64,000 bases of DNA from Mytilus californianus. Its lineage: Eukaryota. The stretch covers positions 102,858,001 through 102,922,000 of the forward strand of contig NW_026262734.1 of assembly GCF_021869535.1 (NCBI RefSeq), read 5' to 3'. Positions 1 through 64,000 of the stretch are shown here, piece by piece. Both the position numbers and the translations under genes were made by a program. Positions within the stretch are counted from its first letter, which is position 1. Each line of letters opens with the position of its first letter. A model generated the notes under the pieces. The model was given only the letters and a program-made list of their open reading frames with translations. It was not told the origin of the DNA and did not search any database.

Positions 1-1085
1 CCAAAAATATATATGGTTTCTATATACTTTTGTTTGAAACAAGTGAGATTAAATACAACTTCCGGTTTAAAAAATTGCACTTCCTGAACCATCAATTCAC
101 ACTGAATCTAAAGAAAAATGGTTTTAGGTACTTTTAGATGAGATCAGTGCAGGGAATGACTACTTCCGGTTACCAAATGGCACTTCTGTTGACCTTTCAA
201 CGTCATCTATCAACCAGCTTATGCAAAAGACCCATAGCTTTATCAAATATAAATATGAATTTATAGCAAAGGTCAATATCTAGAGGGTCAAGCTTTCTTT
301 TGACCTTGACCTTAATTTCAAGGTCATAAAGCAAGGACCTCAAATCAAAAGACCGTAGGTCTCTCCCCTATACGGTTAATGAGCTATATCACCATAATGC
401 TAAATTTAAATATAAGAGGGGAGAAAGCCCCTTTTTAAATGTCAACGTACCCTTTCAACCAAAATTTATTTGTTACGACATATCGCATCTAACAATTTCT
501 TAAAACATTTTGTCGATATCTTATACGGTTTTTGAGGAAGAGCCACAAAGCTTAAATCTTGACCTTTGACCTTTACCTCAATTTCATTTTGGTGGACCAA
601 GCACCTCAAATGAAACGATCATAGGTTCCTATCACTAACGGTTCATGAGTTACATTTACCTATCACTCATGTAAAATACAAAAGGGGAAATAACTCTCAT
701 ATGGAGTCTCAGTATCGCTTCTGTTGAAATTGACCGAAGCATCATGAAAATACTACAAGCCATTTGGAAAAATAAATTTGACGATTTCTTTTACGGTTGC
801 AAAGGAGATGCGTACACAAGAAAAACAGTATTTGGGGAGATAACTCTTACGATAAAAATTGTCGGTTAAACAGGTTGAGTTTCAAAAGCACAATAACTGT
901 TCGATATCATATTAAAAAAATCGTCTTTCAAGCGACATTTTGCGAAACCACAATCCACCGCAAGAAAAAGGGTTTGGCGGAAGAAGAAAAACAAATAATA
1001 ATCAGAACAAATACAATAGGTCTTTCTACTTTTCTGTAATAATTAAAAAGCAGTTGAAAAAAGAATAATTGAAGGTCTTTCCACA
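1..1085 (+). mobile_element. Non-autonomous Helentron/HINE-like element (5' end outside window)
   Basis: Recurrent TGACCTT and ACTTCCGGT motifs. The 3' end has AATAATAATCAGAACAAATACAATAGGTCTTT, as in the next copy. Homologous to 1100-2205. Confidence 0.55.
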
Positions 1086-1099
1086 TCAATTCTCTAAAT

Positions 1100-2205
1100 A
1101 ATTGATAAGGAGCTACTTCCGGTTAACGCAAAGTTATTTTTAACATCCAATTATAGGTTTCTTTATACTCATTCAGTAAATATTTGGTTTCTATATACTT
1201 TTGCCTTAAATGAGGGAGATAATTGTCAACTTCCTGTTTAAAAAATGTCATTTCCGGTCTCATATGATAGTCTTATTTAAACTGGTTCCAAAAATATATC
1301 CTGTTTGTCTATACTAATGCCAGTAATAAGTAGAATAATTGTCTACTTCAGGTTATAGAATGTCACTTGCGGTCTCACATGATATGTTTATATATGTCCA
1401 TTTAAAAAAGCTATGGTTTCTAGGTACTTTTTCATGAAATAAGTGCACAAATTACTACTTCCGGTTCACTCAAGGCAATAACTCTTTTAAGATGTCATTG
1501 GATTAGTTCAAACCAAATAAATGTATCATATCGTAATTACAATAAAGTAAACATTTTGCACTAGTTCTGTTATAAATAACTTTTAAAGTGCCAGAGAAAA
1601 TGCAAAAACAAACAAAAACTCGAAATTGAGAACATGACCTTGACCTTTGACCTAGACCTTATTTTTTTAAGATAGGACCCTAAGACCTCAAATAAAAAGA
1701 ACCGTAGGTTTATACGTTTACGGTTAATGAGTTACATAAACATAACGACACATTTATTTGGTAAAGGTAGATAACTCCTATAAATTTGACCGGATCGCTT
1801 CAATCCAAATCAGCCAAAAAGTACTGAGGATGTAACGAACAATTTAGAAAAATAATTTTGTTGATTTCTTTTATTGTTACGAAGGAGATGTACACACATG
1901 ATAAGCAGTGAATGGGGAGATCAAACTTACAAAGAAAATTGTTCGTCTTAGCAAGGTATACTTTAAAAGCGCATAAACTTTACGATACAATATAAGAAAT
2001 ATCTAAGCGAAGTAATGCGAAACAAAAATTTAACGCAAGAAATTTAGTGGAAGAAAAAAAATATTGATAATCAGAACAAATCCAAAAGGTCTTTCCACCG
2101 AAAAGTGGAAAGACCTAATAATAATCATGGAAAAGTGGAAAGACCTAATAATAATAATCGGAACAAATACAATAGGTCTTTCACAGAAAAGTGGAAAGAC
2201 CTTAT
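1100..2205 (+). mobile_element. Non-autonomous Helentron/HINE-like element with terminal hairpin
   Basis: Terminal palindrome GGTCTTTCCAC-cgaaaa-GTGGAAAGACC near 2088-2116, partly repeated to 2205. Internal similarity to 1-1085. Confidence 0.6.
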
Positions 2206-2499
2206 AATTAATCCAAATTATTTAAAGCGAACAAATTGACAAATTAAAAATCATTCGTTGAAAATATTGAGGTAGGTATATAGCCACACAATTCATTTCT
2301 CAAAGAGTCCGGATGTTGGAAGTGTAAAAGAATATGTGTGTTTGTTATTACATTAATGGTGCCAGTTTAAATCATGTTATAGGCATTTCGACTATTAATG
2401 TTTCATCAACGGTGCTTATTGTCGAAATATTTGTAAAAACATAACCATTGGTATTTTGCTATTGTCCTAACCACATTTTCGTCCTCTCGTTCCCGAATC

Positions 2500-2755
2500 T
2501 GACATCCCCGTATAAGACTAAAAGCCGGATTAGCGTGTCACGTGTGGATCTATAATCGATTACCCTTCCGGAGCACCTGAATGCATACCTGTTTTTTGTG
2601 GGATTCTATTTGATTCGTCTTTAGTTTTTTACGATTATATTGTTTAAAGGACTTCTTCGTTTTTTTAAGTCTTTTTCGATTTTTCCATGCCTTTGTTAAT
2701 TTTTTCGACTAACTGTGAGTTGTAAATGTTCCGTTTGTATATTTTGCCCCCTATT
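2500..2755 (+). mobile_element. Degenerate 3' end of Naiad-type Penelope-like element
   Basis: TTACCCTTCCGGAGCACCTGA followed by a T-rich tail, matching the better-preserved 3' end at 39660-39885. Confidence 0.55.
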
Positions 2756-3243
2756 TTACAACACTGTTTGAACAGCTAATAAAACTAAACAGAACCAAAG
2801 GTAAAGCCAACACCTAACTAGAAACCATAAGATAACACATAAGTAATGTGAGTAGCTCTAAAAATTTAAAGCAATAGTAATGCAATTGTAGCATTAACCC
2901 TAAATGAATTACTAATACATTGAAGCCGGAATTTAACGTATAAAAGAACAATCTTTAAGACGATCAGTTCATATAAAAACATGGTATACGTAATTCTTAC
3001 TACAATAAAAGTTCATATATGGTATGGAGTATATGAGAATATTATTTTTTACAATAACACTGGTCTACCACCAAATATTTAGTATTAATTTTAGTGAGAT
3101 TGTTTAAATGTTATTCTTTGTTGTATCTATGCTATTATTGACTTATGTTCATAATTGAGCTTTCTTTAATAAAATATTTCGTATTTCGTATTTCGTATAA
3201 TATTTCTCAGTATAAGAATTTTCTGATTAACTGTCGTTGGTTT

Positions 3244-3600
3244 ACTATAAAGGCAACAGTAGTATACCGCTGTTCGAAACTCATAAATCGATAGAGATAA
3301 AAACAAATCCGGGTTACAAACTAAAACTGAGGGAAACGCATCAAATATGAGAGGAGAACAACGACACAACAAAAACACAACATTAAAATGTAACACACAC
3401 AAAAAAGAACTATAATATAACAATGGCCATTTTCATGACATGGTACAGGACATTTTTTAGAAAAAAATGGTGGGTTGAACCTGGTTTTGTGGCATGCAAA
3501 ACCTCCCGCTTTTATGGCAATGTTAAATATAACATTAAAATGACAACATTACATGACATGACTACAATACATATAAATGGGAGAACATATAGGACAAAGA
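3244..3600 (-). repeat. Dispersed SINE-like repeat (tail GAACAGCGGTATACTACTGTTGCCTTTA)
   Basis: Reverse complement of the copies at about 18290-18600, 33650-33995 and 46570-47035. Confidence 0.75.
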
Positions 3601-3611
3601 AACACACGAAT

Positions 3612-3908
3612 AATAGCTAACAAAAAGTACTAGGTTTAGAATTTAATACGCCAGACGTGCGTCTCGTCCACACAAGACTTACCAGTGACGCTCAGATGAA
3701 AAAAGTTTAAAAGCCAAAACAAGTACAAAGCTGAAGAGCACCGAGGACGAAAACTTCCAAAAAGTTGTGCCTAACACGGCCAGGGTTTTCTGCCTGGGAC
3801 AAGAACATCCTTATTATTTAGAATAATATATACTTTTGCAAAGAGTAAATTTTATAAAATGACTATATAATAGATATACATGATAAAACTGAAGTGGGGA
3901 CTAACTAC
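3612..3908 (-). mobile_element. Retrozyme-like repeat with degenerate type I hammerhead (3648-3691)
   Basis: Minus strand reads GCGUCA CUGGUAA GUC-uugugug-GAC GAGA CGCACG UC UGGCGU. The core is mutated. Homologous to 56808-57152. Confidence 0.7.
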
Positions 3909-4972
3909 AGAATAAAAACGGATACATTACATAAAACAACTTACACAGGTAAAATAGCTACGGACGTTTCACGGATGTGGTAATAAACGTCCGTAAAACA
4001 TCCGTAATACGGATGTATTACGGATGATACGGTTACGTCCGTAAAACGTCTGTAAAAATACATCCGTAAAACGTACGTGTAAAAACTGATGTAAAACGGA
4101 TTTTCCGTTTCACGGACGTTTCTTAAACATACGTATTACGGACGTTTCTGCAACTTCCGTATTACGGCTATATCTTATTCAAAGATGTAAAAGTACCGTG
4201 CATGATATATGCACGATGGCTAATACATGCATAAAGTAAAATTCTTAACTTGCTTTCAACATTCTGCATGCCAGACATACATGTGTATAGTGAATCTCTG
4301 CTTCAAGCCTATAACTTTTAATATTTGCATAATATGAGTACATATGAAGTGATTTTTTTCCGAAAAGACCACATGATTTAATTAAAAGTATGAAATATTA
4401 AAATAATTAACTGACAATGTCAATGCCTGATTTATAATCCTTTTCTCCAGAGCATTTTTTTTTTATATACTTCATTTGCATAGGATTTTTCAATGAAATG
4501 CAGGAAATACTTGTACTTTAATGCAATGTTAACTGTACATGAAAACGTTTCAATTGATGCACTACAACACAGAGGCATCATTATAGAGGAAAGGGTTAAA
4601 TATAGCAATTTAATGAAAAGTGTATAGTAACAGGAACATATATATTGATATACTGTCAAGACTGTTCCCAGGTAGTAATTAACAAAATTAAATGGAAAGC
4701 TTCTTAACAACAGTCACGATGATTCAACAGTTTTCTCATTCTTTCATATAATATAAAAGATAGTGAGTCTCTAAACACTGAATTTTTTCATTGCTTCTTG
4801 ATGTTCATCATGAACATCCATTTATTTAATTTAAGATATGGTTGTACTTTTCCATCAACCATTTTAAAACATATCTTCCAAAAAAAATCTAGAAAAGGAG
4901 TCAACTTGTGAGTGAAATTATATAAAATTAAAACAATGTTAATTAAAAAAAATATCTTTTTCCTGTATGTAA

Positions 4973-5209
4973 GGTCAAATAAAAAAATATGTGTGTTTCT
5001 TACTTCCGCAACTACCCTATATTTTAAGCTTAGAAATAGCCTACCCTAAAGTTTTTTTGATTTATCAATAAGCACTGTTAAAGTCAGAATTTCTCTCCCA
5101 TCAGCCCATAGACTAAATATAAAAAAAAATTGTAAAATAAGAAAAATCCCCTACTTATCCTATTTTTTCAAAGATGTAATAGGAAACACACATATTATTT
5201 CATTTGGCC
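4973..5209. mobile_element. PIF/Harbinger-type MITE
   Basis: About 28-bp TIR GG(T/C)CAAAT...ATATGTGTGTTTC and TAA target duplication (4970-4972, 5210-5212). Confidence 0.75.
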
Positions 5210-5712
5210 TAATTAAGAAATAAATGTAATTGAAAAAAAATCTTTATATTTTTTAAAAGATTTCATTTTTAAAAGCTTGTCCTCACAATATTAAGTTGAA
5301 TTATACAAAGAGTACTTGGTGTCTTTCCCACAAACAACTAATGATGGATGGCTAATTAATTGCCATGAATATAGTTAAAAGAATATAGAAATCTAGCATT
5401 TAACCTTATTTGTAATGCTTGAGTAAAAATGACTGGATGTATATATATATTGTACAAGGCTGAATTAAAATTACCGCATACCTGGTTTCTTCAATTGCCC
5501 CACTTATGAAAAGGGTTAAATCCGTAAAATATACTCCTGTCAACAATGGCAACTCGCCTAACTTGGGTAAAATCAAAATGAATATAGAATATAAAAAAAA
5601 TAAAGGTCTGCCAACTCGCTGGTATTTACTTATCTACCCAGAAATTAGAAGACACTGATACAAAAAAATCGAAATTTAATATATGATATTTATTGATTTA
5701 AAATGATGTTAT

Positions 5713-7050
5713 AAATTTTAATAACTTTCTTAAACTATCCTGGATTTCTACCAAACTTGGAAAGAAGCTTGTTTATGATCATAAGATAGTATCCAGAAGT
5801 AAATTTCGTAAAAAAAAATTCCATTTTTTCCGTATTTTACTTATAAATGGACTTAGTTTTTCTGCCAGTTAACATTACATTCACTCTGTGGTTAAAGTTT
5901 TTAAACTATCCTGGATTTGTACCACACTTGGACAGAAGCTTGTTTATGATCAAATGCTAGTATCTAGAAGGAAATTTTGATAAAATTTTGTTCCATTTTT
6001 TCCCTATTTTACTTATAAATGGACTTAGTTTTTCTTCCAGTCAACATTACATACAGTCTGCAGTTTAAGTTTTTAAAACATTTATTAGATTCATGAATTA
6101 TCATGGATTTTTACCAAACTTGGACAGAAGCTACTTACATTCAAAAGATAGTATAGAGAGGAATATTTTTATTAATTTTTTTTCTCATTTTTGTTGAGCC
6201 TGTGATTAACAGCAAAAGTACGGAGACACTGGGTTCCGCGGAACCCTTACGAATTTTTGACAGAAAATTTATCCATTGCCAAGGTACATTGAAAGGTTTT
6301 TCTTTTATTAAAATCTGCACATATATTTATATTAATTTTTTATAAGCTTAACTGTTGATCTTCTTTCTGTTGTTTGCTTACATTTTGTTTCAATTCACTC
6401 AAAAGTAAAAGTATATAGTAAAGGTATAAATTAGTGAGCATCAATTCATACTACATGTAGTTTTTGTCTGGACTTCTTGATTAAATTATTTATATATACA
6501 ATTTTAGCTTGTTACCAAATGAAAGGAAAGTACAGTATTGACAATGATTGATATCACTGGTGAACATGTATGTCATGTAGGTGTGAATGTCCTGCAAAAA
6601 AGAACTGATATCAAAGTAAGTTCATCTGTAGAATTGCAGTTAATTTAAATAATTTGATGTTATCTTCCTAAAACTGTTTCAAGTATAACTGTACATTTCA
6701 TTATCACTGAACTAGTATATATATTTGTTTAGGGGCCAGCTGAAGGACGCCTCTGGGTGCGTTTATATACAGCTTTATAGCTGTACAGTTAATATACAGC
6801 TTTACGGATGTACATTCGATATGCATCTTGAGAACTGTACATCAAGATTACTTGTACTAAAGTAGCTGTGATATAGACATCAATCTTATTCTACGAGAAG
6901 AGAAAAAGGGGGGGGGGAATCAGAATCAAAGGCATGTATAATAGATGTGCCATTTGACTTTGGTACACTCAAAATGATTGCTACTACCTTGACAATGTCC
7001 AGTACGGGGTGACATCCTCCGCTAGTGTTAGAAAAACCTTAATCGCCATT
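5713..7050 (+). repeat. Near-identical segmental duplication, copy 1 (copy 2 at 11631-12960)
   Basis: Colinear over about 1.33 kb. Visible differences: one substitution in the HINE hairpin, a 9-bp indel, and G10 vs G11. Confidence 0.95.
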
Positions 7051-9070
7051 TCTTAAAATATGATTGTAGATTCATTATTTATTATTAAATTATTATGTAA
7101 TTTATGTATATATTTATTGTATCATAATCTATTTGATTCTTTTTTTAGCTGACTCAAAATCATGCATGATGATGCTGTTTGGGCCCCCTGGTTGTACATA
7201 GGAAGTGGACTCCTCGAGAAGATGAAAGGTCTGCTTTACATGTATGTAATGTAAATATAAAAATAAGAAAATGTGGTGATTGCCAATGAGAAAAAATAGA
7301 GGAATTTTTAAAAGTGTAAATTCACTTGTTTTTCAATCCTAATAAATCTGTCATATTGTAATGATAATAATGTTTAAATTACGTAATTATTTTCAAAATA
7401 AAATATTGTTTACACCAATGAGAAAAGACAACTCTCCACCAGAAATCAAATGACATTGAAGTTAACAACAATAGGTCACTGTACATCCTTCAACAATGAG
7501 CAAAGCCAATACCGCATAGTCAGGTTTTAAAGACCCTATATGAGAATCACAAATTTGTAAAATAATTCAAACCAGAAAACTAACAGACTAATTTATACAA
7601 TGTAATATATAAAAAACAGAACCAAAAATACAAAATATTATAAACAGCAACAAACGACAAACTGAACCACTGAATAACACTAACAGGCTTCTGACATGAG
7701 ACAGACGCATTCAAAAGGTTGTGGTGGGGCTAGACTAGTAGTTTGTGGTGCTAAACCAACCACCTTAGCTGAGATATTGGTGTGAAAAGGGCTTTTAAAG
7801 CAGATTTATACATCCCCAAAACTAAAAAGACTAAGTATAGATCTGAGAGTACTCCCAATTGCTAACAGCTAGTTCAAAGCCAATAACAACTTTCAAGGTA
7901 CATGCATTTACCACCAAACCTTGTCTCGTTTAGTCCATTTCTCAGATATTACCTTATATCAAATACTAGTTCAACTTTTGGTATAATTTAAACATTTTTG
8001 AATGACTTCAAATTTTAAAAAGTATCATGATTATTAAAATAACTTGATGGTAAGTTGATGCCCAAAGATTGGCATTATAAATCATGACAGATTCAGAGAT
8101 CCAATTATACATGTACATGTATATAACCGCTTTTGTACATCCCTTCATTCAAGGGTCATATGGATTTTATATGATGGATTAGATCATTAGAACATTAAAA
8201 TGATTAAATACTTTGATTTTTTATAGTCATTTTTATACGCCTGTCAAAATTTTTACGGGACATATTATGGTATACAAATGTCCGGCTTCCAGCCGTCTGT
8301 CTCTCTGGCGTCCACATGTCTTGCGTAGTTACAAGACTTTATAGCTACAACATTTTTAGAAGAATCAGACAACCTGTTGTTGGGTTGCTGCCCCTGAATT
8401 GATAATTTTAGGGAAATTTTGCAGTTTTTGGTAATTATCTTGAGTATTATTAGAGATAGAGATAAACTGTAAACAGAAATAATGTTCAGCAAAGTAAGAT
8501 CTACAAATAAGTCGACAGGACCAAAATTGTCAATTGACCTTTTAAGGAGTTATTGCCCTTTATAGTCAATTTTATTAACCATTTTTCATAAATTTTTGTA
8601 ATCTTTTACTAAAATCTTCTCTAAAACTGCTCGGCCAAATTTAACCAAACTTGGCCACAATCATTATTGGGGTATCTAATACTATTTATTATGATTTAAA
8701 CGTTATTTTACATGATTTCCAAAACCACAGTGGATACTGGTGAGTGACTGAGGCTCTTGGAAGCCTCTATTTTTTCAGGGAAAGGTAGTTGGTCTAGTTT
8801 TAAAAGATCAAACTAAGCCAATTTTGCCGGATCAAATATTAAAGGCAATTTTGGCAGATATTATAACTTCATTTCATTAACCATTATTTCTTTTAGCATT
8901 TTCAATGAAAGTACAAGTACTTTGAGAAGTAGGAGAAGCTAAGCAACAGAACAGAATTCATTTGGGTCATTGATGTCTAGATTATATAGTGGATTCATAG
9001 ATTGTCATATTGATTTATGTGCATATGAGCACAGAGGAGCAGTAGTCAATGAATAATTTTGTGATGAGAG
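6508..9070 (+). pseudogene. Decayed spliced gene inside the CACTA element (exons 6508-6615, 7149-7228, 8897-9070), with a possible Myb/SANT-like motif
   Basis: AG/GT-bounded, phase-compatible exons (0, 2, 2) join to MIDITGEHVCHVGVNVLQKRTDIK-LTQNHA**CCLGPLVVHRKWTPREDES-IFNE...IDCHIDLCAYEHRGAVVNE*FCDE. Several premature stops. Confidence 0.45.
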
Positions 9071-9655
9071 GTATGTTATTAAAAGGATGACTTTATTTGA
9101 ATATTTTTTTCTTGTCAGACTCGGTACATCATGTACATGTAGTTTCCAAGATTTTTTTAAAGTTTGAGGTCATAGAGGTCAAAGTTTTGATTCTTGTTGT
9201 GGGCAAGTCGAAAATTATACATGTTAGAAGTGACAAATTATTTTTTTTACAAAACCGTAAACAATTTGTTGATATTCGTGATGAGGTCAGTTTAAGGAAA
9301 CCAAGAAATAACTTATGGTAAAGTCATTAATATTGTGCAGTTGTAGTAATAATACTCCTTAGTACATTTTACTTAACTTAAATGTTGACAAGTTTCTGAT
9401 TCCTTGATACAGGTCTGAATTTGGATTGTAAATAAATATTTGACACATTATAGTTTTCTGAATAAATGTAGTCAAAGAACTTGACATTGGTAACACAGCT
9501 ACTTTTGCATAGCTACTATTTCTGTACCAAAATTATGCAGTACTGGAAATCTACTTTTAATATTTAGTACCATTTTGTTACTTTAAAATTATCATGATAT
9601 TAAGTTCCTGTATTTTACAGTACTTGATTTGTACTTGAAATTTAAGTACTACAGT

Positions 9656-10590
9656 TTTTATACCCCACGCAACGAATGTTTTTGACCCGTCAGTCCGTCA
9701 GTCCTGTTTCTTGTCATTGCAACTCCTCTCAAACCACACAACAGAATTTCACGAAACCTTTTTAGATAATAAGGACATACTATTTAGTTGTGCATATCAA
9801 CAGGAAATTACGATTCAATTCTTTTTCTAGGAGTTACGCCCCTTTGAACTTATTTACTTTAATGTACTACTGCAACAGTTTGTCATCGCAACTCCTCTCA
9901 AACTACACAACAGAATTTCATGAAACCTTTTCAGATAATAAGGACGTACTACGTAGATGTGCATATCGACAGGAAATTACGATTCAATTTTTTTTCCAGG
10001 AGTTACGCCCCTTTGAACTTATTTGCCCAATATACTACTGCAACTTTTTGTCATCGCAACTCCTCTCAAACCACACAACAGAATTTCATGAAACCTTTTC
10101 AGATAATAAGGACATACTACGTAGATGTGCATATCGACAGGAAATTACGATTCAATATTTTTTCCAGGAGTTACGCCCCTTTGAACTTATTTGCCCAATA
10201 TACTTCTGCAACCTTTTGTCATCGCAACTTCTCTCAAACCACACAACAGAATTTCATGAAACCTTTTCAGATAATAAGGACATACTACGTAGATGTGCAT
10301 ATTGACAGGAAATTACGATTCAATTTTTTTTCCAGGAGTTACGCCCCTTTGAACTTATTTGCCCAATATACTACTGCAACCTTTTGTCATCGCAACTCCA
10401 TTCAAACCACACAACAGAATTTCATGAAACTGTGTAGATAATAAGGACATACTATGTAGATGTGTATATTGACAGGAAATTATGATTAAATTTTTTTTTC
10501 TGATACAATTTTTTTCTTACACTTATTTTATTTCTCCAATGACAATGTGGGGACATGGGGTATGTGAGCGCGCTCACTAAGGTTCTTTAA
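9656..10590 (+). mobile_element. HINE-like element with internal 168-bp tandem array (about 4.7 units, 9712-10495)
   Basis: TGTCATCGCA-type motif at 9712, 9881, 10049, 10217 and 10385. Terminal hairpin GTGAGCGCGCTCAC. Confidence 0.85.
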
Positions 10591-11322
10591 TTTATTCATG
10601 TTTTTACACCGTTACATTTTCAGCATTTTGATAGTTTGTCTATTTTAAATCTCTTAAAGTTATGATTTTCAAACATGGAATATTATGATCACTGTGGGTA
10701 TTATTTCTGTACCAAAATTTTTAGTACAAAACAAGTACTGTAAAATACTGGTACCGTACCTAAATATTACAATAAGTTTTAAGTAAAGAAGTAGTACTAA
10801 ATATTAAAAGTAAATGTCCGGTACTAAAGATTTTTAGTACAGAAATAGAGTAAAAAGGATTAGAATGTACGAAAAATACTCTGGTTACCAACCAATCAAA
10901 ATCCGGCATTACTATATAAGGTTGAATTTATAAGGAAAATTGCATTGCAAGCAATCCCAAACAGGCCTACATTTCTTGTAGATGAATTATGAAAAAGTTT
11001 AAAAGAACAAACAATTTTTTTATACAACCACAATATGGGGTCGTATACTGCTACACAGTATACTGCTATCACATTGTTGTCCTTTAAAGACATTTGGTTT
11101 CTGGACAAAAAACTTTAGTTTAAGTGTATGGATCTCTTTAATCTAAAGGTTCAATACCCAGTGGCGGATCCAGAAATTTCCCCCCTATAATGTGTCTAAT
11201 ATTTGATTACAATCCAAATTCAGACCTATATCAAACTTAAATATTGTGTTCATTTTTACCCCAACTGTTCAGGGTTCGTTTCCAGCTTTGCTTGGGAAAC
11301 CGTTTATTGAAGTTTATTTTGC

Positions 11323-12175
11323 TTTTTGTCGAGCCTTCGACTTTTGTCGAAAAAGCGAGACATAGTGATCCTACATTCCGTCGACGTCGTCGTTGTCGGC
11401 GGTGTCCACAAATATTCACTCTGTGGTTAAAGTTTTTGAAATTTTAATAACTTTCTTAAACTATCCTGGATTTCTACCAAACTTGGACAGAAGCTTGTAT
11501 ATGATCATAAGATTATATTCAAAAGTAAATTTTGTAAAAAAAAAAATCCATTTTTTCCGTATTTTACTTATAAGTGGACTTAGTTTTTCTGCCAGGAAAC
11601 ATTACATTCACTCTGTGGTTAAAGTTTTTCAAATTTTAATAACTTTCTTAAACTATCCTGGATTTCTACCAAACTTGGAAAGAAGCTTGTTTATGATCAT
11701 AAGATAGTATCCAGAAGTAAATTTCGTAAAAAAAAATTCCATTTTTTCCGTATTTTACTTATAAATGGACTTAGTTTTTCTGCCAGTTAACATTACATTC
11801 ACTCTGTGGTTAAAGTTTTTAAACTATCCTGGATTTGTACCACACTTGGACAGAAGCTTGTTTATGATCAAATGCTAGTATCTAGAAGGAAATTTTGATA
11901 AAATTTTGTTCCATTTTTTCCCTATTTTACTTATAAATGGACTTAGTTTTTCTTCCAGTCAACATTACATACAGTCTGCAGTTTAAGTTTTTAAAACATT
12001 TATTAGATTCATGAATTATCATGGATTTTTACCAAACTTGGACAGAAGCTACTTACATTCAAAAGATAGTATAGAGAGGAATATTTTTATTAATTTTTTT
12101 TCTCATTTTTGTTGAGCCTGTGATTAACAGCAAAAGTACGGAGACACTGGGTTCAGCGGAACCCTTACGAATTTT
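11323..12175 (+). mobile_element. Full-length HINE (Helentron-associated) element
   Basis: Subterminal repeat TTTTTGT(C/T)GAGCCT at both ends, GTC-rich microsatellite after the 5' end, internal tandem units, and 3' hairpin GGGTTC(A/C)GCGGAACCC. Confidence 0.75.
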
Positions 12176-12960
12176 TGACAGAAAATTTATCCATTGCCAA
12201 GGTACATTGAAAGGTTTTTCTTTTATTAAAATCTGCACATATATTTATATTAATTTTTTATAAGCTTAACTGTTGATCTTCTTTCTGTTGTTTGCTTACA
12301 TTTTGTTTCAATTCACTCAAAAGTAAAAGTATATAGTAAAGGTATAAATTAGTGAGCATCAATTCATACTACATGTAGTTTTTGTCTGGACTTCTTGATT
12401 AAATTATTTATATATACAATTTTAGCTTGTTACCAAATGAAAGGAAAGTACAGTATTGACAATGATTGATATCACTGGTGAACATGTATGTCATGTAGGT
12501 GTGAATGTCCTGCAAAAAAGAACTGATATCAAAGTAAGTTCATCTGTAGAATTGCAGTTAATTTAAATAATTTGATGTTATCTTCCTAAAACTGTTTCAA
12601 GTATAACTGTACATTTCATTATCACTGAACTAGTATATATATTTGTTTAGGGGCCAGCTGAAGGACGCCTCTGGGTGCGTTTATATACAGCTTTATAGCT
12701 GTACAGTTAATATACAGCTTTACGGATGTACATTCGATATGCATCTTGAGAACTGTACATCAAGATTAAAGTAGCTGTGATATAGACATCAATCTTATTC
12801 TACGAGAAGAGAAAAAGGGGGGGGGGGAATCAGAATCAAAGGCATGTATAATAGATGTGCCATTTGACTTTGGTACACTCAAAATGATTGCTACTACCTT
12901 GACAATGTCCAGTACGGGGTGACATCCTCCGCTAGTGTTAGAAAAACCTTAATCGCCATT
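11631..12960 (+). repeat. Near-identical segmental duplication, copy 2
   Basis: Matches 5713-7050 and carries a duplicate cargo exon at 12426-12533. A third partial copy lies at about 13648-13745. Confidence 0.95.
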
Positions 12961-13109
12961 CATTTTTTCTGGTGTAAGAAGAGGAAATAGAGTATATTTC
13001 TCAATCTTACGTGTAAAATTGTGCGTTAGATATTTGACACTGAACAGCACAAAACGTATAGACAAGGAATAAACCAATGCAAAATGTGTCATTTTAGGCT
13101 ATACAAAGT

Positions 13110-13340
13110 ATTGATCAATCAATCAATTCATGATTAAAGTGATCAAATCATGATGGGAGATCAATCAATCAAGTTTTGATATCAAACAAGTAATTAATCA
13201 AGTGCAGAATTTGAAAAAAAACGTCCCCTCACCTTTTACAAACTGTCAATCAGTCGATCAATCAATCAATCAAACGATCGATCAATCAATCGATTGATTG
13301 ATCAATCATGATCACAAACCATCAATCAACCAATCCACAT
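13110..13340. repeat. Degenerate (ATCA)n microsatellite region
   Basis: Repeated GATCAATCAATCAA runs. Confidence 0.85.
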
Positions 13341-14168
13341 ATCTTTTCCGATCAATTTATGAAAGAAAATACCTTTAATTCGCTTTTGAACAATCGACTT
13401 TTGCGTATTATTATGTCACCCCTTTGATAAAAGGGGGGACATATTCTTATTCTACGAATTATTCTTCCACACTTTTTGTCCAGCTTAGTTCTCGGAGATG
13501 ACTTGACATACATTGATAAAACTGCTCCATAATGACAATCCCCATGTGCAGATGTGCACTTTGGGTTTGGAATTTTCAAGATGGCTGCCGTTACCATGGA
13601 AATGGCAAAAATGTGAAAAACCGAAAAATGGTCCAAATTAAATGAAACTTTATAGCTGTACAGTTAATATACAGCTTTACAGATGTACATTCGATATGCA
13701 TCTTGAGAACTGTACATCAAGATTACTTGTACTAAAGTAGCTGTGTACCTAGTCAGACTGGCCTATATTATGTATTGATAAGTTGTTATCATTTAGAATA
13801 CATAAAATATTTGCCACTGGACATTAAAATAAGCAAGAAAAATCAACCAATTAATGATTTTGCATTATCAGAATGAATTTGCAAACATATAGCAATCAGA
13901 TTATGTACATGGATAAACCTTGGAGCTTTTTCAATGAACCAGGCTCAACCAGCATATAAATATAAAAAGATGAGGTATGATCCTCAATGTGTCATTTAAA
14001 AGACCAAAGGACATTATTATTTATATAATATAATGCTATTTCACACTTTCAATTTTGTTTTTTGATCAGAATGTTTTTTTGTCAAAACATAGCCATAAGT
14101 ATTTCTATTCTTGGTGGCATTGTCAACGATTTGTATAAAGCTTTATATTTCAGAAGGTAGAAGACCTG

Positions 14169-14304
14169 GCCTTGAAGTCATAAAACTTTTGAGTCAGATT
14201 TTTGTTCTCATACTCCAAAATCAACCAATCAAAATGTTTGATTTCATGTTTCGAGCATAATTTTTGTGCTCAGAGCACTGAGCAAAGTTTTATGACTTCA
14301 ACCC
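14169..14304. mobile_element. 136-bp MITE with CTG target duplication, inserted in a HINE fragment
   Basis: TIR TTGAAGTCATAAAACTTT / AAAGTTTTATGACTTCAA. CTG at 14166-14168 and 14305-14307. Confidence 0.75.
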
Positions 14305-16994
14305 CTGGACTTCATATCTTGTTTGCAGAGGCTTATGTTACAAAGATTCTGTCTGTCATATGTCCATTGTCCTCGACCTCATTTTCATGGTTCAATAACT
14401 GCTTGAAAAAAATATATAGTTCTTTTGTCATGTGAATTTCTCACTTATGACATGTATGAGTTATAGGATATTATAACTATATTTGGTATATGGGTTCCTT
14501 GCAACATCTACATGTCTGTTAGAAGGGTTCACCTGACTTCTTCTTCATTTTTTGATCAGTGACAAGGTCCATTTCTCAAATCCTATAAGCAGTAGGTCAA
14601 CTGTAAATGTATATCAGTCTGGCAAGTCAGTCTGGCAGGTTTCATCTGATCTTGGGTATGACCTCATTTCATTTATCAATGTTAAGTTTTTGTATTTTTG
14701 CTGATTTTCAAGTACTACAAGCTTAAATAATAGGTCAACTATATTTGGTGTATAAAAAAATCGTTTGGTGTAGATGTCTGTCTGATAGGATTTATCCGAC
14801 CTTCACCTCATGGTCAAAGATCTGTAAAGTGTTAAGATTTTGTGATACTTTTAGTAATTTTACCTTTATCTTAAAGAATTTCAACATAAAATAAATGGTC
14901 AGCATGTGCACTCTTAAGTCTTGTTGAGGTACTGGTTACCTATATAGCTATGAGTTGTACGCTTAACATGCTTTGACAATTTTGTAAATACTGGTTCAAC
15001 CTACAGCTTGTATTTAATAGAGGCTCTTCCAAGTTACGGCTATGGTAGTTTGATCAAAATTCCTTCATTGTTTGATTAATCTATTGATACTGTTTCTGCA
15101 CATTGATATATGAGTACACACACAACTTTGTTTTAAGATTTCATAAATGGAAAGAAAAAAGGAAAGGCTTACATTAGTTTGACAGCAACCTTACAACAAA
15201 AAGTACAATAAACATGGACATGACAGCAGTTTTTATACAACCGCCAAAAATCACATCATCGTCCGAATTTAAAAAAAAAAATTTCTTCAAATATTATTTG
15301 GGGAGGGGTGTCAATTCGCAACAGCATAGTGTACTGCACAAAAGCAAAAAAATGAATATAAATTCAAATCATATAACCAATTCTAGTTCTTTGACTACAT
15401 TTATTCTGTGTCAGAAACCTATTATTTGTCAAATATTTAATAACAATCCAAATTCAGACCTGTATCAAGTGCGAATATTGTGTCCATTTTTGCCCCAACT
15501 GTTCAGGGTTGGACCTCTGCGGTCCTATCCAGCTGCACTCGGCAAAGCAATTTATTTTAACATGCTAAAACTCACAATATGTCATAGGCATATACTTTGT
15601 AGGCGGTTTGGGACCTCTTAAGTGTATTAGACTATTAATTATTATAACATTACTTCATGGAAGTTAAATTTATATTATTTATGAATATTTTATTTCAGTT
15701 ACCATTCACAGTGAACATGGTGAAGAATAACCAATACCATGAATACAGGACATAGAAGACTACCTCACAAATATGGGAATTTTACAAAAAATACAACATT
15801 TAAATTTACAAAGAAGACATTTATTTTGACATTCATGGACTTTGAAAGTAAAGAAATTAGAATGTGAATAAAAATCCTTGGAAATAAAATTTTGAACTTT
15901 GAAGAAGATTGAAGATTATGTTTGTTCTAAGAAAGTTTTAAGAAAACAGATACATTCAAAACTGTAAAAAGGAAACAATACAATATTCACAATTACTCTT
16001 GAGATCAATTACTCTTGATATATAATTAAAAGATCATATAAAAGTAAAGAAATTTGGTTGAATTGCCAATGAGAAAAATATCCACCAGAGTTCAAATGAT
16101 GTGATAGTGAGCAATTATAGGTCACCATATGTCCTCCAACAATGAAAAAAACCCAACTATATAGTGTGCTATGAAAAGGTTTGGATATGACAAATAGAGA
16201 AAACTAAGAGCCTTATTTTAACAAGTTAATATATGAAAGCAAAATATGAACCAAAGACAAGCACTGAAATACTTATGATTATTGTTGATTTACTCTTGAA
16301 TATTCAAGTAGAATGTTTAAAAAGATTTTAAATCAGAGTTATCATCAATATTCAACTTGTTAAACAACAAGTCACTGTATGACAGAAAATTCTATGCCAA
16401 AAACCTTGAATGTATTGCATCAGAAACAAATTTTAGATAGAACACTAGGAGACTATATAAGGAAATGCAGATAAAAAGTATCATCACCTTAAAATAAAGT
16501 ATAGCATTTTGTCATTGACAGTTCCATCAAAAGTTTCAGCAATATAACTGTTACATAAAAATCAAACCATAAAGGTATTTTTTTTCAAAATATCTCTATA
16601 TAATAATATGCATAATATTAATAGACGTTATACGTCTGTGGTACAAAAAATCCGTATTACGGACGTGGTACTAAACATCCGTATTACGGACGTAGCATTA
16701 TAAATCCGTATTACGGACGTTTAACGGATGTTTTACGGTTTGATACGGACGTATTATGGATGGGAAGCAACGGACGTTTTACGTCCGTGGTACTATTCGT
16801 CCGTAGGTTTTCCGTATAATACGGACGTATTACGGATTTTTTACGGACGTAATACGTCCGTAGCTATTTTACCTGTGTACTATGCAACTATTTTAGTTCA
16901 TAAAACATTGCGCAGTCATAAAAAAAAGTAATTTTCGGCCATATTTAAAAAATACGAAACAGACACAAAAAGATAGGATAATATGCAGGAAGTA

Positions 16995-17967
16995 AGTCAT
17001 TTCGTACCTTGACCATTTCGTACCTCTGCCATTTCGTACCTAACATTTACAATTTCGTACCCACGATAAAATCCATTTCGTACCCTATGGGACAAATGAA
17101 TCTACCATTTCGTACCTCATAGACTAAATACATGTTTACTATTTCGTATCATATATTTGTAAAAGTTCTCATGATTTTAATTTTTTTTTAATACAAAATA
17201 AATAAAATTATGCATCCAGCCGTAGAAATTTTATAAAGGCCGATGGTTGGTATGATTAAGCAGCACTTGGAAACTTTGATAGTTTTAATTACAACTTGTT
17301 TGTTTGCAGGATTTGTTCTTAATTAATGTTTCAACTATAAAAAATATGACGTTAATTAACCAACAAAGAAATAAGTATCTGCAACTGTTTTTATAGTTAT
17401 TAACAGTTGTTTTTGTCAGGAAATGTGCAGTGAAAAGTGACACAAGCTGATTTTTACTCAAACAGGAAGCCATGGATAAAAGTGTTTGCATAAGAATGTG
17501 CACCTTATATGACCAATCAAAGAACTTGCTATGGCTTTTTCAATTTGAGAAATTACAGACAACAGAAGAGTTACGAAATGGTATTCATACAAACCTTCCA
17601 TGAAGTACGAAATGGTATGCATACAAATCTTCCATAAGTTACGAAATGGCATACATATAAATCTTCCATAAGATACGAAATGGCGCACATCAATGAAACA
17701 GTGTTTACCAAGAAATGAAAAACATATAAATCTTTCATGAAGTACGAAATGGCATACATATAAATCTTCCATGAGGTACGAAATGGTATACATACAAATC
17801 TTCCATGAGGTACGAAATGGTATACATAAAAATCTTCCATGAGGTACGAAATGGTATACATGTTAATATTCCATAAGGTACGAAATGGTCAAGGTACGAA
17901 ATGGTCAGGGTGTTTTTTGCCAGGGTACGAAATGGGGGGTACGAAATAGTTAGTGTACGAAATGACT
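16995..17967. mobile_element. Foldback-type MITE with subterminal CATTTCGTACC repeats
   Basis: TIR AGTCATTTCGTAC. The motif is inverted in the right arm, which also has an approximately 34-bp tandem repeat (17565-17885). No clear TSD. Confidence 0.8.
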
Positions 17968-18289
17968 AATAAAACAAGTTCAACCCACCAGGAGATTCAA
18001 AATTATTTTTGATGTTTCTGTTGTGGTTTTGGTTGGATAATGAGTTATGTATAATCCTTTGTAATCCAAATAATTATAAAATAGCCTTTCAATACCGTCA
18101 TTGTCATGATAATTGTTTGGACTGATATTGTGAAAATAATCGCATGAAGTTCAAGATAACATGTTCGTTACATAAGTGCATTACTGTTTGTGATGTCTTG
18201 TGCTGTCTGTCGTTAATGGAAGATGTTCTTTGTTGTAGTGCGGTTTGCATGTTGTGTCGACTGTTATGTTTTTTGTTTGTGCGTTTTTC

Positions 18290-18600
18290 TGTGATGAGTG
18301 TTCTTGCGTGTGTTTGTGCTGTATTTCTGTCACGTAGTGTTGTCATTTTAGCGATATGTTTTAACATTGCCGTATATGCGGGAGGTTTGGCTAGCCATAA
18401 ATCCAGGTTCAACCCACCGTTGTTTTCTTAAAATATCCTGTACTAAGTCAGGAATATGGCAGTTGTTATCAAATAGTTCGTTTCTATGTATGTTGGCGTT
18501 TGTTTTTGTTGCACTACAGTGTTCCTCTTATAGTTGAATTTGTTTTCTCTCTATCGATTTATGACTTTTGAACAGCGGTATACTACTGTTGCATTTATTT
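18290..18600 (+). repeat. Dispersed SINE-like repeat
   Basis: Core AAATCCAGGTTCAACCCACC...TGTACTAAGTCAGGAATATGGCAGTTGTTATC plus the GAACAGCGGTATACTACTGTTGC tail. Confidence 0.75.
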
Positions 18601-18924
18601 AATTATAGTTGTTGACAAATTGTAACGTAAAAAGCTATAAAGGAGAAATATAACAAAATCATGGAACTCGTATGCCGTAATTCTAGAAATTCATAAGCAA
18701 TTACAGTTGTTAAACACATGTAATTTCTTATGAATTTCTAGATTTGACACTTATAGACCATGTTGACCTTCATAAATTTTATGTGAAGTGGATACATTTT
18801 TATGGATAATTGTAAGATTATTGCATAACAAACATAAAATAAATATCGAATAGTATACTTAACAGCTTTGGATTTAAGTATATTCCATAAACAAATTTTA
18901 AAAGTAGACAAATAGACAACATCT

Positions 18925-19860
18925 GTTGAAAAAGTAAAATAACAAAAATACCGAACTCCGAGGAAAATTCAAAACGAAAAGACAATAATCGAATGGCAAA
19001 ATCAAAAGCTCAAACACATCAAACGACGTTTCCTGACTTGGTGCAGTCATTTTCTGATGTAGAAATTTGTGGATTGAACCTGGTTTTATAGCTAGCTAAA
19101 CCTCTCACTTGTAAGACAGTCGCATTTTGAAGTGACGCCAATGGCTTCGCAAAGATTGTCCAACGTTAGCAACTCTTACTGCTAAAAAATCTATAAATGT
19201 AACTTTAGGAACAAAACATAAAATGTCATAATTAGACTTTAAACTTTATAGCTTTAAACATTAATAATACTAAAATAAGCACTGTTTAATAATAAAACCA
19301 TACAATATGCTGAACTTAATAACTATGACCTTCTTGCATGTCAAGCTCGATCTATCCTTTAGGCGTGTTTCGGTACTTATGCTTCCCGCCAATGTGTTGT
19401 TGTGATGCGGTCATTTTGTGTATTCCTGTCTTATATTTTTGCTTAATAGGTGTTTTGTCTATATGCCATTTTGTTTTTCTTTGTTGACACATTTGTTTGT
19501 TTTAATAGTGATTAAGATTATAACACAATGTTGACTGCTGTACCCCTATTTTTGACATTCTAACCTATTATGTCTATTTCGTCTTTATCAAGACAAATAA
19601 AAATGTCTGCTTGTTTGGTTCACTGATGTTATCAATATAATGGAATTTTATGCGACTGTCACACAAGTGAGAGGTTTAGCTAGCTATAAAACCAGTTTTA
19701 ATCCATCATTTGCTACATAGGGAAACGCCTGTACCAAGTCAGGAATATGACAGTTGTTTTCGATTCTTTTGATGTGTTTGAGCTTTTGATATTGCCAATT
19801 GATATGGGACTTTCCGATATGAATGTTTCTTGAGTTCGATTTTTTGTTATTTTACTTTCT
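18925..19860. repeat. Two oppositely oriented copies of a second SINE-like family (18925-19125 minus, 19640-19860 plus)
   Basis: GAGAGGTTTAGCTAGCTATAAAACCAG and its reverse complement. Shared core CAAGTCAGGAATATGACAGTTG. Confidence 0.75.
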
Positions 19861-19869
19861 ACAAATGAA

Positions 19870-21785
19870 CAGAGCAAATATTTTCTTCTGTCAATACCAG
19901 ATAATATTGACGATCTCAGTTATCGGACGGGCACAAATAAAAGGTTTCCTATTTTTTTTTCTAGTTAACCAGTTGATTCTGAATTAGCAAAGTAGATAGT
20001 ATACGAATGTCGAATTGTCAGCATCGCTGGACACTACGACAATTGGTCAGGCCTGTTCCAAAAATGTCAATAGATCTTCGTGTGTCAAGTTCTTATATCT
20101 AACTTATATCTAAAAGCTTCGTACTCATATTTTTCGAGCCATATTTATCATTCGCTCCCATGAGTCACTAATGCTAGAGTACTCTTGTGTAGCTATACTT
20201 ACCTTTGCTCCCGTGAGCCGTTAAGATAAGAGGACTTTAGTGTAGCTATACTAATTATTTTTTGCTCCCTTCGTCACTTATGTGTGAGGATTCTGGTGTA
20301 GCTATTCTCATGATCCCATGGGCCCCTTATGTGACAGCACTCTAGTGTAGCTGTACGTATTATTCGCTTTAATGACCCTTGATATGAGAGAACTAGCTAT
20401 ATTTATAATCATTCGCTCCCCTGAGTCATTAATGTGAGATGTGTAGCTATACTCGTCATCCCATGGGACCTAATATGAGAGCACTCTGGTGTAGCTATAC
20501 GTATCATTCGCTCCCATGAGCACTAATGTAAGAGGACTCTGGTGTATCTTTGTTATCATTCGTTCCCTTGGACCACTCACTATCTGGTCATGCCATCAGC
20601 CCCTTATGTGAGGGGACTCAGGTGTAGCTTTACTTATCATTCGCTCCGATGAGTCACTAATATGAGAAGACTCTGTGTAGCTATACATAGCATTCGCTCC
20701 CATGAGCAACTAATCTGAGAGGACTCAGGTGTAGCTATTCCTATCATTCGCCCCAATGATACACTAGTGTGATAAGCTCTGGTGTAGCTATACTTATCGT
20801 TCGCTCCCTTGGGCCACTTATGTGAGAGGTCTTTGGTGAAGCTATCCTTATCATTCGCTCCAAAGAGACACTTTTGTGATAAGCTCAAGTGTAGCCATAC
20901 TTATCATTCGCTCCCTTGAGCCGCTGATTTGAGAGGAATCTTGTGTAGCTAAACTTATCATTCGCTCTCGTTAGCCATTAAGGTGACAGGACTATGATGA
21001 ATCTATACTTATCATTAGCTCCCATGATCCACTAATAGGAGAGGACTCTGGTGTATTGAATTCCGTATTTTACCATACTTGTTAAGGAATGCTCCCACAT
21101 CGCCATTTCCGACATTTAAAGAATTGATCTGCAGGGCATAGGTACAATCAATAAAGTTCGAACCGCGCATTACCTCGAAGTGCTTAAATTTCGCGATGAG
21201 GACCTCATCTCATGAAACTGCCGCTTTATGAACTGCTCTCGATGAAACGCTTGTTAATAAGACCGCCAATAGTTTCGAATTTACAACGCTTTATTTTGTG
21301 CGTCAGGTGACTATTGTACAAGGTCCATAATCATCTTTACCAACTAAAACTAAATGGTGAACATAGTGATAATCTTTCGTCAGGTCAACCTGCCATTTTC
21401 TGTTCATTAAAGGCACTAAACGCACCAGTAATTTATCGACATTTGACAAACCTTAAAAGTGTACACGACACCAGTCATTTTGCAGCTTGAAATCCACTAT
21501 CCGGGAGACAAAATGGTACCTACAGTGAAATGTCTTTGCTAATGTTGTGCGTCGTTGTGACGGTCAATCAGAGAAGCACTTTGATTTTTACCGGGAATAA
21601 GGATGGGTGCATTTTCTTTTGATGCACTTCCAGCGATTCGAAGTCTTCCTCTTCTCCCAAAATTCCATTTCTATCAAAGAAGGGACATCAGGATGGGACG
21701 GAACTGTTTAGTTTTCCGACACTCAGTTTCTTTATCGGAATACCCCTTTTGAACTTCCTTGTCTATGACATTCTCAGTTTTTCGA
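19870..21785 (-). mobile_element. Decayed Bel/Pao LTR retrotransposon pol fragment (integrase region), interrupted by a 54-bp array
   Basis: Minus-strand translation with stops and shifts: GRLRIAG..APILIPGKNQSASLIDRHND.QH.QRHFTVG, EQKMAG*PDERL, VGKDDYGP, SRAVH, RGSNFI, FNTPESSPISGSWELMI, WERMINMARKI, KNLTHEDLLTFL. This follows the Bel/Pao HHCC, rve and post-core order. Confidence 0.85.
20146..21054 (-). repeat. 54-bp minisatellite (about 17 units) derived from the integrase E-motif
   Basis: Unit is roughly TATCATTCGCTCCCATGAGTCACTAATGTGAGAGGACTCTGGTGTAGCTATACT, with spacing 53-54 bp in the regular part. The minus frame reads SIATPESSHISDSWERMI. Confidence 0.9.
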
Positions 21786-21849
21786 TGAGCTTCAATAACT
21801 AAGTAAAAAGATGAAATAACTCTCTACGTCAAAAAAAAAACAAAAAAAC

Positions 21850-23009
21850 AAAACAACTATAGGTCATCGTATAGTCTTCAACAATGAGCAAAAATGTACG
21901 ACAAAGTAAGCTGTTATAGGTCAAAAACTGATAAATGTGAAACTATTCAAACGAGAAAACTTACGGCCTGATTTATTTACAAAACAATAAACGAAATACA
22001 AATCTTATATAAACAACAAATCAAAACCACTAAATTACAGGTTTCTGACTTGGGATAGGCACAAAGAAAATGTGGCGAGGTCAAACATGTTTGCTGGCGC
22101 CAAACTCTCCCCCTTATCTGGGACAGTGGTGTAACAGTACAACATATGAACAAAGCATCAACATCAGTTGAGCAGGACTTAACTCATCGCATCGATACAA
22201 GGCACAGACAGTTGGGAAAAACTATTTGTACATATCTGATACGGATTCGGCGAAATAGCAAAATCTAAATGTCAAAACTAACAACACTTCTTTGACCTAT
22301 GTCTCCGACCTCAATATCCCTCAAGTGGAATAAGAACCTTTATTAAAATGATACTAAGTCTAAATGATTTATGACGAAATATCACTTTTACTCAACTACA
22401 AAATTGGGATTGCTTTGTTCGAAACTCAGTGCGAAAAGATGACAAAACCGTTGAAAGAAAAATGTCGATATCTTTAACGTTTAAGTAGCAGTAGTGATAA
22501 CAAGGACAAGATAACAAACGTTTATAGAGAAAATGTCTTGTTTCAGAGGTGTCAATATCAGAAACCATATTTTTGGACAACCTGCCTATACACCAAAGTG
22601 TAAACAAAAGTGACAGAAGCAGACAAAATAATTCAACAAGAATCTTTTTGGAAATGTAAGTGTCTTCAACAATGAGCAAAAATATACGACAAAGTAAGCT
22701 GTTATAGGTCAAAAACTGATAAATGTGAAACTATTCAAACGAGAAAACTTACGGCCTGATTTATTTACAAAACAATAAACGAAATACAAATCTTATATAA
22801 ACAACAAATCCAAGGCACTAAATTACAGGTTTCTGACTTGGGATAGGCACAAAGAAAATGTGGCGAGGTCAAACATGTTTGCTGGCGCCAAACTCTCCCC
22901 CTTATCTGGGACAGTGGTGTAACAGTACAACATATGAACAAAGCATCAACATCAGTTGAGCAGGACTTAACTCATCGCATCGATACAATGCACAGACAGT
23001 TGGGAAAAC
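21850..23009. repeat. SINE-like repeat with a near-identical 349-bp local copy (21872-22220 and 22661-23009)
   Basis: Only about 5 visible differences between the copies. Same family as about 7255-7790, 16050-16265, 42975-43205 and 56340-56625. Confidence 0.85.
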
Positions 23010-23415
23010 CCCTAAATTCACATTAGTAATGGTTAAGAAGATTCATTCTGGTTTGAAAAATTAATTCAAGTGTCTAACACAATTTTATTTTACACTGATT
23101 TCATGCAGGTTTATGTACTATTTAATGTAATAACTAGATAATGAGCGAATACAACTTCTTTAAAATGCCATTTAAAATGCATTGCTGTTACGACATGTCC
23201 AGTGAACAATTAAAAAATCTTTTTTAATATGTGTTGCGGTTACTCAGGAGTGACGCTTACAATCAAACGTCCAAATTAGGAGCATAACCTTAAGGTGCGG
23301 CAATGACTTCAATTTTTCTGACAGCAAACAGTGAATGTCAGTGTTAATCATATGACAATATTTCTATTGCATCTGAATTAAAGTGGTCCACTTACATATC
23401 ACATATGAAAATTAC

Positions 23416-23882
23416 AAGATTTGCTAATGTTTGTTTCAATAGCATCCTCGATAATTGTAATCAACTGTTATTACATTGGTAGCATTGAATTACATTGATT
23501 TCCCAGTCAAATAAAAACCGATAATTTCACATGTGAAATAAACGTGGTTATTTCACTCTCTGACGTCATACAACAATAGGCGTTGTCAAGACGTCGATAA
23601 CGTCGGATCAAAACAAATTGTGAATGCGTAGAAAAAAGATATAGTTCCTTACATTTTCTACATTAATTTCATTAAAAAAAGCCATTTGCCAATGTAATAA
23701 AAAGAATAACTAATCAAAGAATTCAAATATCGAAAAATATTCAACTCGTGACCGAACAACACTGATAATTAACTCATGCGCTACGCGCATTCGTGAATTA
23801 ATGTGTTGTTCGGTCACTCGTTGAATATTTTTCTCTATTTGAATTCTTCGATTAGTTATTCTATAATTATTGGGATATATTG
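23416..23882 (-). pseudogene. Decayed LRR pseudo-exon interrupted by a 399-bp insertion
   Basis: Removing the insertion leaves 68 nt, ag|C AAT ATA TCC CAA TAA ... TTG ATT ACA ATT ATC GAG GAT GCT...|gtaatt. Shares its defects with 27851-27918. Confidence 0.45.
23468..23871. mobile_element. 399-bp insertion ending in a long hairpin (about 23703-23862)
   Basis: Absent from paralog B near 27900. TTATT at both junctions. Inverted arms of about 58 bp around ATGCGCTACGCGCAT. Confidence 0.75.
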
Positions 23883-24559
23883 CTGATATCTGTTAAATTA
23901 CTAAGGAGTATCGAAAAAATGGTTTTCTAGGAACAAAAAGTAAAAACAAAAATGTTTGGTTTAGTGGAGTGGGTTTAATAAACCTATTAGTTTCATGTAC
24001 ATACTATTTTATCAACATTCTTGAAAACCGAACTGTAGCACAAATAAAATACACATAAAAAAAGAAATACAGAAGAAATTAGATAATTTGTTATATATGT
24101 TACAGCTGTTAATAAATGTGTAAGAGCCAAATTGAGGGTTTACGTTTTTAGATATATGGTAATTTGAATTGAATGCTTTTAGTAAAATCGTTCCTGAAGA
24201 GTACACAAGGCATGTAAAATATATTGAAGTTAAAAGAGACCTGTAGCACATTAATGAAAAAATGGTGAACATAATTCATTTCTTCAATCCAATTATTGGA
24301 ACAACTCCTTACAGCTGTCTGACTTATGGTCAAAATAAACTAAAGTTACCTAAGGATAGACATGATATAACAAATTAGAAACACCCTACCCCAATAAAAG
24401 ACTGTAGGAGGAGAATTCGAAAATAACAGTAGCCTTACAATACCGAATGCAATATCTCTTATGTAACAAAAGTTAATGTCTTTAAAATAAAACGAACAAA
24501 CGAAAAACAAAACTTATATAGTCCAATATGATCATTTTGATTGACAAATATGACATGTA

Positions 24560-25445
24560 TAAAGTCCTCTAAGAAACCTCTTTCTAAATTATCAACATCA
24601 GATTGATCAGCAATCGAAGCCGTGCTTCAAAGTTATTGTGAAACTACCTTTTATAGAGGCGGTGTGAACCAGATGTTAATATTAAAAAAAACAAAGATCT
24701 GTTTCAAAAAGATTGACTTTTCTACCCTTTATACGTGTTTTTCCCATTCCAAACAAAAAGATAAATTAAAAGAATTTGTCCCACTTTGTTTTAGAAACGA
24801 AATGGCCAACGTAGATACAAGTATCTTGTTTAAGGGAGTAATACATTGTACTTTACAAAACACTGTAATACTGACATTATCAAGATGCTATATATCTTGA
24901 TTGAGAACATATTTGTTAAGTTTGAAGGACGTGTTGTTTCAACAAACAATCTGCATTCCCATGAGAACAAACAGTTCTCCTCTTCTTGCTGATTTACTCA
25001 TTCATATGAGGCTGACTTCATACAGGAGCGTCTTGGGAAGCATGAAAAGAAGCTAGCGTTATCCATTAACTTCATTTTCAACTAAATAGATGATGTCATA
25101 CTATTAAACAATCAAACTATGGTGACTATGTTCAACGTACCTAGCCCATCGAATTTGAAAAAAAAGGATTAACACACACAGTTAAGTATGCCTTATATTT
25201 TGTCTTGATTTTGTCTGGAATATATGTTTCACAGATGCCGACTTATATGTTCCGATTATCGTAACCAGAATCACGTCGTCTTTTCCCGAATTTGACCCAC
25301 CGAATAAGACTTATAATCGGGTTTGTATATTGTACTTATATGAGCAACATGACGTTGCTTTGTTGTGTTTTGTAAACTGGTGTTGTTAGTTTATTTTTGC
25401 CTTAAGAGTTGGAATGTCCATGTGGTATCTTTCGCCCTACTTTTA
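24560..25445 (+). mobile_element. Degenerate Naiad-type Penelope-like RT fragment and 3' end
   Basis: LQSYCETTFYRGGVNQMLILKK...DFSTLYT and downstream LIENIFVKFEG-like segments, collinear with 62590-63515. Confidence 0.7.
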
Positions 25446-25649
25446 TTTTACATGAAAATATACGGACATTGATGTTCGTTCTGCTATAAAAATTCTTAAT
25501 TGGTCCTAAACAACGTCAATTGTAGTTTATTTATCTGCTAAAATGAGGATCAAAACGTTTAAGGAGACTACATATCATTAACTTGTTGTTTAAAAAAATT
25601 AAATACACTTGTATTATTGTTCCGTGAATACTTTGTTAGAAATACTTAC

Positions 25650-25721
25650 AGTTCTCGTAAATTCAAGTTGTTAGCGAAAATATTCTGCGGTAAACTATCT
25701 ATATTGTTGCCTCCAAGATCA
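25650..25721 (-). CDS. LRR exon 7 of the minus-strand LRR gene: DLGGNNIDSLPQNIFANNLNLREL
   Basis: 72 nt, ctttcttttattatag|T...CT|gtaagt, phase 2/2, no stop. Confidence 0.9.
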
Positions 25722-27850
25722 CTATAATAAAAGAAAGTTATAACAAGTTTTAGATATCTGTGCTCACTTGTACATTAGAATGTACAATTTAGATAATGCA
25801 AAAGTACAAATAAATATTGTTATTGCAAAACTAATACACAAACCCTAGCATCAAAGGAGTTCAACGAATAATCAGACAACACTTCAAACCAGTACAATGG
25901 CACAGACAACAAATAATTCTGTTTTTGATTACGAGTTGCAAACTTTGTTTTATATTTCAATTTTAGGATATGCTACTCCTTATATGTCATTGAACGTAAA
26001 CGTAAATAAATCAGATAAAAGCTAGGAATGATATGGTCAACCACGAGTCCTTATTTTATAATGATGCATCTCCTTTGACGAAGCATATCACTGTATGAGG
26101 TAAGTGTAGTATTATTGAATGATTTTTCAAATGAGAATTTTTTAATATCATTCAAATTTAAATTTACGGTATTTAGTAGCAACCGTTTTAATAAATGTCA
26201 AAATTTGTGTTATTTTTACAATACTGACTTTTAATAGAACCTAAATAATCAAATATAGGAGGTATAAAAGACAAAGGTGGTATGAAATATTACTACAGTT
26301 TTTAGATTTAGACCTTGAAATGACTTTTAACCTAATATATTGAATCATGCCGATTTTCTGTTCTGTTTTATTATCTTAAAGTACAAAAGAAGATAGATAA
26401 CGCCTGAAAGGTTACCAATTTTACTGCAAAACCAATGTCTTCTTAATAATAACCAAGGCAAAGTTATAAAAAATTTAAAGTGGCCATCTGAATTTAATCC
26501 GGATTGAAAATTCTAACATTTTTTTACCTATAAATTAAATCCTTAAATTTGATAGTGCTAAACACAACTACCAAATAGCCTGGCATTCTGTAAGATCAAT
26601 ATATAATTGAGATAGCTGCAAAGTTTAATGAAAATCCAATTTATTTGAAAAAGTGATATACATGATTAAAGGTGACTATCGTAATTTAATCAGAACGGGA
26701 AATTCTACCTTTAATTTGAAAGCAATGAACCAGACTACAAAATAACCCATAAAATATAATAATACACAAGCAGTTTGAGAAAACTATTTGTACATAGTTG
26801 ATACGGATTTGGCGAAATAGCGAAAAGTAAATGTCAAAACTAACAACACTTTTTGGACCTATGCTTTTGATCTCAATATCCCTCAAATGATGTACAACCT
26901 TTTTTGAAAATCATACTTAGTCTGAATTGCTGACCTTTCAGAAGTTCCGAAGAAATATCACTTTAACTCAACTACAAAAACGGGATTGCTTTGTTCGAAA
27001 CTACGTGCGAAATTCAAAAGATGTGACAAAACCGTTAAAAAAATGTCGATATTTTTTACGTTTAAGTAGTAGTAGTGATAACAAGGACAAGATAACAAAC
27101 TGTTATAGAGAAATATCAGTAACCATATCTTTTTAACAACTTGCCAATACATTAGAGAGAAAAATAAAATTGACTGAACATGCTGAAGCAGACAAAATAA
27201 TTCAACATCAATCTTTCAGGAAATTTAAGTGTCTTTACACCCTGAAATTCACATTAAAAAAATAGTTCATTCTGGTTTTGAAAAAAATATTCGTGTCTAA
27301 CAAAATTTTATCTTACACTGATTTCATGTAGGTTTATGTACTAATTAATGTATAATAAGATAATATGCGATTTCAACTTCTTTTGAAATGTTTCCCAGCT
27401 TTAATTAATAAGTGGAAGAAGGACTGACAAAAATCTGAGTTGTTCTATAAGAATGAGCAGATCTTGCAACACACGTTTTTATAAACGGACAATTGTAGAA
27501 AGATTGTTATAAATCATGTCAGTACCGAAGTACTGACTACTGAGTTGATGATACCCTCGGGGACTAGTCCACCACCAGAGGTATCGACCCAGTGCTGTAA
27601 AAAACGAAAACAACACGTTATTTATTTAATGCGTCCGAAGCGCTTTTCCGGTAAAATATCATTTGAATGCATGCAGTGACGACATGTTCAATCAACAATT
27701 AAAAAATCTTTTTTAATATATGTTGCGGTTACTCAGGAGTGACAATAACAATCCGGCTCTGACAGAAAATCAATGAATGCTAATCAAATGACAGTATTTC
27801 TATTGCATCTAAGTTAAAGTGGTTCACTTACATCTCATATATGAAAGTAC

Positions 27851-27918
27851 AACATTTGCAAATATTTGTTTTAATTGGATCCTCGATAATTGTAATCAAC
27901 CTTTATTGGGATAGATGG
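27851..27918 (-). pseudogene. Decayed LRR pseudo-exon (HLSQ*RLITIIEDP..., shifted to NKYLQML)
   Basis: 68 nt, 4 short of 72, with a premature stop and a weak donor (gtactt). Paralog of 23416-23882. Confidence 0.45.
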
Positions 27919-29429
27919 CTGGTATTCCAATTACAAAGGAGTAGTAAAAACCAGGTTTTTTGAGGAACAAAATGTTCTAAAATAAATGTTTGGTTTAGTG
28001 TTGTGGGATTAAAAGACCATATTAATTCTTCGATTTCATGTACGTAATATCTTATCAAAATTCTGGAAAAATGAACTACAGCACAAATAAGACACACAAA
28101 ATAAATTTGCAGAAGAAATAATATAATTGAAGATATCTGTAACAGCTTTTATTGAATTTGTAAGAGCCCAATTGTGGGTTTACGACTTTAAATATATAAT
28201 AATTTAAATTGAATGCTTTTGGTAAAATCGTTATTGTTAAGACATAACTCTTTACAGCTGACTGACATGTGGTCAAAATAAACTAAAATTACATAAGGAT
28301 ATAACAAATAATATGCCCCTACCCCCAAAAAAGATTGTTGCATGAGGAGAATTAAAAAAAGTAACAAAGCAAAACTGCCATAATTAATATAAGTATTTAA
28401 CTGTATTGAAAATCTAGATTGCACAGTCTTGTCTTATTTTAGTCCGTTTACAAACAATATGATGAAGAAGTAGTTTATTCATTAAAAAAATGTCATTGCA
28501 ACATCATCACCAAGTCATGATTTATTTTTGTTTTTCAAAAATGGCGTACTGTTTTATGAATTCAATAAAATTAACAACCTTAATTTGAAAAATATTTAAC
28601 CTAAAACAATTACTTTGAAAAACAATCAGCTCCTATACATGTACGTGGCTTATAGGTTGCATTTCTGTAAATATCAACAATGCAATTTCCCATAGGAACT
28701 CCTTTCACGGATAAAACTGTACCACTTTTAATAAGAAGTTTTGAAAAAAAATATATCCTAGAATGGAAAGTTCATATGCACTACTATTTTTTTCAAATGT
28801 CAAAATATAGGGCTGTGCGGCATATTTTCAACGTTTATATGCCCCGAACTTCTAAGAGTTTAAACTTACATTAAATTTCTATAGTACCCCAACCTTGACT
28901 TTAGGATTTCCACAGACTTCAACTTGATCACTATGAATATGTATATTTACTGGTAACATTCCCAAGTTATGTCTCTATGAGATAAAATATAGAAATCATA
29001 TCCGGGAACCAGTGCGTAAACAAAATTAATTGTCTATGAATATTATATATCTCTCCAAAAGAGGCGTGGTTTGAAAAACAGCTGTATTTACAAAGTGAAA
29101 CCTTATTAATAGGTATGTTAGGCGCGAATTTCATTTGCATAAAACTGCTTAGTAGATGAAAAAAACACTTGAGAGATGTACCTCCTTCGAAAAGATTGTC
29201 TGGGTTAACGTCAGATTGTTTTCAAATGTTTTGCTATAAGTTCTTAAAATGCAGGAATTATTATGAGCAGAAGCAACTTCGGAACATGAAGGTGATATTG
29301 TTTGATACAATGCATATGTAAATTCCATTTGAAAAGGGAAAACTACAATGTCCTAACAATACCTTATCCAATATGTAATAAAAGTTAATGTCTCTAAAAT
29401 AAAATAAACAAACTAATACAATCCAGTAT

Positions 29430-30590
29430 GATTATTTTTGGTGACATATATGAACTGCTCCAAGAAACCTCTTTCAAAATTATTCACATCAAGTTTATCA
29501 TTAAAGCTGGGCTTCAACATTATTTTGAAACTACCTAATCTAGACATGCTAGAGGCGGCGTGAACCACATGTGGATGTTTAAATTTTTTTTGAGTATTTA
29601 CCATCTAAGACTCTTTCAATCTGCAATTGTATCAAAACACTTGACTGTTTTACCCTTTACACATGTTTTACCTATTCCAAACAAAAAGATAAATTGAAAG
29701 AATGGGTTCTGCTTTGTGTCATAAAAACAAGTTTGGCCAACGTAGATACAAGTATCTTGTCTAGGGGAGGAATACATCTTACTTTGTATAAAAGTCACTC
29801 TGATTCAAAACAACAAAGCCGCTGATATTGACATTATCAAGATCCTTTATTTCTTGATTGACAACATATTTGCTACGTTTTAAAGATGTCATCTTCAACA
29901 AACAATCGGCATTCCTTCGAAAACCAACTGTTCTCCTCATCTTGATAATTTACTCCTTAATTGATATGAGACTGACTTCATACAGGAGCGTCTTGGGAAG
30001 AACGACAAGAAGCAAGCATTATCCTTAAACTCACTTGCCGCTATATAGATAATGTATTATTATCAAACAAATTAAACTATGGTTACTTTCTTCAACGCAT
30101 TTATCACATTGAACTCGAAAAAAGGATAAACACACACAGAGGTAATTCTGTTTCATATTTTCAATGAAGGCCGGTTGAGATCAAATATTTATAATAAAAA
30201 TAATGATTTCAGCTTTCCAATTGTGAACGTTCCATTTTCTGTAGCAACATACCAGAATCATTTGCAAATGAAATATATAACTTCCAAGATGTTATATGAA
30301 GATGAAATAATCCCTTCGCAACTTTAAAGGACGCCATCACGAGTTTGTGTATTCTTATGGAATATATGTTTCATAGTTGCCGACTTTTATGTTCCGATTA
30401 TCGTAACAAAAATCAATTTGTCTTTTCCCCGAATGTGGTCCATCGAATTAGACTTATCACCGGGATTGTACTTATATGAGAAAAATGACGTTGCTTTGTT
30501 GGGGTTTTTGATACTGGCGTTGTGAGTTTATTTTCGACTTTTGAGTTTGAATGTCCATTTAGTATCTTTCGCCCCACTTTTATTATACAT
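29430..30590 (+). mobile_element. Degenerate Naiad-type Penelope-like RT fragment and 3' end (paralog of 24560-25445)
   Basis: FLIDNIFATF, QTIGIP and GRHHE-like segments, followed by the family 3' tail. Confidence 0.7.
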
Positions 30591-31064
30591 GAGGACATGA
30601 GGACACTGATGTTCGTTCTGCAATCAAAAGACTAAAATGTTCATAAACAACGTCAATTTTCGTTCTTTATCTGCAACAATGAGGATCAAAACGTTGGGGA
30701 GGAACTACAGATAAATTTATTTAATGATTAATTCAAAAAATTTTAAACCTTGTTAGAAGGAATGTCCTTTCTAGCCTACGCGCGAAAACACACAGCATCC
30801 AACATTTTTGGGAAAAGCACGAGAAGCTTTCTAATGTAAAGTAAAAGCTAAATGTTCAAGGATCATCAATACAAATAAGTGTCATAGATGATCGTCTTTA
30901 TTTTGTAATGCCAAAAGAACTGCATTTGTTTCAACCATTCACTCAAATGTTTGGGAAAATGAAACATTTAGAAGACAAAATAGAAAAATAATACACTAAC
31001 TTTGGTTTTAAAAAGTAAATGCACATGCATTATTGTGCTCGATTACTTTGTTAGAAATACTTAC

Positions 31065-31136
31065 AGTTTTTGTAAATTCAAGTTGTTAGCGAAAATATTC
31101 CGCGGTAAACTATCTATATTGTTCAAATCGAGATGA
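31065..31136 (-). CDS. LRR exon 6: HLDLNNIDSLPRNIFANNLNLQKL
   Basis: 72 nt, tttttatattttgtag|T...CT|gtaagt, phase 2/2, no stop. Confidence 0.9.
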
Positions 31137-31491
31137 CTACAAAATATAAAAATTATAAAAGTTAAAAAGATATCTAGGCTCACTTGTACATGAAAATGTA
31201 CAAAAAAAATAACGCAAAAGTACAAATGAAAATTGTTATTGCATAACTAATACACAAACCCTAGCACAGAAAACAAATAATTCTGTTTTTGCTCACGAAA
31301 TGCCAATTTTTTTTTATATTTCAAATTTAGGATGTGCTACTCCTTTTAAGACATTGAACGTAAACGTAAATAAATCCAACCAAAAAAAGCTACGAATTAT
31401 ATAGTCACACATGAGACTTTATTTCATTATAATGCACCTCCTTTATTATATCTTGACAAAATGAAGCACTATATGAGGTAAAGGTAGTTTA

Positions 31492-32010
31492 GTAAAATAA
31501 GGATTTTTTCGTGCAACGTTTTCGGCCTTTTTATTTCACGTGTTTTCGTGTTTTGACGTTTTATTTTTCGTTTTCTCGTGTTTGGTTCAATGTGCGTGCT
31601 TCGTGTTTCCCCTTATTTATTTTCCGTGTTTCGTGTCGGTACTCTTAATGTCTTGTTCTTGTCCCGCAATTATTAGAAAAGTCAACAGGGACTAATTCAA
31701 AGTCAGCCCGGATATTGTATATGTATGGCATGTAATAAAATCCATCACATTACAATGAATAATATTTTTTTTTTCAAATCAGATACAACTAGCGGACGCT
31801 AAAAGGTGACCACAAGGTCTTCATGTCCGTTAACAATGATTGCATGATCTCCAAGAACGGCTGGGTAATAACTTCTATTACCTTTTCCCTTATTATTTAC
31901 GATTTTATTTCTGGTGCTTCGTGTTAGCCGATCTTTATTTTTCGTGCAACGTTTTTGCGATTTTTATTTCACGTGTTTCCGTGTTTAGACCCCCCTTTAC
32001 CACCCTCTGA
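31492..32010. mobile_element. MITE-like insertion with GTGTTT(T/C)CGTG repeats
   Basis: Absent from paralog A near 26110. Ends CCCCCCTTTACCACCCTC. Confidence 0.55.
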
Positions 32011-32753
32011 AATGATTTTTAAAAGGTAACATATTTGATTTTACTAAAATTAATTCACGGTATTTAGTAGCAACCGTTGTAATAAATCGATAAATTGTGT
32101 TCTCCTTACAAAATTGACTTAAATAGAACCTGAATAATCACAAATAGGAGCTATAAAATACAAAGGTGGTTTGAAATATTACTATAGTTATTAGATCTAG
32201 AACTTAAAATGTCTATTAACCTAATATTAAATCATTTCGCTTTTGTTTTTTCTTGTTTCATCTTACATGTGTATTCACCTCATGGAATTATCATTGGTTT
32301 AACAGCATAGAAATAGGAGTAAAAGAAAATAAATAGTTCCAAGTTTACTGTATGTAGTCCCGTTTTCAACGAATTTGTCATAAGAAAATAATTTTGATTG
32401 ATGTTTTCCAAATATAGAAAATATTGTTTTTGGTATTGTAACATTCAATACTGTAAACATATCTAGTGAATTATTTTGAAACTTATCATCTTTAACATGT
32501 GAGTGAAATATTAGTGACTTAACTTAGATACGAAAAGCATGTTTTTCAATAATTCATGACAAAAAGAGAAGTATAATTCAAACTAACCATTCTTAATATA
32601 ATTGAGATCAATAAATAATTATTATTTAACATATTCCAGTTAGAGGTGGCGTGAATCAGATGTTGATACTAAGAAAATCCAAAGAGTACATACAATCGAA
32701 GAATCTTTAATTTTACAATAGTTTTTCAGCTCTTTTCATAATGCTAGCAAGAC

Positions 32754-33018
32754 AAAGGTTTGTTTGACTTGCTTGCTTTGTTTGTATAAATGTTTGCTCA
32801 AGCATTGTAATTAAGATTGACATCTGCAAACAATATAAGTAGGCGGAGTTAAACATGTGTATAGGTAAATTTGATTATTTGATAATGTTCAATCAAATTT
32901 AAATATAATGTACACAAGTTTAATTCCGCCTTGTTATGTTGTTTTCAGATGTCAATCTTATTTACAATACTTGAGCAAACATTGATACAAACAAAGCAAA
33001 CAAGCCAAACAAACCTTT
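32754..33018. repeat. About 265-bp foldback hairpin
   Basis: Arms of about 110 bp (AAAGGTTTGTTTGACTTG... / ...CAAGCCAAACAAACCTTT) plus an inner AAATTTGATT/AATCAAATTT pair. Confidence 0.85.
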
Positions 33019-33218
33019 TTTTTTTAAACAAAACGCATTTGACTAACAAGTCGAACAACAGATGATCTTAAACCCTGTCGACTGCTAATGACAATTGCCA
33101 AATAAATTGATCACCAGGTGTAACAAAATGGATCCTAAATATAAATTTAATATCAAACAGAAAACAATAAACTTGTGGTAAAGATGGCATACCGCAAACA
33201 TGAGGTGCAAAATTTTGT

Positions 33219-33262
33219 ACACCATATCCGGATTTCGACAATTAATGTCTCTTCAGTAATGT
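33219..33262 (-). ncRNA. Type I minimal hammerhead ribozyme with intact core, in a repeat at about 33205-33530
   Basis: ACAUUA CUGAAGA GAC-auuaauu-GUC GAAA U-CCGG-A UA UGGUGU. Stem I closes by WC and wobble pairs, stem III is palindromic, and the cleavage triplet is AUA. Confidence 0.75.
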
Positions 33263-34079
33263 TAGGGATCGAAACAGTATTTGGAAGGCCATTTAATTTA
33301 CCTCAATTTAGGATAGACTCTTGAATTTTGAAAAGTCGAACTAGGATGAACGGATCATATAAACCCGAAGGAAAATATACCAACCAGCAACTTTCATATG
33401 TACCGGATCGTCTGAAACAGACGGTAATGCGCAGATAAGGAAAATATTTATAGGAGAGTAATTATATATATACGTTCCATTCGTTGAGGACCGTTTTAAA
33501 TTTACCTTTGAGTTTGGTATTTTTATCATACTTTTTTTTAATAATAATCTTAAAAAAAAAAAAAAAATGAATCAATATTCAACTCAGACCTTGCTGTACT
33601 TTAAGCTTTCCTGGTGTAATGTCGTAAATTCAAGGGAGGTGTCCGTTGTTATTCTGCGTTTACATGTTGTAATGTACTTTAATATTATTCATTCATGCAT
33701 TTCTCTGATCTGACTGTTCTTGTGTTTGTTTGTACTGTATTTCTGTCACAAAGTGTTGTCATTTTAGTGGTATAGTTAACTTTGCCATATATGCGGGAAG
33801 TTTATTTAGCTCTAAAACCAGGTTCAATCCACTATTGTTTTTATAGTCAAGTACCAAGTCAGGACTATGGCAGATGTTATCAAATAGTCCGTTTCTATGA
33901 ATGTTGGTATTTGTTTTTTGTCGCAGTTCAGTGCTTTTGTTGTTCCGTTGATTTACTTAGTTGATATGTTTCCCTCAGTTTTAGTTTTAACCTGGATTTG
34001 TTTTAGAAGGGTGCCCAGTCAACGAATTTGGTCGAGTTGGGTAAACAGAATAACACACGGCTGTATTTGGTATTATTGG

Positions 34080-34545
34080 GAAAAGGAGAACAAGCCTCAT
34101 CAAAATATTACGGAAGCCCATTTAAGACCTCCTAAAATATCATTAGAATTCGAAATCACGCATATAATGCGTTATAACAGATGAAATTTATGATAACGAA
34201 TTGGTGGGAATCGTTATAACAGATTTTGTAATTCGTTATTACGAATTAAAATCGTTATCACATCTTTTGTAATTTGTGATAACGAATTCAAAGCGTTATA
34301 ACGAATTGTTTAATTGGTTATAACGGATTATATTCATGATAAGGAATTTGTGGAATTAGTTATAACAGTTTTTTTGCAATTTGTGATTTTAGATTAAAAT
34401 TATTATCACAGATTCGTAGCTCACCTGACCCTCAGGGTTAAGCGTGCCTTTCGTCTCACTTTGCGGCCGTCGCTGTTCATTAACTTTTTCGAAAATCTTC
34501 TTCACTAAACCTTTTAGCCAAAGTGAAACAAACTTGACTACAAGC
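34080..34545. repeat. Left arm of an inverted duplication (right arm 36125-36250 plus 42205-42560, split by the LINE)
   Basis: A GTTATAAC/GTGATAAC-rich block plus HINE 5' end, mirrored on the other side. The junction CACAGATTCGTAGCTCACCTGACCC is reconstituted when the LINE is removed. Confidence 0.75.
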
Positions 34546-37500
34546 AACTAAATTTTAACGAATTTTGTTTGAAAAATTAGCAAAAGATATGTTTTTTTGT
34601 TTTTTGTTTTTGTAAATGGGCGCTAAATGGGCACACATCAAGAACGGCCGACTAAATGTAGAGAACAGAAACGACAGATTTAGCACTAAGTCTTTGTCCA
34701 TTTGTAAAGGGTCATAACTCAAGAACGGTAAAAGTGACGCCATTTAATTTCAAATTTGATCTGTGTTTTGTGTGTTTAAGTGAAATTTATAACATTTGGT
34801 TGAGGTACTAAAGTTAGTGAACGGAAATCAGTTTTGGGAACGTACTCGACGGACGGACTGGATTGACGGACAAGGGCTAGACTTAATGCCACCGTCGCCT
34901 AGTGGTGGGGCATACAAAATGTGTTTAATACTCATATAATTCATATTCGCGATTTCCTTCGTGTGTATCGCCCGTGAATATATTTTACACAGAGGCAACA
35001 GAAGTAGTTTTGCCAACATGGTTATTTGAAGTGTAAAACCTAAGAATCTAACAGACCAATCATATTCAAGTATTTGTTGATATGCTTATAATTTAAGAAT
35101 TGTTTGATAATGACGAAAACTTAATAGGAGTGCATGGAATTAATAAAAACCAAACAAACAGATATAAAGAATAAGAACATAGAATATAATGTGCAAAAGT
35201 ATACAAGGTTAGCCTGGAGTGAAGTGAAGTGAGAGAAATAAATTAGGGTATCTACTATACAGAATGTGTGCAATGAGCCCGCCTGCGGAACAACCTGGCC
35301 AACATGGCCAAAAATAGAACATACAGGTAAAAGGGGTCAATTGCCGCTTTCAATCATATGGAATTATGTGTAGATGTTTGCTTTCTCGATCATTTTCGCT
35401 ATTATAATTGATTGAAAGATTCTCTCTATCTATTATAATTTTCAAAATAATAGACAAAACACAAAATAAAAAAAAAAAGACGTCAATAAAGGAAAATTAT
35501 TCCTATAAATAGTCATCTTACAATTTTGATGTAAATGGACAGTAGGTAAATCTTGTGATTCTAAACAATTCTCTTTCTATAGCAGTTTTCAAGATTAAAG
35601 AAAGAAAAAAACTTGCATTTTACCCTTGTTTTCTAATTTAAGCCATGTCGGCCATGTTGTTTAGCAGGCGGGTTCATTGCACACAATCTTCAAACATGAT
35701 TTATTTCTCTCACTTTGCTTCACTCCAGACTAGCCTTATCTACTTGTGCACTTTTATTCTATTTGCATCCTCTTTATATCTTGTGTTTGTTAAATTACAT
35801 GCACATGCTATACACACTAATGATATTCACAGCTCTAAAAATACTTTAAATTAAAAATAAAAGGAATAAAAATATATCGGTCAATAAATATGAGGATTAA
35901 AAGACATATTTTTTTTTCTAGAGAGTTTTGGGTGGATAAACTAAGTCGCCGGCTAATAAACTTACATATCAGTTTGTGAGTTAACCCACCGTTTACACGA
36001 AAAAATCTACTAGGTATAGTGTTTTTGTGTTTATTTTTGTACATTGAGAAGACGTCACTAATAATGTTTTAGTTTGTGTCCAATCCCTTTTGTTCATTTT
36101 GCAATAAAATGCGTTAAAACTAAATTGATTGTAGTCAAGTTTGTTTCACTTTGGCCAAAAGGTTTCAGTGAAGAAGATTTTTGTACAGCGACGGGCGCAA
36201 AGTGAAGAGAAGAGCTCACTTAATCTTGTGGGTCAGGTTAGCTAATACGAATTATGTCCCCCTGGACTGTATGGACATGTCTGTTCGGCATCTCTAAAAA
36301 ATGATATTTAAGATGTCTCCAGTGATGGTTGGTCGCTCTATTATGGTCAGTGTGTGGTAAACTTGTTTACAAATATAATGGAACATAAAAGAAGGCTAAC
36401 AAAGCCGCAACCAAAAAAAAAACATGTTCAGAGTAAAACTGATTTTGCTGCGTTTGATTTCTCCGCCATTTTTAGTATGTCACAAACAATAACAAACTCA
36501 TCTGGTGCTAATGTAATGCCATCGGTCAATTTTTCATCATCACAGGACACAAATTCATTTAGTATTATGTCTCAGCATTATCCTTTACAGGAAGCATTGC
36601 ATACTTGAATGACTTTGTACCCCCCCCCCCCCCCCCCCCCCCCTTTCCTCCTACATCGCTCAGCAGTCCACCCCCATGGATGTCCGACCTGATAAATAAC
36701 ATAGTTAATTTTACATTGAAAATGAAATCGATTGATGAAATAAAGTCATCAGTTTTAAGCATTGAATCTAAGTTGACAAAAGTGGGATCAGTTGTTGATG
36801 GTCTTGTGAAACGAGTTGAGGACGTTGAAAATAGTCAGCAGTTTATATCTGCATGGTTCGAACAAAAATAAATCTGACATGGCTGTCATTGCCGATGATA
36901 TAACTTCATTACGTGTTGTTAACAGGAGTATGGCTGATCAGCTTGAACAACTACAATGTGAAAATTTGAGAGACAATTTGATGTTTTGATGGTATCGAGG
37001 AGGAGGAGGGCGAAGACTCTATTGATAGCATTAAAAACATACATTGTCATTTATTATAAAATCATTTACTAAAACATATGTGCTTCATATTTGGTAATTT
37101 GAGAACCGATTGAAATAGCATCTGCCTTTGGGATAGGAAAACAATTCATCAGCAAGTCGAATCGGAATATGCGTAAGCCGCGGCCCATAATTGTAAAATT
37201 TATAAAACGTCAACACTCTCGAAAATTAAAATAGTCAACCGTTTCAATTTTGGAACACTTTCCGAAAGCTATACACAAAAAACGCAAACTATTATTTCCT
37301 GTGTATAAAAAAGCAAAAGAGGCAGGTAAAAGAGTTTAATTTAATAAAGATAAACTTTTTTATTGATGGTGAGCAGACTGTGGTTAAATCAAATGAATTA
37401 GGCAAAATAACACGTCGTGATCAGACAGTTGATAGAATGTCGGATACATCGTCGGGTCCAGGGTTTTCAGTGGCCTAAAACACACGGAGCGTTTCAAGTA

Positions 37501-38779
37501 CAACACCTAGTAAATATTCAGTGAGTTTTGGGTCGTCTAGTGGATCCCGATTTGAAGTGTTAGCAGATATACACACGGGTCTAGATTAGGACACATCTAG
37601 AAGCATCTCCTTTATCAACTTTTTGTATTGGAACATTAATGGTGGTTTACATGATAAACTCAATGAGCCAAATTTCTTATTTTACTATAAAACATATGAT
37701 ATTGTTATTTAGTCTGAGTGTTGGATTGATAAGTCATTTGATGATATTGTAGATGGTTATATTTGTAAGCCAGTCCCATTACTAAGAAGTTAATATAAAC
37801 AAGGCGGTGGACTACATTTGTTAATAAAAACTGCTCTGCAAAGTATGTTGAAGTAGTTGACATTCAGAACGATACAATTATATGGCTTAAGATGTTAAAG
37901 GATATATAAACTTGTGGGTTTGATTATTTTATTAGATGTGTATATTTACCTCCTGCTTATTCAAACTATTACAAAATGTATAATTGTGATTTATTTCATG
38001 ATTTGTTAACTTCTGTTGAAAAATATTCATCAGATACTACAAAGGCAGTTTAACTAGGTAACATGAATGCAAGAACTGCTATAATAGTAAATGATTTTAT
38101 AATAAATGACAATGTATGTGGCCCAAATTTTATAGTTTTAACCATATATTTGGGTATTTAAGTGACACACATTTACCAGTAAGACGAAATCCAGATCAAA
38201 ATACTAATGAATTCGGGTTTAAATGATTAAATCTGTGTAGAAGCACTGGTCTACGTATACTGAACAGTCGGCATAATGATGGCTAAGCTAATGACTACAC
38301 ATTTTGTGGTTTCCGGGTAATGAGTTTTGTGGACTACTTATTGGTTCCATATGACTTTTTACACATTATAGACCAGTTTATTGTTTGTAACTTCACTTCT
38401 TTCAGTGACCACGCACCTTTACATGTTCGTTTGCGGTGGATATTGCACGAATAACAAGAGCCGAGCGTAACTGTGGTAGATCAAACAATTCATATAGCAG
38501 TTACCGATGGAAGGAAGAGCTAAAAGATCAGTGTTAGGAGTCTTTAACTTTAAACAGTGGTTCATTTAGCCAGATAGTATTTTCTGATATTGAAAAATCA
38601 CAAGATAGTATTGACAATTATGTTGAATCGTTTACTTCCAATTTGATTGAAATTATCTCCCCATTCTTTTTTAACTCACATAATATCATATAATACATGT
38701 GATCGTACCCGTAGTAACACGACCCGATATAAAGAAGACAAACCATTGTTTAACTACTAGTGCAAAAGACTTCGATTTA

Positions 38780-38950
38780 TCTATCAGTTTTTGGTGGGGT
38801 TCGATCGTGTTGCTTAGTCTTTAGTTCTCTATATTGTGTTTTATGTACTTATATTTGTCTGTTTGTTTTTTTCTCTTTTTAGCCATGGCGTTGTCAGTTT
38901 ATTTTCGATCTATGAGTTTGACCGTTCCTACGGTATCTTTCGCCCCTCTT
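38780..38950 (+). mobile_element. Naiad-type 3' tail inserted in the LINE
   Basis: TTTTGGTGGGGTTCG...GGTATCTTTCGCCCCTCTT, identical in type to 39725-39885. Confidence 0.75.
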
Positions 38951-39329
38951 CTATAAAAGTTCTTTGTATATTTTTAATAGAGACAAAAATGTTGAAAACA
39001 TCAAATATTAGTTATGTCTGAACAGTCTGACAGTACAAGCGTATAGAAAATAAACCAAAAAGAAACTATAAGCGTCAATAGGGTGATATGATAGCTGCAT
39101 TGCATAAAAGCGACCCACAAAAATATTATGGACTGTTTCAAAAGAAGAGAGCCAAAACTTGTGATGTGTCACTTTCAGAATTCTTCGGGCATTTAAGAAA
39201 TTTGGTCACAAATGATGGTATTAATGAAACAGTCGATAGTCCAGAGACCGTTTCCGAAACAACATATATGCACAAGATGAAATTCTGAAGTGCATTTCTA
39301 ACTTTAAACGTGGTAAAAGTCATAATACT

Positions 39330-39885
39330 GATGGTACATTCCAGCAGCGCCTGCATACGGAGTATATATCTCCCAAGTGATACGATATGCCCGGGCTTGT
39401 ATTTCCTATCATGATTTCCTTGATAGAGGATTGCTGCTCACAAAGAAGCTATTAAACCAAGAGTTACAAATGGTGAAGTTGAAATCATCCCTTCGTAAAT
39501 TTTACGGACGCCATCACGAGTTGGTTGACCGTTATGGAATAACCGTTTCACAGATGATATCGGATATGTTCCTTATGTCGTAACTACAATACCCTTCCCT
39601 TTTCATGAATGTGACCTACCGAATTAGACTATTTACCGGATTTGTAATAACATAAGCAACACGACGGGTGCTACATGTGGAGCAGGATCTGCTTACCCTA
39701 CCGGAGCACCCGAGATCACCCCAAGTTTTTGGTGGGGTTCGTGTTGCTTAGTCTTTATTTTTCTATGTTGTGTAATCTGTACTATTATTTGTCTGTTTGT
39801 CTTTTTTTTTTGGCCATGGCATTGTCGGTTTGTTTTCGATCTCTGAGTTTGACTGTCCCTCTGGTATCTTTCGTCCCTTTTCTTT
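39330..39885 (+). mobile_element. 5'-truncated Naiad-type Penelope-like element (RT thumb and 3' end) inserted in LINE ORF2
   Basis: IPAAPAYGVYISQVIRYARACISYHDFLDRGLLLTKKLLNQELQMVKLKSSLRKFYGRHHELVDRYGI. Confidence 0.8.
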
Positions 39886-41955
39886 AACGAATTATTCATT
39901 GAATTCAAGGATATTCTGCTACCATTCCTAGAGGAAATGTTCAATAGGATATTAGCGTCAGGACTATTTTTCGAAAGCTTGGGCACTCGCAGTGTTAATT
40001 CCTGTTTTTAAAAAAGATGACTCGTCCGATCCAACGAACTATCGTGGAATCAGTTTGGTCAGTAATTTAGCGAAAGTATTTAATCTATTATGAATTCAAG
40101 GCTAATAAAATGGTCTGAGAACAATGATATTATCCACGATGCGCAATTTGGATTTTGCCCTGGTAACAGCACTGTTGATGCAATTTATTGTTTGTTGACA
40201 CTTGTCAAGAAGGCACTTTTCAAGAAAAAAAAAACGTTTATATTGCTGCTTCGTTGACTACAAACAGGCATTTGACTCCGTATCCAGACTTTACTTATGG
40301 TTGAAACTGTGAAGAGTTGGTATAACAGGAAAATTGCTGTCTGTTTTAAAATCAATGTAATCTACAGTAAAAGTATGTGTAAAAATTGATGGTTTTTATT
40401 CTGAGCAGTTTACAAGTCAGGTTGGTCTTATGCAAGGGGAAGTTCTTTCCCCTATACTTTTTTCGTTATATGTCAATGACTTTGAAATGGAATTCCTACG
40501 TAATAGTAATATACCATATGAAGTACAAGATTTATCATTATTTTTTAATATGCACGCTGATGACATCATTTTATTTTCTGATTCAGTTACTGGCTTGCAA
40601 GATATGTTAGACACACTTTTATTATATACTTGTAAATGGGGTTTGACTGAATATATTTCCAAAACAAAAATTATGGTATTTAGAAACGGAGGTTTTGTGA
40701 AAGACGAAGAAATCTGGTATTATGATGGCAATGCTATTGACATAGTGGATGAAATTTGTTACCTTGATGTACTGTTAAATTCTAACGGTAAATTTGTTAA
40801 AGCTCAAAAGCTGAGCAAAGTAGAAAAGCTGTATTTGGTTTAAAGTCGAAGGTTTCGTCATTGTATTTGAATGTTTTTACATATTTGAATTTGTTTGATA
40901 CTTATACTAGGAGTATTCTATGTTAGGGGTGTGATATATGGGGCTTCCATAAACCTCCAAATATTGAAAAAATACAACTTAATTTTTGCAAAAATATATT
41001 AGGTGTCAAACAGTGTACAACAAATGTTATGGTTTATTTTAAATTGGGTAGATATACTTTGATATATTTTAGAATGTACAAAATAGTGACGTACTGGTTA
41101 AAATTATTATCCATAAGCAACTGTATTCTTAAAAACTGTTAAAGGGAACAACTGTATAATTTCTGTAACATAAGAAGCAGTTTGTTTATCAACTACAACA
41201 AGTATTATTTACCTTAGGTTTAAATGAGATTTGGTATAACCAAGACAATTTGATATTTGATACAAATTTATTATTGATTGTAAAAACAAGGATATATGAT
41301 CAAGCAAAACAGACTTTAAATGCTCAAATGAACATTTCATCTTAATGTTATTTATATAAATATATTGTCAATAATGTATGTTTGCAGAATTATCTCACTA
41401 AACATATGAATTTTAGAGTGTATTTAACTCGGCTAAGATTGTCTTCACGTAACTTGTTTGTTGAAGTAGGCCGTTATCATGGAGTAAGTAGATTAGACAG
41501 AAAGTGTACTCTTTGTTCTTTGAATACCACTGAAGATGAATTTCATTTTGTTTTACAATGTGAATGCTATAGAGATTTAAGGATACAGTTTATTAAACCT
41601 TATTATTATAGGCGTCCATCGTCGTTCAAATTAGTTCAACTTCTCAGCATTGAAAATGTCAAAGATTTGCGTAATTTGTGTAAATTATTATTTAATAAAC
41701 TTAATCATAGAACTGAACTCTTAGTGCACAATACTTGTTATTATACTTCATGTCAAAATGCCAGATTTTGATTGGTTAATACGAGGGAGACAATTTACTC
41801 TATCCCATGGCAAATACTCTATTACCCTTCGCGGAGACGCTTGATGAAGTGAGTGTGCGCTTTATTAAATACAGATGATTGTTATGTACATAGTTTATTA
41901 CTTTGAATTTAAAATTTAGTACACAGTAATAACAGAACATTCAGTATAATAAATT

Positions 41956-42091
41956 AAATAACACATAACTGAGAGGGTGATAGAGCAGATTGTTACCCCT
42001 CGAAAAAACATTGTCAACCTTGGCTTCGCCTCAGTTGCCAATGTTTTCTTGTAACAATCTGCTCTATCACCCTCTCAGCTATGTGCTATTT
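41956..42091. mobile_element. Hairpin MITE in the LINE 3' region
   Basis: Arms of about 40 bp ACATAACTGAGAGGGTGATAGAGCAGATTGTTAC and its reverse complement, with an inner stem around GGCTTCGCC. Confidence 0.75.
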
Positions 42092-44784
42092 ATATAATAT
42101 TTATTTGCTTCTCTGATGTATTATGTCATGTTGTGTTATAAAAATGTATTTGTATTTATTGCACTGATAAGCATAATGTGCTTAAAGTTATAAAGAATTG
42201 AATTGAATGTAATAATCTGTAATAATGAATTTTAATCCGAAATCACATATTACAATATAAAACTGTGATAACTAATTCCACAAATTAGTTATCACGAATA
42301 TAATCCGTTATAATCAATTATACAATTCGTTATAGCGCTTTGAATTCTTTATCAAAAATTACAAAAAATTGTGATAACGAATTTAGTTCGTAATTATGAA
42401 TTACAAAATCTGTTATAATGATTTCCACCAATTCGTTATCACAAATTTGATCTGTTATAACAAATCATACAATTCGTGATAACAATTTCAATTCGTGATT
42501 TCGAATTCAAATTTTATTTTAGGAAGGTCTCAAATGGTGGTCACGATTTTCTTAAATTTGGTTCAAAGGTCAAAGCTAAAATTTGAAGGAAAACGCAGAG
42601 TCACGTTTAGACAGCTGCCCGCCCCTTTACATACATGTATATGCGTTTATAGCTAAATAAATGCGAATAATTTAAAGGATTATAACTATAATTTCTATAT
42701 TTAGGACTAATTTGATATTTATGTTGCCAATTATTGTACGAGATTGACAATTGTACATATAGGGAGCACTTTTACAATTATCATTCAGCTGTTAGATAAC
42801 AGTGACCCTGACCTATTAAAATTTCCTAATTTGGAATTTTTACATAAGATACGGATATTTGATGTATGGAATGGTAGCAAATTGTACATGTCTTTGTGGC
42901 AGACTTCATCTGACCTTACCTCATCTACATGGAACATTGATAATGTAAATTTTATGTAATACTTGTATCAATATATAAATAAGGAGATGTGGAAGTAAGC
43001 AGTTATAGGCAACCATACGGCCTTCAACAATGTGAAAAATCCATATAAAAGGCCCAGATATAAAAAATTGACACAATTTAATTGAAAAAAAACTAACGGC
43101 CTAATTTATAACAAAACAATTAACCAAAACATATTTCACAGACATGAACCAACAACAACAACTCAAATTCCGGCTCGATCCTGAATTGGGACAAGCATAT
43201 AAAAAATATATAATCCTTTTCTCTAAGAATTTCGACATAATTCAGTCAGTTTGTTAAACATTCTTTACCAATAGAATACTAGTTTTTACGGTAATGGTGT
43301 TTATAATCATACTTTTCCCAGACGATACATTGATGATGTGCTTTCATTAGCTTTTAGTAAGGTAACGACCAATTGATTTCGATAGGAGGGAGTAGATGAG
43401 GATTTTGAAAATCAATAACTTGGCCTGGTATGAACTGAAAATAAATGACTTCGCAAAAGACCGGATGAAAATGAAACACTGCAACATGAAATGCAAGATA
43501 GTTGAGGATATAAATGTGTACAACAGTAACAAAAAAAAAAAAAAAAAAAAATCGCGCAGCACAGCCTCGGAAAAAAATAAGCATGCGTAGGCAACAGATG
43601 AAAAAAAAGTCAATCCGGAAATTATTTTCATGTTGCCAGCTTGGCACATATAGGTCATTGGTTTCAGTGGTTAGCTCGGACAAACCTATTTCCAATTTAG
43701 CTTTGAAATTATTGCAGTTGTGTCTTCTGGTGTATAATTTATAGCATATACGGTGATACATTTTTGTTGTAATTCACACCGAGGTGGATTTAGGTCGAAA
43801 ACATCATGCATGACTTGATATGCCATATTCCGGATGTGAAACGAAATCGACCGATTTGATTCTTATTCTACAATCATAACAAAACTATCTATTTAATAAA
43901 AAGTTTAAAGTATTGATTAACAGACACAAACCATATTCCTCCTGAGAAAACAATAATTTTCAAAGTTAGCTGGCTATTCAAAACAAATAAATCAACCACA
44001 CAACAAGCAAAGATGAAAAATGTATTGAATGACCACTGTCCTTGTTCATGATCTAATAGTGTAGGCACCAACATAATTAATGTCACGGGAAAATCCGTGT
44101 TTAATCAATGCCAAAATGGTGACTTAATTTGTGTTTTTAATTGCTAATTTCTTCAAAACTATTTTTATTTCACACACGAAATTTGGCAAACACATACACT
44201 CTGTCTTATTGCTTTAATAAAAGTAAAAAACTATCGTGATGACACACGTTATAATTTTCTTTCGATTAGAATATTGTAAATTTCGGGTAAAATTTTAGTC
44301 TTTATAAAATGCTGAAATAATAATACTATAATGACTTAAATATTTTCCTTTTTTTGTTTGTTATATGAAATATTTGAAACATAAACTATATCATAATTAC
44401 AATTTTAACCACCAATAAAGAGCGTTATCATTCTATTTTTCATGTTAAAGATTTCCCGTACAATACGGTATCTGGGGATACTCTGTAAAAACATGAAATG
44501 TAGAAAATCCTGACCATGGGAACTTACGACGACAATCATGATTGTGAAATATAAAGATTTTCCTATAATTTGCAAACAGAAATTGTCGTGTGTTATCCGT
44601 TAACTTAAACTCGTTAACTAGAGGACATTTTTGACACTGGACACCCTACTATTTTTGCTTTATAGATTTATAACTATTGAACAGCGGTATACTACTGTTG
44701 CCTTTATAATAATGGTAATTACCATGCCGCAACATCAAATTTAATTTTGATCTCGATGAATTGAAATATTGTGAAACATATGTA

Positions 44785-46020
44785 GGACTCGGAGGTGCGA
44801 TGGTCAGGCTGAAGTGCGATTGTCACGCTGATATGCGATGGTCTACGCCGAAGTGCGATGGTCCTTTCGGTGAAGTGCGATGGTTTTGCATGACGTTTGG
44901 ATATTGTGACGTTTTCAAATACAACGTCATTAAACTATAAATGAATTCACAGGCAGGAGAATAAGATTTGTAGATGAAGGTTTTGTGCGTACAAAGGAAA
45001 GGGAACAGAATGAAATGAACGATTCAAGTCCCAAACAGTTTTGAGCATTAAAGGTGTAGGTTACAAAAATATGTAAAACTAAGTCAGACAGCAAACCATG
45101 GGGACGAAGGCGGCAAAAGATGATCTTGGTCTGTAGATAGGCTAACCAGTGTTCGGAAGCATGTTTAATGTATGCCGCAAACGTTTTGTACGTCAAATAA
45201 AATGTCTTGATCTTAATATCAATTTTGACTTCTTTTCAAGTATACATCACATGATTGTGTGTGGACAACTTAATAATAAAATAAAATTAAATATTAGCAA
45301 AGTTTTCGTTTTATCAAGTAGCTATAATTTTGTTTTATTCTTGAGATGAATCCTGCTTTGTAAGAAAACATGCAATCTTAGTAATTTTACTGTGTTTACA
45401 GTATTAATTTTCTGTAATGAGTTAGGCCAAAATAAACCCGAATGGTCCAAACTTGGTGTACTTCTCAATTTTGTCTGCTCAGCGGAGAAGCAGCTAATTC
45501 TCAAGCTTTTGACAGAACAAGCTCATTATGAGTCAAGCATAAATGTACTTGATGGTTTTTATTTCTTAAAAACTGTTATGATATCAGATAAATAGATGAA
45601 TGAGTGCTGTGGGCAATTTCTTAGCTATGACATGACAAGAAAAAGTTACTAGTATATTTGATAAAATTAAATGTATCCTGCTTAGTTAGTACTATAGACC
45701 GCCGCGCTGAACCCGTTTTTTTTTTATCGCAATTGAACACTCAATATAAAAACGTGCCCTGCAACTCGAATCCATTATACTTAATCTGAGCCATCCGGTC
45801 CATTTTCCAACTCCATACTGTTGTGTGCTTAGCGAATAATTAGAAAATTAAAAATTAAAGTCTATTGTTTGACCTGACCAGAAATAAAACTCGACTTTCT
45901 TTATGTTAGACTAGCACGCTTACCACTACACCGCCACATTAAAGGGTATTTGAACTTCAGACCCTTGCATTAAGCTAGTATACACAACGTCACACTTAGA
46001 CCATCGCACTTCAGCGTAAT
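44785..46020. mobile_element. Putative TIR element with GAAGTGCGATGGTC subterminal repeats
   Basis: About 5 tandem motifs at 44790-44885 and an inverted motif GACCATCGCACTTC near 46000. Confidence 0.45.
45650..45935 (-). mobile_element. Degenerate tRNA-derived SINE
   Basis: Minus head GGCGGTGTAGTGGTAAGCGTGCTAG (A-box-like). The body resembles 49925-50160. Confidence 0.55.
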
Positions 46021-46214
46021 AATTAGAAAAAATGAATCAATACTCAACTTTCACCTTGCTGTACTTTGAGCAACACATTATATAGAAGTTATTTATTTAG
46101 AAATTCTCTTATTCCATGTTTTCATCATACCAAGAATTAACCAAACAATAAAATTTCAACTCGAAACAACACATCTTAAGACGCAAAAATTGTTCAAATT
46201 ATGATCTTATACAC

Positions 46215-46308
46215 TTTACCTTTAACTTATTATTGACTTTGAAAATATTTTTCTTAACGACCTTGGTTATATTGTGATATGTCAGTGAGGTTGTTCATTC
46301 AGTAAAAC
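46215..46308 (-). pseudogene. Decayed LRR pseudo-exon (FY*MNNLTDIS[22-nt insertion]KNIFKVNNKLKV)
   Basis: 94 nt = 72 + 22, ag|G...AA|gtgtat. It has a premature stop and degraded splice sites. Confidence 0.5.
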
Positions 46309-47510
46309 CTTCGATTTATTTGTGTTAAGAATTAATTGTTTTCCAAATTGGAAGTAATGTTTGTACAAACTGGATTATCGATAGAATGCTGAAAGGTTTA
46401 CAATAGTCTCATTTTAGCTGCATATATTAACTTTGGTAAAGATACGTCGCCATATATTACACTGAATTGTTTTGTACATGATATCAGTTACACTTAAGCC
46501 AAATATCTAAAAAGTAAAATGAAAAAAAAAAATAAATAACGAGGTTCAGGGAAAATTCAAAACTTCGTTTGGTGTGTCCTGGTGTAATGTTGTAAATTCT
46601 TCGGAGATGTCTTTTGTTATTCTGCATTTACATGTTGTAATGTACTTCTATATTATCCATTTATGCATTTCTCTGTTTTGACTGTTCTTGTGTTTGTTTG
46701 TACTGAATTCCTGTCACGCAATGTTATCATTATAGCGGTATTTTTAACATTGCCATATAAGCGGGACGTTTTGTCAGCAATAAAACAACGTTCAACTCAC
46801 CATTTTTCTTAAATAGCCCTGTACCAAGTCAGGACTTTGGCAGTTGTTATCAAATAGTACGTTTCTATGAATGTTGGCGTCTGTTTTTTTTTTTTTTTTG
46901 CAGTTCTGTGTTTCTGTTGTTTCGTTGTTTTGCTCTTATAGTTGATGTGTTTCCTTCAGTTTTAGTTTTAACCCGGATATATTTTTGTTTTATGAATTTA
47001 TCACTATCGAACAGCGATATACAACTGTTGCCTTTATGATAATGTTAATTACCATACCACCATATCAAATTTGATTTTGATCTCGAGTGAATTGAATTAT
47101 TGTGAAACATATTTTTATATTGACAATTATTTTATATTGACAATATGCAATCGATTGTTTCGATTTACAACTTATTTTACGCAATGATAATTGATATCAG
47201 AGTCAATCCTAAACACATTACCTCTCCCTCAGCTTTTACAGATTATCAAAATTAATCAGGAATAGCGAAAATAATACTTTGTTCCACAATTTTGACTATT
47301 TTTATGTTTTCAGAAATAAACAGTAGTATTAAAGTTCAGATTGTCGTAATTATGGTTAATGCATAAATAATATCCTAAGGTCGGTCGACAAATAGTATTT
47401 CAGGAATGATAAACAAACTGTGCATTGAAGATTTCTTCGAAAAAAATGAAGCTTTTAGCCAGCATCGCATTTGATAGTTTTTGGTAGCAGTTATTGATAA
47501 TCAAACTTAC

Positions 47511-47582
47511 AGTACTTGCAAAGCAACGTTGGAGGACAACAGATCAGGTGGCAAAATCGTCAAAGTATTCCTTTGGAGGAAT
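47511..47582 (-). CDS. LRR exon 5: FLQRNTLTILPPDLLSSNVALQVL
   Basis: 72 nt, ttttccttttttaaaag|A...CT|gtaagt, phase 2/2, no stop. Confidence 0.9.
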
Positions 47583-48571
47583 CTTTTAAAAAAGGAAAAA
47601 TATAATAACTTTTTAAGACATAACCAAATAAAAATACAAAATTGAAAAAAAATAAAAGTTCACGCTTCGTTAACGCCAAAATACAGAGGGAATATTTGTG
47701 CATACAAGTAATCAAAAGACAAACAACTGCAATCGATTGTTTCAAATTCTGTTAAAATACTTATATTTGTATTATTGTTTTGTCTTTAGACACAACGTAA
47801 TAGCCGGCTGTCTTCGTCTTATATTTGGGACGATATCAGAAAAAATATTCGTTGAGTGTTTAATACACATTGCATGAATTGTTTGATGTAGTCATTGTGC
47901 ATTGTAATTCACTCGAAAACACAACATGATTCTTTTCATGTCATCTCAAAGAAAAAAATCATGAATTTTATTTTTAATTCCTTTGAACTTCAAAGATAAA
48001 GGCATGGATTTTCCTCCATTGTATTGTATATTAAAATGACACAATTGTTCTCACAAACAACTTTAAAAGCATTATATTGGTTGGTCTGCCTAATAATTCA
48101 AACAAACTCTTCCCAAATGATTAAAATAGTTTCTATCTTATTGCAGTAATAAACCAGTTAGAAGACGTTCTTGACAACTCATAGCCTCTGGCCTTTGTGA
48201 TTCTTGTATGTTTTTTTTTTATTTTAGTTTAATTATGTGTTTTGGGGTTTAGTGTGACGTCCATTTTCTCTGAACTAATACACATTTTAGATAATGGGCC
48301 ATCTGAAGACCGCCTCTAGGTGCGAGATTATCTCGCTGTGTTGAACACCCATTAGTGGCCTTTGGCGGTTTTCTGCTTTTTGGTCGGATTGTTGTCTCTT
48401 TGACACATTTCCCATATCCATTTTCAATTTTATTAATATAAAGCCTATATATTCGAAAAAAATGACCAGGGCAAAGGTTTCCGATACCAACTCAAATATG
48501 AGTATAGCATTTTTTATTAGGTAAATACTATCAACAAACAACGTAAATGAATGAAGTTATGTTCTACTTAC

Positions 48572-48643
48572 AATATTATCAGTGCTACATTGTTCCTTAA
48601 AACACCATCAGGTACGCTAGTTAGATTGTTGTCGTTCAAAGAC
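48572..48643 (-). CDS. LRR exon 4: SLNDNNLTSVPDGVLRNNVALIIL
   Basis: 72 nt, tttttattctcattaag|G...TT|gtaagt, phase 2/2, no stop. Confidence 0.9.
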
Positions 48644-49924
48644 CTTAATGAGAATAAAAAAAAGCAAGCCAATGTTTACTCTTTAATGTCCTATATTTCA
48701 AACACTTACAGAATAAAAGTAGAGTTTATAGGAGATCATAATATATATATAATTACATAGAATGTGTCGATAGTAAAGGAAGAAAGAACCAGAAATAATA
48801 AGGCAATCAAAAACTAATTTTATAGCAACTAACGTATCAACTATGACAACAATATATTACCAGATCATAGACATTTCCAATAAAATGACATACGTACGTA
48901 ACTCGACGTACGGACTTAATGGGACTGTTTTTTTCCAACCATTGAATTTGTTTAAATACGTCGCTCAAGTTTAAACAAAGAATTCCAAGACAAATCACAC
49001 ACAGGAATTTTCGTTTATATAAAATAATTTTAGCATGACGAAAAATAATAGAAATCTTCCATTTTCATTTATCACGTGGTTCTCCAGATTCTTGCCTTTA
49101 GTTTCACTGACAATCATCAGATTACGTATAAACACACGTATTCCATACCTATCATACGATCGATTTGAGTTATCTTTCATGGTTTTGATTATGAAAATTA
49201 TTTTTCAATATACTTTGCAGATGAACGGCCCATTATGTTTATTTTTCGTTATTCGATGTTTTTCTTTCTTTCCTTTTTTCTTCCTTCTCTCTTTCTCTAT
49301 CTTTTTATTATATTTGCTGTTAAAGAAGGATATCATTTCTGACAATATCAGAAATATCGAAACCAGTGTTTGTCAGAATCTTTCTCTTTACAAAAGTTGA
49401 AAACTGAGATAAAACTATCGCTGCCAATTAATGTCTAAACAATAGTATTTTTCGTTCATTATAAAATGTGTTGATAAAAAATTCCCTATATTGGTTGTAT
49501 TGTAGACGGTGTGCCCGATTAAGGATTGTTCTGTGTTGTTTTGTTTTACGAGAATGTAAAGGAGTCCAAATACGAAAGACATTTCCAGGCAATTTTTTTT
49601 TTTTCAATATCCCTTGAAGCAAATTAACTTATAGTATTTTATCAATTTCATTGTCTTAAAAATAAATTATTGGGGGGGGGGGGGGGGGGGGGGGTGTCCA
49701 CAGAATTCGTGTTACTGCATAAATAATTAACGGAAATGTGTTAGGAAAGAAACCTAGAACAACATAAGATAATAAGATTTCGTTGCCAGATGCGGATCCA
49801 GGATTTTGAAAGGGGGATCTAGGCAACGTCAGAAGTAGAATATAAAATATAAGTATTACTAGGATGTAGGTTCATATATATAAATGTTCGTTGCATATGT
49901 ATTTCACATATACATATTTAGGAC

Positions 49925-50160
49925 GAGAAGATGAATATGAACCAGACTTTTTATTATACCGCAGGAAGACATGTCACCCTACTCGGACACATGATTCTGA
50001 CTCCGGACCGAGCCATCTTTGCTCTTACTCCTAAATATTGCGTGCTTGGCAGAGATGCAGTCAATCTTCGATTTGAACCGGGCGAGGATCGAGCCCAATT
50101 CTTCTCTCATTCGAGCAGTTGTGTAGCTTCCATTGACGCAATGAGGCAACAGCCTCATCA
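49925..50160 (-). mobile_element. tRNA-derived SINE
   Basis: Minus strand has a B-box-like GGGCTCGATCCTCG, then GGAGTAAGAGCAAAGA..GGCTCGG..GTGTCCGAGTAGGGTGACATGTC. Confidence 0.65.
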
Positions 50161-51589
50161 AATGTTTGACCATTAAAAAAGAGAGATAAAGAGAAAATAT
50201 ATACCGTGTATTTCATAGTATAGAATATACAGAGTGACGACGGTTCAAAACGTTGACTGCTTTTCTCTTTACTCATTCATTTCTCGTTATTAACGTCTTG
50301 AAAAATATACGTCAAACTTTCTTTCATAAAATGAACACGGTAGAGTCAAATATCTTTTTTTAAGGAACAGACAAGGTATACCTCACAAAAAAAAAAAAAA
50401 TGATTCAAACAAGATGTCATAACTGTGAATCTGACATGATGCTTGATTTCGTTTTTGGCAAACGAACTTGTTACTTTAGGTAGACGTAGTTTTAAACAGA
50501 CACAAGGCATTCCTGCATTTTATGTAGTACTCTTCCTACTGATACGTACCGTGGTTAATATAAGCAAGACTTCATAGTTCACCCAGTTATTGTATTCCAT
50601 GCATTTTGACAAAAGCTAAACGTATGAAGTTAAAAGACATAGTGGATCTTAAACTTTAATATCACTAAATATATACAAAAACATTTTAGAGGAGGTCATA
50701 CATATAATTCTGTCAATTATTTTTTGTTTTGATCAGGACCTGTCTGTAATTGAATACTGAAAAAAGTAAAATCACAAAAATACTGAACTCCGAGAAAATT
50801 ATACCTTTAACCAGCAGTTTCATTAAAATATTTTGATTTAATGCGCACTGAACATATTATTATTTCGTGATAAAATTCCACAAATCTGGATTTTTCATAG
50901 ACAGGATCTTTGTGTCTATCAAAAGTATGGTCACCTACACCCCTCCACCCTTTTTTTTGGGGTGTTTCCTTAGCGTTGCAGGATGTACCAGTATGTACTC
51001 TATAAGATTATATTCAACTTTATAACATGTTTAAAAAGGTCGTCCGTTTGGTTGTCAGGAAAGTATAAATACACAGCCACGTCTAGTAGGAGTAGTGTTT
51101 CAACAAATCTAATGTAGGTGCGTACATTAGTTCTACACGGAACAGAACCAAGGATCCATAGTGGGTCTGTAGCCATACAAAATGTTAGACCCTATGTAAC
51201 ATGCTCTTTTTTCCAGGTACAATTGAAATTTATGCTGTTATCATGGTCGACCTAGTGTACATATCTATTGTATTATTTTGTTTTACTTATCCTGAATATG
51301 CATGCACTTTTTTGTCTCTTAGTGTCCGATAACAACATTCAATTAAATAATAAATCAGACGTGTTTAAAATTATGATTTTTCTTGCATTTGTAAATGCTG
51401 AAAACTATTTTGCGATTCAGACTTTTAACTAACCATCTACTCTCTATTGGCATTGACGTATTTTAACCAAGTTGAGGCTTTGACTGCCAAAATTTAAATC
51501 ATTTGCCTCATCAGCAATGAAATCTAAGGTACGCTACTGTCGATGGATAGATAGTTGGTTGCTTAAAGTCAATGGCAAATATTTCATGC

Positions 51590-51825
51590 ATATTACACGT
51601 GCAGAGAGCGTGGCATTCTTTCTACCAGAAGCATCTAATTTAACGTCTCCACTCTGACCGGAAGTGATTGCGTAGATGTACATCCCGCACAGTCAAACGG
51701 ACGCCCCACTTTGGCAATGGTTTAACTGCTGGTCGGAACAAGACCAATAGTGACCAAATTTCTATTCCCCGGTCAGCCTGGAGGGGTTACTGTCGAGGCG
51801 AGCACGCTACCACAAGACCAAAGCG
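51590..51825 (-). mobile_element. tRNA-derived SINE (mirrored copy at about 52900-53105 on plus)
   Basis: Head TGGTCTTGTGGTAGCGTGCTCGCCTCG and body GGGAATAGAAAT..GGTCACTATTG..GTTAAACCATTGCCAAAGTGG. Confidence 0.65.
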
Positions 51826-54800
51826 ACAATAATGAAAATGGAGGATAATATACATGTACATGTATTAATCAGAACATTTGCAGCAAGAATATGTGGCTTT
51901 AAGACATCGTGCCCCTTCACATGATCATATTTCCATGTGCAGCGGACCACTAAATCCAGGTCAAACTATAAATTGGTATATACTTTTAAACGTTTTATAT
52001 TTTGAACGGAACGGAACGGAAGAACGAACGGATGAACAGACCAGTAAATATCATATCCCTTTGTTATCATAAGTTGGTCATAAAACTAAAATGATCATCC
52101 TACTTCAAAACGTCATTCAAATATTCCGTACATGTCCGTTTTTCATACGTATTTGCATAAGTTAAACGCCAAACATTTTAGAAAAGCAATTTAAGAGCAA
52201 TGAAGTTAAATTACGCATACGTTTGTACGGACTCTTCCTAGAATCAATGCATCATTATAATTAAAGACAAGAAGTAAAAATGTTAACTGATTCAGTAAAG
52301 TGTAATCATATTTTTGCTTGACGATGCGTCCTCATAATTCCATTTGGTAAAATTCTACGGAATGGTGACAAACAACTACCAGAAAGATGCATCAGTGATC
52401 TGAATTACTACCTCTAACAAAAGTTTCTTGAAACAAATAAAGAAGTATGCTAAAAAAAAAAGAAAAAACAATTCATGTACACCTTTTACATTCCGGCGTG
52501 TTTGAAACTCTTGTTTTAATCTTATAACTTATAAATAAAAAATTAGAATATCATCTCGATTCAAATTCCACTATTTTTATTTTTTGATACTTTTAAAATT
52601 TTGATTTGGTAGTTTAAGAAATCACTGTTTGAGAGATAAATATATGGGTCAAGTGAAATGATAAAGTAATGATCGGTGCATTTGATTACCGGTAACTGAA
52701 TTAGTTATTCCCTTGAAAGGTTGTTATCAATAAAATCATTTCAAATTTAATAATAAAATATGTAAAGAATGAAAATAGCAGATTACGCTAATTTTTAAAT
52801 AGCATCTGTTCCAACAAAGTATGTGTATTCAACGAGTCAAAAATCCATGCAGTCTATGCTACCTACCGTCATCCATCAATGCAATAGGCCGACATACGGT
52901 CAGATGGGTTGGTTATGCCGAGTAATGACATTTTTATTCTAAAAGATGATCAAGGGAATAGAAATATGGTCACTATTGATCTTGTTCCGTTAAACCATTG
53001 CCAAAGTGGATAGTTCGTTTAGATGTGCGGGATGTACAAGTACGCAGTCCCGTCCGTTTAGAGTTGGGACGTTAAAACCGATGACTCTTTTAGATATAAT
53101 GTCACGCTCTCTAAATGTTAATATTACATGAAATATATGCAACTGGACGTTGACCAACCAACTATCAATCAATCGACAGTAGCGTAACTTGAATTTTATT
53201 TCTGGTGAGGCAAATGATTAAAACTTGGCAGATAAAAGCCTCACTTTGGTTTAAAGACGTCAATGCCAGTAGGGAGTGGACGGTTACTTGAAAAAATGAA
53301 TCGCAAAATAGGTGTAGGTGATCATACACTTGATAGGTCAAACAATAGCAACAAGATACTATTTATGAAAAATCCAGATTTGTGGAATTCTATCATGAAA
53401 TAATATTTCTAGTGCGCATTTAATCAATATATTTCAATGAAACTTCTGGTTAAAGGCTTAATTCTCAGTATTCGGTTAAGTATTTAGAATTCAGATAGGT
53501 TCCTGATAAAAAAAAATGACAGAATTATATGTATTACCTCCTCTAAGATGATTTTGTACAGATTTGGGGATACGACTAAGTTTAAGATCCACTATGTCTC
53601 TTAACTTATACGTGTAGCTTTTGTCAACATGTATTGATGATAATAACTGGGAGAACTATTTAGTCTTGCTCATGTTAAACATGATAGAAGAGTACTACAT
53701 AAAATGTAGGAATGCCAAGTGTCTGTTGAAACTTTACCCACCAAAAGTAACAAGTTCGTTGTCAAAAAATTAAAAAAAAAAAGCAAGCATCATATCAGTT
53801 TCACAGTTATGACCTCATGTTTGGATCAGTTTTTTGCGAATTATACTTTGTCTGTTACTTAAAAAATATATTTGTATCTACCTTGTTCATTCTAAATTGC
53901 ATCTTGGATCCGCATGTGGCAACGAAATCTTAATATATAATGTTCTTCAATGTTACTTACCTTACACATTTCCGTTAATGATTTCTTCATTAAAATGAAT
54001 TCGGTAACCCCGCTTTTAGTTATTTATCAATAAAATGGATAAAATGCTCTAAATTAGTTCACTTCAAGGGATATCAAATCTATTCCCTGGAAATATCTTT
54101 TGTATTTGGACTTCGATAGCATTCCCGTTAAACAAATCAATACAGAACAATCCCTAATCGAACACACCTTAATTCTATTAAAAAAAACAACATATATAGG
54201 AATTTCGTTATCAATAAATTTTATAATAAATGAAAAATACTTTTGTTAATAAATTAAAAAGAAGCGATAATTTTATCTGAATTGTTAACATTTATAAAGA
54301 GACAGATTCTGAAAAATTCTACTTTCGATATTTCTGAAAATGTCAGAAACATATCCTTCTAAATATTTTCCCCGCATCAAATATAATAAAAAAGATAGAT
54401 AAACTATAAAGAAAGACAGAAAAAAATATAATGGGGCGTTCATCTGCAAAGTATATTGAAAAATAATTGTCATAATCAAAAACATGAAAGATAACTCGAA
54501 TCGTACGTATGATAGGTATGGGATACAATACGTGATCTTATGTCAGTAAAATAAAGGCGGGAATCTGGAAAACCATAAACGAAAATGCAATATTTCTATC
54601 ATTTTTCGTTATGATAATTTATTTTTATAGGGTCGAAAATTCCAATGTGTGATTTTAAAAGTCTTGGAATTCTTTGTTTAAACTTAAGCGACGTATTTAA
54701 TCAAACTCGATGGTTGGCAATAATCCGTCCCATTAGGTTCGTACGTCTAATTACGTACGTATGTCATTTTATTGGAAATCTCTATTATAATGTGCCTGTT

Positions 54801-55799
54801 ACTTCACAAACTAGTGCTGATGACAGCTATTTGACTTTTTTATTTCATGTTTTCATAACGTCTATTTTGCTTAATGCATGTTAATAACACCTAACTTTTT
54901 CAAGACTGTGTGTTCCCCTTCAGAAAAGTTTTAAATCATTGTAATGTTAGGTCGCTGAGGTTTTCACAAAATCATTGTATTGATCGTTGTAATTTCGTAC
55001 TATAAATTTAAATGCTGAAGAAACCTCTTATGTGTAAGTAATAAATAATATTCCCCAACAGCTTCCAAAAAGGGAAACATGATGGCATAAATGTTAACTG
55101 GATACATTTAAACTTTATACCAAACTTCACAATAAAGTACATCAACTTTTTCGTTGGCGTCTTTGTTAAATTCATGTGTAGGTTTGTTTTAATTTTTTAG
55201 TCAGTTGTGTTGTATGTCTGTGACCTATGTTTTCATAAGTTTTCGCTGCTGAATCCAAATTAAAGTCACATTAACCTATAACATCTGTTTGAGTCGCTCA
55301 CCCAATTTTGTCAATATAATGGAACTATAAACAAATGTCATACGATTAGGAGTTTAGGCTAGCTCGAACACCAGGTCTAACTCACTATTTTTTCAGAGAA
55401 TACCTTTACCAAGTCAGGAATATGACAGGTTTGTTACACTCGTTCCGTTTGTTGATGACGTTTAATTTGACAGCTTTTATTGACTTTCCCCTTTTCTAAT
55501 TTACCTAAGTATTTTTATTATACTGTTTTTTTTTAGAATAATAACAAAAATGAATCAATACACAACTTTGACCTTGCTGTACTTTAAGCAAATGTTTTCA
55601 GAAATAAACAGTAGTATCAAAGTTCAGACTGTCGTAATTATGGTTAATGCATAAATAATATCCTAAGGTCGGTCAAGAAATAGTATATCAGGAAACATAA
55701 ATAAACCTTGCATTGAATATTTCTGCGAAAAACTTGAAGCTTTTTGCCAGCATGGCATTTGATATTTTTTGGTAGCAGTTATTGATAATCAATACTTAC

Positions 55800-55871
55800 A
55801 GCAATTTCAAAGCAACGCTAGAGGTCAACAGATCACGTGGCAAAATCGTCAAAGTATTCATGTGAATGTAT
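55800..55871 (-). CDS. LRR exon 3: YIHMNTLTILPRDLLTSSVALKLL
   Basis: 72 nt, tctttcctttttattaaaaag|A...CT|gtaagt, phase 2/2, no stop. Confidence 0.9.
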
Positions 55872-56807
55872 CTTTTTAATAAAAAGGAAAGATTGATAAC
55901 TTTTTTAAAGACAGAATCAAATGTAAATACAAAAATAAAAAAAAAATAAAAGTTCACGCTTCATTTACATGATTAACGCCAAAAATAGAGAAAGTATTTA
56001 TGCATACAAGTACTCAAAAGAAAAAAAAGAGAACTGCGATCGATTGTTATTTTACGTTATAATAATTGATTTCAGAGTTAACCCTAAACACACTACTTTT
56101 CTCTCAAATATTACAGATTATCAAAATGAATCAGGAATAGCTAAAAGTAAATTTGTTCCACAATTTTGAACTATCATGTATCAACGTCACCAGAGGATTA
56201 TATAATTGATAGGATTGACATATGAAAGATAAATTGAATTATAACCGAAAGAGTGTGCTATAAGACTATTCTCATGTCTCATATCTAACGATTGCTAATG
56301 AGTGTTTTTTGTCCGTATAAACACGAGTTTTAAACGCTGTTAATAGATATAAGAAGATGAAGTATGAGTGCCAATGAGACAACTCTCCATCCAAGACACA
56401 ATTTACAAAAGTAAACCATTAAAAGTCACAGTACGGTGTTCAACACGGAGCCTTGGCTCACACCGAACAGCAAGCTATAAAGGGCCCCAAAAATGACTAG
56501 TGTAAAACCATTCAAACGGGAAAACCAACGGTCTAATCTATATAAAAAACGAGAAACGAAAATCACTTATGAACAACATCAACAAACGACAACTACTGAA
56601 CATCAGATTCCTGACTTAGGAAAGTGCAAACATGAACAGTAGTGACATAAAAAAACAAATGATGTAAATAGATTCATCTTAAAAACTTCAAACATAATCG
56701 GGTTTTGATAACGACTGAAAAGCTTCATTCAAGTAAAAAACCATGACGAATAATATACGGGTTTATCATATTTACCTAAAACAACATTTGAATTAAAGCG
56801 TGGGCTA

Positions 56808-57152
56808 ATAGTTATCAAAGGTAACAGGCTTATAATTTAATACGCCAGACGCGCGCTTCGTCTACATAAGACTCATCAGTGACGCTCAGATCAAAATAGT
56901 TAGAAAGCCAATCAAGTATAAAGTTGAAATGCATTTATGACACAAAATTCCAAAAAGTTGTGCCAAATACGGCTAAGGTTATCTATGCCTGGGAAAGAAA
57001 ATCCTTAGTATTTTGAATAGTTCATACTTTTGCAAACAGTTAATTTATAAAAAATGACCATATAATTTATATCCATGTCAACACCGAAGTACTGACTACT
57101 GGGCTGGTGATACCCTCGGGGACGAAACGTCCACCAGCAGTGGCATCGACCC
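56808..57152 (-). mobile_element. Near full-length retrozyme-like monomer (about 345 bp) with type I hammerhead (56842-56885)
   Basis: GCGUCA CUGAUGA GUC-uuaugua-GAC GAAG CGCGCG UC UGGCGU, with an A15.1-to-G change. A branched stem-loop lies at 57095-57152. Confidence 0.75.
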
Positions 57153-58239
57153 TGAAAACCTGCCTTGTCTTTGTCGCACCCAACAATCGAAAGACAATCT
57201 AAATTTTTCACATTATATGTCAAAACAACTCTAAAAAATAGCGTAAGTCACATCTCAAATCCTAGATCTGCTCATATTTTGTCAATTAGCCATACATATC
57301 AAAGGGGTATACGATGAACGGATAAAGCATTTTGGATGACCTATGTCTATTATCATAGTTTGTACATGTTGTATATTTTGAGAGAATAAAAACAGATAGC
57401 GCAACTACGTGTAATGACAACTATATTTACTATTGCCATAGTTGAAATAATGTTTGCAATTCTTTAAATTTTGTTATTTATACTTATACTTATATTACTG
57501 TCGTTAGAAAAAAACTTAATAGCCGGCTGTCTTCGTCTTATTTTTCGGAGGATATCAGAAAGCATATTCGTTGAGTGTTTAATCCAAATTGCATAAATTG
57601 TTTTATGAAGTCATTGTGCATAGAAATTCACTCGGAGACAAAACATTTTTCCTTTTATGTCTTCTTACAAAAAAAAAAATCCGGAATCCTGTTTTTAATT
57701 CATTTTAATTTCAAAGATAAAGGCATGGATCTTCCTCCATTGTATTGTATACTTAAATGACATATATTTTCTCACAAACAACCTTAAAAGCATTATATTG
57801 GGTGGTCTGTCAAATTATTCAAACAAACTCTTTCAAAATGAGTATAGACGTTTGTATCTTATTGTAGCAATAAACCATTTAGAAGACGTTCTGGATAACT
57901 CATGGCCTATGGCCTTTCTTAGTCTTGTATGATTTTTTAATTTGAGTTCATTTATATGTTTTGGAGTTAAGGGTGACATCCATTTTGTCTGAACTAGTAC
58001 ACATTTTAGTTTGGGGGCCAGCTGAAGCTCGACTCCGGTTGCGGGATTTCCTAGCTGTGTTGAAGAACAATTAGTGGTCTTGGGCTGTTTTCTGATCTTT
58101 GGTCGGATTGTTGTCTCTTTGACACATTCCCATGTACTTAGATTAAAATGTGTTTCTTTCGAAAAGAACAATTTAAACTTTTTTTAAAATCTTTTTTGTC
58201 GAAATCAAGATTTTCGCATGATTTATTTACTGACAATAT

Positions 58240-58600
58240 ATTTTCAATGTACAATTGGAAATCCGATGGAAACTCACTGTGATCCTCTTTCAACGTGATT
58301 CTTTATTCACTTGAGTCATAAGTTATACAGGGGGATTATAAGAAATCAACACAATTCTTTAACTGCGAGTTTCGCTATTTCGATACTGTCCTCTTATTTT
58401 AGGATTCGAAAGTTTGGTGACTTTGCTAAACTCAACTTCGTTATCAAACTAAAAAGGATACTGCAAAAACTTATCTAGACTTATATTTAAAAAATGATCA
58501 GGATTATTGATAACAAAGGTGTAAATCAAGATTGATGATTTCAGATTTTAATTGTGATGTTTCCATTTCTATGTAGCAACGTTGTAGCAGCGTTTCATCT
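58240..58600 (+). mobile_element. Highly degenerate Naiad-type RT fragment
   Basis: Remnants of the FRY..D.L and YLDL..DDF.F.IV.FPFLCSN segments. Confidence 0.5.
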
Positions 58601-59897
58601 ATAGCATAAATCTGCGAGAGGAAACGAAAAATAAGAGCTTTGATTTCATTTCAAATAATTCCAAAATATAGTGTAACTGCTTAAAATGAAACTTTTATTG
58701 AATGGTTCAAAGAAGTGAAAAGTTAAAAAAAAAATAATATCAAACTCCATGGATAATTAATAACGGAAAGTCCCTTATCAAATGGCAAAATAAAACTCTC
58801 AAACACAACAAACTAATAAAAAACAAATGTCATAATGAAGACTTGGTTCAGGCATTTCCGTTTGTAGAAACTGGTGGATTAATTTTGAAAATTTAACGGA
58901 TGTAATCATGAGATTTTTTTATCGTTATGGATGATCTGTGTCACTGATGACCACCAAAATGTTTCAGTTGTCGGAACAACAATCCTCTCGTCTTGTCTCG
59001 ATTGTCACATATTTTAACTAAATATTAACGAATAAGAATAGTCACTAACATGAGTTACGCGACGGGTTCCACAAATGGAACAACTAATTGCTACCTGTCT
59101 GGAGCGACTGTGATCACCTCCAGTGTAAGATTTGTATTGCTCATCTTCAGTTTTCATATGTAGTGTTGTGTACAAAGTTGTTCGTTTTCTGTTTTTACCA
59201 TTGTTTTGTCGGTTTCTGATCGACTCATGAATTATGATTGTCGCATCAATATTTGTCGTCTAAGCGCAATAACGAACTGGTTAGTATTTTTACATTCATG
59301 TTCAAATTTTCATTTACTGGTTTTAACTTGGATCAACAATTCAATGTGAACGGTTTCTCGCAAGAGTGACGTACGTCAGCAAAATGAAGATAATGTTATG
59401 ATTCATTTTTTCAATTATATAAAAAAGGTTCCTTGTTTAATCATGTATATAATCTGATGATAGTGCTCAAAACAAACACACATGCAAATAATTTTTATCT
59501 TTTTTCTCTGTCTTTCCTTTTTCTATATTATTTGTTAGTATACCTCTTTAATAACAGATGTCTGATTAGAACAATGTAATCATGAATCTGATATTTGAAA
59601 GCTTTGAATTCTATTGATCAATATTGTATCTTATGATAAGACAATCAAAGTGGGACTAAATTGTGTTTAATACTTTTTTGCAAATAAATATGTTTAAACT
59701 AAAAAGAAACTTACTTCTCATTTGTATACTTAATGTTTCTACATGAAGCCAATATGTTTGAGAAAAAAAAACAATGACCAGGGCAAAGGTTTGCAAAGCC
59801 AAAGTTGAATCAAAAGATGAGCATAGCAAATTTTTTATTGGGTAAATACTATCCTGTCAACAAACAACGTATATGATTGAAGATATGTTCTACTTAC

Positions 59898-59969
59898 AAA
59901 ATTATCAATGCTATGTTGTTCCTGAAAACACCACCAGGTACGCTAGTAAGATTGTTGTTGTCCAAAAAC
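59898..59969 (-). CDS. LRR exon 2: FLDNNNLTSVPGGVFRNNIALIIL
   Basis: 72 nt, ttttttgttcttatttag|G...TT|gtaagt, phase 2/2, no stop. Confidence 0.9.
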
Positions 59970-60671
59970 CTAAATAAGAACAAAAAAGACAAGCCAATGA
60001 TTACTCCTAATTGTCCTAGATTTCAAACACTACAGAAATACTTACAGAAAAAATGAGGCAACCAAAAAGTAATTCAATAGCAACTAACGTATTAATTCTA
60101 TCAGCAATTTATCACAATATCTGCATTCAAAAGTGCCTCTAGAAAACGAATAGTTACCAGTCGTCAAACGATGTTCTTATTTAATAAAATGATTTGAATA
60201 AACAAGGCAAAATTAAAAGTCAACATTGTCAGTGGCTGGTTGCCTTACAACAGATGTTGGTTGTCTTATGTCCTATCATTATGTGCTTGTTACTAATATA
60301 GCACCATTTTTTTTCTTTCTAGTTCATTTATTCATAACGTCTGTATTGTAAATGCATGTTATTGACATCTGGTTTTTGTCGTGGCTGTTTGTTATCCTTG
60401 TGATAAGGTTTAGTTAATTGTGATGTTTGGTCGCTCAACATGATTTCAATCCTAACATAATAGAAAGAAAATTATGAATCTTGTTTTTTTAATTCCCTTA
60501 AACTTCAAATATGTAGAAATGAATCTTATTTCACTGTATAGGTTACCAAAATGACATAAGTTCCCAAGTTGAATCATAAGATTGGGATAAGAAATTATTC
60601 ATAAGGCAAATGCTATTATCATGATTATGACAGTAAACATACTAACATGATTACAATTATTTTGAACTTAC

Positions 60672-60743
60672 AAAGATTCCAATGCCAAGTTGTTCTTGAA
60701 AACATCATCAGGTAAACTAGAAAGATTGTTGCTCGATAAATCC
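60672..60743 (-). CDS. LRR exon 1 (most 5' found): DLSSNNLSSLPDDVFKNNLALESL
   Basis: 72 nt, tttttttttatgtag|G...TT|gtaagt, phase 2/2, no stop. Confidence 0.92.
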
Positions 60744-61111
60744 CTACATAAAAAAAAAACCATACCATTTTTTTCAATAAAATGTTTTGTTTTAAGCTTC
60801 GAAAACTTGCAGCAAACTGATGAAGTACTTAAAGGAGAGTAATTCTTTTGTATACAAGTCCCTTTGAACTGACAAACTGTACGTACCAGTTGTTAAACGA
60901 TCTTTTTCATTGTATTTATATATGATTTGAATAAACAAGCCACCATTAAGATGGATAACCTTGTCATTTGCTGGTTATTTTCTAACAGGTGTTGATTGTC
61001 TTATGTCCACTTATAATGTAGCTGTTACTTGACAAAGTGGTCAGGTTTCAGCTATTTGTCCTTTTATTCAAAATGTTTGATTTGTTTGATGCCTGATCAT
61101 GACATTTTTAA

Positions 61112-61500
61112 GGATGTTCGCTACTCTGTTTCAAAATAACAAGCTTTTTAAAAGACTGTTATAAATTGATAGTATATAAAGAAACAAACAAAAACGCAGA
61201 AAAAATGAAGGGTCCGTGTGCTTGTTTAAGAGATATAAGCCATTAAAAATTTGGCGGAAAATAAATCTCTCTAGACTTTTCATACATTAAACAACGGCAC
61301 CCTTTTTCATTCTAAAAATATGACAAAAATAAATAGGATTTTATAGGATTTATAAATATGGCTTATTTAACTTTATGTAATAAAATTGTGAAAAGAAAAG
61401 TAGGGGTTAGCGGGGAAATTTGTGTAATGCCACTACATGGATAACACCAGAGAATTACGAATACCTGGCAAAAATTTAAAAACAAGAGGAGCGAACATCT
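61112..61500. mobile_element. Kolobok-type non-autonomous element
   Basis: TTAA on both flanks (61108-61111, 61501-61504). TIR (G/A)GATGTTCGCT. Confidence 0.75.
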
Positions 61501-62589
61501 TTAAAGACTTTGTTCTCCCTTTGATAAGTTTACAATATTTTAATGTTTGTTCGCTGTGCTTATTCACGTACACCACAGTCTTCTTAAATCATAGTTATAA
61601 CGTACTATAAACGTTCATGTTGAACACTTAGAAATGTATTACAACAGTCAATTGTATTATTTAACACCTAACATGAATGTATATCCCTAATAATGATATA
61701 AGACGTAATCTGGAGTTTATAGCAATTTTCTAACATGTTTCAAATAGAGAAAAAAAAAGGCATCTCGGTATGTCATTTAGAAAATTAGAATGGAATTTGT
61801 GTCTACTAATTGAATAGTTCTTATGTAAATATGAATTGTTTTATAAAACATAATGTATGTAACATCAAGTAATCAGGATATATCGGATGTCTAGACCTGC
61901 CTGAATTCGCTTTCAAGCGTGTTTTAATAATCGTTTACCTGTATGAATTTACCTTTTATGCCAAACTAAAAATAATGTTTATGAAATTATATTTTACGTT
62001 AGATGATTTTAATAAAACTAATCAACCTTGTCTTTGTTGTATTGTGGACAAGACAGTAGATACAAGTTTCCATATTTAGTTAAATTCTTTTCATTACACC
62101 AACATAACTATTATTAAGTATGGTATTTATTATAATTTGTTTTGCACGTTCGGTAAGTATTACAAGTTTCTCCATTAGTTGTATATCTTTGGTGCTTTTA
62201 AGCATAGTGTTTTACTAATCATGATAAATGTGTTTAAAAAAAAAACCAAACACCTGATAATGTTACTGCTGTGAAAAAAAAAATTGTGACTGTTTTGTGT
62301 TCTGTTTCACCTAAATGATACTAATATTTCATTTGCACATTTTAAAACAACTAGGATCAGTATTAATTATGTTGTGAACAATTTCTAACTTATCGTATTC
62401 GCTTTGATTACACAACATATTCGTATTTAAATTTCTTTATATCTTGTTCTCATGTTCTTCCGTCTTTTATTGACTCTTTCATTGTGTGGACTGTTTTAAA
62501 ATATATTAATGTTTTACGAATTCTATGATATTTTTCTAATTTATTCTGTTGTAATGTAAAAATGTAAAAGCATGTTTATCACACCACCA

Positions 62590-63515
62590 TTTTGAAAAAT
62601 TCCTTAAAATCATTTATATCTTATTGCAGTACATCAAACTTGTACACCACTTTTGGATATTGGACCCTTTTTACTGTGAAACTGTTTTCTCGCGTAGTGG
62701 TATTGTAACCATATGTGGATTCTTAAAAACTAATTTTAAATCTCGATCTTTCTCTAAAACTAGTTCTATCAAACATTTTGGTTTCTCAACCCTGTATACC
62801 AACATTCCCCATGTGAAATTGAAATATAGTCTAAAAGAAATAATCCACTATGCTTTTCAACATGCAAATGTTGGCATACGCTATAAAAGTATTACTTTTT
62901 GATACCATACGGCATACTTTGTTAATAGTGAACAAAAAAGTAAAACATGCTACACAGAGGAACAAGTGATCAGTATGCTGGAGTTCCTTATTGACAACAT
63001 ATTTGTTGAATTTTGAGGTAGACTTTTTCAACAAATTGTTTGCATTCTTATTGGAATGAACTATGCGCCTCTCCTTGTTCAGTCTTTTTTTTATAGTTCC
63101 TTCAGACGCTTGTCAAAAACAAGAAGATCAAAGAAGCCAGATCTTTTAATTTAACATCCAGACATATTGATGATGTTCTTTCCATTAACAATCAAAACTT
63201 TTCTGATTGGGTTCCATTAATATATCCCCCAACACTAGAAATTAAAGAAACAACATACATGACTTCCTCTGCCTCGTTTTTAGACTTATACCTCGAATTT
63301 GACATAAGCAGTCATTTCAGTACCAGAATCTATGACAAACGAGACGATTTTTATTTTGAAATTATCAATTTCTCAAACCTTAGTAGCAATGTACTAACTT
63401 CACCTGCATATTGGATATACATTTCCAAACTCATTCGGTATTCAAGAGCTTGCAGCTGTAACTTAGACTTCGTAAAACGTCACCAGTGTCTAAGCAGAAA
63501 GCTGATGAACCAAAG
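62590..63515 (+). mobile_element. Decayed Naiad-type Penelope-like reverse transcriptase
   Basis: YCETVFSRSG..FSTLYTNIPH..LEFLIDNIFVEF..DIDDVLSINN..FLDL..IYDKRDDF..YISKLIRYSRAC. Stops and frameshifts present. Confidence 0.85.
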
Positions 63516-63890
63516 AATGTCAAAAAAGAGGGGCGAAAGATACCAGAGGGACAGTCAAACTCATACATCGATAATAAACTGACAACGCCATGGCTAAAAA
63601 AAAACAAAACAAACAGACAAATAATAGTGAACAAGACACAACATAGAAAAACTAGAGACTAAGCAACACGAACCCCACCTAAAACTGGGGGTGATCTCAG
63701 GTTCTCCGGAAGGGTAAGCAGATCCTGTTCCACATGTGGCACCCGTTGTGTTGCTCATGTTATTACAAACCCGGTAAATAGTCTAGTTCGGTAGGTCACA
63801 TTCGTAAAAAAGGGAACGGGATTGTAGTTACGACATAAGGAACATATCCGATATCATCTGTGAAACGGATATTCCATAACGATCAACCAA
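63516..63890 (-). mobile_element. Naiad-type 3' end in opposite orientation
   Basis: Reverse complement of the 39520-39885 type sequence. Confidence 0.8.
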
Positions 63891-64000
63891 AGTTATCCTT
63901 TTTTTTTGGCTTTGTAAAGTATTACTTTTACAGTTTAGTCTTTTTGTAGTAATATCCATTCGACATGGCTCTGTACTTATCGGTTGATTTGTTTGAGCTT

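What the first reader, a model, noticed from the sequence alone, without database searches (positions are those of the whole stretch)
19870..21785. A minisatellite born from the catalytic-glutamate motif of a Bel/Pao integrase
Seen: reading the minus strand, integrase runs to FNTPESSPISGSWELMISI. The same 18 codons then repeat about 17 times (e.g. IATPESSQISCSWERMLC), and integrase resumes as WERMINMARKI...KNLTHEDLLTFL. Established: FNPP.(A/S)SHMGG.WERMI is the Bel/Pao segment carrying the E of DDE. Inference: the array arose in place by slippage or rolling duplication of coding DNA, so progenitor and both flanks are preserved. The units are diverged and carry indels, so no protein is expected today.
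Basis: partly seen in the sequence, partly recalled or inferred. Interest (0 to 1): 0.7.

Follow-up and report, generated by a model that had tools for sequence, protein, structure and literature searches.

The report
Fossil tandem array from retrotransposon integrase
An 18-codon piece of a dead Bel/Pao retrotransposon integrase, holding its catalytic glutamate, was copied head-to-tail 17 times long ago; the array then froze and was carried to three other loci by duplication of the surrounding host DNA, so it is a clear but ordinary case of transposon-derived tandem DNA.

Summary
On the minus strand, 21060-20143 holds 17 head-to-tail units of about 54 bp. They sit inside a degenerate, 5'-truncated Bel/Pao integrase fragment (21796-19900).

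An intact relative elsewhere in the genome has this segment once. Collapsing the array gives contiguous integrase. The unit spans the loop after strand beta5 and the start of helix alpha4, which carries the invariant glutamate of the W-E-R motif.

The array was not born at this locus. The same truncated fragment and array lie in three paralogous blocks: C154 (44 kb upstream), C13 and C24. These blocks share host sequence for 15 kb or more, and the C154 block also shares an LRR-type exon.

Units cluster by position across loci, not by locus. Orthologous units differ as much as the flanks (K2P about 0.16). Units within one array differ more (about 0.27). So the array was essentially complete before the segmental duplications.

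It is not hypervariable. Contigs from two other individuals and from a second species (about 94% identical) show the same unit number. No RNA reads cover it.

Tandem arrays derived from retrotransposon gag or pol segments are already described. This is a new member of a known kind, of low to moderate interest.

The parts
21061..21796 (-). Degenerate Bel/Pao integrase fragment upstream of the array. It corresponds to residues about 1455-1715 of a 1916-aa polyprotein of an intact relative. It has stops and frameshifts, and the second catalytic Asp is replaced. The 5' truncation point is at about 21796.
   Evidence: Translated alignment, E 7e-36, 39-45% identity. DNA identity 68% to L009. No further pol homology anywhere in the window.
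20143..21060 (-). Tandem array of 17 units of about 54 bp (18 codons), derived from the integrase segment T-P-x-S-S-H-x-G-G-x-W-E-R-M-I-G-I-A.
   Evidence: The units align to the single-copy segment of L009.
21007..21060 (-). First unit, W00. It keeps the original 5' context (F-N-T-P) and a diagnostic E-L instead of E-R, shared with the C13 and C154 paralogues.
   Evidence: 90% identical to the first units of C13 and C154b. These form a clade with support 97/88.
20552..20631 (-). Long degenerate unit W08 (80 bp). Its positional counterpart in C13 is also long (108 bp).
20143..20196 (-). Last unit, W16, which reads on into the rest of the integrase (W-E-R-M-I-N-M-A-R-K-I).
19900..20142 (-). Remainder of the integrase: the rest of helix alpha4 through the C-terminal DUF5641 region. 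About 110 residues are deleted between 20002 and 19956. The last matched residues are R-P-I-T-E-I-V.
   Evidence: relative's residues 764-831, then 941-959. Pfam DUF5641 in the intact relative.
19352..19862 (.). Very abundant interspersed repeat inserted between the end of pol and the LTR remnant. It is not part of the Bel/Pao element.
   Evidence: 5396 first-look candidates in the genome. Read depth of 10^5 to 10^6. The insertion is shared with the C154 paralogue.
18763..19344 (-). Remnants of the 3' LTR of the old Bel/Pao copy.
   Evidence: About 71% identity to positions about 309-688 of the 867-bp LTR of the intact relative.
21831..21857 (+). A-rich run just beyond the 5' truncation point, followed from about 21856 by another very abundant repeat.
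   Evidence: depth jumps to 10^4 to 10^6 from 21856.

Best explanation
An old Bel/Pao LTR retrotransposon copy inserted next to, or in an intron of, an LRR-type host gene and lost everything upstream of its integrase.

Within the dead integrase, an exact 54-bp (18-codon) segment was duplicated in tandem. The segment covers the loop after strand beta5 and the first turns of helix alpha4, including the catalytic glutamate. The duplication junction has only 1 bp of microhomology. I infer that the first step was replication slippage or end-joining repair.

I also infer that later rounds of unequal exchange or slippage, including multi-unit steps, enlarged it to about 14-17 units.

The array then decayed by point mutations and small indels, and it stopped changing in unit number. 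Afterwards the whole host block was duplicated at least three times, giving C154 (44 kb away), C13 and C24. Each copy took the array with it.

Later changes are few:
- one unit more or less between the window and C13;
- an internal loss of about 10 units in the C154 paralogue;
- a 5' truncation in C24.

Today it is neutral, untranscribed fossil DNA.
For: Anatomy and contiguity.

Identity as Bel/Pao:
- The closest intact relative has Pfam Peptidase_A17 (Pao) at E 1e-43 and DUF5641 at 2.5e-23. It matches rve at 4.9e-6, which is below the curated cut-off.
- It has 867-bp LTRs and a single 1916-aa open frame.

Catalytic glutamate:
- D19, D86 and E136 are invariant in 31 homologues.
- 30 of 30 homologues keep W-E-R.
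- In the AlphaFold model (pLDDT 78.9), D19 lies on beta1, D86 right after beta4 and E136 on the helix after beta5.
- The best structural matches are the PFV, RSV, HIV-1 and HTLV-2 integrase cores, E down to 3e-7.

Single origin before the duplications:
- Array and flanks recur at three loci.
- Homology to the C154 and C13 blocks extends over at least 14-15 kb of host sequence. The C24 block shares two host stretches (25575-26467 and 30738-31506) directly abutting its array. An NNIDSLP LRR exon was found in the C154 block only.
- The 5' truncation point is shared with C154b and C13, whose alignments run across it.
- Units are collinear between loci.
- In the unit tree, units cluster by position with starred support for positions 0, 1, 2 and 15, and never by locus.
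- K2P distances: flanks 0.157-0.172, orthologous units 0.157-0.165, non-orthologous units 0.27-0.29.

Stasis and silence: contigs of two conspecific runs and of a second species span the array with only small indels, and RNA depth is zero over 19931-21855.
Against: - The mechanism of the first duplication and of the expansion is inferred from the end product only.
- The host gene model was not built, so 'intron' versus 'downstream of the gene' is open.
- My downstream-flank alignments between paralogues gave much higher distances (0.25-0.51). This is probably poor delimitation on my part, but it means the equal-distance argument rests on the upstream flank and the units.
- One contig of run X7 shows a joint that skips 211 bp inside the array (20258 to 20470), with short sides of 35-40 bp. 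It could be a shorter allele rather than cross-mapping from a paralogue.
- RNA was sampled in one run at about 6% of its reads.
Confidence: 0.85

Rival explanations
1. The array-bearing element was itself mobile. The array arose in a Bel/Pao subfamily or a non-autonomous derivative, and the four copies are separate retrotransposition events.
For: Four copies lie on three contigs. Bel/Pao elements are abundant and some look recently active in this genome.
Against: - The window, C154b and C13 copies share the same 5' truncation inside the integrase and the same non-element sequence upstream. C24 lacks the integrase part upstream of its array, so its truncation point cannot be read.
- Homology to the C154 and C13 blocks continues for 14-15 kb or more of host sequence on both sides. 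C24 shares two host stretches next to its array. A shared LRR exon was found in C154b only.
- A secondary repeat insertion is shared with C154b.
- No copy has a 5' LTR or gag-RT region.
Confidence: 0.05
2. One reading: the array was born at this very locus, and the arrays in the other loci arose independently from the same slippage-prone segment.
For: The integrase segment is present once in each ancestral fragment, so recurrent slippage is conceivable.
Against: - Units pair by position across loci with high support.
- Diagnostic variants are shared: E-L in the first unit, the long eighth or ninth unit, and the truncated-unit clade.
- Orthologous units are as similar as the flanks, while neighbours within an array are more diverged.
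Confidence: 0.03
3. The array has been co-opted by the host, for example as a regulatory element or as part of a transcript of the neighbouring LRR gene, and is kept for that reason.
For: Unit number is the same in two species at about 94% identity. The array is retained in three or four paralogues.
Against: - Divergence of the array between paralogues equals that of the dead flanks.
- One paralogue lost about 10 units and another is truncated.
- RNA depth is zero.
- The units carry stops and frameshifts.
Confidence: 0.04
4. Assembly artefact: a mis-assembled or artificially expanded repeat.
For: Tandem repeats are prone to assembly errors.
Against: Independent contigs from other individuals and from another species reproduce the array with the same length. 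The units are 20-30% diverged, so the sequence is effectively unique.
Confidence: 0.01

Closest known systems
Tandem repeats and satellite DNAs derived from segments of LTR retrotransposons (review PMC12628747: satDNA can arise from LTR, gag or pol segments)
   Same: A subsegment of an LTR retrotransposon is tandemised. The source element is still recognisable next to the array.
   Different: - Only 17 units at one ancestral locus.
- No satellite-type amplification or homogenisation.
- The four copies arise from duplication of host DNA.
Short tandem arrays inside Ty3/gypsy Ogre elements that seed plant satellites (PMC7004042)
   Same: Short arrays embedded in a retroelement at a fixed position relative to the protein domains.
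   Different: - The Ogre arrays lie downstream of the coding region, travel with active elements and in some cases expand into long satellites.
- Here the unit is cut out of the integrase catalytic core of a dead, truncated copy and never expanded further.
[quoted passage not shown]
   Same: Repetitive DNA derived from integrase coding sequence.
   Different: - A 702-bp unit found on nearly all chromosomes and derived from a Ty3/Gypsy element.
- Here a 54-bp unit from a Bel/Pao element, in a low-copy array.
Classical hypervariable minisatellites (own knowledge)
   Same: Unit length in the 10-100 bp range, head-to-tail arrangement, internal variant units.
   Different: No unit-number variation was seen among the three other genomes examined. 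The units are too diverged (about 25%) for ongoing unequal exchange.

Membership tests
Bel/Pao LTR retrotransposon (integrase region) | Pao-specific polyprotein domains (Pfam Peptidase_A17, DUF5641) in the family to which the fragment belongs | tested here: met
   The closest intact relative, L009, matches Peptidase_A17 at 1.1e-43 and DUF5641 at 2.5e-23. Homologues in the protein database carry the same domains.
Bel/Pao LTR retrotransposon (integrase region) | The window fragment aligns in order to the integrase of such an element | tested here: met
   Translated alignment to relative residues 500-831 and 941-959, E 7e-36. tblastn of the 1916-aa polyprotein gives hits only at 21796-20002.
Bel/Pao LTR retrotransposon (integrase region) | Integrase catalytic core with a D, D, E triad, the E lying in the repeated segment | tested here: met
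   - D19, D86 and E136 are invariant in 31 homologues.
- The model has the RNase H-like order of strands and helices, with E136 on the helix after beta5.
- The top structural matches are retroviral integrase cores.
- Residue-level superposition was not available, and sequence searches of the PDB were blank.
- In the window copy the second Asp is replaced.
Bel/Pao LTR retrotransposon (integrase region) | Two LTRs flanking gag-pol | tested here: not met
   Only 3' LTR remnants are present. There is no gag, protease or RT homology in the window. It is a 5'-truncated fragment, not an element.
Minisatellite (hypervariable tandem repeat) | Head-to-tail units of 10-100 bp | tested here: met
   17 units of 40-80 bp, mostly 53-54 bp.
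Minisatellite (hypervariable tandem repeat) | Unit-number polymorphism among individuals | tested here: not met
   - Run X2 contigs have the same length as the window.
- Run X7 has a 16-bp deletion only.
- A second species spans 20183-21284 with 13 gap letters.
- The sample is small, and one ambiguous joint in X7 is unresolved.
Transposon-derived satellite DNA | Amplification into long arrays or many loci with homogenisation of units | tested here: not met
   Only four loci in 1.65 Gb, all explained by duplication of host blocks. Units cluster by position, not by locus, so there is no concerted evolution.

The most novel reading that the evidence does not exclude
The frozen array has been retained because the host uses it, for instance as a cis-regulatory or chromatin element of the duplicated LRR-type genes. 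That would explain why its unit number is unchanged between two species.
Probability: 0.04. Interest if true: 0.5.

Novelty: new member of a known kind. Interest (0 to 1): 0.25.

Why it matters
It is a clean, fully traceable example of how a tandem array is born from coding DNA of a dead transposon. The source segment, both flanks, the novel junction (1-bp microhomology) and an intact single-copy relative are all available.

Three later duplications and a second species provide a relative clock. They show that the array expanded early and then froze.

Its practical use is modest. The position-specific unit variants act as a barcode for reconstructing the duplication history of the neighbouring LRR-type gene cluster. 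It does not reveal a new mechanism or function.

Tried and rejected
- Single-sequence and profile searches of the integrase core against PDB sequences gave nothing relevant. I replaced them with a structure model and a fold search.
- The literature search for a paper describing the Bel/Pao D,D,E motif was unproductive. One search failed on syntax.
- The block at 16875-16990, conserved in the paralogues, was tested as a possible host exon. It has no open frame and is low-copy. At a fifth locus it sits next to LTR-like sequence. I do not count it as an exon.
- That fifth locus (C154:109.53 Mb) has LTR-like homology but no integrase and no array.
- Downstream-flank distances between paralogues were inconsistent, probably because I delimited the regions poorly. 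I did not use them.

Full report
**Setting.** The window is part of a 115-Mb contig of a 1.65-Gb animal genome with about 32% G+C. The best protein relatives of the element discussed here come mostly from bivalve and other molluscs. The host is therefore probably a mollusc, but that is an inference.

**Observation.**
- Tandem Repeats Finder reports a 54-bp period (8.6 copies, score 464) and a 107-bp dimer period (score 492) at 20593-21055. It also reports a 53-bp array at 20459-20567.
- Anchoring on the start of the unit gives 17 units between 21060 and 20143. Eleven are 53-54 bp, one is 80 bp, and five are 40-56 bp.
- A 26-mer across the novel unit-to-unit junction occurs eight times with up to three mismatches, only inside the array, against none in 100 shuffles.
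- Only three units (W00, W06, W16) still read W-E-(L/R)-M. Ten units have lengths that are not a multiple of three, and there are stops in all frames.

**What the flanks are.**
- A DNA search of the genome with the upstream flank found two nearly identical loci (L009, L010) at 67-68% identity.
- L009 belongs to an 8046-bp element with 867-bp LTRs and one 1916-aa open frame.
- Its product matches Pfam Peptidase_A17 ('Pao retrotransposon peptidase', 1.1e-43) and DUF5641 (2.5e-23). It matches rve more weakly (4.9e-6, below the curated cut-off).
- The window aligns to this polyprotein only from about residue 1455 to the end. About 110 residues are deleted between 20002 and 19956.
- An abundant unrelated repeat is inserted at 19862-19352. 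Remnants of the 3' LTR lie at 19344-18763.
- Nothing upstream of the integrase survives anywhere in the window.
- The intact relative has the repeated segment once. The alignment reaches it from the left in the first unit and leaves it to the right from the last unit, so collapsing the array restores contiguous integrase.

**Is it the catalytic glutamate?**
- Thirty diverse homologues all keep the W-E-R motif.
- In an alignment of 31 integrase cores, D19, D86 and E136 are invariant.
- Sequence searches of the PDB were blank.
- A structure model (pLDDT 78.9, pTM 0.78) has the strand and helix order of an RNase H-like integrase core. D19 lies on the first strand, D86 directly after the fourth strand, and E136 on the long helix after the fifth strand.
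- Its best matches in the PDB are the catalytic cores of PFV, RSV, HIV-1 and HTLV-2 integrases, E down to 3e-7.
- The unit (T125 to A142 of that alignment) therefore spans the loop after beta5 and the start of alpha4, with the glutamate.
- I could not obtain a residue-level superposition. The assignment rests on invariance plus topology.

**Not born here.**
- The array query finds three more loci: C154 (44 kb upstream of the window), C13 and C24.
- All share flanks with the window.
- With larger contexts, homology runs from about 16036 to 31508 of the window for the C154 block and from 16874 to 30770 for C13. In C24 the array abuts host sequence that matches 25575-26467 and 30738-31506.
- This shared sequence is not Bel/Pao. 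It contains LRR-type exons on the minus strand (N-N-I-D-S-L-P, at 31123 and 25708), one of which was found again in the C154 block.
- The 5' truncation point of the integrase is shared by the window, C154b and C13. The secondary repeat insertion is shared with C154b.
- These are segmental duplications of host DNA, not transposition events.

**Unit phylogeny.**
- The C13 array has 14 units, the C154 paralogue has 7, and C24 has 5.
- Best matches between the window and C13 are collinear: 0-0, 1-1, 2-2, 4-3, 5-4, 6-5, 8-7 (both abnormally long), 9-8 and 10-11.
- The C154 paralogue keeps units 0, 1, 2, one of the 3/5 type, then 15 and 16. That amounts to an internal loss of about ten units.
- In a maximum-likelihood tree of 40 units plus the single-copy segment, I left out the two long units and one 40-bp unit. 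No locus forms a clade: the tree needs 25 label changes, against a shuffled mean of 20.4.
- Positions 0, 1, 2 and 15, and a clade of truncated units, unite units from different loci with starred support.
- K2P distances are 0.157-0.172 for the upstream flank between paralogues, 0.157-0.165 for orthologous units, and 0.27-0.29 for non-orthologous units.
- So the units had already diverged from each other when the block was first duplicated, and there has been no homogenisation since.

**Present state.**
- Contigs of another individual (run X2) cover 19774-21245 with six differences and the same length.
- A second run (X7) is about 97% identical, with a 16-bp deletion.
- A run labelled as another species (X9) spans 20183-21284 with 63 differences and 13 gap letters. 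It has the same number of units at about 94% identity.
- That identity is far above the 78-85% between paralogues, so the X9 contig is the orthologue.
- An RNA run gives zero depth from 19931 to 21855, but only about 6% of it was read.
- One X7 contig with a 211-bp skip inside the array has short sides and may be cross-mapping from a paralogue. I leave it open.

**Mechanism.**
- Shown: the unit is an exact 54-bp excerpt, and the junction joins A-T-A-G-C-T to A-C-A-C-C with one base of microhomology.
- Shown: variant units, such as the truncated type at positions 10 and 13, recur non-adjacently, which indicates multi-unit duplication steps.
- Inferred: an initial slippage or end-joining duplication, then growth by unequal exchange or slippage, then loss of the homology needed for further change.

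**Comparison with the literature.**
- A recent review states that satellite DNA can arise from LTR, gag or pol segments of LTR retrotransposons (PMC12628747).
- A lamprey repeat derives from a Ty3/Gypsy integrase-coding region (PMC5381345).
- In Lathyrus, short arrays inside Ogre elements lie downstream of the coding region and seed satellites (PMC7004042).
- The present case is a small, frozen, low-copy member of this kind. Its distinguishing point is that the origin, the junction and the later history can all be read off.

**Verdict.** Novelty: a new member of a known kind. Interest: 0.25.

Noticed in passing
window 19352-19862: Very abundant interspersed repeat of about 510 bp, with 5396 first-look candidates in the genome. 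At C143:107.17 Mb three copies lie 880 bp apart, which suggests it also forms tandem arrays.
   Followed up: partly
window 9711-10498: Tandem repeat of 168 bp, 4.7 copies, 93% matches (score 1336). Long stop-free frames of 179-192 codons run through it on the + strand.
   Followed up: no
window 17572-17889: Tandem repeat of 34 bp, 9.3 copies, with overlapping stop-free frames on the minus strand.
   Followed up: no
genome-wide; L009/L045 (C1:9.26 Mb), L010/L050 (C143:55.0 Mb): Bel/Pao integrases are numerous: 150 scored matches of 827 candidates, many in open frames of 1900-2140 codons. One element has LTRs that are 99.9% identical. The superfamily therefore looks recently active in this genome.
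   Followed up: partly
window 22151-22666 versus 26767-27472; C13:14994000-15003000: The host block next to the array is itself tandemly duplicated in the window. In C13 the matching stretch is duplicated with a period of about 3989 bp.
   Followed up: partly
window 21690-21893: This stretch spans the integrase truncation point and is 85.8% identical to C13. The long alignment that follows it is about 71% identical. It could be chance or a constrained element.
   Followed up: no
window 40361-40840 (+) and 63097-63579 (+): Stop-free frames with reverse-transcriptase-like motifs, judged by eye from the translation. They are probably non-LTR retrotransposon remnants.
   Followed up: no
window 20258-20470, run X7: One contig joins 20258 to 20470 with 18 other letters between. 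The same contig also shows a 'goes back 301' joint. It is either a shorter allele or cross-mapping from a paralogous array.
   Followed up: no

What the first reader, a model, noticed from the sequence alone, without database searches (positions are those of the whole stretch)
25650..60743. Hidden one-repeat-per-exon LRR gene: seven 72-nt, phase-2 exons over 35 kb of minus strand
Seen: seven exons of exactly 72 nt, each with a pyrimidine tract plus AG and a GTAAGT donor, and none with a stop. Spliced in order, every junction codon is Leu (TTG, TTA, CTG, TTA, CTT, CTT). The result is an unbroken 24-aa periodic array: DLSSNNLSSLPDDVFKNNLALESL FLDNNNLTSVPGGVFRNNIALIIL YIHMNTLTILPRDLLTSSVALKLL SLNDNNLTSVPDGVLRNNVALIIL FLQRNTLTILPPDLLSSNVALQVL HLDLNNIDSLPRNIFANNLNLQKL DLGGNNIDSLPQNIFANNLNLREL. 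The ORF track misses it completely. Established: this is the typical extracellular LRR class, and 72-nt phase-2 LRR exons are known from LGR/RXFP-type receptors and other LRR proteins. Inference: a cell-surface or secreted recognition protein. No signal peptide, LRRCT, TM or TIR exon was found, so the family is unassigned.
Basis: partly seen in the sequence, partly recalled or inferred. Interest (0 to 1): 0.9.

Follow-up and report, generated by a model that had tools for sequence, protein, structure and literature searches.

The report
Partial mussel LRR gene, one-repeat exons
Seven small exons spread over 35 kb of a mussel genome really do encode seven consecutive leucine-rich repeats of a cell-surface-type binding protein, but this gene layout is well known, the gene's ends are not in the window, and the one RNA data set I could lay on three of the exons showed no expression.

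Summary
Observation confirmed. Seven minus-strand exons are each exactly 72 nt, with pyrimidine tract-AG before and GTAAGT after. All are phase 2 and stop-free, and all six junction codons are Leu. A profile of the repeats scores 43-49 bits on these seven places and at most 7 bits elsewhere in the window.

Joined exons 1-3 pass Pfam LRR_8 (53 bits, cut-off 27). All seven joined model as one unbroken solenoid (pLDDT 97.7). It superposes on LRRTM2 and hagfish VLR (TM 0.95-0.98).

The array grew by tandem duplication of exon-plus-intron units. Duplicated exons have no indels, while their intron flanks have many. Framework codons give dN/dS 0.23 and ligand-face codons 1.63. So this is, or recently was, real coding sequence.

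- No signal peptide, cysteine cap, TSP1 or 7TM-sized exon was found in the window. TM, TIR and Ig exons were not searched for. The family stays unassigned.
- An RNA-seq run from the genome's own study shows zero depth on exons 1-2 and no junction reads.
- No matching protein turned up in the public sets.

The 72-nt phase-2 LRR exon is documented elsewhere. Unchecked notes from this scan report similar arrays on other DNA of this genome (s1-340015, s1-302513). This is a new member of a known kind, of low interest.

The parts
60672..60743 (-). LRR exon 1 (72 nt, phase 2; repeat DLSSNNLSSLP...)
   Evidence: 43.1 bits; AG acceptor and GTAAGT donor. It is a 74% nt copy of exon 2 with similar flanks.
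59898..59969 (-). LRR exon 2 (72 nt, phase 2)
   Evidence: 49.4 bits. It is the paralogue of exon 4, 86% nt identity. X2 DNA contig record 13 spans it.
55800..55871 (-). LRR exon 3 (72 nt, phase 2)
   Evidence: 46.0 bits. It is the paralogue of exon 5, 83% nt identity.
48572..48643 (-). LRR exon 4 (72 nt, phase 2), duplicate of exon 2
   Evidence: 46.2 bits. The unit 47304-48713 matches 55592-60037 at 82-85%, introns included.
47511..47582 (-). LRR exon 5 (72 nt, phase 2), duplicate of exon 3
   Evidence: 46.2 bits
31065..31136 (-). LRR exon 6 (72 nt, phase 2)
   Evidence: 43.1 bits. The unit 26765-32265 matches 22203-26378 at 70-82%.
25650..25721 (-). LRR exon 7 (72 nt, phase 2), duplicate of exon 6
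   Evidence: 44.9 bits; 86% nt identity to exon 6
47304..60037 (-). Tandem duplication of a two-exon cassette (ex2+ex3 and ex4+ex5). The older copy's intron is swollen by repeat insertions.
   Evidence: self-blastn; one search shows very high-copy repeats at 56150-57150, 57950-58150 and 58750-58950
22203..32265 (-). Tandem duplication of a one-exon unit of about 4.5-5.5 kb (ex6 unit and ex7 unit)
   Evidence: six colinear matches at 70-82% identity

Best explanation
These are seven consecutive internal coding exons of a mussel (mytilid) gene for an extracellular-type leucine-rich-repeat protein. Each exon holds one 24-residue repeat. All introns are phase 2, so ordinary splicing strings the exons into one curved solenoid. 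Its beta strands straddle the exon junctions, and its concave face would bind a ligand (inferred).

The array was lengthened by repeated tandem duplication of exon-plus-intron units: ex1 from ex2, ex4-5 from ex2-3, and ex7 from ex6. After duplication the framework residues were kept while the concave-face residues changed fast. That pattern is expected of a recognition or adhesion molecule, possibly an immune one (inferred).

The 5' end (signal peptide, N-cap) and the 3' end (C-cap plus whatever follows) were not recognised in the window and probably lie beyond it. Domain family and expression are therefore open.
For: - Exon anatomy and junction codons are shown directly.
- Only these seven places score with the repeat HMM.
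- Joined exons 1-3 pass LRR_8 at 53.1 bits, E 2.7e-14.
- The repeat profile hits VLR, repebody, LRRTM, Nogo receptor and LRG1 chains down to E 3.6e-21.
- The AlphaFold2 model with a 35-row alignment has pLDDT 97.7 and pTM 0.92. Its strands sit at 23-25, 47-49, up to 143-145, that is across every junction.
- Foldseek gives LRRTM2 at TM 0.95-0.97 with rmsd 0.6 A, and hagfish VLR-A at TM 0.98.
- Duplication units include the introns.
- Selection on length: 0 indel events in 216 exonic nt against 19 in 856 flanking intronic nt, P=0.008.
- Selection on residues: 13 of 21 residue changes fall on the five x positions of LxxLxLxxN, which I fixed a priori (P=8e-5). 16 of 21 fall there once the post-LP position is added.
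- NG86 dN/dS is 0.23 for framework codons and 1.63 for face codons.
- A Mytilus galloprovincialis LRRNT+LRR gene (P0001, locus L001) also uses 72-nt LRR exons and shares transposons with the window.
Against: - RNA-seq run X4 comes from the same study as the genome's DNA run. About 1.55 Gb (roughly 6% of the run) was read. Depth was 0 over exons 1 and 2, about one read part fell in the bin holding exon 3, and no ex1-ex2 or ex2-ex3 joints were listed.
- No near-identical protein or ORF appeared in the word-indexed search of 5.8 billion proteins, at length ranges covering 52-292 aa.
- None appeared in the top 150 of 1.84 billion representatives. An identical sequence would score 323 bits and rank about 40th.
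- No signal peptide, LRRNT, LRRCT, TSP1 or EGF motif and no large ORF was found on the minus strand of the window.
- Overall nucleotide identity of duplicated exons (83-86%) is no higher than that of the nearest intron sequence. The case for constraint rests on the indel contrast and on where the changes fall, from only three exon pairs.
Confidence: 0.7

Rival explanations
1. It is a silent or dying copy. The exon array is a remnant or dispensable duplicate of an LRR gene that is no longer transcribed. It still looks intact because it stopped working recently.
For: - Zero RNA depth on exons 1-2 and no junction reads in X4.
- No matching protein or transcript-derived ORF in public sets.
- No terminal exons recognised in 25.6 kb downstream and 3.2 kb upstream.
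- The introns are loaded with transposon relics.
- Exon nucleotide identity is about equal to intron identity.
Against: - All seven exons keep exact length, an open frame, AG and a perfect GTAAGT, at 14-26% divergence from their paralogues.
- Exons have no indels where the introns have about one event per 45 nt.
- Framework dN/dS is 0.23.
- One RNA sample of unknown tissue, sampled at about 6%, cannot detect expression that is low, tissue-restricted or induced.
Confidence: 0.2
2. It is the ectodomain of an LGR/RXFP-type G-protein-coupled receptor, as hinted by the 72-nt phase-2 exons.
For: Phase-2 single-repeat LRR exons are the classic layout of gonadotropin receptor and LGR genes (PMC11378527). 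LGR4 structures appear among the fold matches (ranks 36 and 45).
Against: - The longest stop-free stretch on the minus strand of the window is 139 aa, so no large 7TM exon is present.
- The repeat profile ranks VLR, LRRTM and Nogo receptor first. LGR4 appears only as an LGR4-VLR chimera at E 5.5e-5, and FSHR, LHR and TSHR do not appear at all.
- The same exon layout occurs in unrelated LRR genes, so it is not diagnostic.
Confidence: 0.03
3. It is a bank of VLR-like cassettes that are copied somatically into an incomplete receptor gene, rather than spliced.
For: The repeats resemble lamprey and hagfish VLR modules in sequence and fold. The cassettes are dispersed and diversified at the binding face.
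Against: - Every cassette carries a complete canonical acceptor and donor in one shared phase. All are colinear on one strand, which is what ordinary splicing needs and what gene-conversion cassettes do not.
- The host is a mollusc.
- An unchecked note from an earlier follow-up in this scan reached the same negative conclusion for a sister array (s1-340015).
Confidence: 0.01

Closest known systems
Mussel secreted LRR-TSP1 gene with a 72-nt exon array
   Same: Same genome. One LRR per 72-nt exon, recent tandem amplification, and fast change at ligand-facing residues, according to those notes. I did not check them myself.
   Different: It lies on another piece of the genome. That gene was reported complete, with about 30 exons and a TSP1 part. 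Here there are only seven exons, no TSP1 motif in the window, no dead exon copies and no expression evidence.
Mytilus galloprovincialis hypothetical LRRNT+LRR protein (P0001; contig UYJE01000137.1)
   Same: It was the only database hit in the 92-292 aa length range. It has 72-nt LRR exons (for example L001 17933-18004) and a similar '...F-x-x-N-[VIL]-x-L' second half of the repeat.
   Different: Identity is only 29% over 46% of the query. It is a different gene, and it has an LRRNT exon that the window lacks.
Gonadotropin receptor / LGR genes, and brown-alga ROCO and LRR-kinase genes
   Same: One LRR per exon, with all introns in phase 2 in both groups; 72-bp exons are documented for the brown-alga genes, where exon duplication or shuffling is the growth mechanism (PMC11378527; PMC3341825). 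Tetrahymena LRR genes do the same with 90-bp phase-2 exons (PMC6564038).
   Different: They have other domain partners (7TM; ROC-COR or kinase), none of which is seen here. The brown-alga repeats are cytoplasmic types, whereas these are the LxxNxLxSLPxxxF 'typical' extracellular type.
LRRTM2, Nogo receptor and jawless-fish VLR ectodomains (solved structures)
   Same: Best matches in both sequence profile and fold: 24-residue typical repeats, TM 0.95-0.98, 31-38% identity.
   Different: All of those have cysteine caps at both ends. VLRs are assembled by somatic gene conversion. The similarity is at the level of repeat class and is not orthology.

Membership tests
Typical (extracellular-class) LRR, Pfam LRR_8 | Score above the Pfam gathering threshold for the joined peptide | tested here: met
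   Exons 1-3 joined score 53.1 bits against 27, E 2.7e-14. Single exons alone are sub-threshold (18.8 bits), as expected for 23 aa.
Typical (extracellular-class) LRR, Pfam LRR_8 | 24-residue period with LxxLxLxxNxLxxLPxxxF and a continuous solenoid fold | tested here: met
   Alignment A1 consensus; AF2 pLDDT 97.7 with one strand per repeat; TM 0.95-0.98 to LRRTM2 and VLR.
Typical (extracellular-class) LRR, Pfam LRR_8 | Signal peptide and cysteine-rich LRRNT/LRRCT caps | tested here: inconclusive
   No cap motif was found on either strand of the window. There was no match to the LRRNT of P0001. The gene ends are probably outside the window.
LGR/RXFP-type GPCR | 72-nt phase-2 single-repeat exons | tested here: met
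   The feature is not specific to this family.
LGR/RXFP-type GPCR | Rhodopsin-type 7TM domain downstream of the LRRs | tested here: not met
   The longest stop-free minus-strand stretch in the window is 139 aa. Only the window could be tested, so an exon beyond it is not excluded.
Lamprey-type VLR cassette system | Cassettes without splice signals, joined at the DNA level | tested here: not met
   All seven carry AG and GTAAGT in one phase. DNA contigs of X2 show the unjoined genomic form.
Mussel LRR-TSP1 genes (s1-340015) | Thrombospondin type-1 repeat exon(s) after the LRR array | tested here: inconclusive
   No WSxW / CSxTCG motif was found in any frame of the window. The 3' end is not in the window.
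Toll-like receptor | TM segment plus TIR domain | not tested
   No HMM scan of all small minus-strand ORFs was run. Only ten large ORFs were scanned, and one RVT_1 was the only match above its curated cut-off.
Expressed, spliced gene | Junction-spanning RNA reads | tested here: not met
   X4 shows 0 depth on exons 1-2 and no 702-nt or 4026-nt skip among the joints listed. This was one run, about 6% sampled, of unknown tissue, covering exons 1-3 only.

The most novel reading that the evidence does not exclude
The array is a combinatorial splicing device. All exons are 72 nt and phase 2. Any forward pairing of a donor (TT or CT) with an acceptor first base (G, A or T) gives Leu, or Phe in six pairings, at a framework position. 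Any subset could therefore be spliced into a valid solenoid, giving a mussel a Dscam-like repertoire of LRR receptors with different lengths and binding faces from one locus.
Probability: 0.06. Interest if true: 0.65.

Novelty: new member of a known kind. Interest (0 to 1): 0.22.

Why it matters
If the gene is expressed, it adds one more fast-diversifying LRR recognition gene to the large innate-immune and adhesion repertoire of bivalves. It also shows cleanly how such arrays grow, through duplication of exon-plus-intron units followed by change confined to the binding face. It does not open a new question. The exon layout, the growth mechanism and the selection pattern are all documented in other lineages, and unchecked notes from this scan report the same in this genome. 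Its practical value is as an annotation fix: a gene that ORF-based tracks cannot see.

Tried and rejected
- **Further LRR exons in the window.** HMM scan of all six frames found none. The candidate at 44962-45033 has no splice sites.
- **Terminal or partner exons.** I ran regex scans for LRRNT, LRRCT, TSP1 and EGF. I checked all minus-strand GTAAGT donors for an open phase-2 frame. I ran tblastn of the M. galloprovincialis LRRNT protein against the window. Nothing was convincing.
- **Database identity.** Three word-indexed searches with the joined peptide (167, 96 and 95 aa) gave one weak hit. The exhaustive phmmer search was swamped by giant multi-repeat proteins from metagenome contigs at 30-42% identity, which are probably bacterial and uninformative about family.
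- **Single-sequence AlphaFold2.** It gave only pLDDT 64 and was replaced by a run with an alignment. That alignment consists of those unrelated LRR proteins, so the high confidence shows repeat-class compatibility only.
- **Neighbouring windows.** The findings index could not be queried outside 1-64000.
- **Rfam and tRNA scans.** Both were empty.
- **Not done.** I did not run a Pfam scan of all 171 minus-strand ORFs of 50 aa or more, because too many references would have gone into one call.
Full report
**1.

The exact exons are:

| Exon | Coordinates |
|---|---|
| 1 | 60672-60743 |
| 2 | 59898-59969 |
| 3 | 55800-55871 |
| 4 | 48572-48643 |
| 5 | 47511-47582 |
| 6 | 31065-31136 |
| 7 | 25650-25721 |

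Each is exactly 72 nt. Each follows a T-rich tract and AG, and is followed by GTAAGT. Each reads as one base, 23 codons and two bases, so every intron is phase 2. The six junction codons are TTG, TTA, CTG, TTA, CTT and CTT, all Leu. Introns measure 702, 4026, 7156, 989, 16374 and 5343 nt.

Chance is excluded:
- An HMM built from the repeats and run over every stop-free stretch of all six frames scores 43-49 bits on the seven exons. It scores no more than 7.1 bits anywhere else.
- Seven random open 23-codon frames in this composition have P about 3e-6.
- GTAAGT occurs only 24 times on this strand, against about 22 expected, and seven of those close these exons.
- DNA contigs of run X2 reproduce the assembly over the exon 2 and exon 3 regions with 0-1 differences. 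Two contigs together cover exon 1.

**2. What the exons encode**

Aligned, the repeats give xLxxNNLTSLPxxxFxNNxALxx, with N5, P11 and L21 invariant. With the junction Leu this is the LxxLxLxxNxLxxLPxxxF 'typical' 24-residue class.

- A profile of the seven repeats searched against all PDB sequences finds designed consensus LRRs, LRRTM, variable lymphocyte receptors, repebodies, LRG1, Nogo receptor, LRRC15 and Toll, down to E 3.6e-21.
- A single exon is too short to pass Pfam (18.8 bits). Exons 1-3 joined pass LRR_8 at 53.1 bits against a cut-off of 27.
- The seven joined exons folded poorly as a single sequence (pLDDT 64). With a 35-row alignment (A2) the model reaches pLDDT 97.7 and pTM 0.92.
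- That model has one short strand per repeat at residues 23-25, 47-49, 71-73, 95-97, 119-121 and 143-145. Each strand straddles an exon junction.
- It superposes on LRRTM2 (TM 0.95-0.97, rmsd 0.6 A) and hagfish VLR-A (TM 0.98).

The alignment rows are unrelated multi-LRR proteins. The model therefore shows that the joined product is a regular, unbroken solenoid of this class, and nothing more specific.

**3. How the array arose, and whether it is under selection**

Self-comparison shows that whole exon-plus-intron units were duplicated in tandem:
- 47304-48713 matches 55592-60037 at 82-85%, so ex4-5 is a copy of ex2-3.
- 22203-26378 matches 26765-32265 at 70-82%, so the ex7 unit is a copy of the ex6 unit.
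- 59799-60294 matches 60563-61029 at about 70-75%, so ex1 and ex2 are an older pair.

The nucleotide identity of duplicated exons (83-86%) is no higher than that of the nearest 200 nt of intron (78-91%). Plain conservation therefore does not argue for function. Two other signals do.

- **Indels.** The three exon pairs have no indel event in 216 nt. The 150-nt flanks have 19 events in 856 aligned nt, giving P=0.008.
- **Position of changes.** Of 21 residue differences, 13 fall on the five x positions of LxxLxLxxN, the concave face, which I fixed a priori (P=8e-5). With the residue after LP added, 16 of 21 fall there. The five changes elsewhere are F-L, I-V, I-L, T-S and S-N.
- **Rates.** NG86 gives dN/dS 0.23 for framework codons and 1.63 for face codons.

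The sample is small, only three pairs. Still, the pattern is that of a working LRR binding protein whose face diversifies. It is not that of free decay.

**4. What is missing**

No other exon of the gene could be recognised.
- There is no LRRNT, LRRCT, TSP1 or EGF motif.
- No further open phase-2 frame sits ahead of a GTAAGT.
- Nothing matches the LRRNT exon of a M. galloprovincialis relative.
- No minus-strand stop-free stretch exceeds 139 aa, so no large 7TM exon is present.

Exon 1 has an acceptor and exon 7 a donor, so the gene must continue on both sides. Only 3.2 kb of the window lies upstream. The 25.6 kb downstream includes repeats and tandem arrays. The ends are most likely outside the window.

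**5. Expression**

One search for runs and one laying of reads were allowed. I laid 55750-61740 (exons 1-3) against four runs:
- X4: raw RNA-seq reads from the same study as the DNA run X2. About 1.55 Gb was read, roughly 6% of the run.
- X1 and X5: contig sets labelled RNA.
- X2: unlabelled contigs that hold 94% of the stretch's sampled words, read here as DNA.

In X4, depth is 0 in every bin holding exons 1 and 2. It is 0.13+0.29 in the bin holding exon 3, at most one read pair. No 702-nt or 4026-nt skip is among the joints listed. All RNA depth sits on intronic high-copy repeats at 90-95% likeness, which means it comes from other copies.

It is one sample of unknown tissue, thinly sampled, and blind below a few TPM. 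It also gives no support for expression. Exons 4-7 could not be tested.

**6. Database identity**

The joined peptide has no reference, so I entered it as letters copied.
- Word-indexed searches at three lengths (candidates 92-292, 53-168 and 52-166 aa) found no near-identical protein or transcript-derived ORF.
- The only hit was a 29%-identical partial LRRNT+LRR protein of Mytilus galloprovincialis.
- The exhaustive phmmer search gave 25,044 hits. The top 150 are proteins of 683-7992 aa at 30-42% identity. The ten I looked up are nameless proteins from ENA and NCBI contigs, probably bacterial.
- An identical sequence would score 323 bits and rank about 40th, so no near-identical representative is present.

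The M. galloprovincialis relative, fetched as L001, also encodes its LRRs on 72-nt exons. Its contig shares transposons with the window at 80-89% identity. This fits the 'mussel' label that I first took from earlier scan notes.

**7. Comparison with what is known**

Single-repeat, phase-2 LRR exons are documented for gonadotropin receptors; 72-bp ones are documented for brown-alga ROCO and LRR-kinase genes, where exon shuffling and alternative splicing were proposed as diversity generators (PMC11378527; PMC3341825). Tetrahymena LRR genes use 90-bp phase-2 exons (PMC6564038). From my own knowledge, not checked here, Slit genes also use 72-bp LRR exons.

Notes from this scan, which I did not check, describe other such arrays in this genome. 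One is a complete LRR-TSP1 gene (s1-340015). The two duplications and the face-biased divergence at this very locus were also noted before (s1-342917, s1-342967, s1-342871). I re-derived those three independently.

Family membership:
- Membership in LGR, TLR or LRR-TSP1 families cannot be claimed, because the defining partner domains were not found.
- A VLR-like DNA-assembly system is contradicted by the complete splice signals on every cassette.

**8. Verdict**

The interpretation as part of an extracellular-class LRR gene is well supported by sequence, fold and selection. Transcription, splice order, cellular location and family remain unproven.

It is a new member of a known kind, found repeatedly in this genome, and of low interest. 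The one more novel possibility is combinatorial use of the fully interchangeable exons. Nothing excludes it and nothing supports it.

Noticed in passing
window 5713-7050 and 11631-12960: Two direct copies of about 1.34 kb at 99.2% identity, 5.9 kb apart. Between them lies a 168-nt tandem repeat of 4.7 copies at 9711-10498. This looks like the LTR pair of a recent, probably non-autonomous, retroelement, or a very young segmental duplication.
   Followed up: no
window 56150-57150 (intron between exons 2 and 3): An extremely high-copy repeat. Summed DNA word depth reaches 5.5 million against about 45 for single-copy sequence, and it is read on both strands in RNA. DNA contigs join 57152 back to 56807 with 8-9 extra letters, so the unit of about 346 nt is tandemly arrayed elsewhere in the genome while it is single here. 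A 79% copy lies at 3611-3903.
   Followed up: partly
window 40361-40840 (+): A reverse-transcriptase fragment (RVT_1, 44.8 bits) inside the 16.4-kb intron between exons 5 and 6. It is a retroelement relic on the opposite strand.
   Followed up: partly
window 20593-21055 and 17572-17889: A minisatellite of period 54/107 nt (8.6 or 4.3 copies, 72-77% matches) and a 34-nt tandem repeat (9.3 copies) downstream of exon 7. The first lies inside the stretch that another note reads as derived from a Bel/Pao integrase (s1-342918). I did not check that reading.
   Followed up: no
window bins 55750-55949, 59550-59949, 60550-60749: Summed DNA depth in X2 is 2-9 times the single-copy level (90-412 against about 45) in bins that hold or adjoin exons 1-3. 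RNA-labelled contig run X5 shows depth 6.4 in the exon 3 bin. Near-identical copies of these stretches, or short repeats beside them, may exist elsewhere.
   Followed up: no
L001 15039-15152 (M. galloprovincialis UYJE01000137.1): The public gene model of P0001 uses a 114-nt exon whose last 24 residues are a normal LRR and whose first 14 residues (MHVPVICLCLFFCR) look like read-through of the pyrimidine tract. The true exon is probably 72 nt with an acceptor further downstream, which would make this an annotation error in the public record.
   Followed up: no
window exons 1-7, repeat positions 17-19: The second half of the repeat reads F-x-N-N-[LIV]-x-L instead of the usual F-x-G-L-x-x-L of typical LRRs (compare the consensus lines). 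The M. galloprovincialis relative has F-S-A-N-V-I-L. This may be a signature useful for finding the rest of this mussel family.
   Followed up: no

What the first reader, a model, noticed from the sequence alone, without database searches (positions are those of the whole stretch)
25650..59969. Paralogous LRR exons diverge at the ligand-facing positions
Seen: three paralog pairs were compared (25650 vs 31065, 47511 vs 55800, 48572 vs 59898). At codons 1, 3, 4, 22 and 23 of the exon, which are the x positions of LxxLxLxxN, 13 of 15 residues differ. At the other 18 codons only 8 of 54 differ. In the 25650/31065 pair, 8 of 10 nucleotide differences fall in those five codons (DLGG to HLDL, RE to QK), while codons 5-21 differ at a single base. 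Established: these x residues line the concave beta-sheet, and the same pattern marks diversifying selection in VLRs, plant R proteins and TLRs. Inference: this is a functional, rapidly diversifying recognition receptor, plausibly immune, and the gene is alive rather than a relic.
Basis: partly seen in the sequence, partly recalled or inferred. Interest (0 to 1): 0.85.

Follow-up and report, generated by a model that had tools for sequence, protein, structure and literature searches.

The report
Mussel LRR gene, duplicated diverging exons
The window holds the middle of a spliced gene for a leucine-rich-repeat binding protein whose one-repeat exons were duplicated in place and then changed about three times faster than neutral DNA at the residues that would touch a ligand; this is a known way for such proteins to evolve, and neither an immune role nor expression is shown.

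Summary
At the five concave-face codons 13 of 15 residues differ between the paired exons. At the other 18 codons 8 of 54 differ.

The pairs are intragenic tandem duplications that include their introns, so the introns give a neutral yardstick.
- Concave codons differ at 40% of bases.
- Aligned introns differ at 14-17%.
- The rest of the exons differ at 8%.
- Simulation with the intron substitution spectrum: 13 residue changes against 5.1 expected (P about 7e-5); elsewhere 8 against 17 (P 0.004).
- dN at concave sites is about 0.58, against dS and intron K of about 0.18.

All seven 72-base exons keep AG/GTAAGT splice sites, one phase and an open 167-residue product. Both copies have therefore stayed under selection.

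Not supported:
- No receptor or immune domain lies in the window.
- One RNA run gave no reads on three exons.
- A second individual shows almost no allelic variation.

The sample is small, and five adjacent changed bases may be one event. The layout (72-base, phase-2 LRR exons, selection on concave sites) is already described in brown-alga ROCO genes. This scan has also reported the same pattern at other loci of this genome. Verdict: a new member of a known kind.

The parts
60672..60743 (-). LRR exon a (72 nt, phase-2 introns on both sides), older paralogue of b and b'
   Evidence: flanks homologous to the b' unit at about 70-75%
59898..59969 (-). LRR exon b', copy of b
55800..55871 (-). LRR exon c', copy of c. 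The related species' copy differs at codons 18, 22 (two bases) and 23, and silently at split codon 24
48572..48643 (-). LRR exon b
47511..47582 (-). LRR exon c
31065..31136 (-). LRR exon d', copy of d
25650..25721 (-). LRR exon d, the last LRR exon seen in the window
22200..32265 (.). Tandem duplication of a one-exon unit (about 22200-26380 and 26765-32265). Aligned intron mismatch is 17.4% (K 0.20)
47172..48713 (.). Copy 1 of the two-exon cassette (b and c with their introns)
55592..60037 (.). Copy 2 of the two-exon cassette (b' and c'), enlarged by repeat insertions. Aligned intron mismatch to copy 1 is 14.2% (K 0.16)

Best explanation
The window holds an internal part of one multi-exon gene on the minus strand. 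It encodes an extracellular-type ('typical' 24-residue) leucine-rich-repeat solenoid in which every repeat is its own 72-nt exon between phase-2 introns.

The repeat array grew by tandem duplication of genomic segments that carry exons together with their introns: a one-exon unit (d', d), a two-exon cassette (b' c', b c), and earlier a/b. Because each exon is 72 nt in one phase, every new copy splices in frame and adds one turn to the solenoid.

After duplication, selection kept the scaffold (L, N, P, F positions), the convex-side residues and the splice sites. The five side chains that point out of the concave beta-sheet (xxLxLxx) were replaced faster than neutral DNA changes. The new repeats therefore offer a different binding surface.

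Shown here: the exon structure, the duplications, the rate contrast and the open frame. Inferred: that all seven exons are spliced into one mRNA, that the excess reflects positive selection for altered binding, and any role in immunity.
For: - Exon structure: seven exons with AG/GTAAGT, all 72 nt and in one phase. Every split codon 24 reads Leu across the junctions, and the product is an open 167 residues.
- LRR class: the exon profile matches solved LRR proteins of the typical class (VLR-B 3.6e-12, LRRTM 2.2e-12, Nogo receptor, LRG1).
- Duplication: the duplicates include their introns.
- Base differences: x codons 18/45, introns 14-17%, the rest of the exons 14/171.
- Neutral simulation: x residues 13 against 5.07 expected (P 6.5e-5); non-x residues 8 against 17.06 (P 0.004).
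- Nei-Gojobori: dN(x) 0.579, against dS(non-x) 0.178 and dN(non-x) 0.067.
- Exposed concave against exposed convex positions: 13/15 against 5/27 (P 4e-5).
- In the one-exon unit the exon core is the best-conserved 60-nt stretch of the whole 4-5 kb duplicate.
- All six duplicated donors keep GTAAGT.
- Independent replicate: in a related species the orthologous c' exon carries a third state at x codons 22 and 23 (K/Q/A and L/V/F), and exon a varies at x codon 4.
Against: - Only 15 x codons were compared.
- Five adjacent changed bases in d/d' may be a single event. If runs are counted once there are 14 events in 45 bases: P 0.006 at the measured neutral rate, but 0.05 if the neutral rate is 0.20.
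- Intron divergence from local alignments underestimates the true neutral rate.
- Exon dS rests on nine changes.
- No RNA read lay on exons a, b' or c' among 10 million reads of one run.
- No first or last exon and no other domain lies in the window, so a single transcript is not proven.
- The x codons all lie at the exon ends, so a process tied to exon ends cannot be separated from one tied to structure.
Confidence: 0.55

Rival explanations
1. Relaxed constraint only. The concave x positions are simply free to vary, and the apparent excess over neutral comes from a few multi-base events, short conversion tracts copied from other LRR exons, and an underestimated neutral rate. There is no selection for new binding.
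For: Five consecutive changed bases in codons 3-4 of d/d'. With runs counted once and a neutral rate of 0.20-0.25 the base-level excess is no longer significant. dN(x) against exon dS alone is only borderline. In the related species, contigs laid on exon a reach a summed depth of 258 in eight pieces, which hints at many similar exons that could act as donors.
Against: The residue-level excess stays significant up to an assumed neutral divergence of about 0.35. Equally exposed convex positions stay conserved, 5/27. The same codons changed again in the related species. In c/c' four of the last nine exon bases differ, next to an intron stretch that is 92% identical.
Confidence: 0.2
2. The gene, or at least the extra exon copies, is no longer used. 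The pattern records past selection, and the locus is now a silent relic or the copies are skipped pseudo-exons.
For: Zero RNA depth on three exons in one RNA-seq run of the species, while nearby repeats are covered. The head and tail of the gene are not in the window. Under neutrality all three copies would stay free of stops 31% of the time, so the open frame alone proves little.
Against: Non-x residues and bases are conserved below the neutral expectation (P 0.004 and 0.003). All 14 splice sites are intact, including six identical GTAAGT donors. The related species keeps an intact c' exon. Only about 6% of one run of unknown tissue was read.
Confidence: 0.1
3. The duplicated same-phase exons are used as alternative (cassette or mutually exclusive) exons, so that one gene yields several binding surfaces. 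This is what is reported for brown-alga ROCO LRR exons and, in principle, for Dscam.
For: Each duplicate is 72 nt in the same phase. Every junction gives Leu, or Phe where b or b' joins d or d', at codon 24, so any subset splices in frame. A 207-nt intron stretch just downstream of both c and c' is 92% identical, more than the exons themselves. Alternative splicing of such exons is described in PMC11378527.
Against: There is no RNA evidence at all. The conserved intron piece has no unusual fold (z 1.27) and no Rfam match. Adding repeats to a solenoid needs no alternative splicing.
Confidence: 0.05
4. It is a conserved developmental or hormone-type LRR protein (LGR-like or Slit-like). These families also have one repeat per 72-nt exon, and the divergence between repeats would then have nothing to do with pathogen recognition.
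For: Phase-2 single-repeat exons are the layout of the gonadotrophin receptor genes (statement in PMC11378527). The duplications predate the split from the related species and are kept there. Little variation was seen within the species.
Against: No 7TM, EGF or other such exon lies in the window. Two separate lineage-level duplications, with faster-than-neutral change on the binding face, are not what a conserved single-copy receptor usually shows.
Confidence: 0.1

Closest known systems
Brown-alga ROCO genes with shuffled LRR exons (Zambounis et al. 2012 as cited in PMC11378527)
   Same: One LRR per 72-bp exon, phase 2. Repeat number grows by exon duplication or shuffling. Positively selected sites lie on the concave face.
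   Different: A different kingdom and surely an independent origin. Those are cytoplasmic LRR-ROC-COR proteins, whereas these repeats are of the extracellular typical class. No ROC-COR is seen here. Alternative splicing is shown there and not here.
Glycoprotein-hormone receptor / LGR genes
   Same: A single LRR per exon of about 72 nt, and all introns in phase 2 (for the published statement; for this locus).
   Different: No 7TM exon lies in the window. LGRs are conserved, low-copy genes without recent internal duplications or fast concave-face change.
Lamprey and hagfish variable lymphocyte receptors
   Same: The same LRR class by sequence profile, and variation focused on the xxLxLxx residues.
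   Different: VLR cassettes have no splice sites and are copied somatically into an incomplete germline gene. Here every unit is an ordinary exon with AG/GTAAGT, in order and in phase.
Mussel LRR exon-array genes reported earlier in this scan (s1-340015, s1-279510, s1-302513)
   Same: The same genome, 72-base single-repeat exons, recent exon amplification, and change focused on ligand-facing residues.
   Different: Those loci were called LRR-TSP1 genes with many dead exon copies. Here only seven exons are seen, all intact, and no TSP1 motif was found in the window. Whether it is the same family was not tested.

Membership tests
Typical-class extracellular LRR solenoid (Pfam LRR_8 type) | 24-residue period with LxxLxLxxNxLxxLPxxxF consensus | tested here: met
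   Seven exons align without gaps, and N5, P11 and L21 are invariant. The profile hits VLR, LRRTM, Nogo receptor, LRG1 and GPIb-alpha. One exon alone gives LRR_8 at E 0.0055, below the cut-off, as expected for a single repeat.
Typical-class extracellular LRR solenoid (Pfam LRR_8 type) | Signal peptide and cysteine caps (LRRNT, LRRCT) | tested here: inconclusive
   Motif scans and open-frame lists found none in the window. The ends of the gene probably lie outside the window.
Diversifying selection on an LRR binding face | Non-synonymous rate at the xxLxLxx sites above the neutral rate | tested here: met
   dN(x) 0.579 against dS 0.178-0.229 and intron K 0.16-0.20. Simulation P 6.5e-5. The sample is small and the result is sensitive to how clustered changes are counted.
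Diversifying selection on an LRR binding face | Purifying selection on the scaffold in the same copies | tested here: met
   Non-x residues 8 against 17.06 expected (P 0.004). dN/dS at non-x codons is about 0.38.
Diversifying selection on an LRR binding face | High allelic variation at the same sites within the species | tested here: not met
   Contigs of another individual differ from the window at 1 of 672 and 3 of 1896 bases around exons c' and b'. One variant lies at x codon 4 of exon a. Contigs drop rare variants, so this is a weak test.
LGR / glycoprotein-hormone receptor | One LRR per exon with phase-2 introns | tested here: met
   The family's layout is as stated in PMC11378527.
LGR / glycoprotein-hormone receptor | Rhodopsin-type 7TM domain downstream of the LRRs | tested here: inconclusive
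   No long coding exon lies downstream of 25650 on the minus strand. It could lie beyond the window.
Variable lymphocyte receptor system | Cassettes without splice signals that are assembled somatically into an incomplete gene | tested here: not met
   All seven units are canonical exons in order, on one strand and in one phase.
Toll-like receptor | TIR domain after a transmembrane segment | tested here: inconclusive
   Only a crude motif scan was run. It gave one chance-like hit on the other strand. The tail of the gene is not in the window.
Mussel LRR-TSP1 exon-array genes (earlier notes of this scan) | Thrombospondin type-1 repeats after the LRR array | tested here: inconclusive
   No WSxW / CSxTCG motif on the minus strand of the window. 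The tail of the gene is not in the window.

The most novel reading that the evidence does not exclude
The tandem, same-phase duplicate exons (b'c' / bc and d' / d) are chosen alternatively during splicing. One mussel gene would then produce a set of LRR proteins with different concave faces: a Dscam-like or brown-alga-ROCO-like way of making recognition diversity in a bivalve. The unusually conserved 207-nt intron piece after c and c' would act in exon choice.
Probability: 0.05. Interest if true: 0.75.

Novelty: new member of a known kind. Interest (0 to 1): 0.35.

Why it matters
Bivalves have very large and variable sets of recognition genes. This locus is a clean small example of how an LRR binding surface is extended and re-tuned. 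Because the introns were duplicated with the exons, the neutral rate can be read beside the selected sites. Most LRR families, whose repeats sit in one exon, do not allow that. It does not open a new question: the mechanism and the exon layout are known, and the same pattern has been reported at other loci of this genome.

Tried and rejected
- Finding more exons. A regular-expression scan and an HMM of the seven exons over all six frames found no further LRR exon. Scans for LRRNT, LRRCT, TSP1, TIR and cysteine-rich motifs, and lists of open frames, found no other coding exon on the minus strand.
- Naming the family.
  - A profile search of 1.84 billion representatives returned generic, largely bacterial multi-LRR proteins. 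The intron-derived columns of the first row were kept in the profile, which weakened it.
  - Local blastp of the spliced product against those 150 proteins gave at best 44-46% identity.
  - Their Pfam architectures are unrelated to each other.
- Reaching other assemblies. Exact-product look-ups with three ORFs of the window were blank.
- RNA support. One run gave no reads on the exons.
- The conserved intron piece after c and c'. It has no Rfam match and no unusual fold.
- Steps left out. The 167-residue spliced product has no reference and would have had to be typed, so it was not sent to the homology, atlas or structure tools. No AlphaFold model was made. The mapping of x sites to the concave face rests on the established LRR fold and on the profile match to solved LRR structures.
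- First simulation.
- Operator limits.
Full report
**What is there.**
Each is 72 nt long, preceded by a pyrimidine tract and AG and followed by GTAAGT.
- A scan of all six frames with a motif, and then with an HMM built from the exons, found one more exon of the same kind at 60672-60743 and no others.
- In gene order the exons are a (60672), b' (59898), c' (55800), b (48572), c (47511), d' (31065) and d (25650). The introns between them measure 0.7, 4.0, 7.2, 1.0, 16.4 and 5.3 kb.
- Each exon carries one base that completes the previous codon, then 23 codons, then two bases of a split codon. All introns are therefore in phase 2.
- The split codon reads Leu at every junction. Joined, the exons give an open product of 167 residues with a regular xLxxNxLxxLPxxxFxxNxxLxxL period.
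- A profile of the seven exons matches solved LRR proteins of the typical extracellular class: variable lymphocyte receptors, LRRTM, Nogo receptor, LRG1 and GPIb-alpha.
- With L21 as the first Leu of LxxLxLxxN, codons 22, 23, 1, 3 and 4 are the xxLxLxx positions. By the established LRR fold these point out of the concave sheet. The same positions are reported as selected in PMC11378527.

**The pairs are duplications of DNA segments, not just of exons.**
- A self-comparison of the window shows two blocks.
  - About 22200-26380 is repeated at 26765-32265. This unit carries d and d'.
  - 47172-48713 is repeated at 55592-60037. This is a two-exon cassette carrying b and c, then b' and c', and the second copy is enlarged by repeat insertions.
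- Exon a with its flanks is an older, roughly 70%-alike copy of the b unit.
- Outside the exons, the aligned parts differ at 17.4% of bases in the first block (K 0.20) and at 14.2% in the second (K 0.16).

**Check of the counts.** They are exact.

| Pair | x-site residues differing | Other residues differing |
|---|---|---|
| d / d' | 5 of 5 | 1 of 18 |
| c / c' | 5 of 5 | 4 of 18 |
| b / b' | 3 of 5 | 3 of 18 |
| Total | 13 of 15 | 8 of 54 (Fisher P 4e-7) |

- In d/d', 10 bases differ, 8 of them in the five x codons. Codons 5-21 differ at one base.
- Over all pairs, x codons differ at 18 of 45 bases and the rest of the exons at 14 of 171.

**Is it more than relaxed constraint?** A concentration of differences at x sites is what any pair of LRR repeats shows. 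The telling question is whether those sites changed faster than neutral DNA. I mutated each exon in silico with the base-specific substitution spectrum of its own block's introns, 200,000 times.

| Measure | Neutral expectation | Seen | P |
|---|---|---|---|
| Residue changes at x sites | 5.07 | 13 | 6.5e-5 |
| Residue changes at the other codons | 17.06 | 8 | 0.004 |
| Base changes in x codons | 7.35 | 18 | 1e-4 |
| Base changes elsewhere in the exons | 26.9 | 14 | 0.003 |

- Nei-Gojobori estimates give dN 0.579 at x codons, dS 0.178 and dN 0.067 at the other codons, and dS 0.229 over all codons. Omega is therefore about 2.5-3.3 at the concave sites and about 0.4 elsewhere.
- Nine positions on the convex side are also exposed and not part of the scaffold. 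They differ at only 5 of 27, against 13 of 15 for the concave ones (P 4e-5).
- In the one-exon unit the exon core is the best-conserved 60-nt stretch of the whole duplicate.
- All six duplicated donors are still GTAAGT.

**Limits of that test.**
- Fifteen codons is a small sample.
- Five adjacent bases differ in codons 3-4 of d/d', and this may be one event. If runs of adjacent changes are counted once there are 14 events in 45 bases. That gives P 0.006 at the measured neutral rate, 0.05 at a rate of 0.20 and 0.22 at a rate of 0.25.
- The residue-level excess holds up to an assumed neutral divergence of about 0.35.
- Local alignments leave out the most diverged intron parts, so the neutral rate is a lower bound.
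- The x codons all lie within the first 12 and last 8 bases of the exon. Structure and position in the exon are therefore confounded.
- Against an exon-end artefact: the donor-side intron next to codons 22-23 is well conserved. In c/c' four of the last nine exon bases differ beside a 207-nt intron stretch that is 92% identical.

**Evidence from reads** (one call each was allowed). I laid four runs on 55700-60800, which covers exons a, b' and c'.
- An RNA-seq run of the same species (about 10 million reads read, about 6% of the run) covers only the repeat insertions in the introns. It has zero depth on all three exons and shows no splice joints.
- DNA contigs of another individual of the same species differ from the window at 1 base in 672 around c' and at 3 in 1896 around b'. 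No allelic hypervariability is seen.
- Contigs of a related species match at about 96-97% in the introns. That species therefore has this very copy of the cassette, and the duplication is several times older than the species split.
- In that species exon c' differs at five bases: codon 18 (S to N), codon 22 at two bases (K to A), codon 23 (L to F), and a silent change in split codon 24. The contig has 12 differences in 370 nt, so at least 5 of them fall in the 72 exon bases.
- Codons 22 and 23 thus show three states each (K/Q/A and L/V/F) across c', c and the related species' c'.
- Exon a varies at x codon 4 (S to N).
- The table of differences was truncated, so these are minimum counts.

**What the gene is.** I could not name the family.
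- No signal peptide, cysteine cap, TSP1, TIR, 7TM or other coding exon is recognisable in the window. Both ends of the gene probably lie outside it.
- A profile search of the 1.84 billion representatives gave generic, largely bacterial multi-LRR proteins. The best of them are 44-46% identical to the spliced product and have unrelated architectures.
- Exact-product look-ups with three ORFs of the window were blank.
- The spliced product has no reference, so I did not send it to the homology or structure tools.
- Earlier agents of this scan call the genome a mussel (Mytilus). I did not test that.

**Comparison with what is known.**
- The layout of one LRR per 72-bp exon in phase 2 is that of the gonadotrophin receptor genes and of brown-alga ROCO genes.
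- In the ROCO genes, exon shuffling, positive selection at concave sites and alternative splicing are described (PMC11378527).
- The focus of variation on xxLxLxx is the classic pattern of VLRs, plant R proteins and TLRs.
- The locus is not VLR-like in mechanism: every unit is an ordinary exon.
- This scan has reported the same pattern before on other DNA of this genome (s1-340015, s1-279510, s1-302513). The two duplications here were also noted separately (s1-342917, s1-342967), and I confirmed both.

**Verdict.**
- The reading as a live gene under selection, with a diversifying binding face, is reasonably supported.
- 'Receptor', 'immune' and 'rapid' are not shown, and the only expression test was negative.
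- It is a new member of a known kind.

Noticed in passing
window 48864-54788: A large imperfect palindrome (arms about 48864-51769 and 52954-54788, 75-92% complementary, loop about 1.2 kb) fills the 7.2-kb intron exactly between the two copies of the two-exon cassette. It may be a foldback-type element or a by-product of the duplication.
   Followed up: partly
window 47304-47510 and 55592-55799: The 207 nt of intron just downstream of exons c and c' are 92% identical. That is more than the exons (83%) and more than the block average (86%). No Rfam match and no unusual fold. Unexplained; it could be a recent conversion tract or a splicing element.
   Followed up: partly
codon 12 of exons d/d', c/c', b/b' (gene index 35; window 25686/31101, 47547/55836, 48608/59934): All three pairs differ at the second base of codon 12, the residue after the conserved LP (Q/R, P/R, D/G). 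It is the only convex-side position that changed in every pair.
   Followed up: no
window 56213-57238, 57923-58264, 58436-58948: Intronic repeat insertions in the second cassette copy are very high-copy in the DNA runs and are covered by RNA reads on both strands, while the flanking unique intron and the exons have none.
   Followed up: no
window 60659-60800 (exon a): In the related species eight contigs with a summed depth of 258 lie on this bin, against about 20-30 on neighbouring unique bins. This suggests several near-identical copies of this exon elsewhere in that genome.
   Followed up: no
window 21874-22220 and 22662-23008: A 347-nt direct repeat at 98.6% identity sits at the edge of the one-exon duplication unit, next to the GC-richer tandem-repeat region 20137-21055.
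   Followed up: no
window 40430-41771 (+): Reverse-transcriptase-like open frames of a retroelement lie inside the 16-kb intron between exons c and d'.
   Followed up: no
window 5713-7050 and 11631-12960: A 1.3-kb direct repeat at 99.2% identity, with 170-190-nt tandem arrays beside it (9708-10498, 11414-12110).
   Followed up: no

What the first reader, a model, noticed from the sequence alone, without database searches (positions are those of the whole stretch)
46030..61100. LRR array extended by tandem duplication of a two-exon cassette
Seen: intronic DNA around exons 2+3 (55547-60460) is colinear with that around exons 4+5 (47140-48860 plus 54795-54960). A further partial copy (60480-61100) surrounds exon 1. 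The protein accordingly alternates LTSVP-type and LTILP-type repeats. Short offcuts of the same intronic segment recur at about 33566, 44600-44785 and 46030. Inference: unequal crossing-over of whole exon-plus-intron blocks adds solenoid turns without frameshift, because all introns are phase 2.
Basis: partly seen in the sequence, partly recalled or inferred. Interest (0 to 1): 0.7.

Follow-up and report, generated by a model that had tools for sequence, protein, structure and literature searches.

The report
Two-exon LRR cassette duplicated in tandem
A minus-strand gene for a leucine-rich-repeat protein, in which every 24-residue repeat is its own 72-base exon, gained two extra repeats when a block of two exons plus their introns was copied head-to-tail long ago; this is a clear but ordinary example of a well-known way such genes grow.

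Summary
Five 72-nt, phase-2 LRR exons lie on the minus strand at 60743-60672, 59969-59898, 55871-55800, 48643-48572 and 47582-47511.

Unit B (55589-60435) and unit A (47148-48866 plus 54790-55030) each carry an LTSVP exon and an LTILP exon. They share about 1.7 kb of colinear intron DNA at 82-86% identity.

That DNA is not a dispersed repeat. The LTILP block and the inter-exon intron occur only three times in the 1.65 Gb genome: A, B and one paralogue 6.7 Mb away.

- The "exon 1" at 60743 is the fourth coding exon. The real first exon lies outside the window.
- The 5.9 kb splitting A is a later transposon insertion.
- The 1.3 and 1.6 kb "extra" in B were deleted from A.
- One block is not colinear.
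- The partial copy at 60462-61114 is an older family cassette.

The duplication is old (K2P about 0.17) and cannot be ordered relative to the gene duplication. Replacements cluster on predicted ligand-facing positions.

No RNA test was possible. The scan had already noted the same exon layout on other DNA of this genome (s1-340015, s1-302513). This is a known kind of event and of modest interest.

The parts
59898..59969 (-). LTSVP-type LRR exon of unit B (72 nt, phase 2-2)
   Evidence: ag|72 nt|gtaagt, open in the phase-2 frame, peptide FLDNNNLTSVPGGVFRNNIALII. Pfam LRR_8 E 0.011 for the single repeat.
55800..55871 (-). LTILP-type LRR exon of unit B
   Evidence: 72 nt, ag/gtaagt, peptide YIHMNTLTILPRDLLTSSVALKL.
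48572..48643 (-). LTSVP-type LRR exon of unit A
   Evidence: 72 nt. 86% identical to the B exon, with 4 synonymous and 6 replacement changes.
47511..47582 (-). LTILP-type LRR exon of unit A
   Evidence: 72 nt. 83% identical to the B exon, with 3 synonymous and 9 replacement changes.
60672..60743 (-).
   Evidence: LRR_8 E 0.0013. Its orthologue in paralogue P groups with it at 94/90 support.
55589..60435 (-). Duplication unit B (the long, ancestral-like form)
   Evidence: Colinear with A and colinear with the single cassette of paralogue P over nearly its whole length.
47148..48866 (-). Duplication unit A, part on the low-coordinate side of the transposon
54790..55030 (-). Duplication unit A, upstream intron part beyond the transposon (54837-54956 matches B 60316-60435)
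   Evidence: Also found in paralogues Q and R next to segment x.
48867..54788 (.). 5.9 kb transposon with long inverted arms, inserted into unit A after the duplication
   Evidence: Inverted arms. Terminal inverted repeats, with flanks that rejoin colinearly with B. Thousands of candidate copies genome-wide.
55030..55592 (.). Intron segment x at the B-to-A junction. It holds an old dispersed repeat (55123-55535).
   Evidence: The same segment lies next to the same neighbours in paralogues Q and R.
56175..57458 (.). Segment present in B and in paralogue P but missing from A (a deletion in A)
58134..59767 (.). Second segment present in B and P but missing from A
47148..47299 (.). Non-colinear block. 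It lies downstream of the LTILP exon in A, whereas its counterpart 56047-56174 lies upstream of it in B and in P.
48183..48434 (.). SINE-like dispersed repeat inherited by both units (B copy at 57905-58133)
   Evidence: many 250-bp copies at about 87% across the genome. The alignment between A and B runs straight across its boundary.
60462..61114 (-).
   Evidence: It is shared with paralogue P, so it predates the gene duplication.
46017..46563 (.).
   Evidence: It is contiguous with x in paralogues P, Q and R.
46562..47037 (.). High-copy dispersed repeat z beside unit A (other copies at 33609-34004, 18208-18598 and 3247-3613)
33379..33606 (.).
44650..44781 (.). Stray 130-bp copy of the end of z plus 75 bp of cassette flank
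   Evidence: 88% to 46980-47112; 90.7% to paralogue P.

Best explanation
A minus-strand gene encodes a signal peptide, a cysteine-rich N-cap, at least 13 LRRs, a cysteine-rich C-cap and a stalk. Every LRR is a separate 72-nt exon bounded by phase-2 introns.

A segment containing one LTSVP exon, the intron after it, one LTILP exon and the flanking intron DNA was duplicated in tandem, giving units B and A. All exons are 72 nt and phase 2-2, and the split junction codon always reads Leu or Val. The copy therefore added two solenoid turns in frame.

After the duplication, A lost 1.3 and 1.6 kb of intron and gained a 5.9 kb transposon. B lost the z-y intron segment. One block, 47148-47299 in A and 56047-56174 in B, lies on opposite sides of the LTILP exon in the two units.

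The exon copies diverged mainly at predicted concave, ligand-facing positions, while the scaffold residues and splice sites stayed intact.

Shown: the colinearity, the copy numbers, the exon structure and the divergence. Inferred: the mechanism (unequal crossing-over or a replication-based tandem duplication) and that both copies are spliced into the mRNA.
For: - Colinear HSPs at 82-86% identity across about 1.7 kb, with E-values down to 0.
- The LTILP block and the inter-exon intron occur only in A, B and paralogue P in the whole genome.
- K2P is similar across blocks: 0.155, 0.181, 0.199 and 0.157.
- {A, B, P} form a 100/100 clade among 15 LTSVP-type cassettes and a tight cluster among the LTILP-type ones.
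- P has one cassette and is colinear with B over 4.5 kb.
- The transposon flanks in A rejoin colinearly with B, and the element is a dispersed family.
- All exons are 72 nt with ag/gtaagt.
- The junction codons are Leu at 10 and Val at 4 of the 14 junctions (the last reads GTA once the LRRCT exon start is set to -34208).
- 8 of 12 concave positions differ between A and B, against 7 of 34 others; Fisher p 0.009.
- There are no dead exon copies in the window.
Against:
- The order of the cassette duplication and the gene duplication is unresolved: A-B 0.168, A-P 0.173, B-P 0.187.
- In the inter-exon intron, polarised sites lean towards A+P. The array may therefore have been two units before the paralogue split, or gene conversion may have mixed the copies.
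- One block is not colinear (47148-47299 versus 56047-56174). A single clean unequal crossover does not explain it.
- The x-w junction between B and A also exists in older paralogues Q and R, so it was not created by this event.
Confidence: 0.85

Rival explanations
1. The two-unit array is older than gene G. The common ancestor of G and paralogue P already had units A and B, and P later lost one by unequal crossing-over, leaving a chimeric cassette.
For: - The three-way divergence is close to a trichotomy.
- In the inter-exon intron, A is closer to P (0.131) than to B (0.181).
- Polarised sites favour A+P: 7:3:3 with outgroup Q and 9:4:1 with outgroup R.
- P has B-like long introns but an A-like downstream flank, z-y.
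Against: - The LTILP block favours A+B (0.155 against 0.192 and 0.198).
- Tree support inside the clade is weak: 80/47, and unresolved.
- The counts are small and the outgroups are not independent.
Confidence: 0.35
2. The intron similarity comes from independent insertions of the same transposon families around unrelated exons.
For: Three shared pieces are dispersed repeats: 48183-48434 / 57905-58133, 46562-47037 and 55123-55535.
Against: - The remaining roughly 1.3 kb of aligned DNA has only three copies in 1.65 Gb.
- The blocks keep order and orientation.
- The alignment runs uninterrupted across the boundary between unique DNA and the SINE-like element.
Confidence: 0.02
3. Two separate single-exon duplications, one of the LTSVP exon and one of the LTILP exon, happened to recreate the alternating pattern.
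For: Single-exon cassette duplication does occur in this family. Paralogue P has four 2.4 kb units at 97% identity, and about 57 LTSVP-type cassettes exist genome-wide.
Against: The intron between the two exons is duplicated colinearly with both of them, and its divergence (K2P 0.18-0.20) is close to that of the exon blocks (0.155-0.157).
Confidence: 0.05
4. The duplication is an assembly artefact, with two haplotypes placed in tandem.
For: None found.
Against: - The units differ by 15%.
- They also differ by a 5.9 kb transposon, two kilobase-scale deletions and a rearranged block.
- These differences far exceed what haplotypes would show.
Confidence: 0.01

Closest known systems
Gonadotropin (LH/FSH/TSH) receptor genes, whose LRR ectodomain is built from similar-sized exons with all introns in phase 2
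   Same: One LRR per exon of about 72 nt, all introns in phase 2, and growth attributed to duplication of a prototype exon (as summarised in PMC11378527, citing Koo 1991 and Kobe & Deisenhofer 1994).
   Different: No seven-transmembrane exon was found downstream here. The LRR array is followed by a cysteine C-cap exon and a Thr/Pro-rich stalk exon. Here the intron homology of the duplicates is still visible. Membership was not established.
Brown-algal ROCO genes with shuffled 72-bp phase-2 LRR exons (PMC11378527)
   Same: Exons of exactly 72 bp, phase 2, 23 whole codons plus split codons, and variable residues on the concave face.
   Different: An unrelated protein architecture (cytoplasmic LRR-ROC-COR versus a secreted or surface protein with cysteine caps) and an unrelated lineage. 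The likeness is in mechanism, not descent.
[quoted passage not shown]
   Same: Fixed-length exons, more than 98% phase-2 introns, exon-plus-intron repeat units, and expansion ascribed to unequal crossing-over, with transposons nearby.
   Different: 90-bp versus 72-bp exons, and thousands of genes there. The event here is a single old two-exon duplication in an animal gene family of modest size (about 57 cassettes).
Other 72-nt single-repeat-exon LRR genes of this same genome, noted earlier by the scan (s1-340015, s1-302513)
   Same: The same exon layout and the same genome. One note also reports fast change at ligand-facing residues.
   Different: They are different loci. One is an LRR-TSP1 gene with many dead exon copies, whereas no dead exon copies occur in this window. 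I did not re-test those notes.

Membership tests
Leucine-rich repeat proteins (typical 24-residue LRR) | Tandem 24-residue repeats with the LxxLxLxxNxL core | tested here: met
All seven in-window exon peptides carry xLxxNxLxxLPxxxFxxNxxLxx. Pfam LRR_8 matches two single exons at E 0.0013 and 0.011, below the gathering score as expected for one repeat.
Extracellular LRR proteins with cysteine caps (LRRNT/LRRCT) | A signal peptide and a cysteine-cluster N-cap before the repeats, and a cysteine-cluster C-cap after them | tested here: inconclusive
   Exon 1 (L016:8636-8823, minus strand) reads as a hydrophobic leader followed by a C..C..C..C cluster. The exon after the last LRR (L021:5650-5792, minus strand) reads DCRKCFDCDC...C...C and is 92% identical at protein level in paralogue P. 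Pfam gave no hit for either piece and the protein atlas gave none. The caps are read by eye only.
Tandem duplication of symmetric exons (exon-plus-intron cassette duplication) | Duplicated exons of equal length flanked by introns of the same phase | tested here: met
   All are 72 nt, phase 2 on both sides, with Leu or Val junction codons.
Tandem duplication of symmetric exons (exon-plus-intron cassette duplication) | Flanking and intervening introns of the copies are homologous, colinear and locus-specific | tested here: met
   There is one non-colinear block (47148-47299).
Tandem duplication of symmetric exons (exon-plus-intron cassette duplication) | Both copies are included in the mature mRNA | not testable with these tools
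Only the intact frames and the ag/gtaagt signals speak for inclusion.
Glycoprotein-hormone / LGR receptor genes | A rhodopsin-type seven-transmembrane domain encoded downstream of the LRR exons | tested here: not met
   No open frame of 90 aa or more with that character lies on the minus strand in the 52 kb (to -80000) downstream of the last LRR exon. The conserved exons found there are a C-cap and a stalk. A GPCR-like ORF on the plus strand at about 108.5 kb (window-equivalent coordinate, upstream) is a separate gene.
Dispersed transposon copies (rival for the intron homology) | Many copies scattered over the genome | tested here: not met
   It is met only for 48183-48434, 46562-47037, 55123-55535 and 48867-54788. 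It is not met for the rest of the aligned DNA, which has three copies.

The most novel reading that the evidence does not exclude
Every LRR exon in this gene, and in its roughly 57-cassette family, is 72 nt and phase 2-2, and any junction yields Leu or Val. Any subset of exons could therefore be skipped or re-duplicated in frame.

The family may be a fast-diversifying recognition repertoire in which three things create receptor variety between individuals or transcripts:
- ongoing cassette gain and loss, as in the 97%-identical units in paralogue P;
- change focused on the concave face;
- possibly combinatorial exon skipping.
Probability: 0.15. Interest if true: 0.55.

Novelty: new member of a known kind. 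Interest (0 to 1): 0.3.

Why it matters
This is a clean, datable example of how a solenoid protein gains turns. The intron homology is still readable, an outgroup paralogue fixes the ancestral form, and the replacements that followed concentrate on ligand-facing positions.

It adds an animal (mussel, according to earlier notes) case to a pattern described for vertebrate hormone receptors, brown algae and ciliates. It does not change the understanding of the mechanism.

Its practical value is for annotation. Gene finders tend to miss or mis-join 72-nt exons spread over about 107 kb from the start codon to the C-cap exon, with introns up to 26 kb.

Tried and rejected
I did not try another route.
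- Naming the protein. Pfam on single exons and on the two cap exons gave only weak LRR_8 hits. The protein atlas gave nothing for the C-cap exon. The joined spliced model was deliberately not built for any search, and the big protein searches were not spent on 23-residue pieces.
- NAHR between flanking repeats as the cause. Segment x at the junction has no partner upstream of B, and the x-w junction is older than the gene. No repeat-mediated mechanism could be shown.
- A w-like intron upstream of the 31136 exon. Finding one would have fixed the far end of unit A, but none was found.
- Resolving the order of A, B and P. Distances, trees and polarised sites all gave a near-trichotomy.
- A VLR-like unassembled cassette reading. 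I rejected it on sight. The exons lie in order on one strand, each with canonical splice sites, between a leader/N-cap exon and a C-cap exon.
Full report
**Setting**

The window is G000:C154:102858001-102922000 of a 1.65 Gb, 175-contig genome. Its GC content is about 32%. Earlier follow-up notes on other pieces of this genome call it a mussel, Mytilus. I did not test that, but the genome size and composition are consistent with it.

**The gene**

A scan for ag|exon|gt units that are open in the phase-2 frame finds seven 72-nt exons on the minus strand of the window:
- 60743-60672
- 59969-59898
- 55871-55800
- 48643-48572
- 47582-47511
- 31136-31065
- 25721-25650

None is found on the plus strand. 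All have a pyrimidine-rich acceptor and a gtaagt donor. Each begins with the third base of a codon and ends with two bases of the next, so it is phase 2 on both sides.

The peptides fit xLxxNxLxxLPxxxFxxNxxLxx. Two single exons reach Pfam LRR_8 at E 0.0013 and 0.011.

I fetched the flanking chromosome. In window-equivalent coordinates, the array continues upstream with exons at 64682 and 68418 and with a first exon at 72823-72636. That first exon encodes a hydrophobic leader and a cysteine cluster and ends in phase 2. Downstream, the array continues with 72-nt exons at -307, -18840 and -26626 and a 78-nt exon at -27648. A cysteine-rich C-cap exon follows at -34208 to -34350, and is 92% identical at protein level in the paralogue. 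A Thr/Pro-rich stalk exon lies near -39700.

Every junction codon in the array reads Leu (10 junctions) or Val (4 junctions). The last junction reads GTA once the C-cap exon start is set to -34208.

**The duplication**

The self-BLAST and the repeat finder show unit A (47148-48866 plus 54790-55030) colinear with unit B (55589-60435).

| Unit A | Unit B | Identity |
|---|---|---|
| 47304-47741 | 55592-56048 | 84.5% |
| 47736-48415 | 57459-58133 | 82.7% |
| 48456-48713 | 59768-60037 | 82.7% |
| 48790-48866 | 60045-60121 | 79% |
| 54837-54956 | 60316-60435 | 75% |

The 5.9 kb between 48867 and 54788 has long inverted arms and terminal inverted repeats. Its flanks rejoin colinearly with B, and it belongs to a family with thousands of candidate copies. 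It is a transposon that entered A after the duplication.

**Is the homology unique DNA or repeats?**

I searched the whole genome with unit A.

- The LTILP block (47304-47741) and the inter-exon intron (47759-48180) occur only in A, in B and at one paralogous gene, P, 6.7 Mb away at C154:109.6 Mb.
- The 250-bp stretch 48183-48434 (57905-58133 in B) is a SINE-like dispersed repeat. The A-B alignment runs straight across its boundary and P has it at the same place, so it was inherited, not inserted independently.
- Three other stretches are dispersed repeats: 46562-47037, 55123-55535 and the 5.9 kb element.
- The LTSVP exon with about 400 bp of flanking intron has about 57 copies at 66-75% identity. 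All lie in clusters of the same gene family: C154:53.27-53.33 Mb, C154:109.27-109.65 Mb, C57, C13, C35 and C24. That is family-level cassette homology, not a transposon.

The refutation therefore fails for the main blocks.

**What the paralogue shows**

P (loci L011-L015) has a single LTSMP+LTILP cassette. It is colinear with B over about 4.5 kb, including B 56175-57458 and 58134-59767, which A lacks. These segments are therefore deletions in A, not insertions in B.

P and B also share the position of the 150-bp block 56047-56174 upstream of the LTILP exon. In A the homologous block (47148-47299) lies downstream of it. This one non-colinear block is not explained by a simple unequal crossover. 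I leave it open; a complex or multi-step rearrangement would account for it.

**Timing**

On 1317 columns shared by all three copies, K2P is 0.168 for A-B, 0.173 for A-P and 0.187 for B-P. The site patterns are 105, 100 and 85.

- In a tree of 15 LTSVP-type cassettes, {A, B, P} form a 100/100 clade with no resolved inner order.
- The LTILP tree gives the same tight cluster.
- With outgroups, the inter-exon intron leans towards A+P: 7:3:3 and 9:4:1.
- The LTILP block leans towards A+B.

The cassette duplication and the G/P gene duplication are therefore about equally old. Their order is unresolved, and a two-unit ancestor with loss in P, or gene conversion, cannot be excluded.

The four aligned blocks, one of them the shared SINE-like element, have similar divergence (0.155-0.20). 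This argues for one event that copied both exons together. At 15% divergence, and with different indels in the two units, an assembly or haplotype artefact is excluded.

**The partial copy and the offcuts**

Cassette C (60462-61114, exon 60743) has its own orthologue in P (94/90 support) and a relative in paralogue R. It is an older LTSVP-type cassette that keeps only the proximal part of the inter-exon intron. It is not a recent by-product of the A/B event.

In paralogues P, Q (C154:53.27 Mb) and R (C35:27.3 Mb), the segments x (55030-55592) and y (46017-46563) are contiguous. In Q and R, x is also followed by w (54790-55030) and then an LTSVP-type exon. P has no w after x.

In this gene:
- B is followed by x-w and then the LTSVP exon of A.
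- A is followed by z-y, then a 12.4 kb insertion complex (33607-46016, which includes LINE reverse-transcriptase fragments at 40361-41768), and then the remnant of x at 33379-33606.

The repeat period was therefore w / LTSVP exon / intron / LTILP exon / z / y / x, and B later lost z-y.

- The offcuts at 33566 and 46030 are pieces of this ancestral intron.
- 44650-44781 is a stray copy of the end of z plus 75 bp of unique flank.

Next to the first of these, 33609-34004 is a copy of the high-copy repeat z.

**After the duplication**

The exon copies are no better conserved than the introns (86% and 83% identity). However, the changes are not spread evenly. 8 of the 12 predicted concave-face positions (exon-peptide positions 1, 3, 4, 6, 22 and 23) differ between A and B, against 7 of 34 other positions (Fisher p 0.009). 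For B-P the p value is 0.0002.

Scaffold residues, exon length and splice signals are intact, and the window holds no decayed exon copies. This fits two functional repeats that diverged in ligand-facing residues.

**Comparison with what is known**

Fixed-length LRR exons bounded by phase-2 introns, multiplied by exon-plus-intron duplication, are documented in three systems:
- gonadotropin receptor genes;
- brown-algal ROCO genes, which also have 72-bp exons and positive selection on the concave face (both in PMC11378527);
- Tetrahymena 90-bp exon arrays, where unequal crossing-over is proposed (PMC6564038).

The scan had already recorded the same layout in two other genes of this genome (s1-340015, s1-302513) and a second duplication in this window (s1-342967). 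I saw that second duplication as 22203-26378 versus 26765-32265, with twin exons at 25721 and 31136.

**Verdict**

The finding is a correct and well-preserved instance of a known process.

Noticed in passing
L014-L015 (C154:109644401-109652273): The paralogue P carries four head-to-tail copies of a 2.4 kb single-exon unit (ISNNILTSVP-type exon) at about 97% identity. This exon-cassette amplification is much younger than the one in the window, so the process is recent or ongoing in the family.
   Followed up: partly
window 22203-32265: A second tandem duplication of the same gene (22203-26378 versus 26765-32265, 70-86% identity) carries the twin NNIDSLP exons at 25721 and 31136. Further downstream, outside the window, IDSLP and FTxL exons alternate again, which suggests another two-exon cassette.
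   Followed up: partly
window 5713-7050 and 11631-12960: Two direct repeats of 1.34 kb at 99.2% identity lie 5.9 kb apart, with internal tandem repeats of about 190 bp. This may be the LTR pair of a young retroelement or a very recent local duplication.
   Followed up: no
window 9708-10498: A tandem array with a period of about 169 bp and 89-94% identity between units, open in two frames by chance of its repetitiveness.
   Followed up: no
window 33607-46016: A 12.4 kb block of nested insertions splits an intron segment that is contiguous in three paralogues. It includes LINE-type reverse-transcriptase fragments at 40361-41768 and inverted repeats at 34118-34414 / 42214-42537.
   Followed up: partly
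L028 (window-equivalent 108550-109455, plus strand, outside the window): An intronless 302-aa open frame with the look of a seven-transmembrane receptor lies about 36 kb upstream of the LRR gene on the opposite strand. It is a separate gene.
   Followed up: no
L021 (window-equivalent -32980 to -33400, minus strand): A 48-nt-period minisatellite, open in several frames and conserved in position in the paralogue P, lies in the intron between the last LRR exon and the C-cap exon.
   Followed up: no
window 21874-22220 and 22662-23008: Two direct repeats of 347 bp at 98.6% identity lie 788 bp apart, next to the integrase-derived tandem array reported as s1-342918.
   Followed up: no
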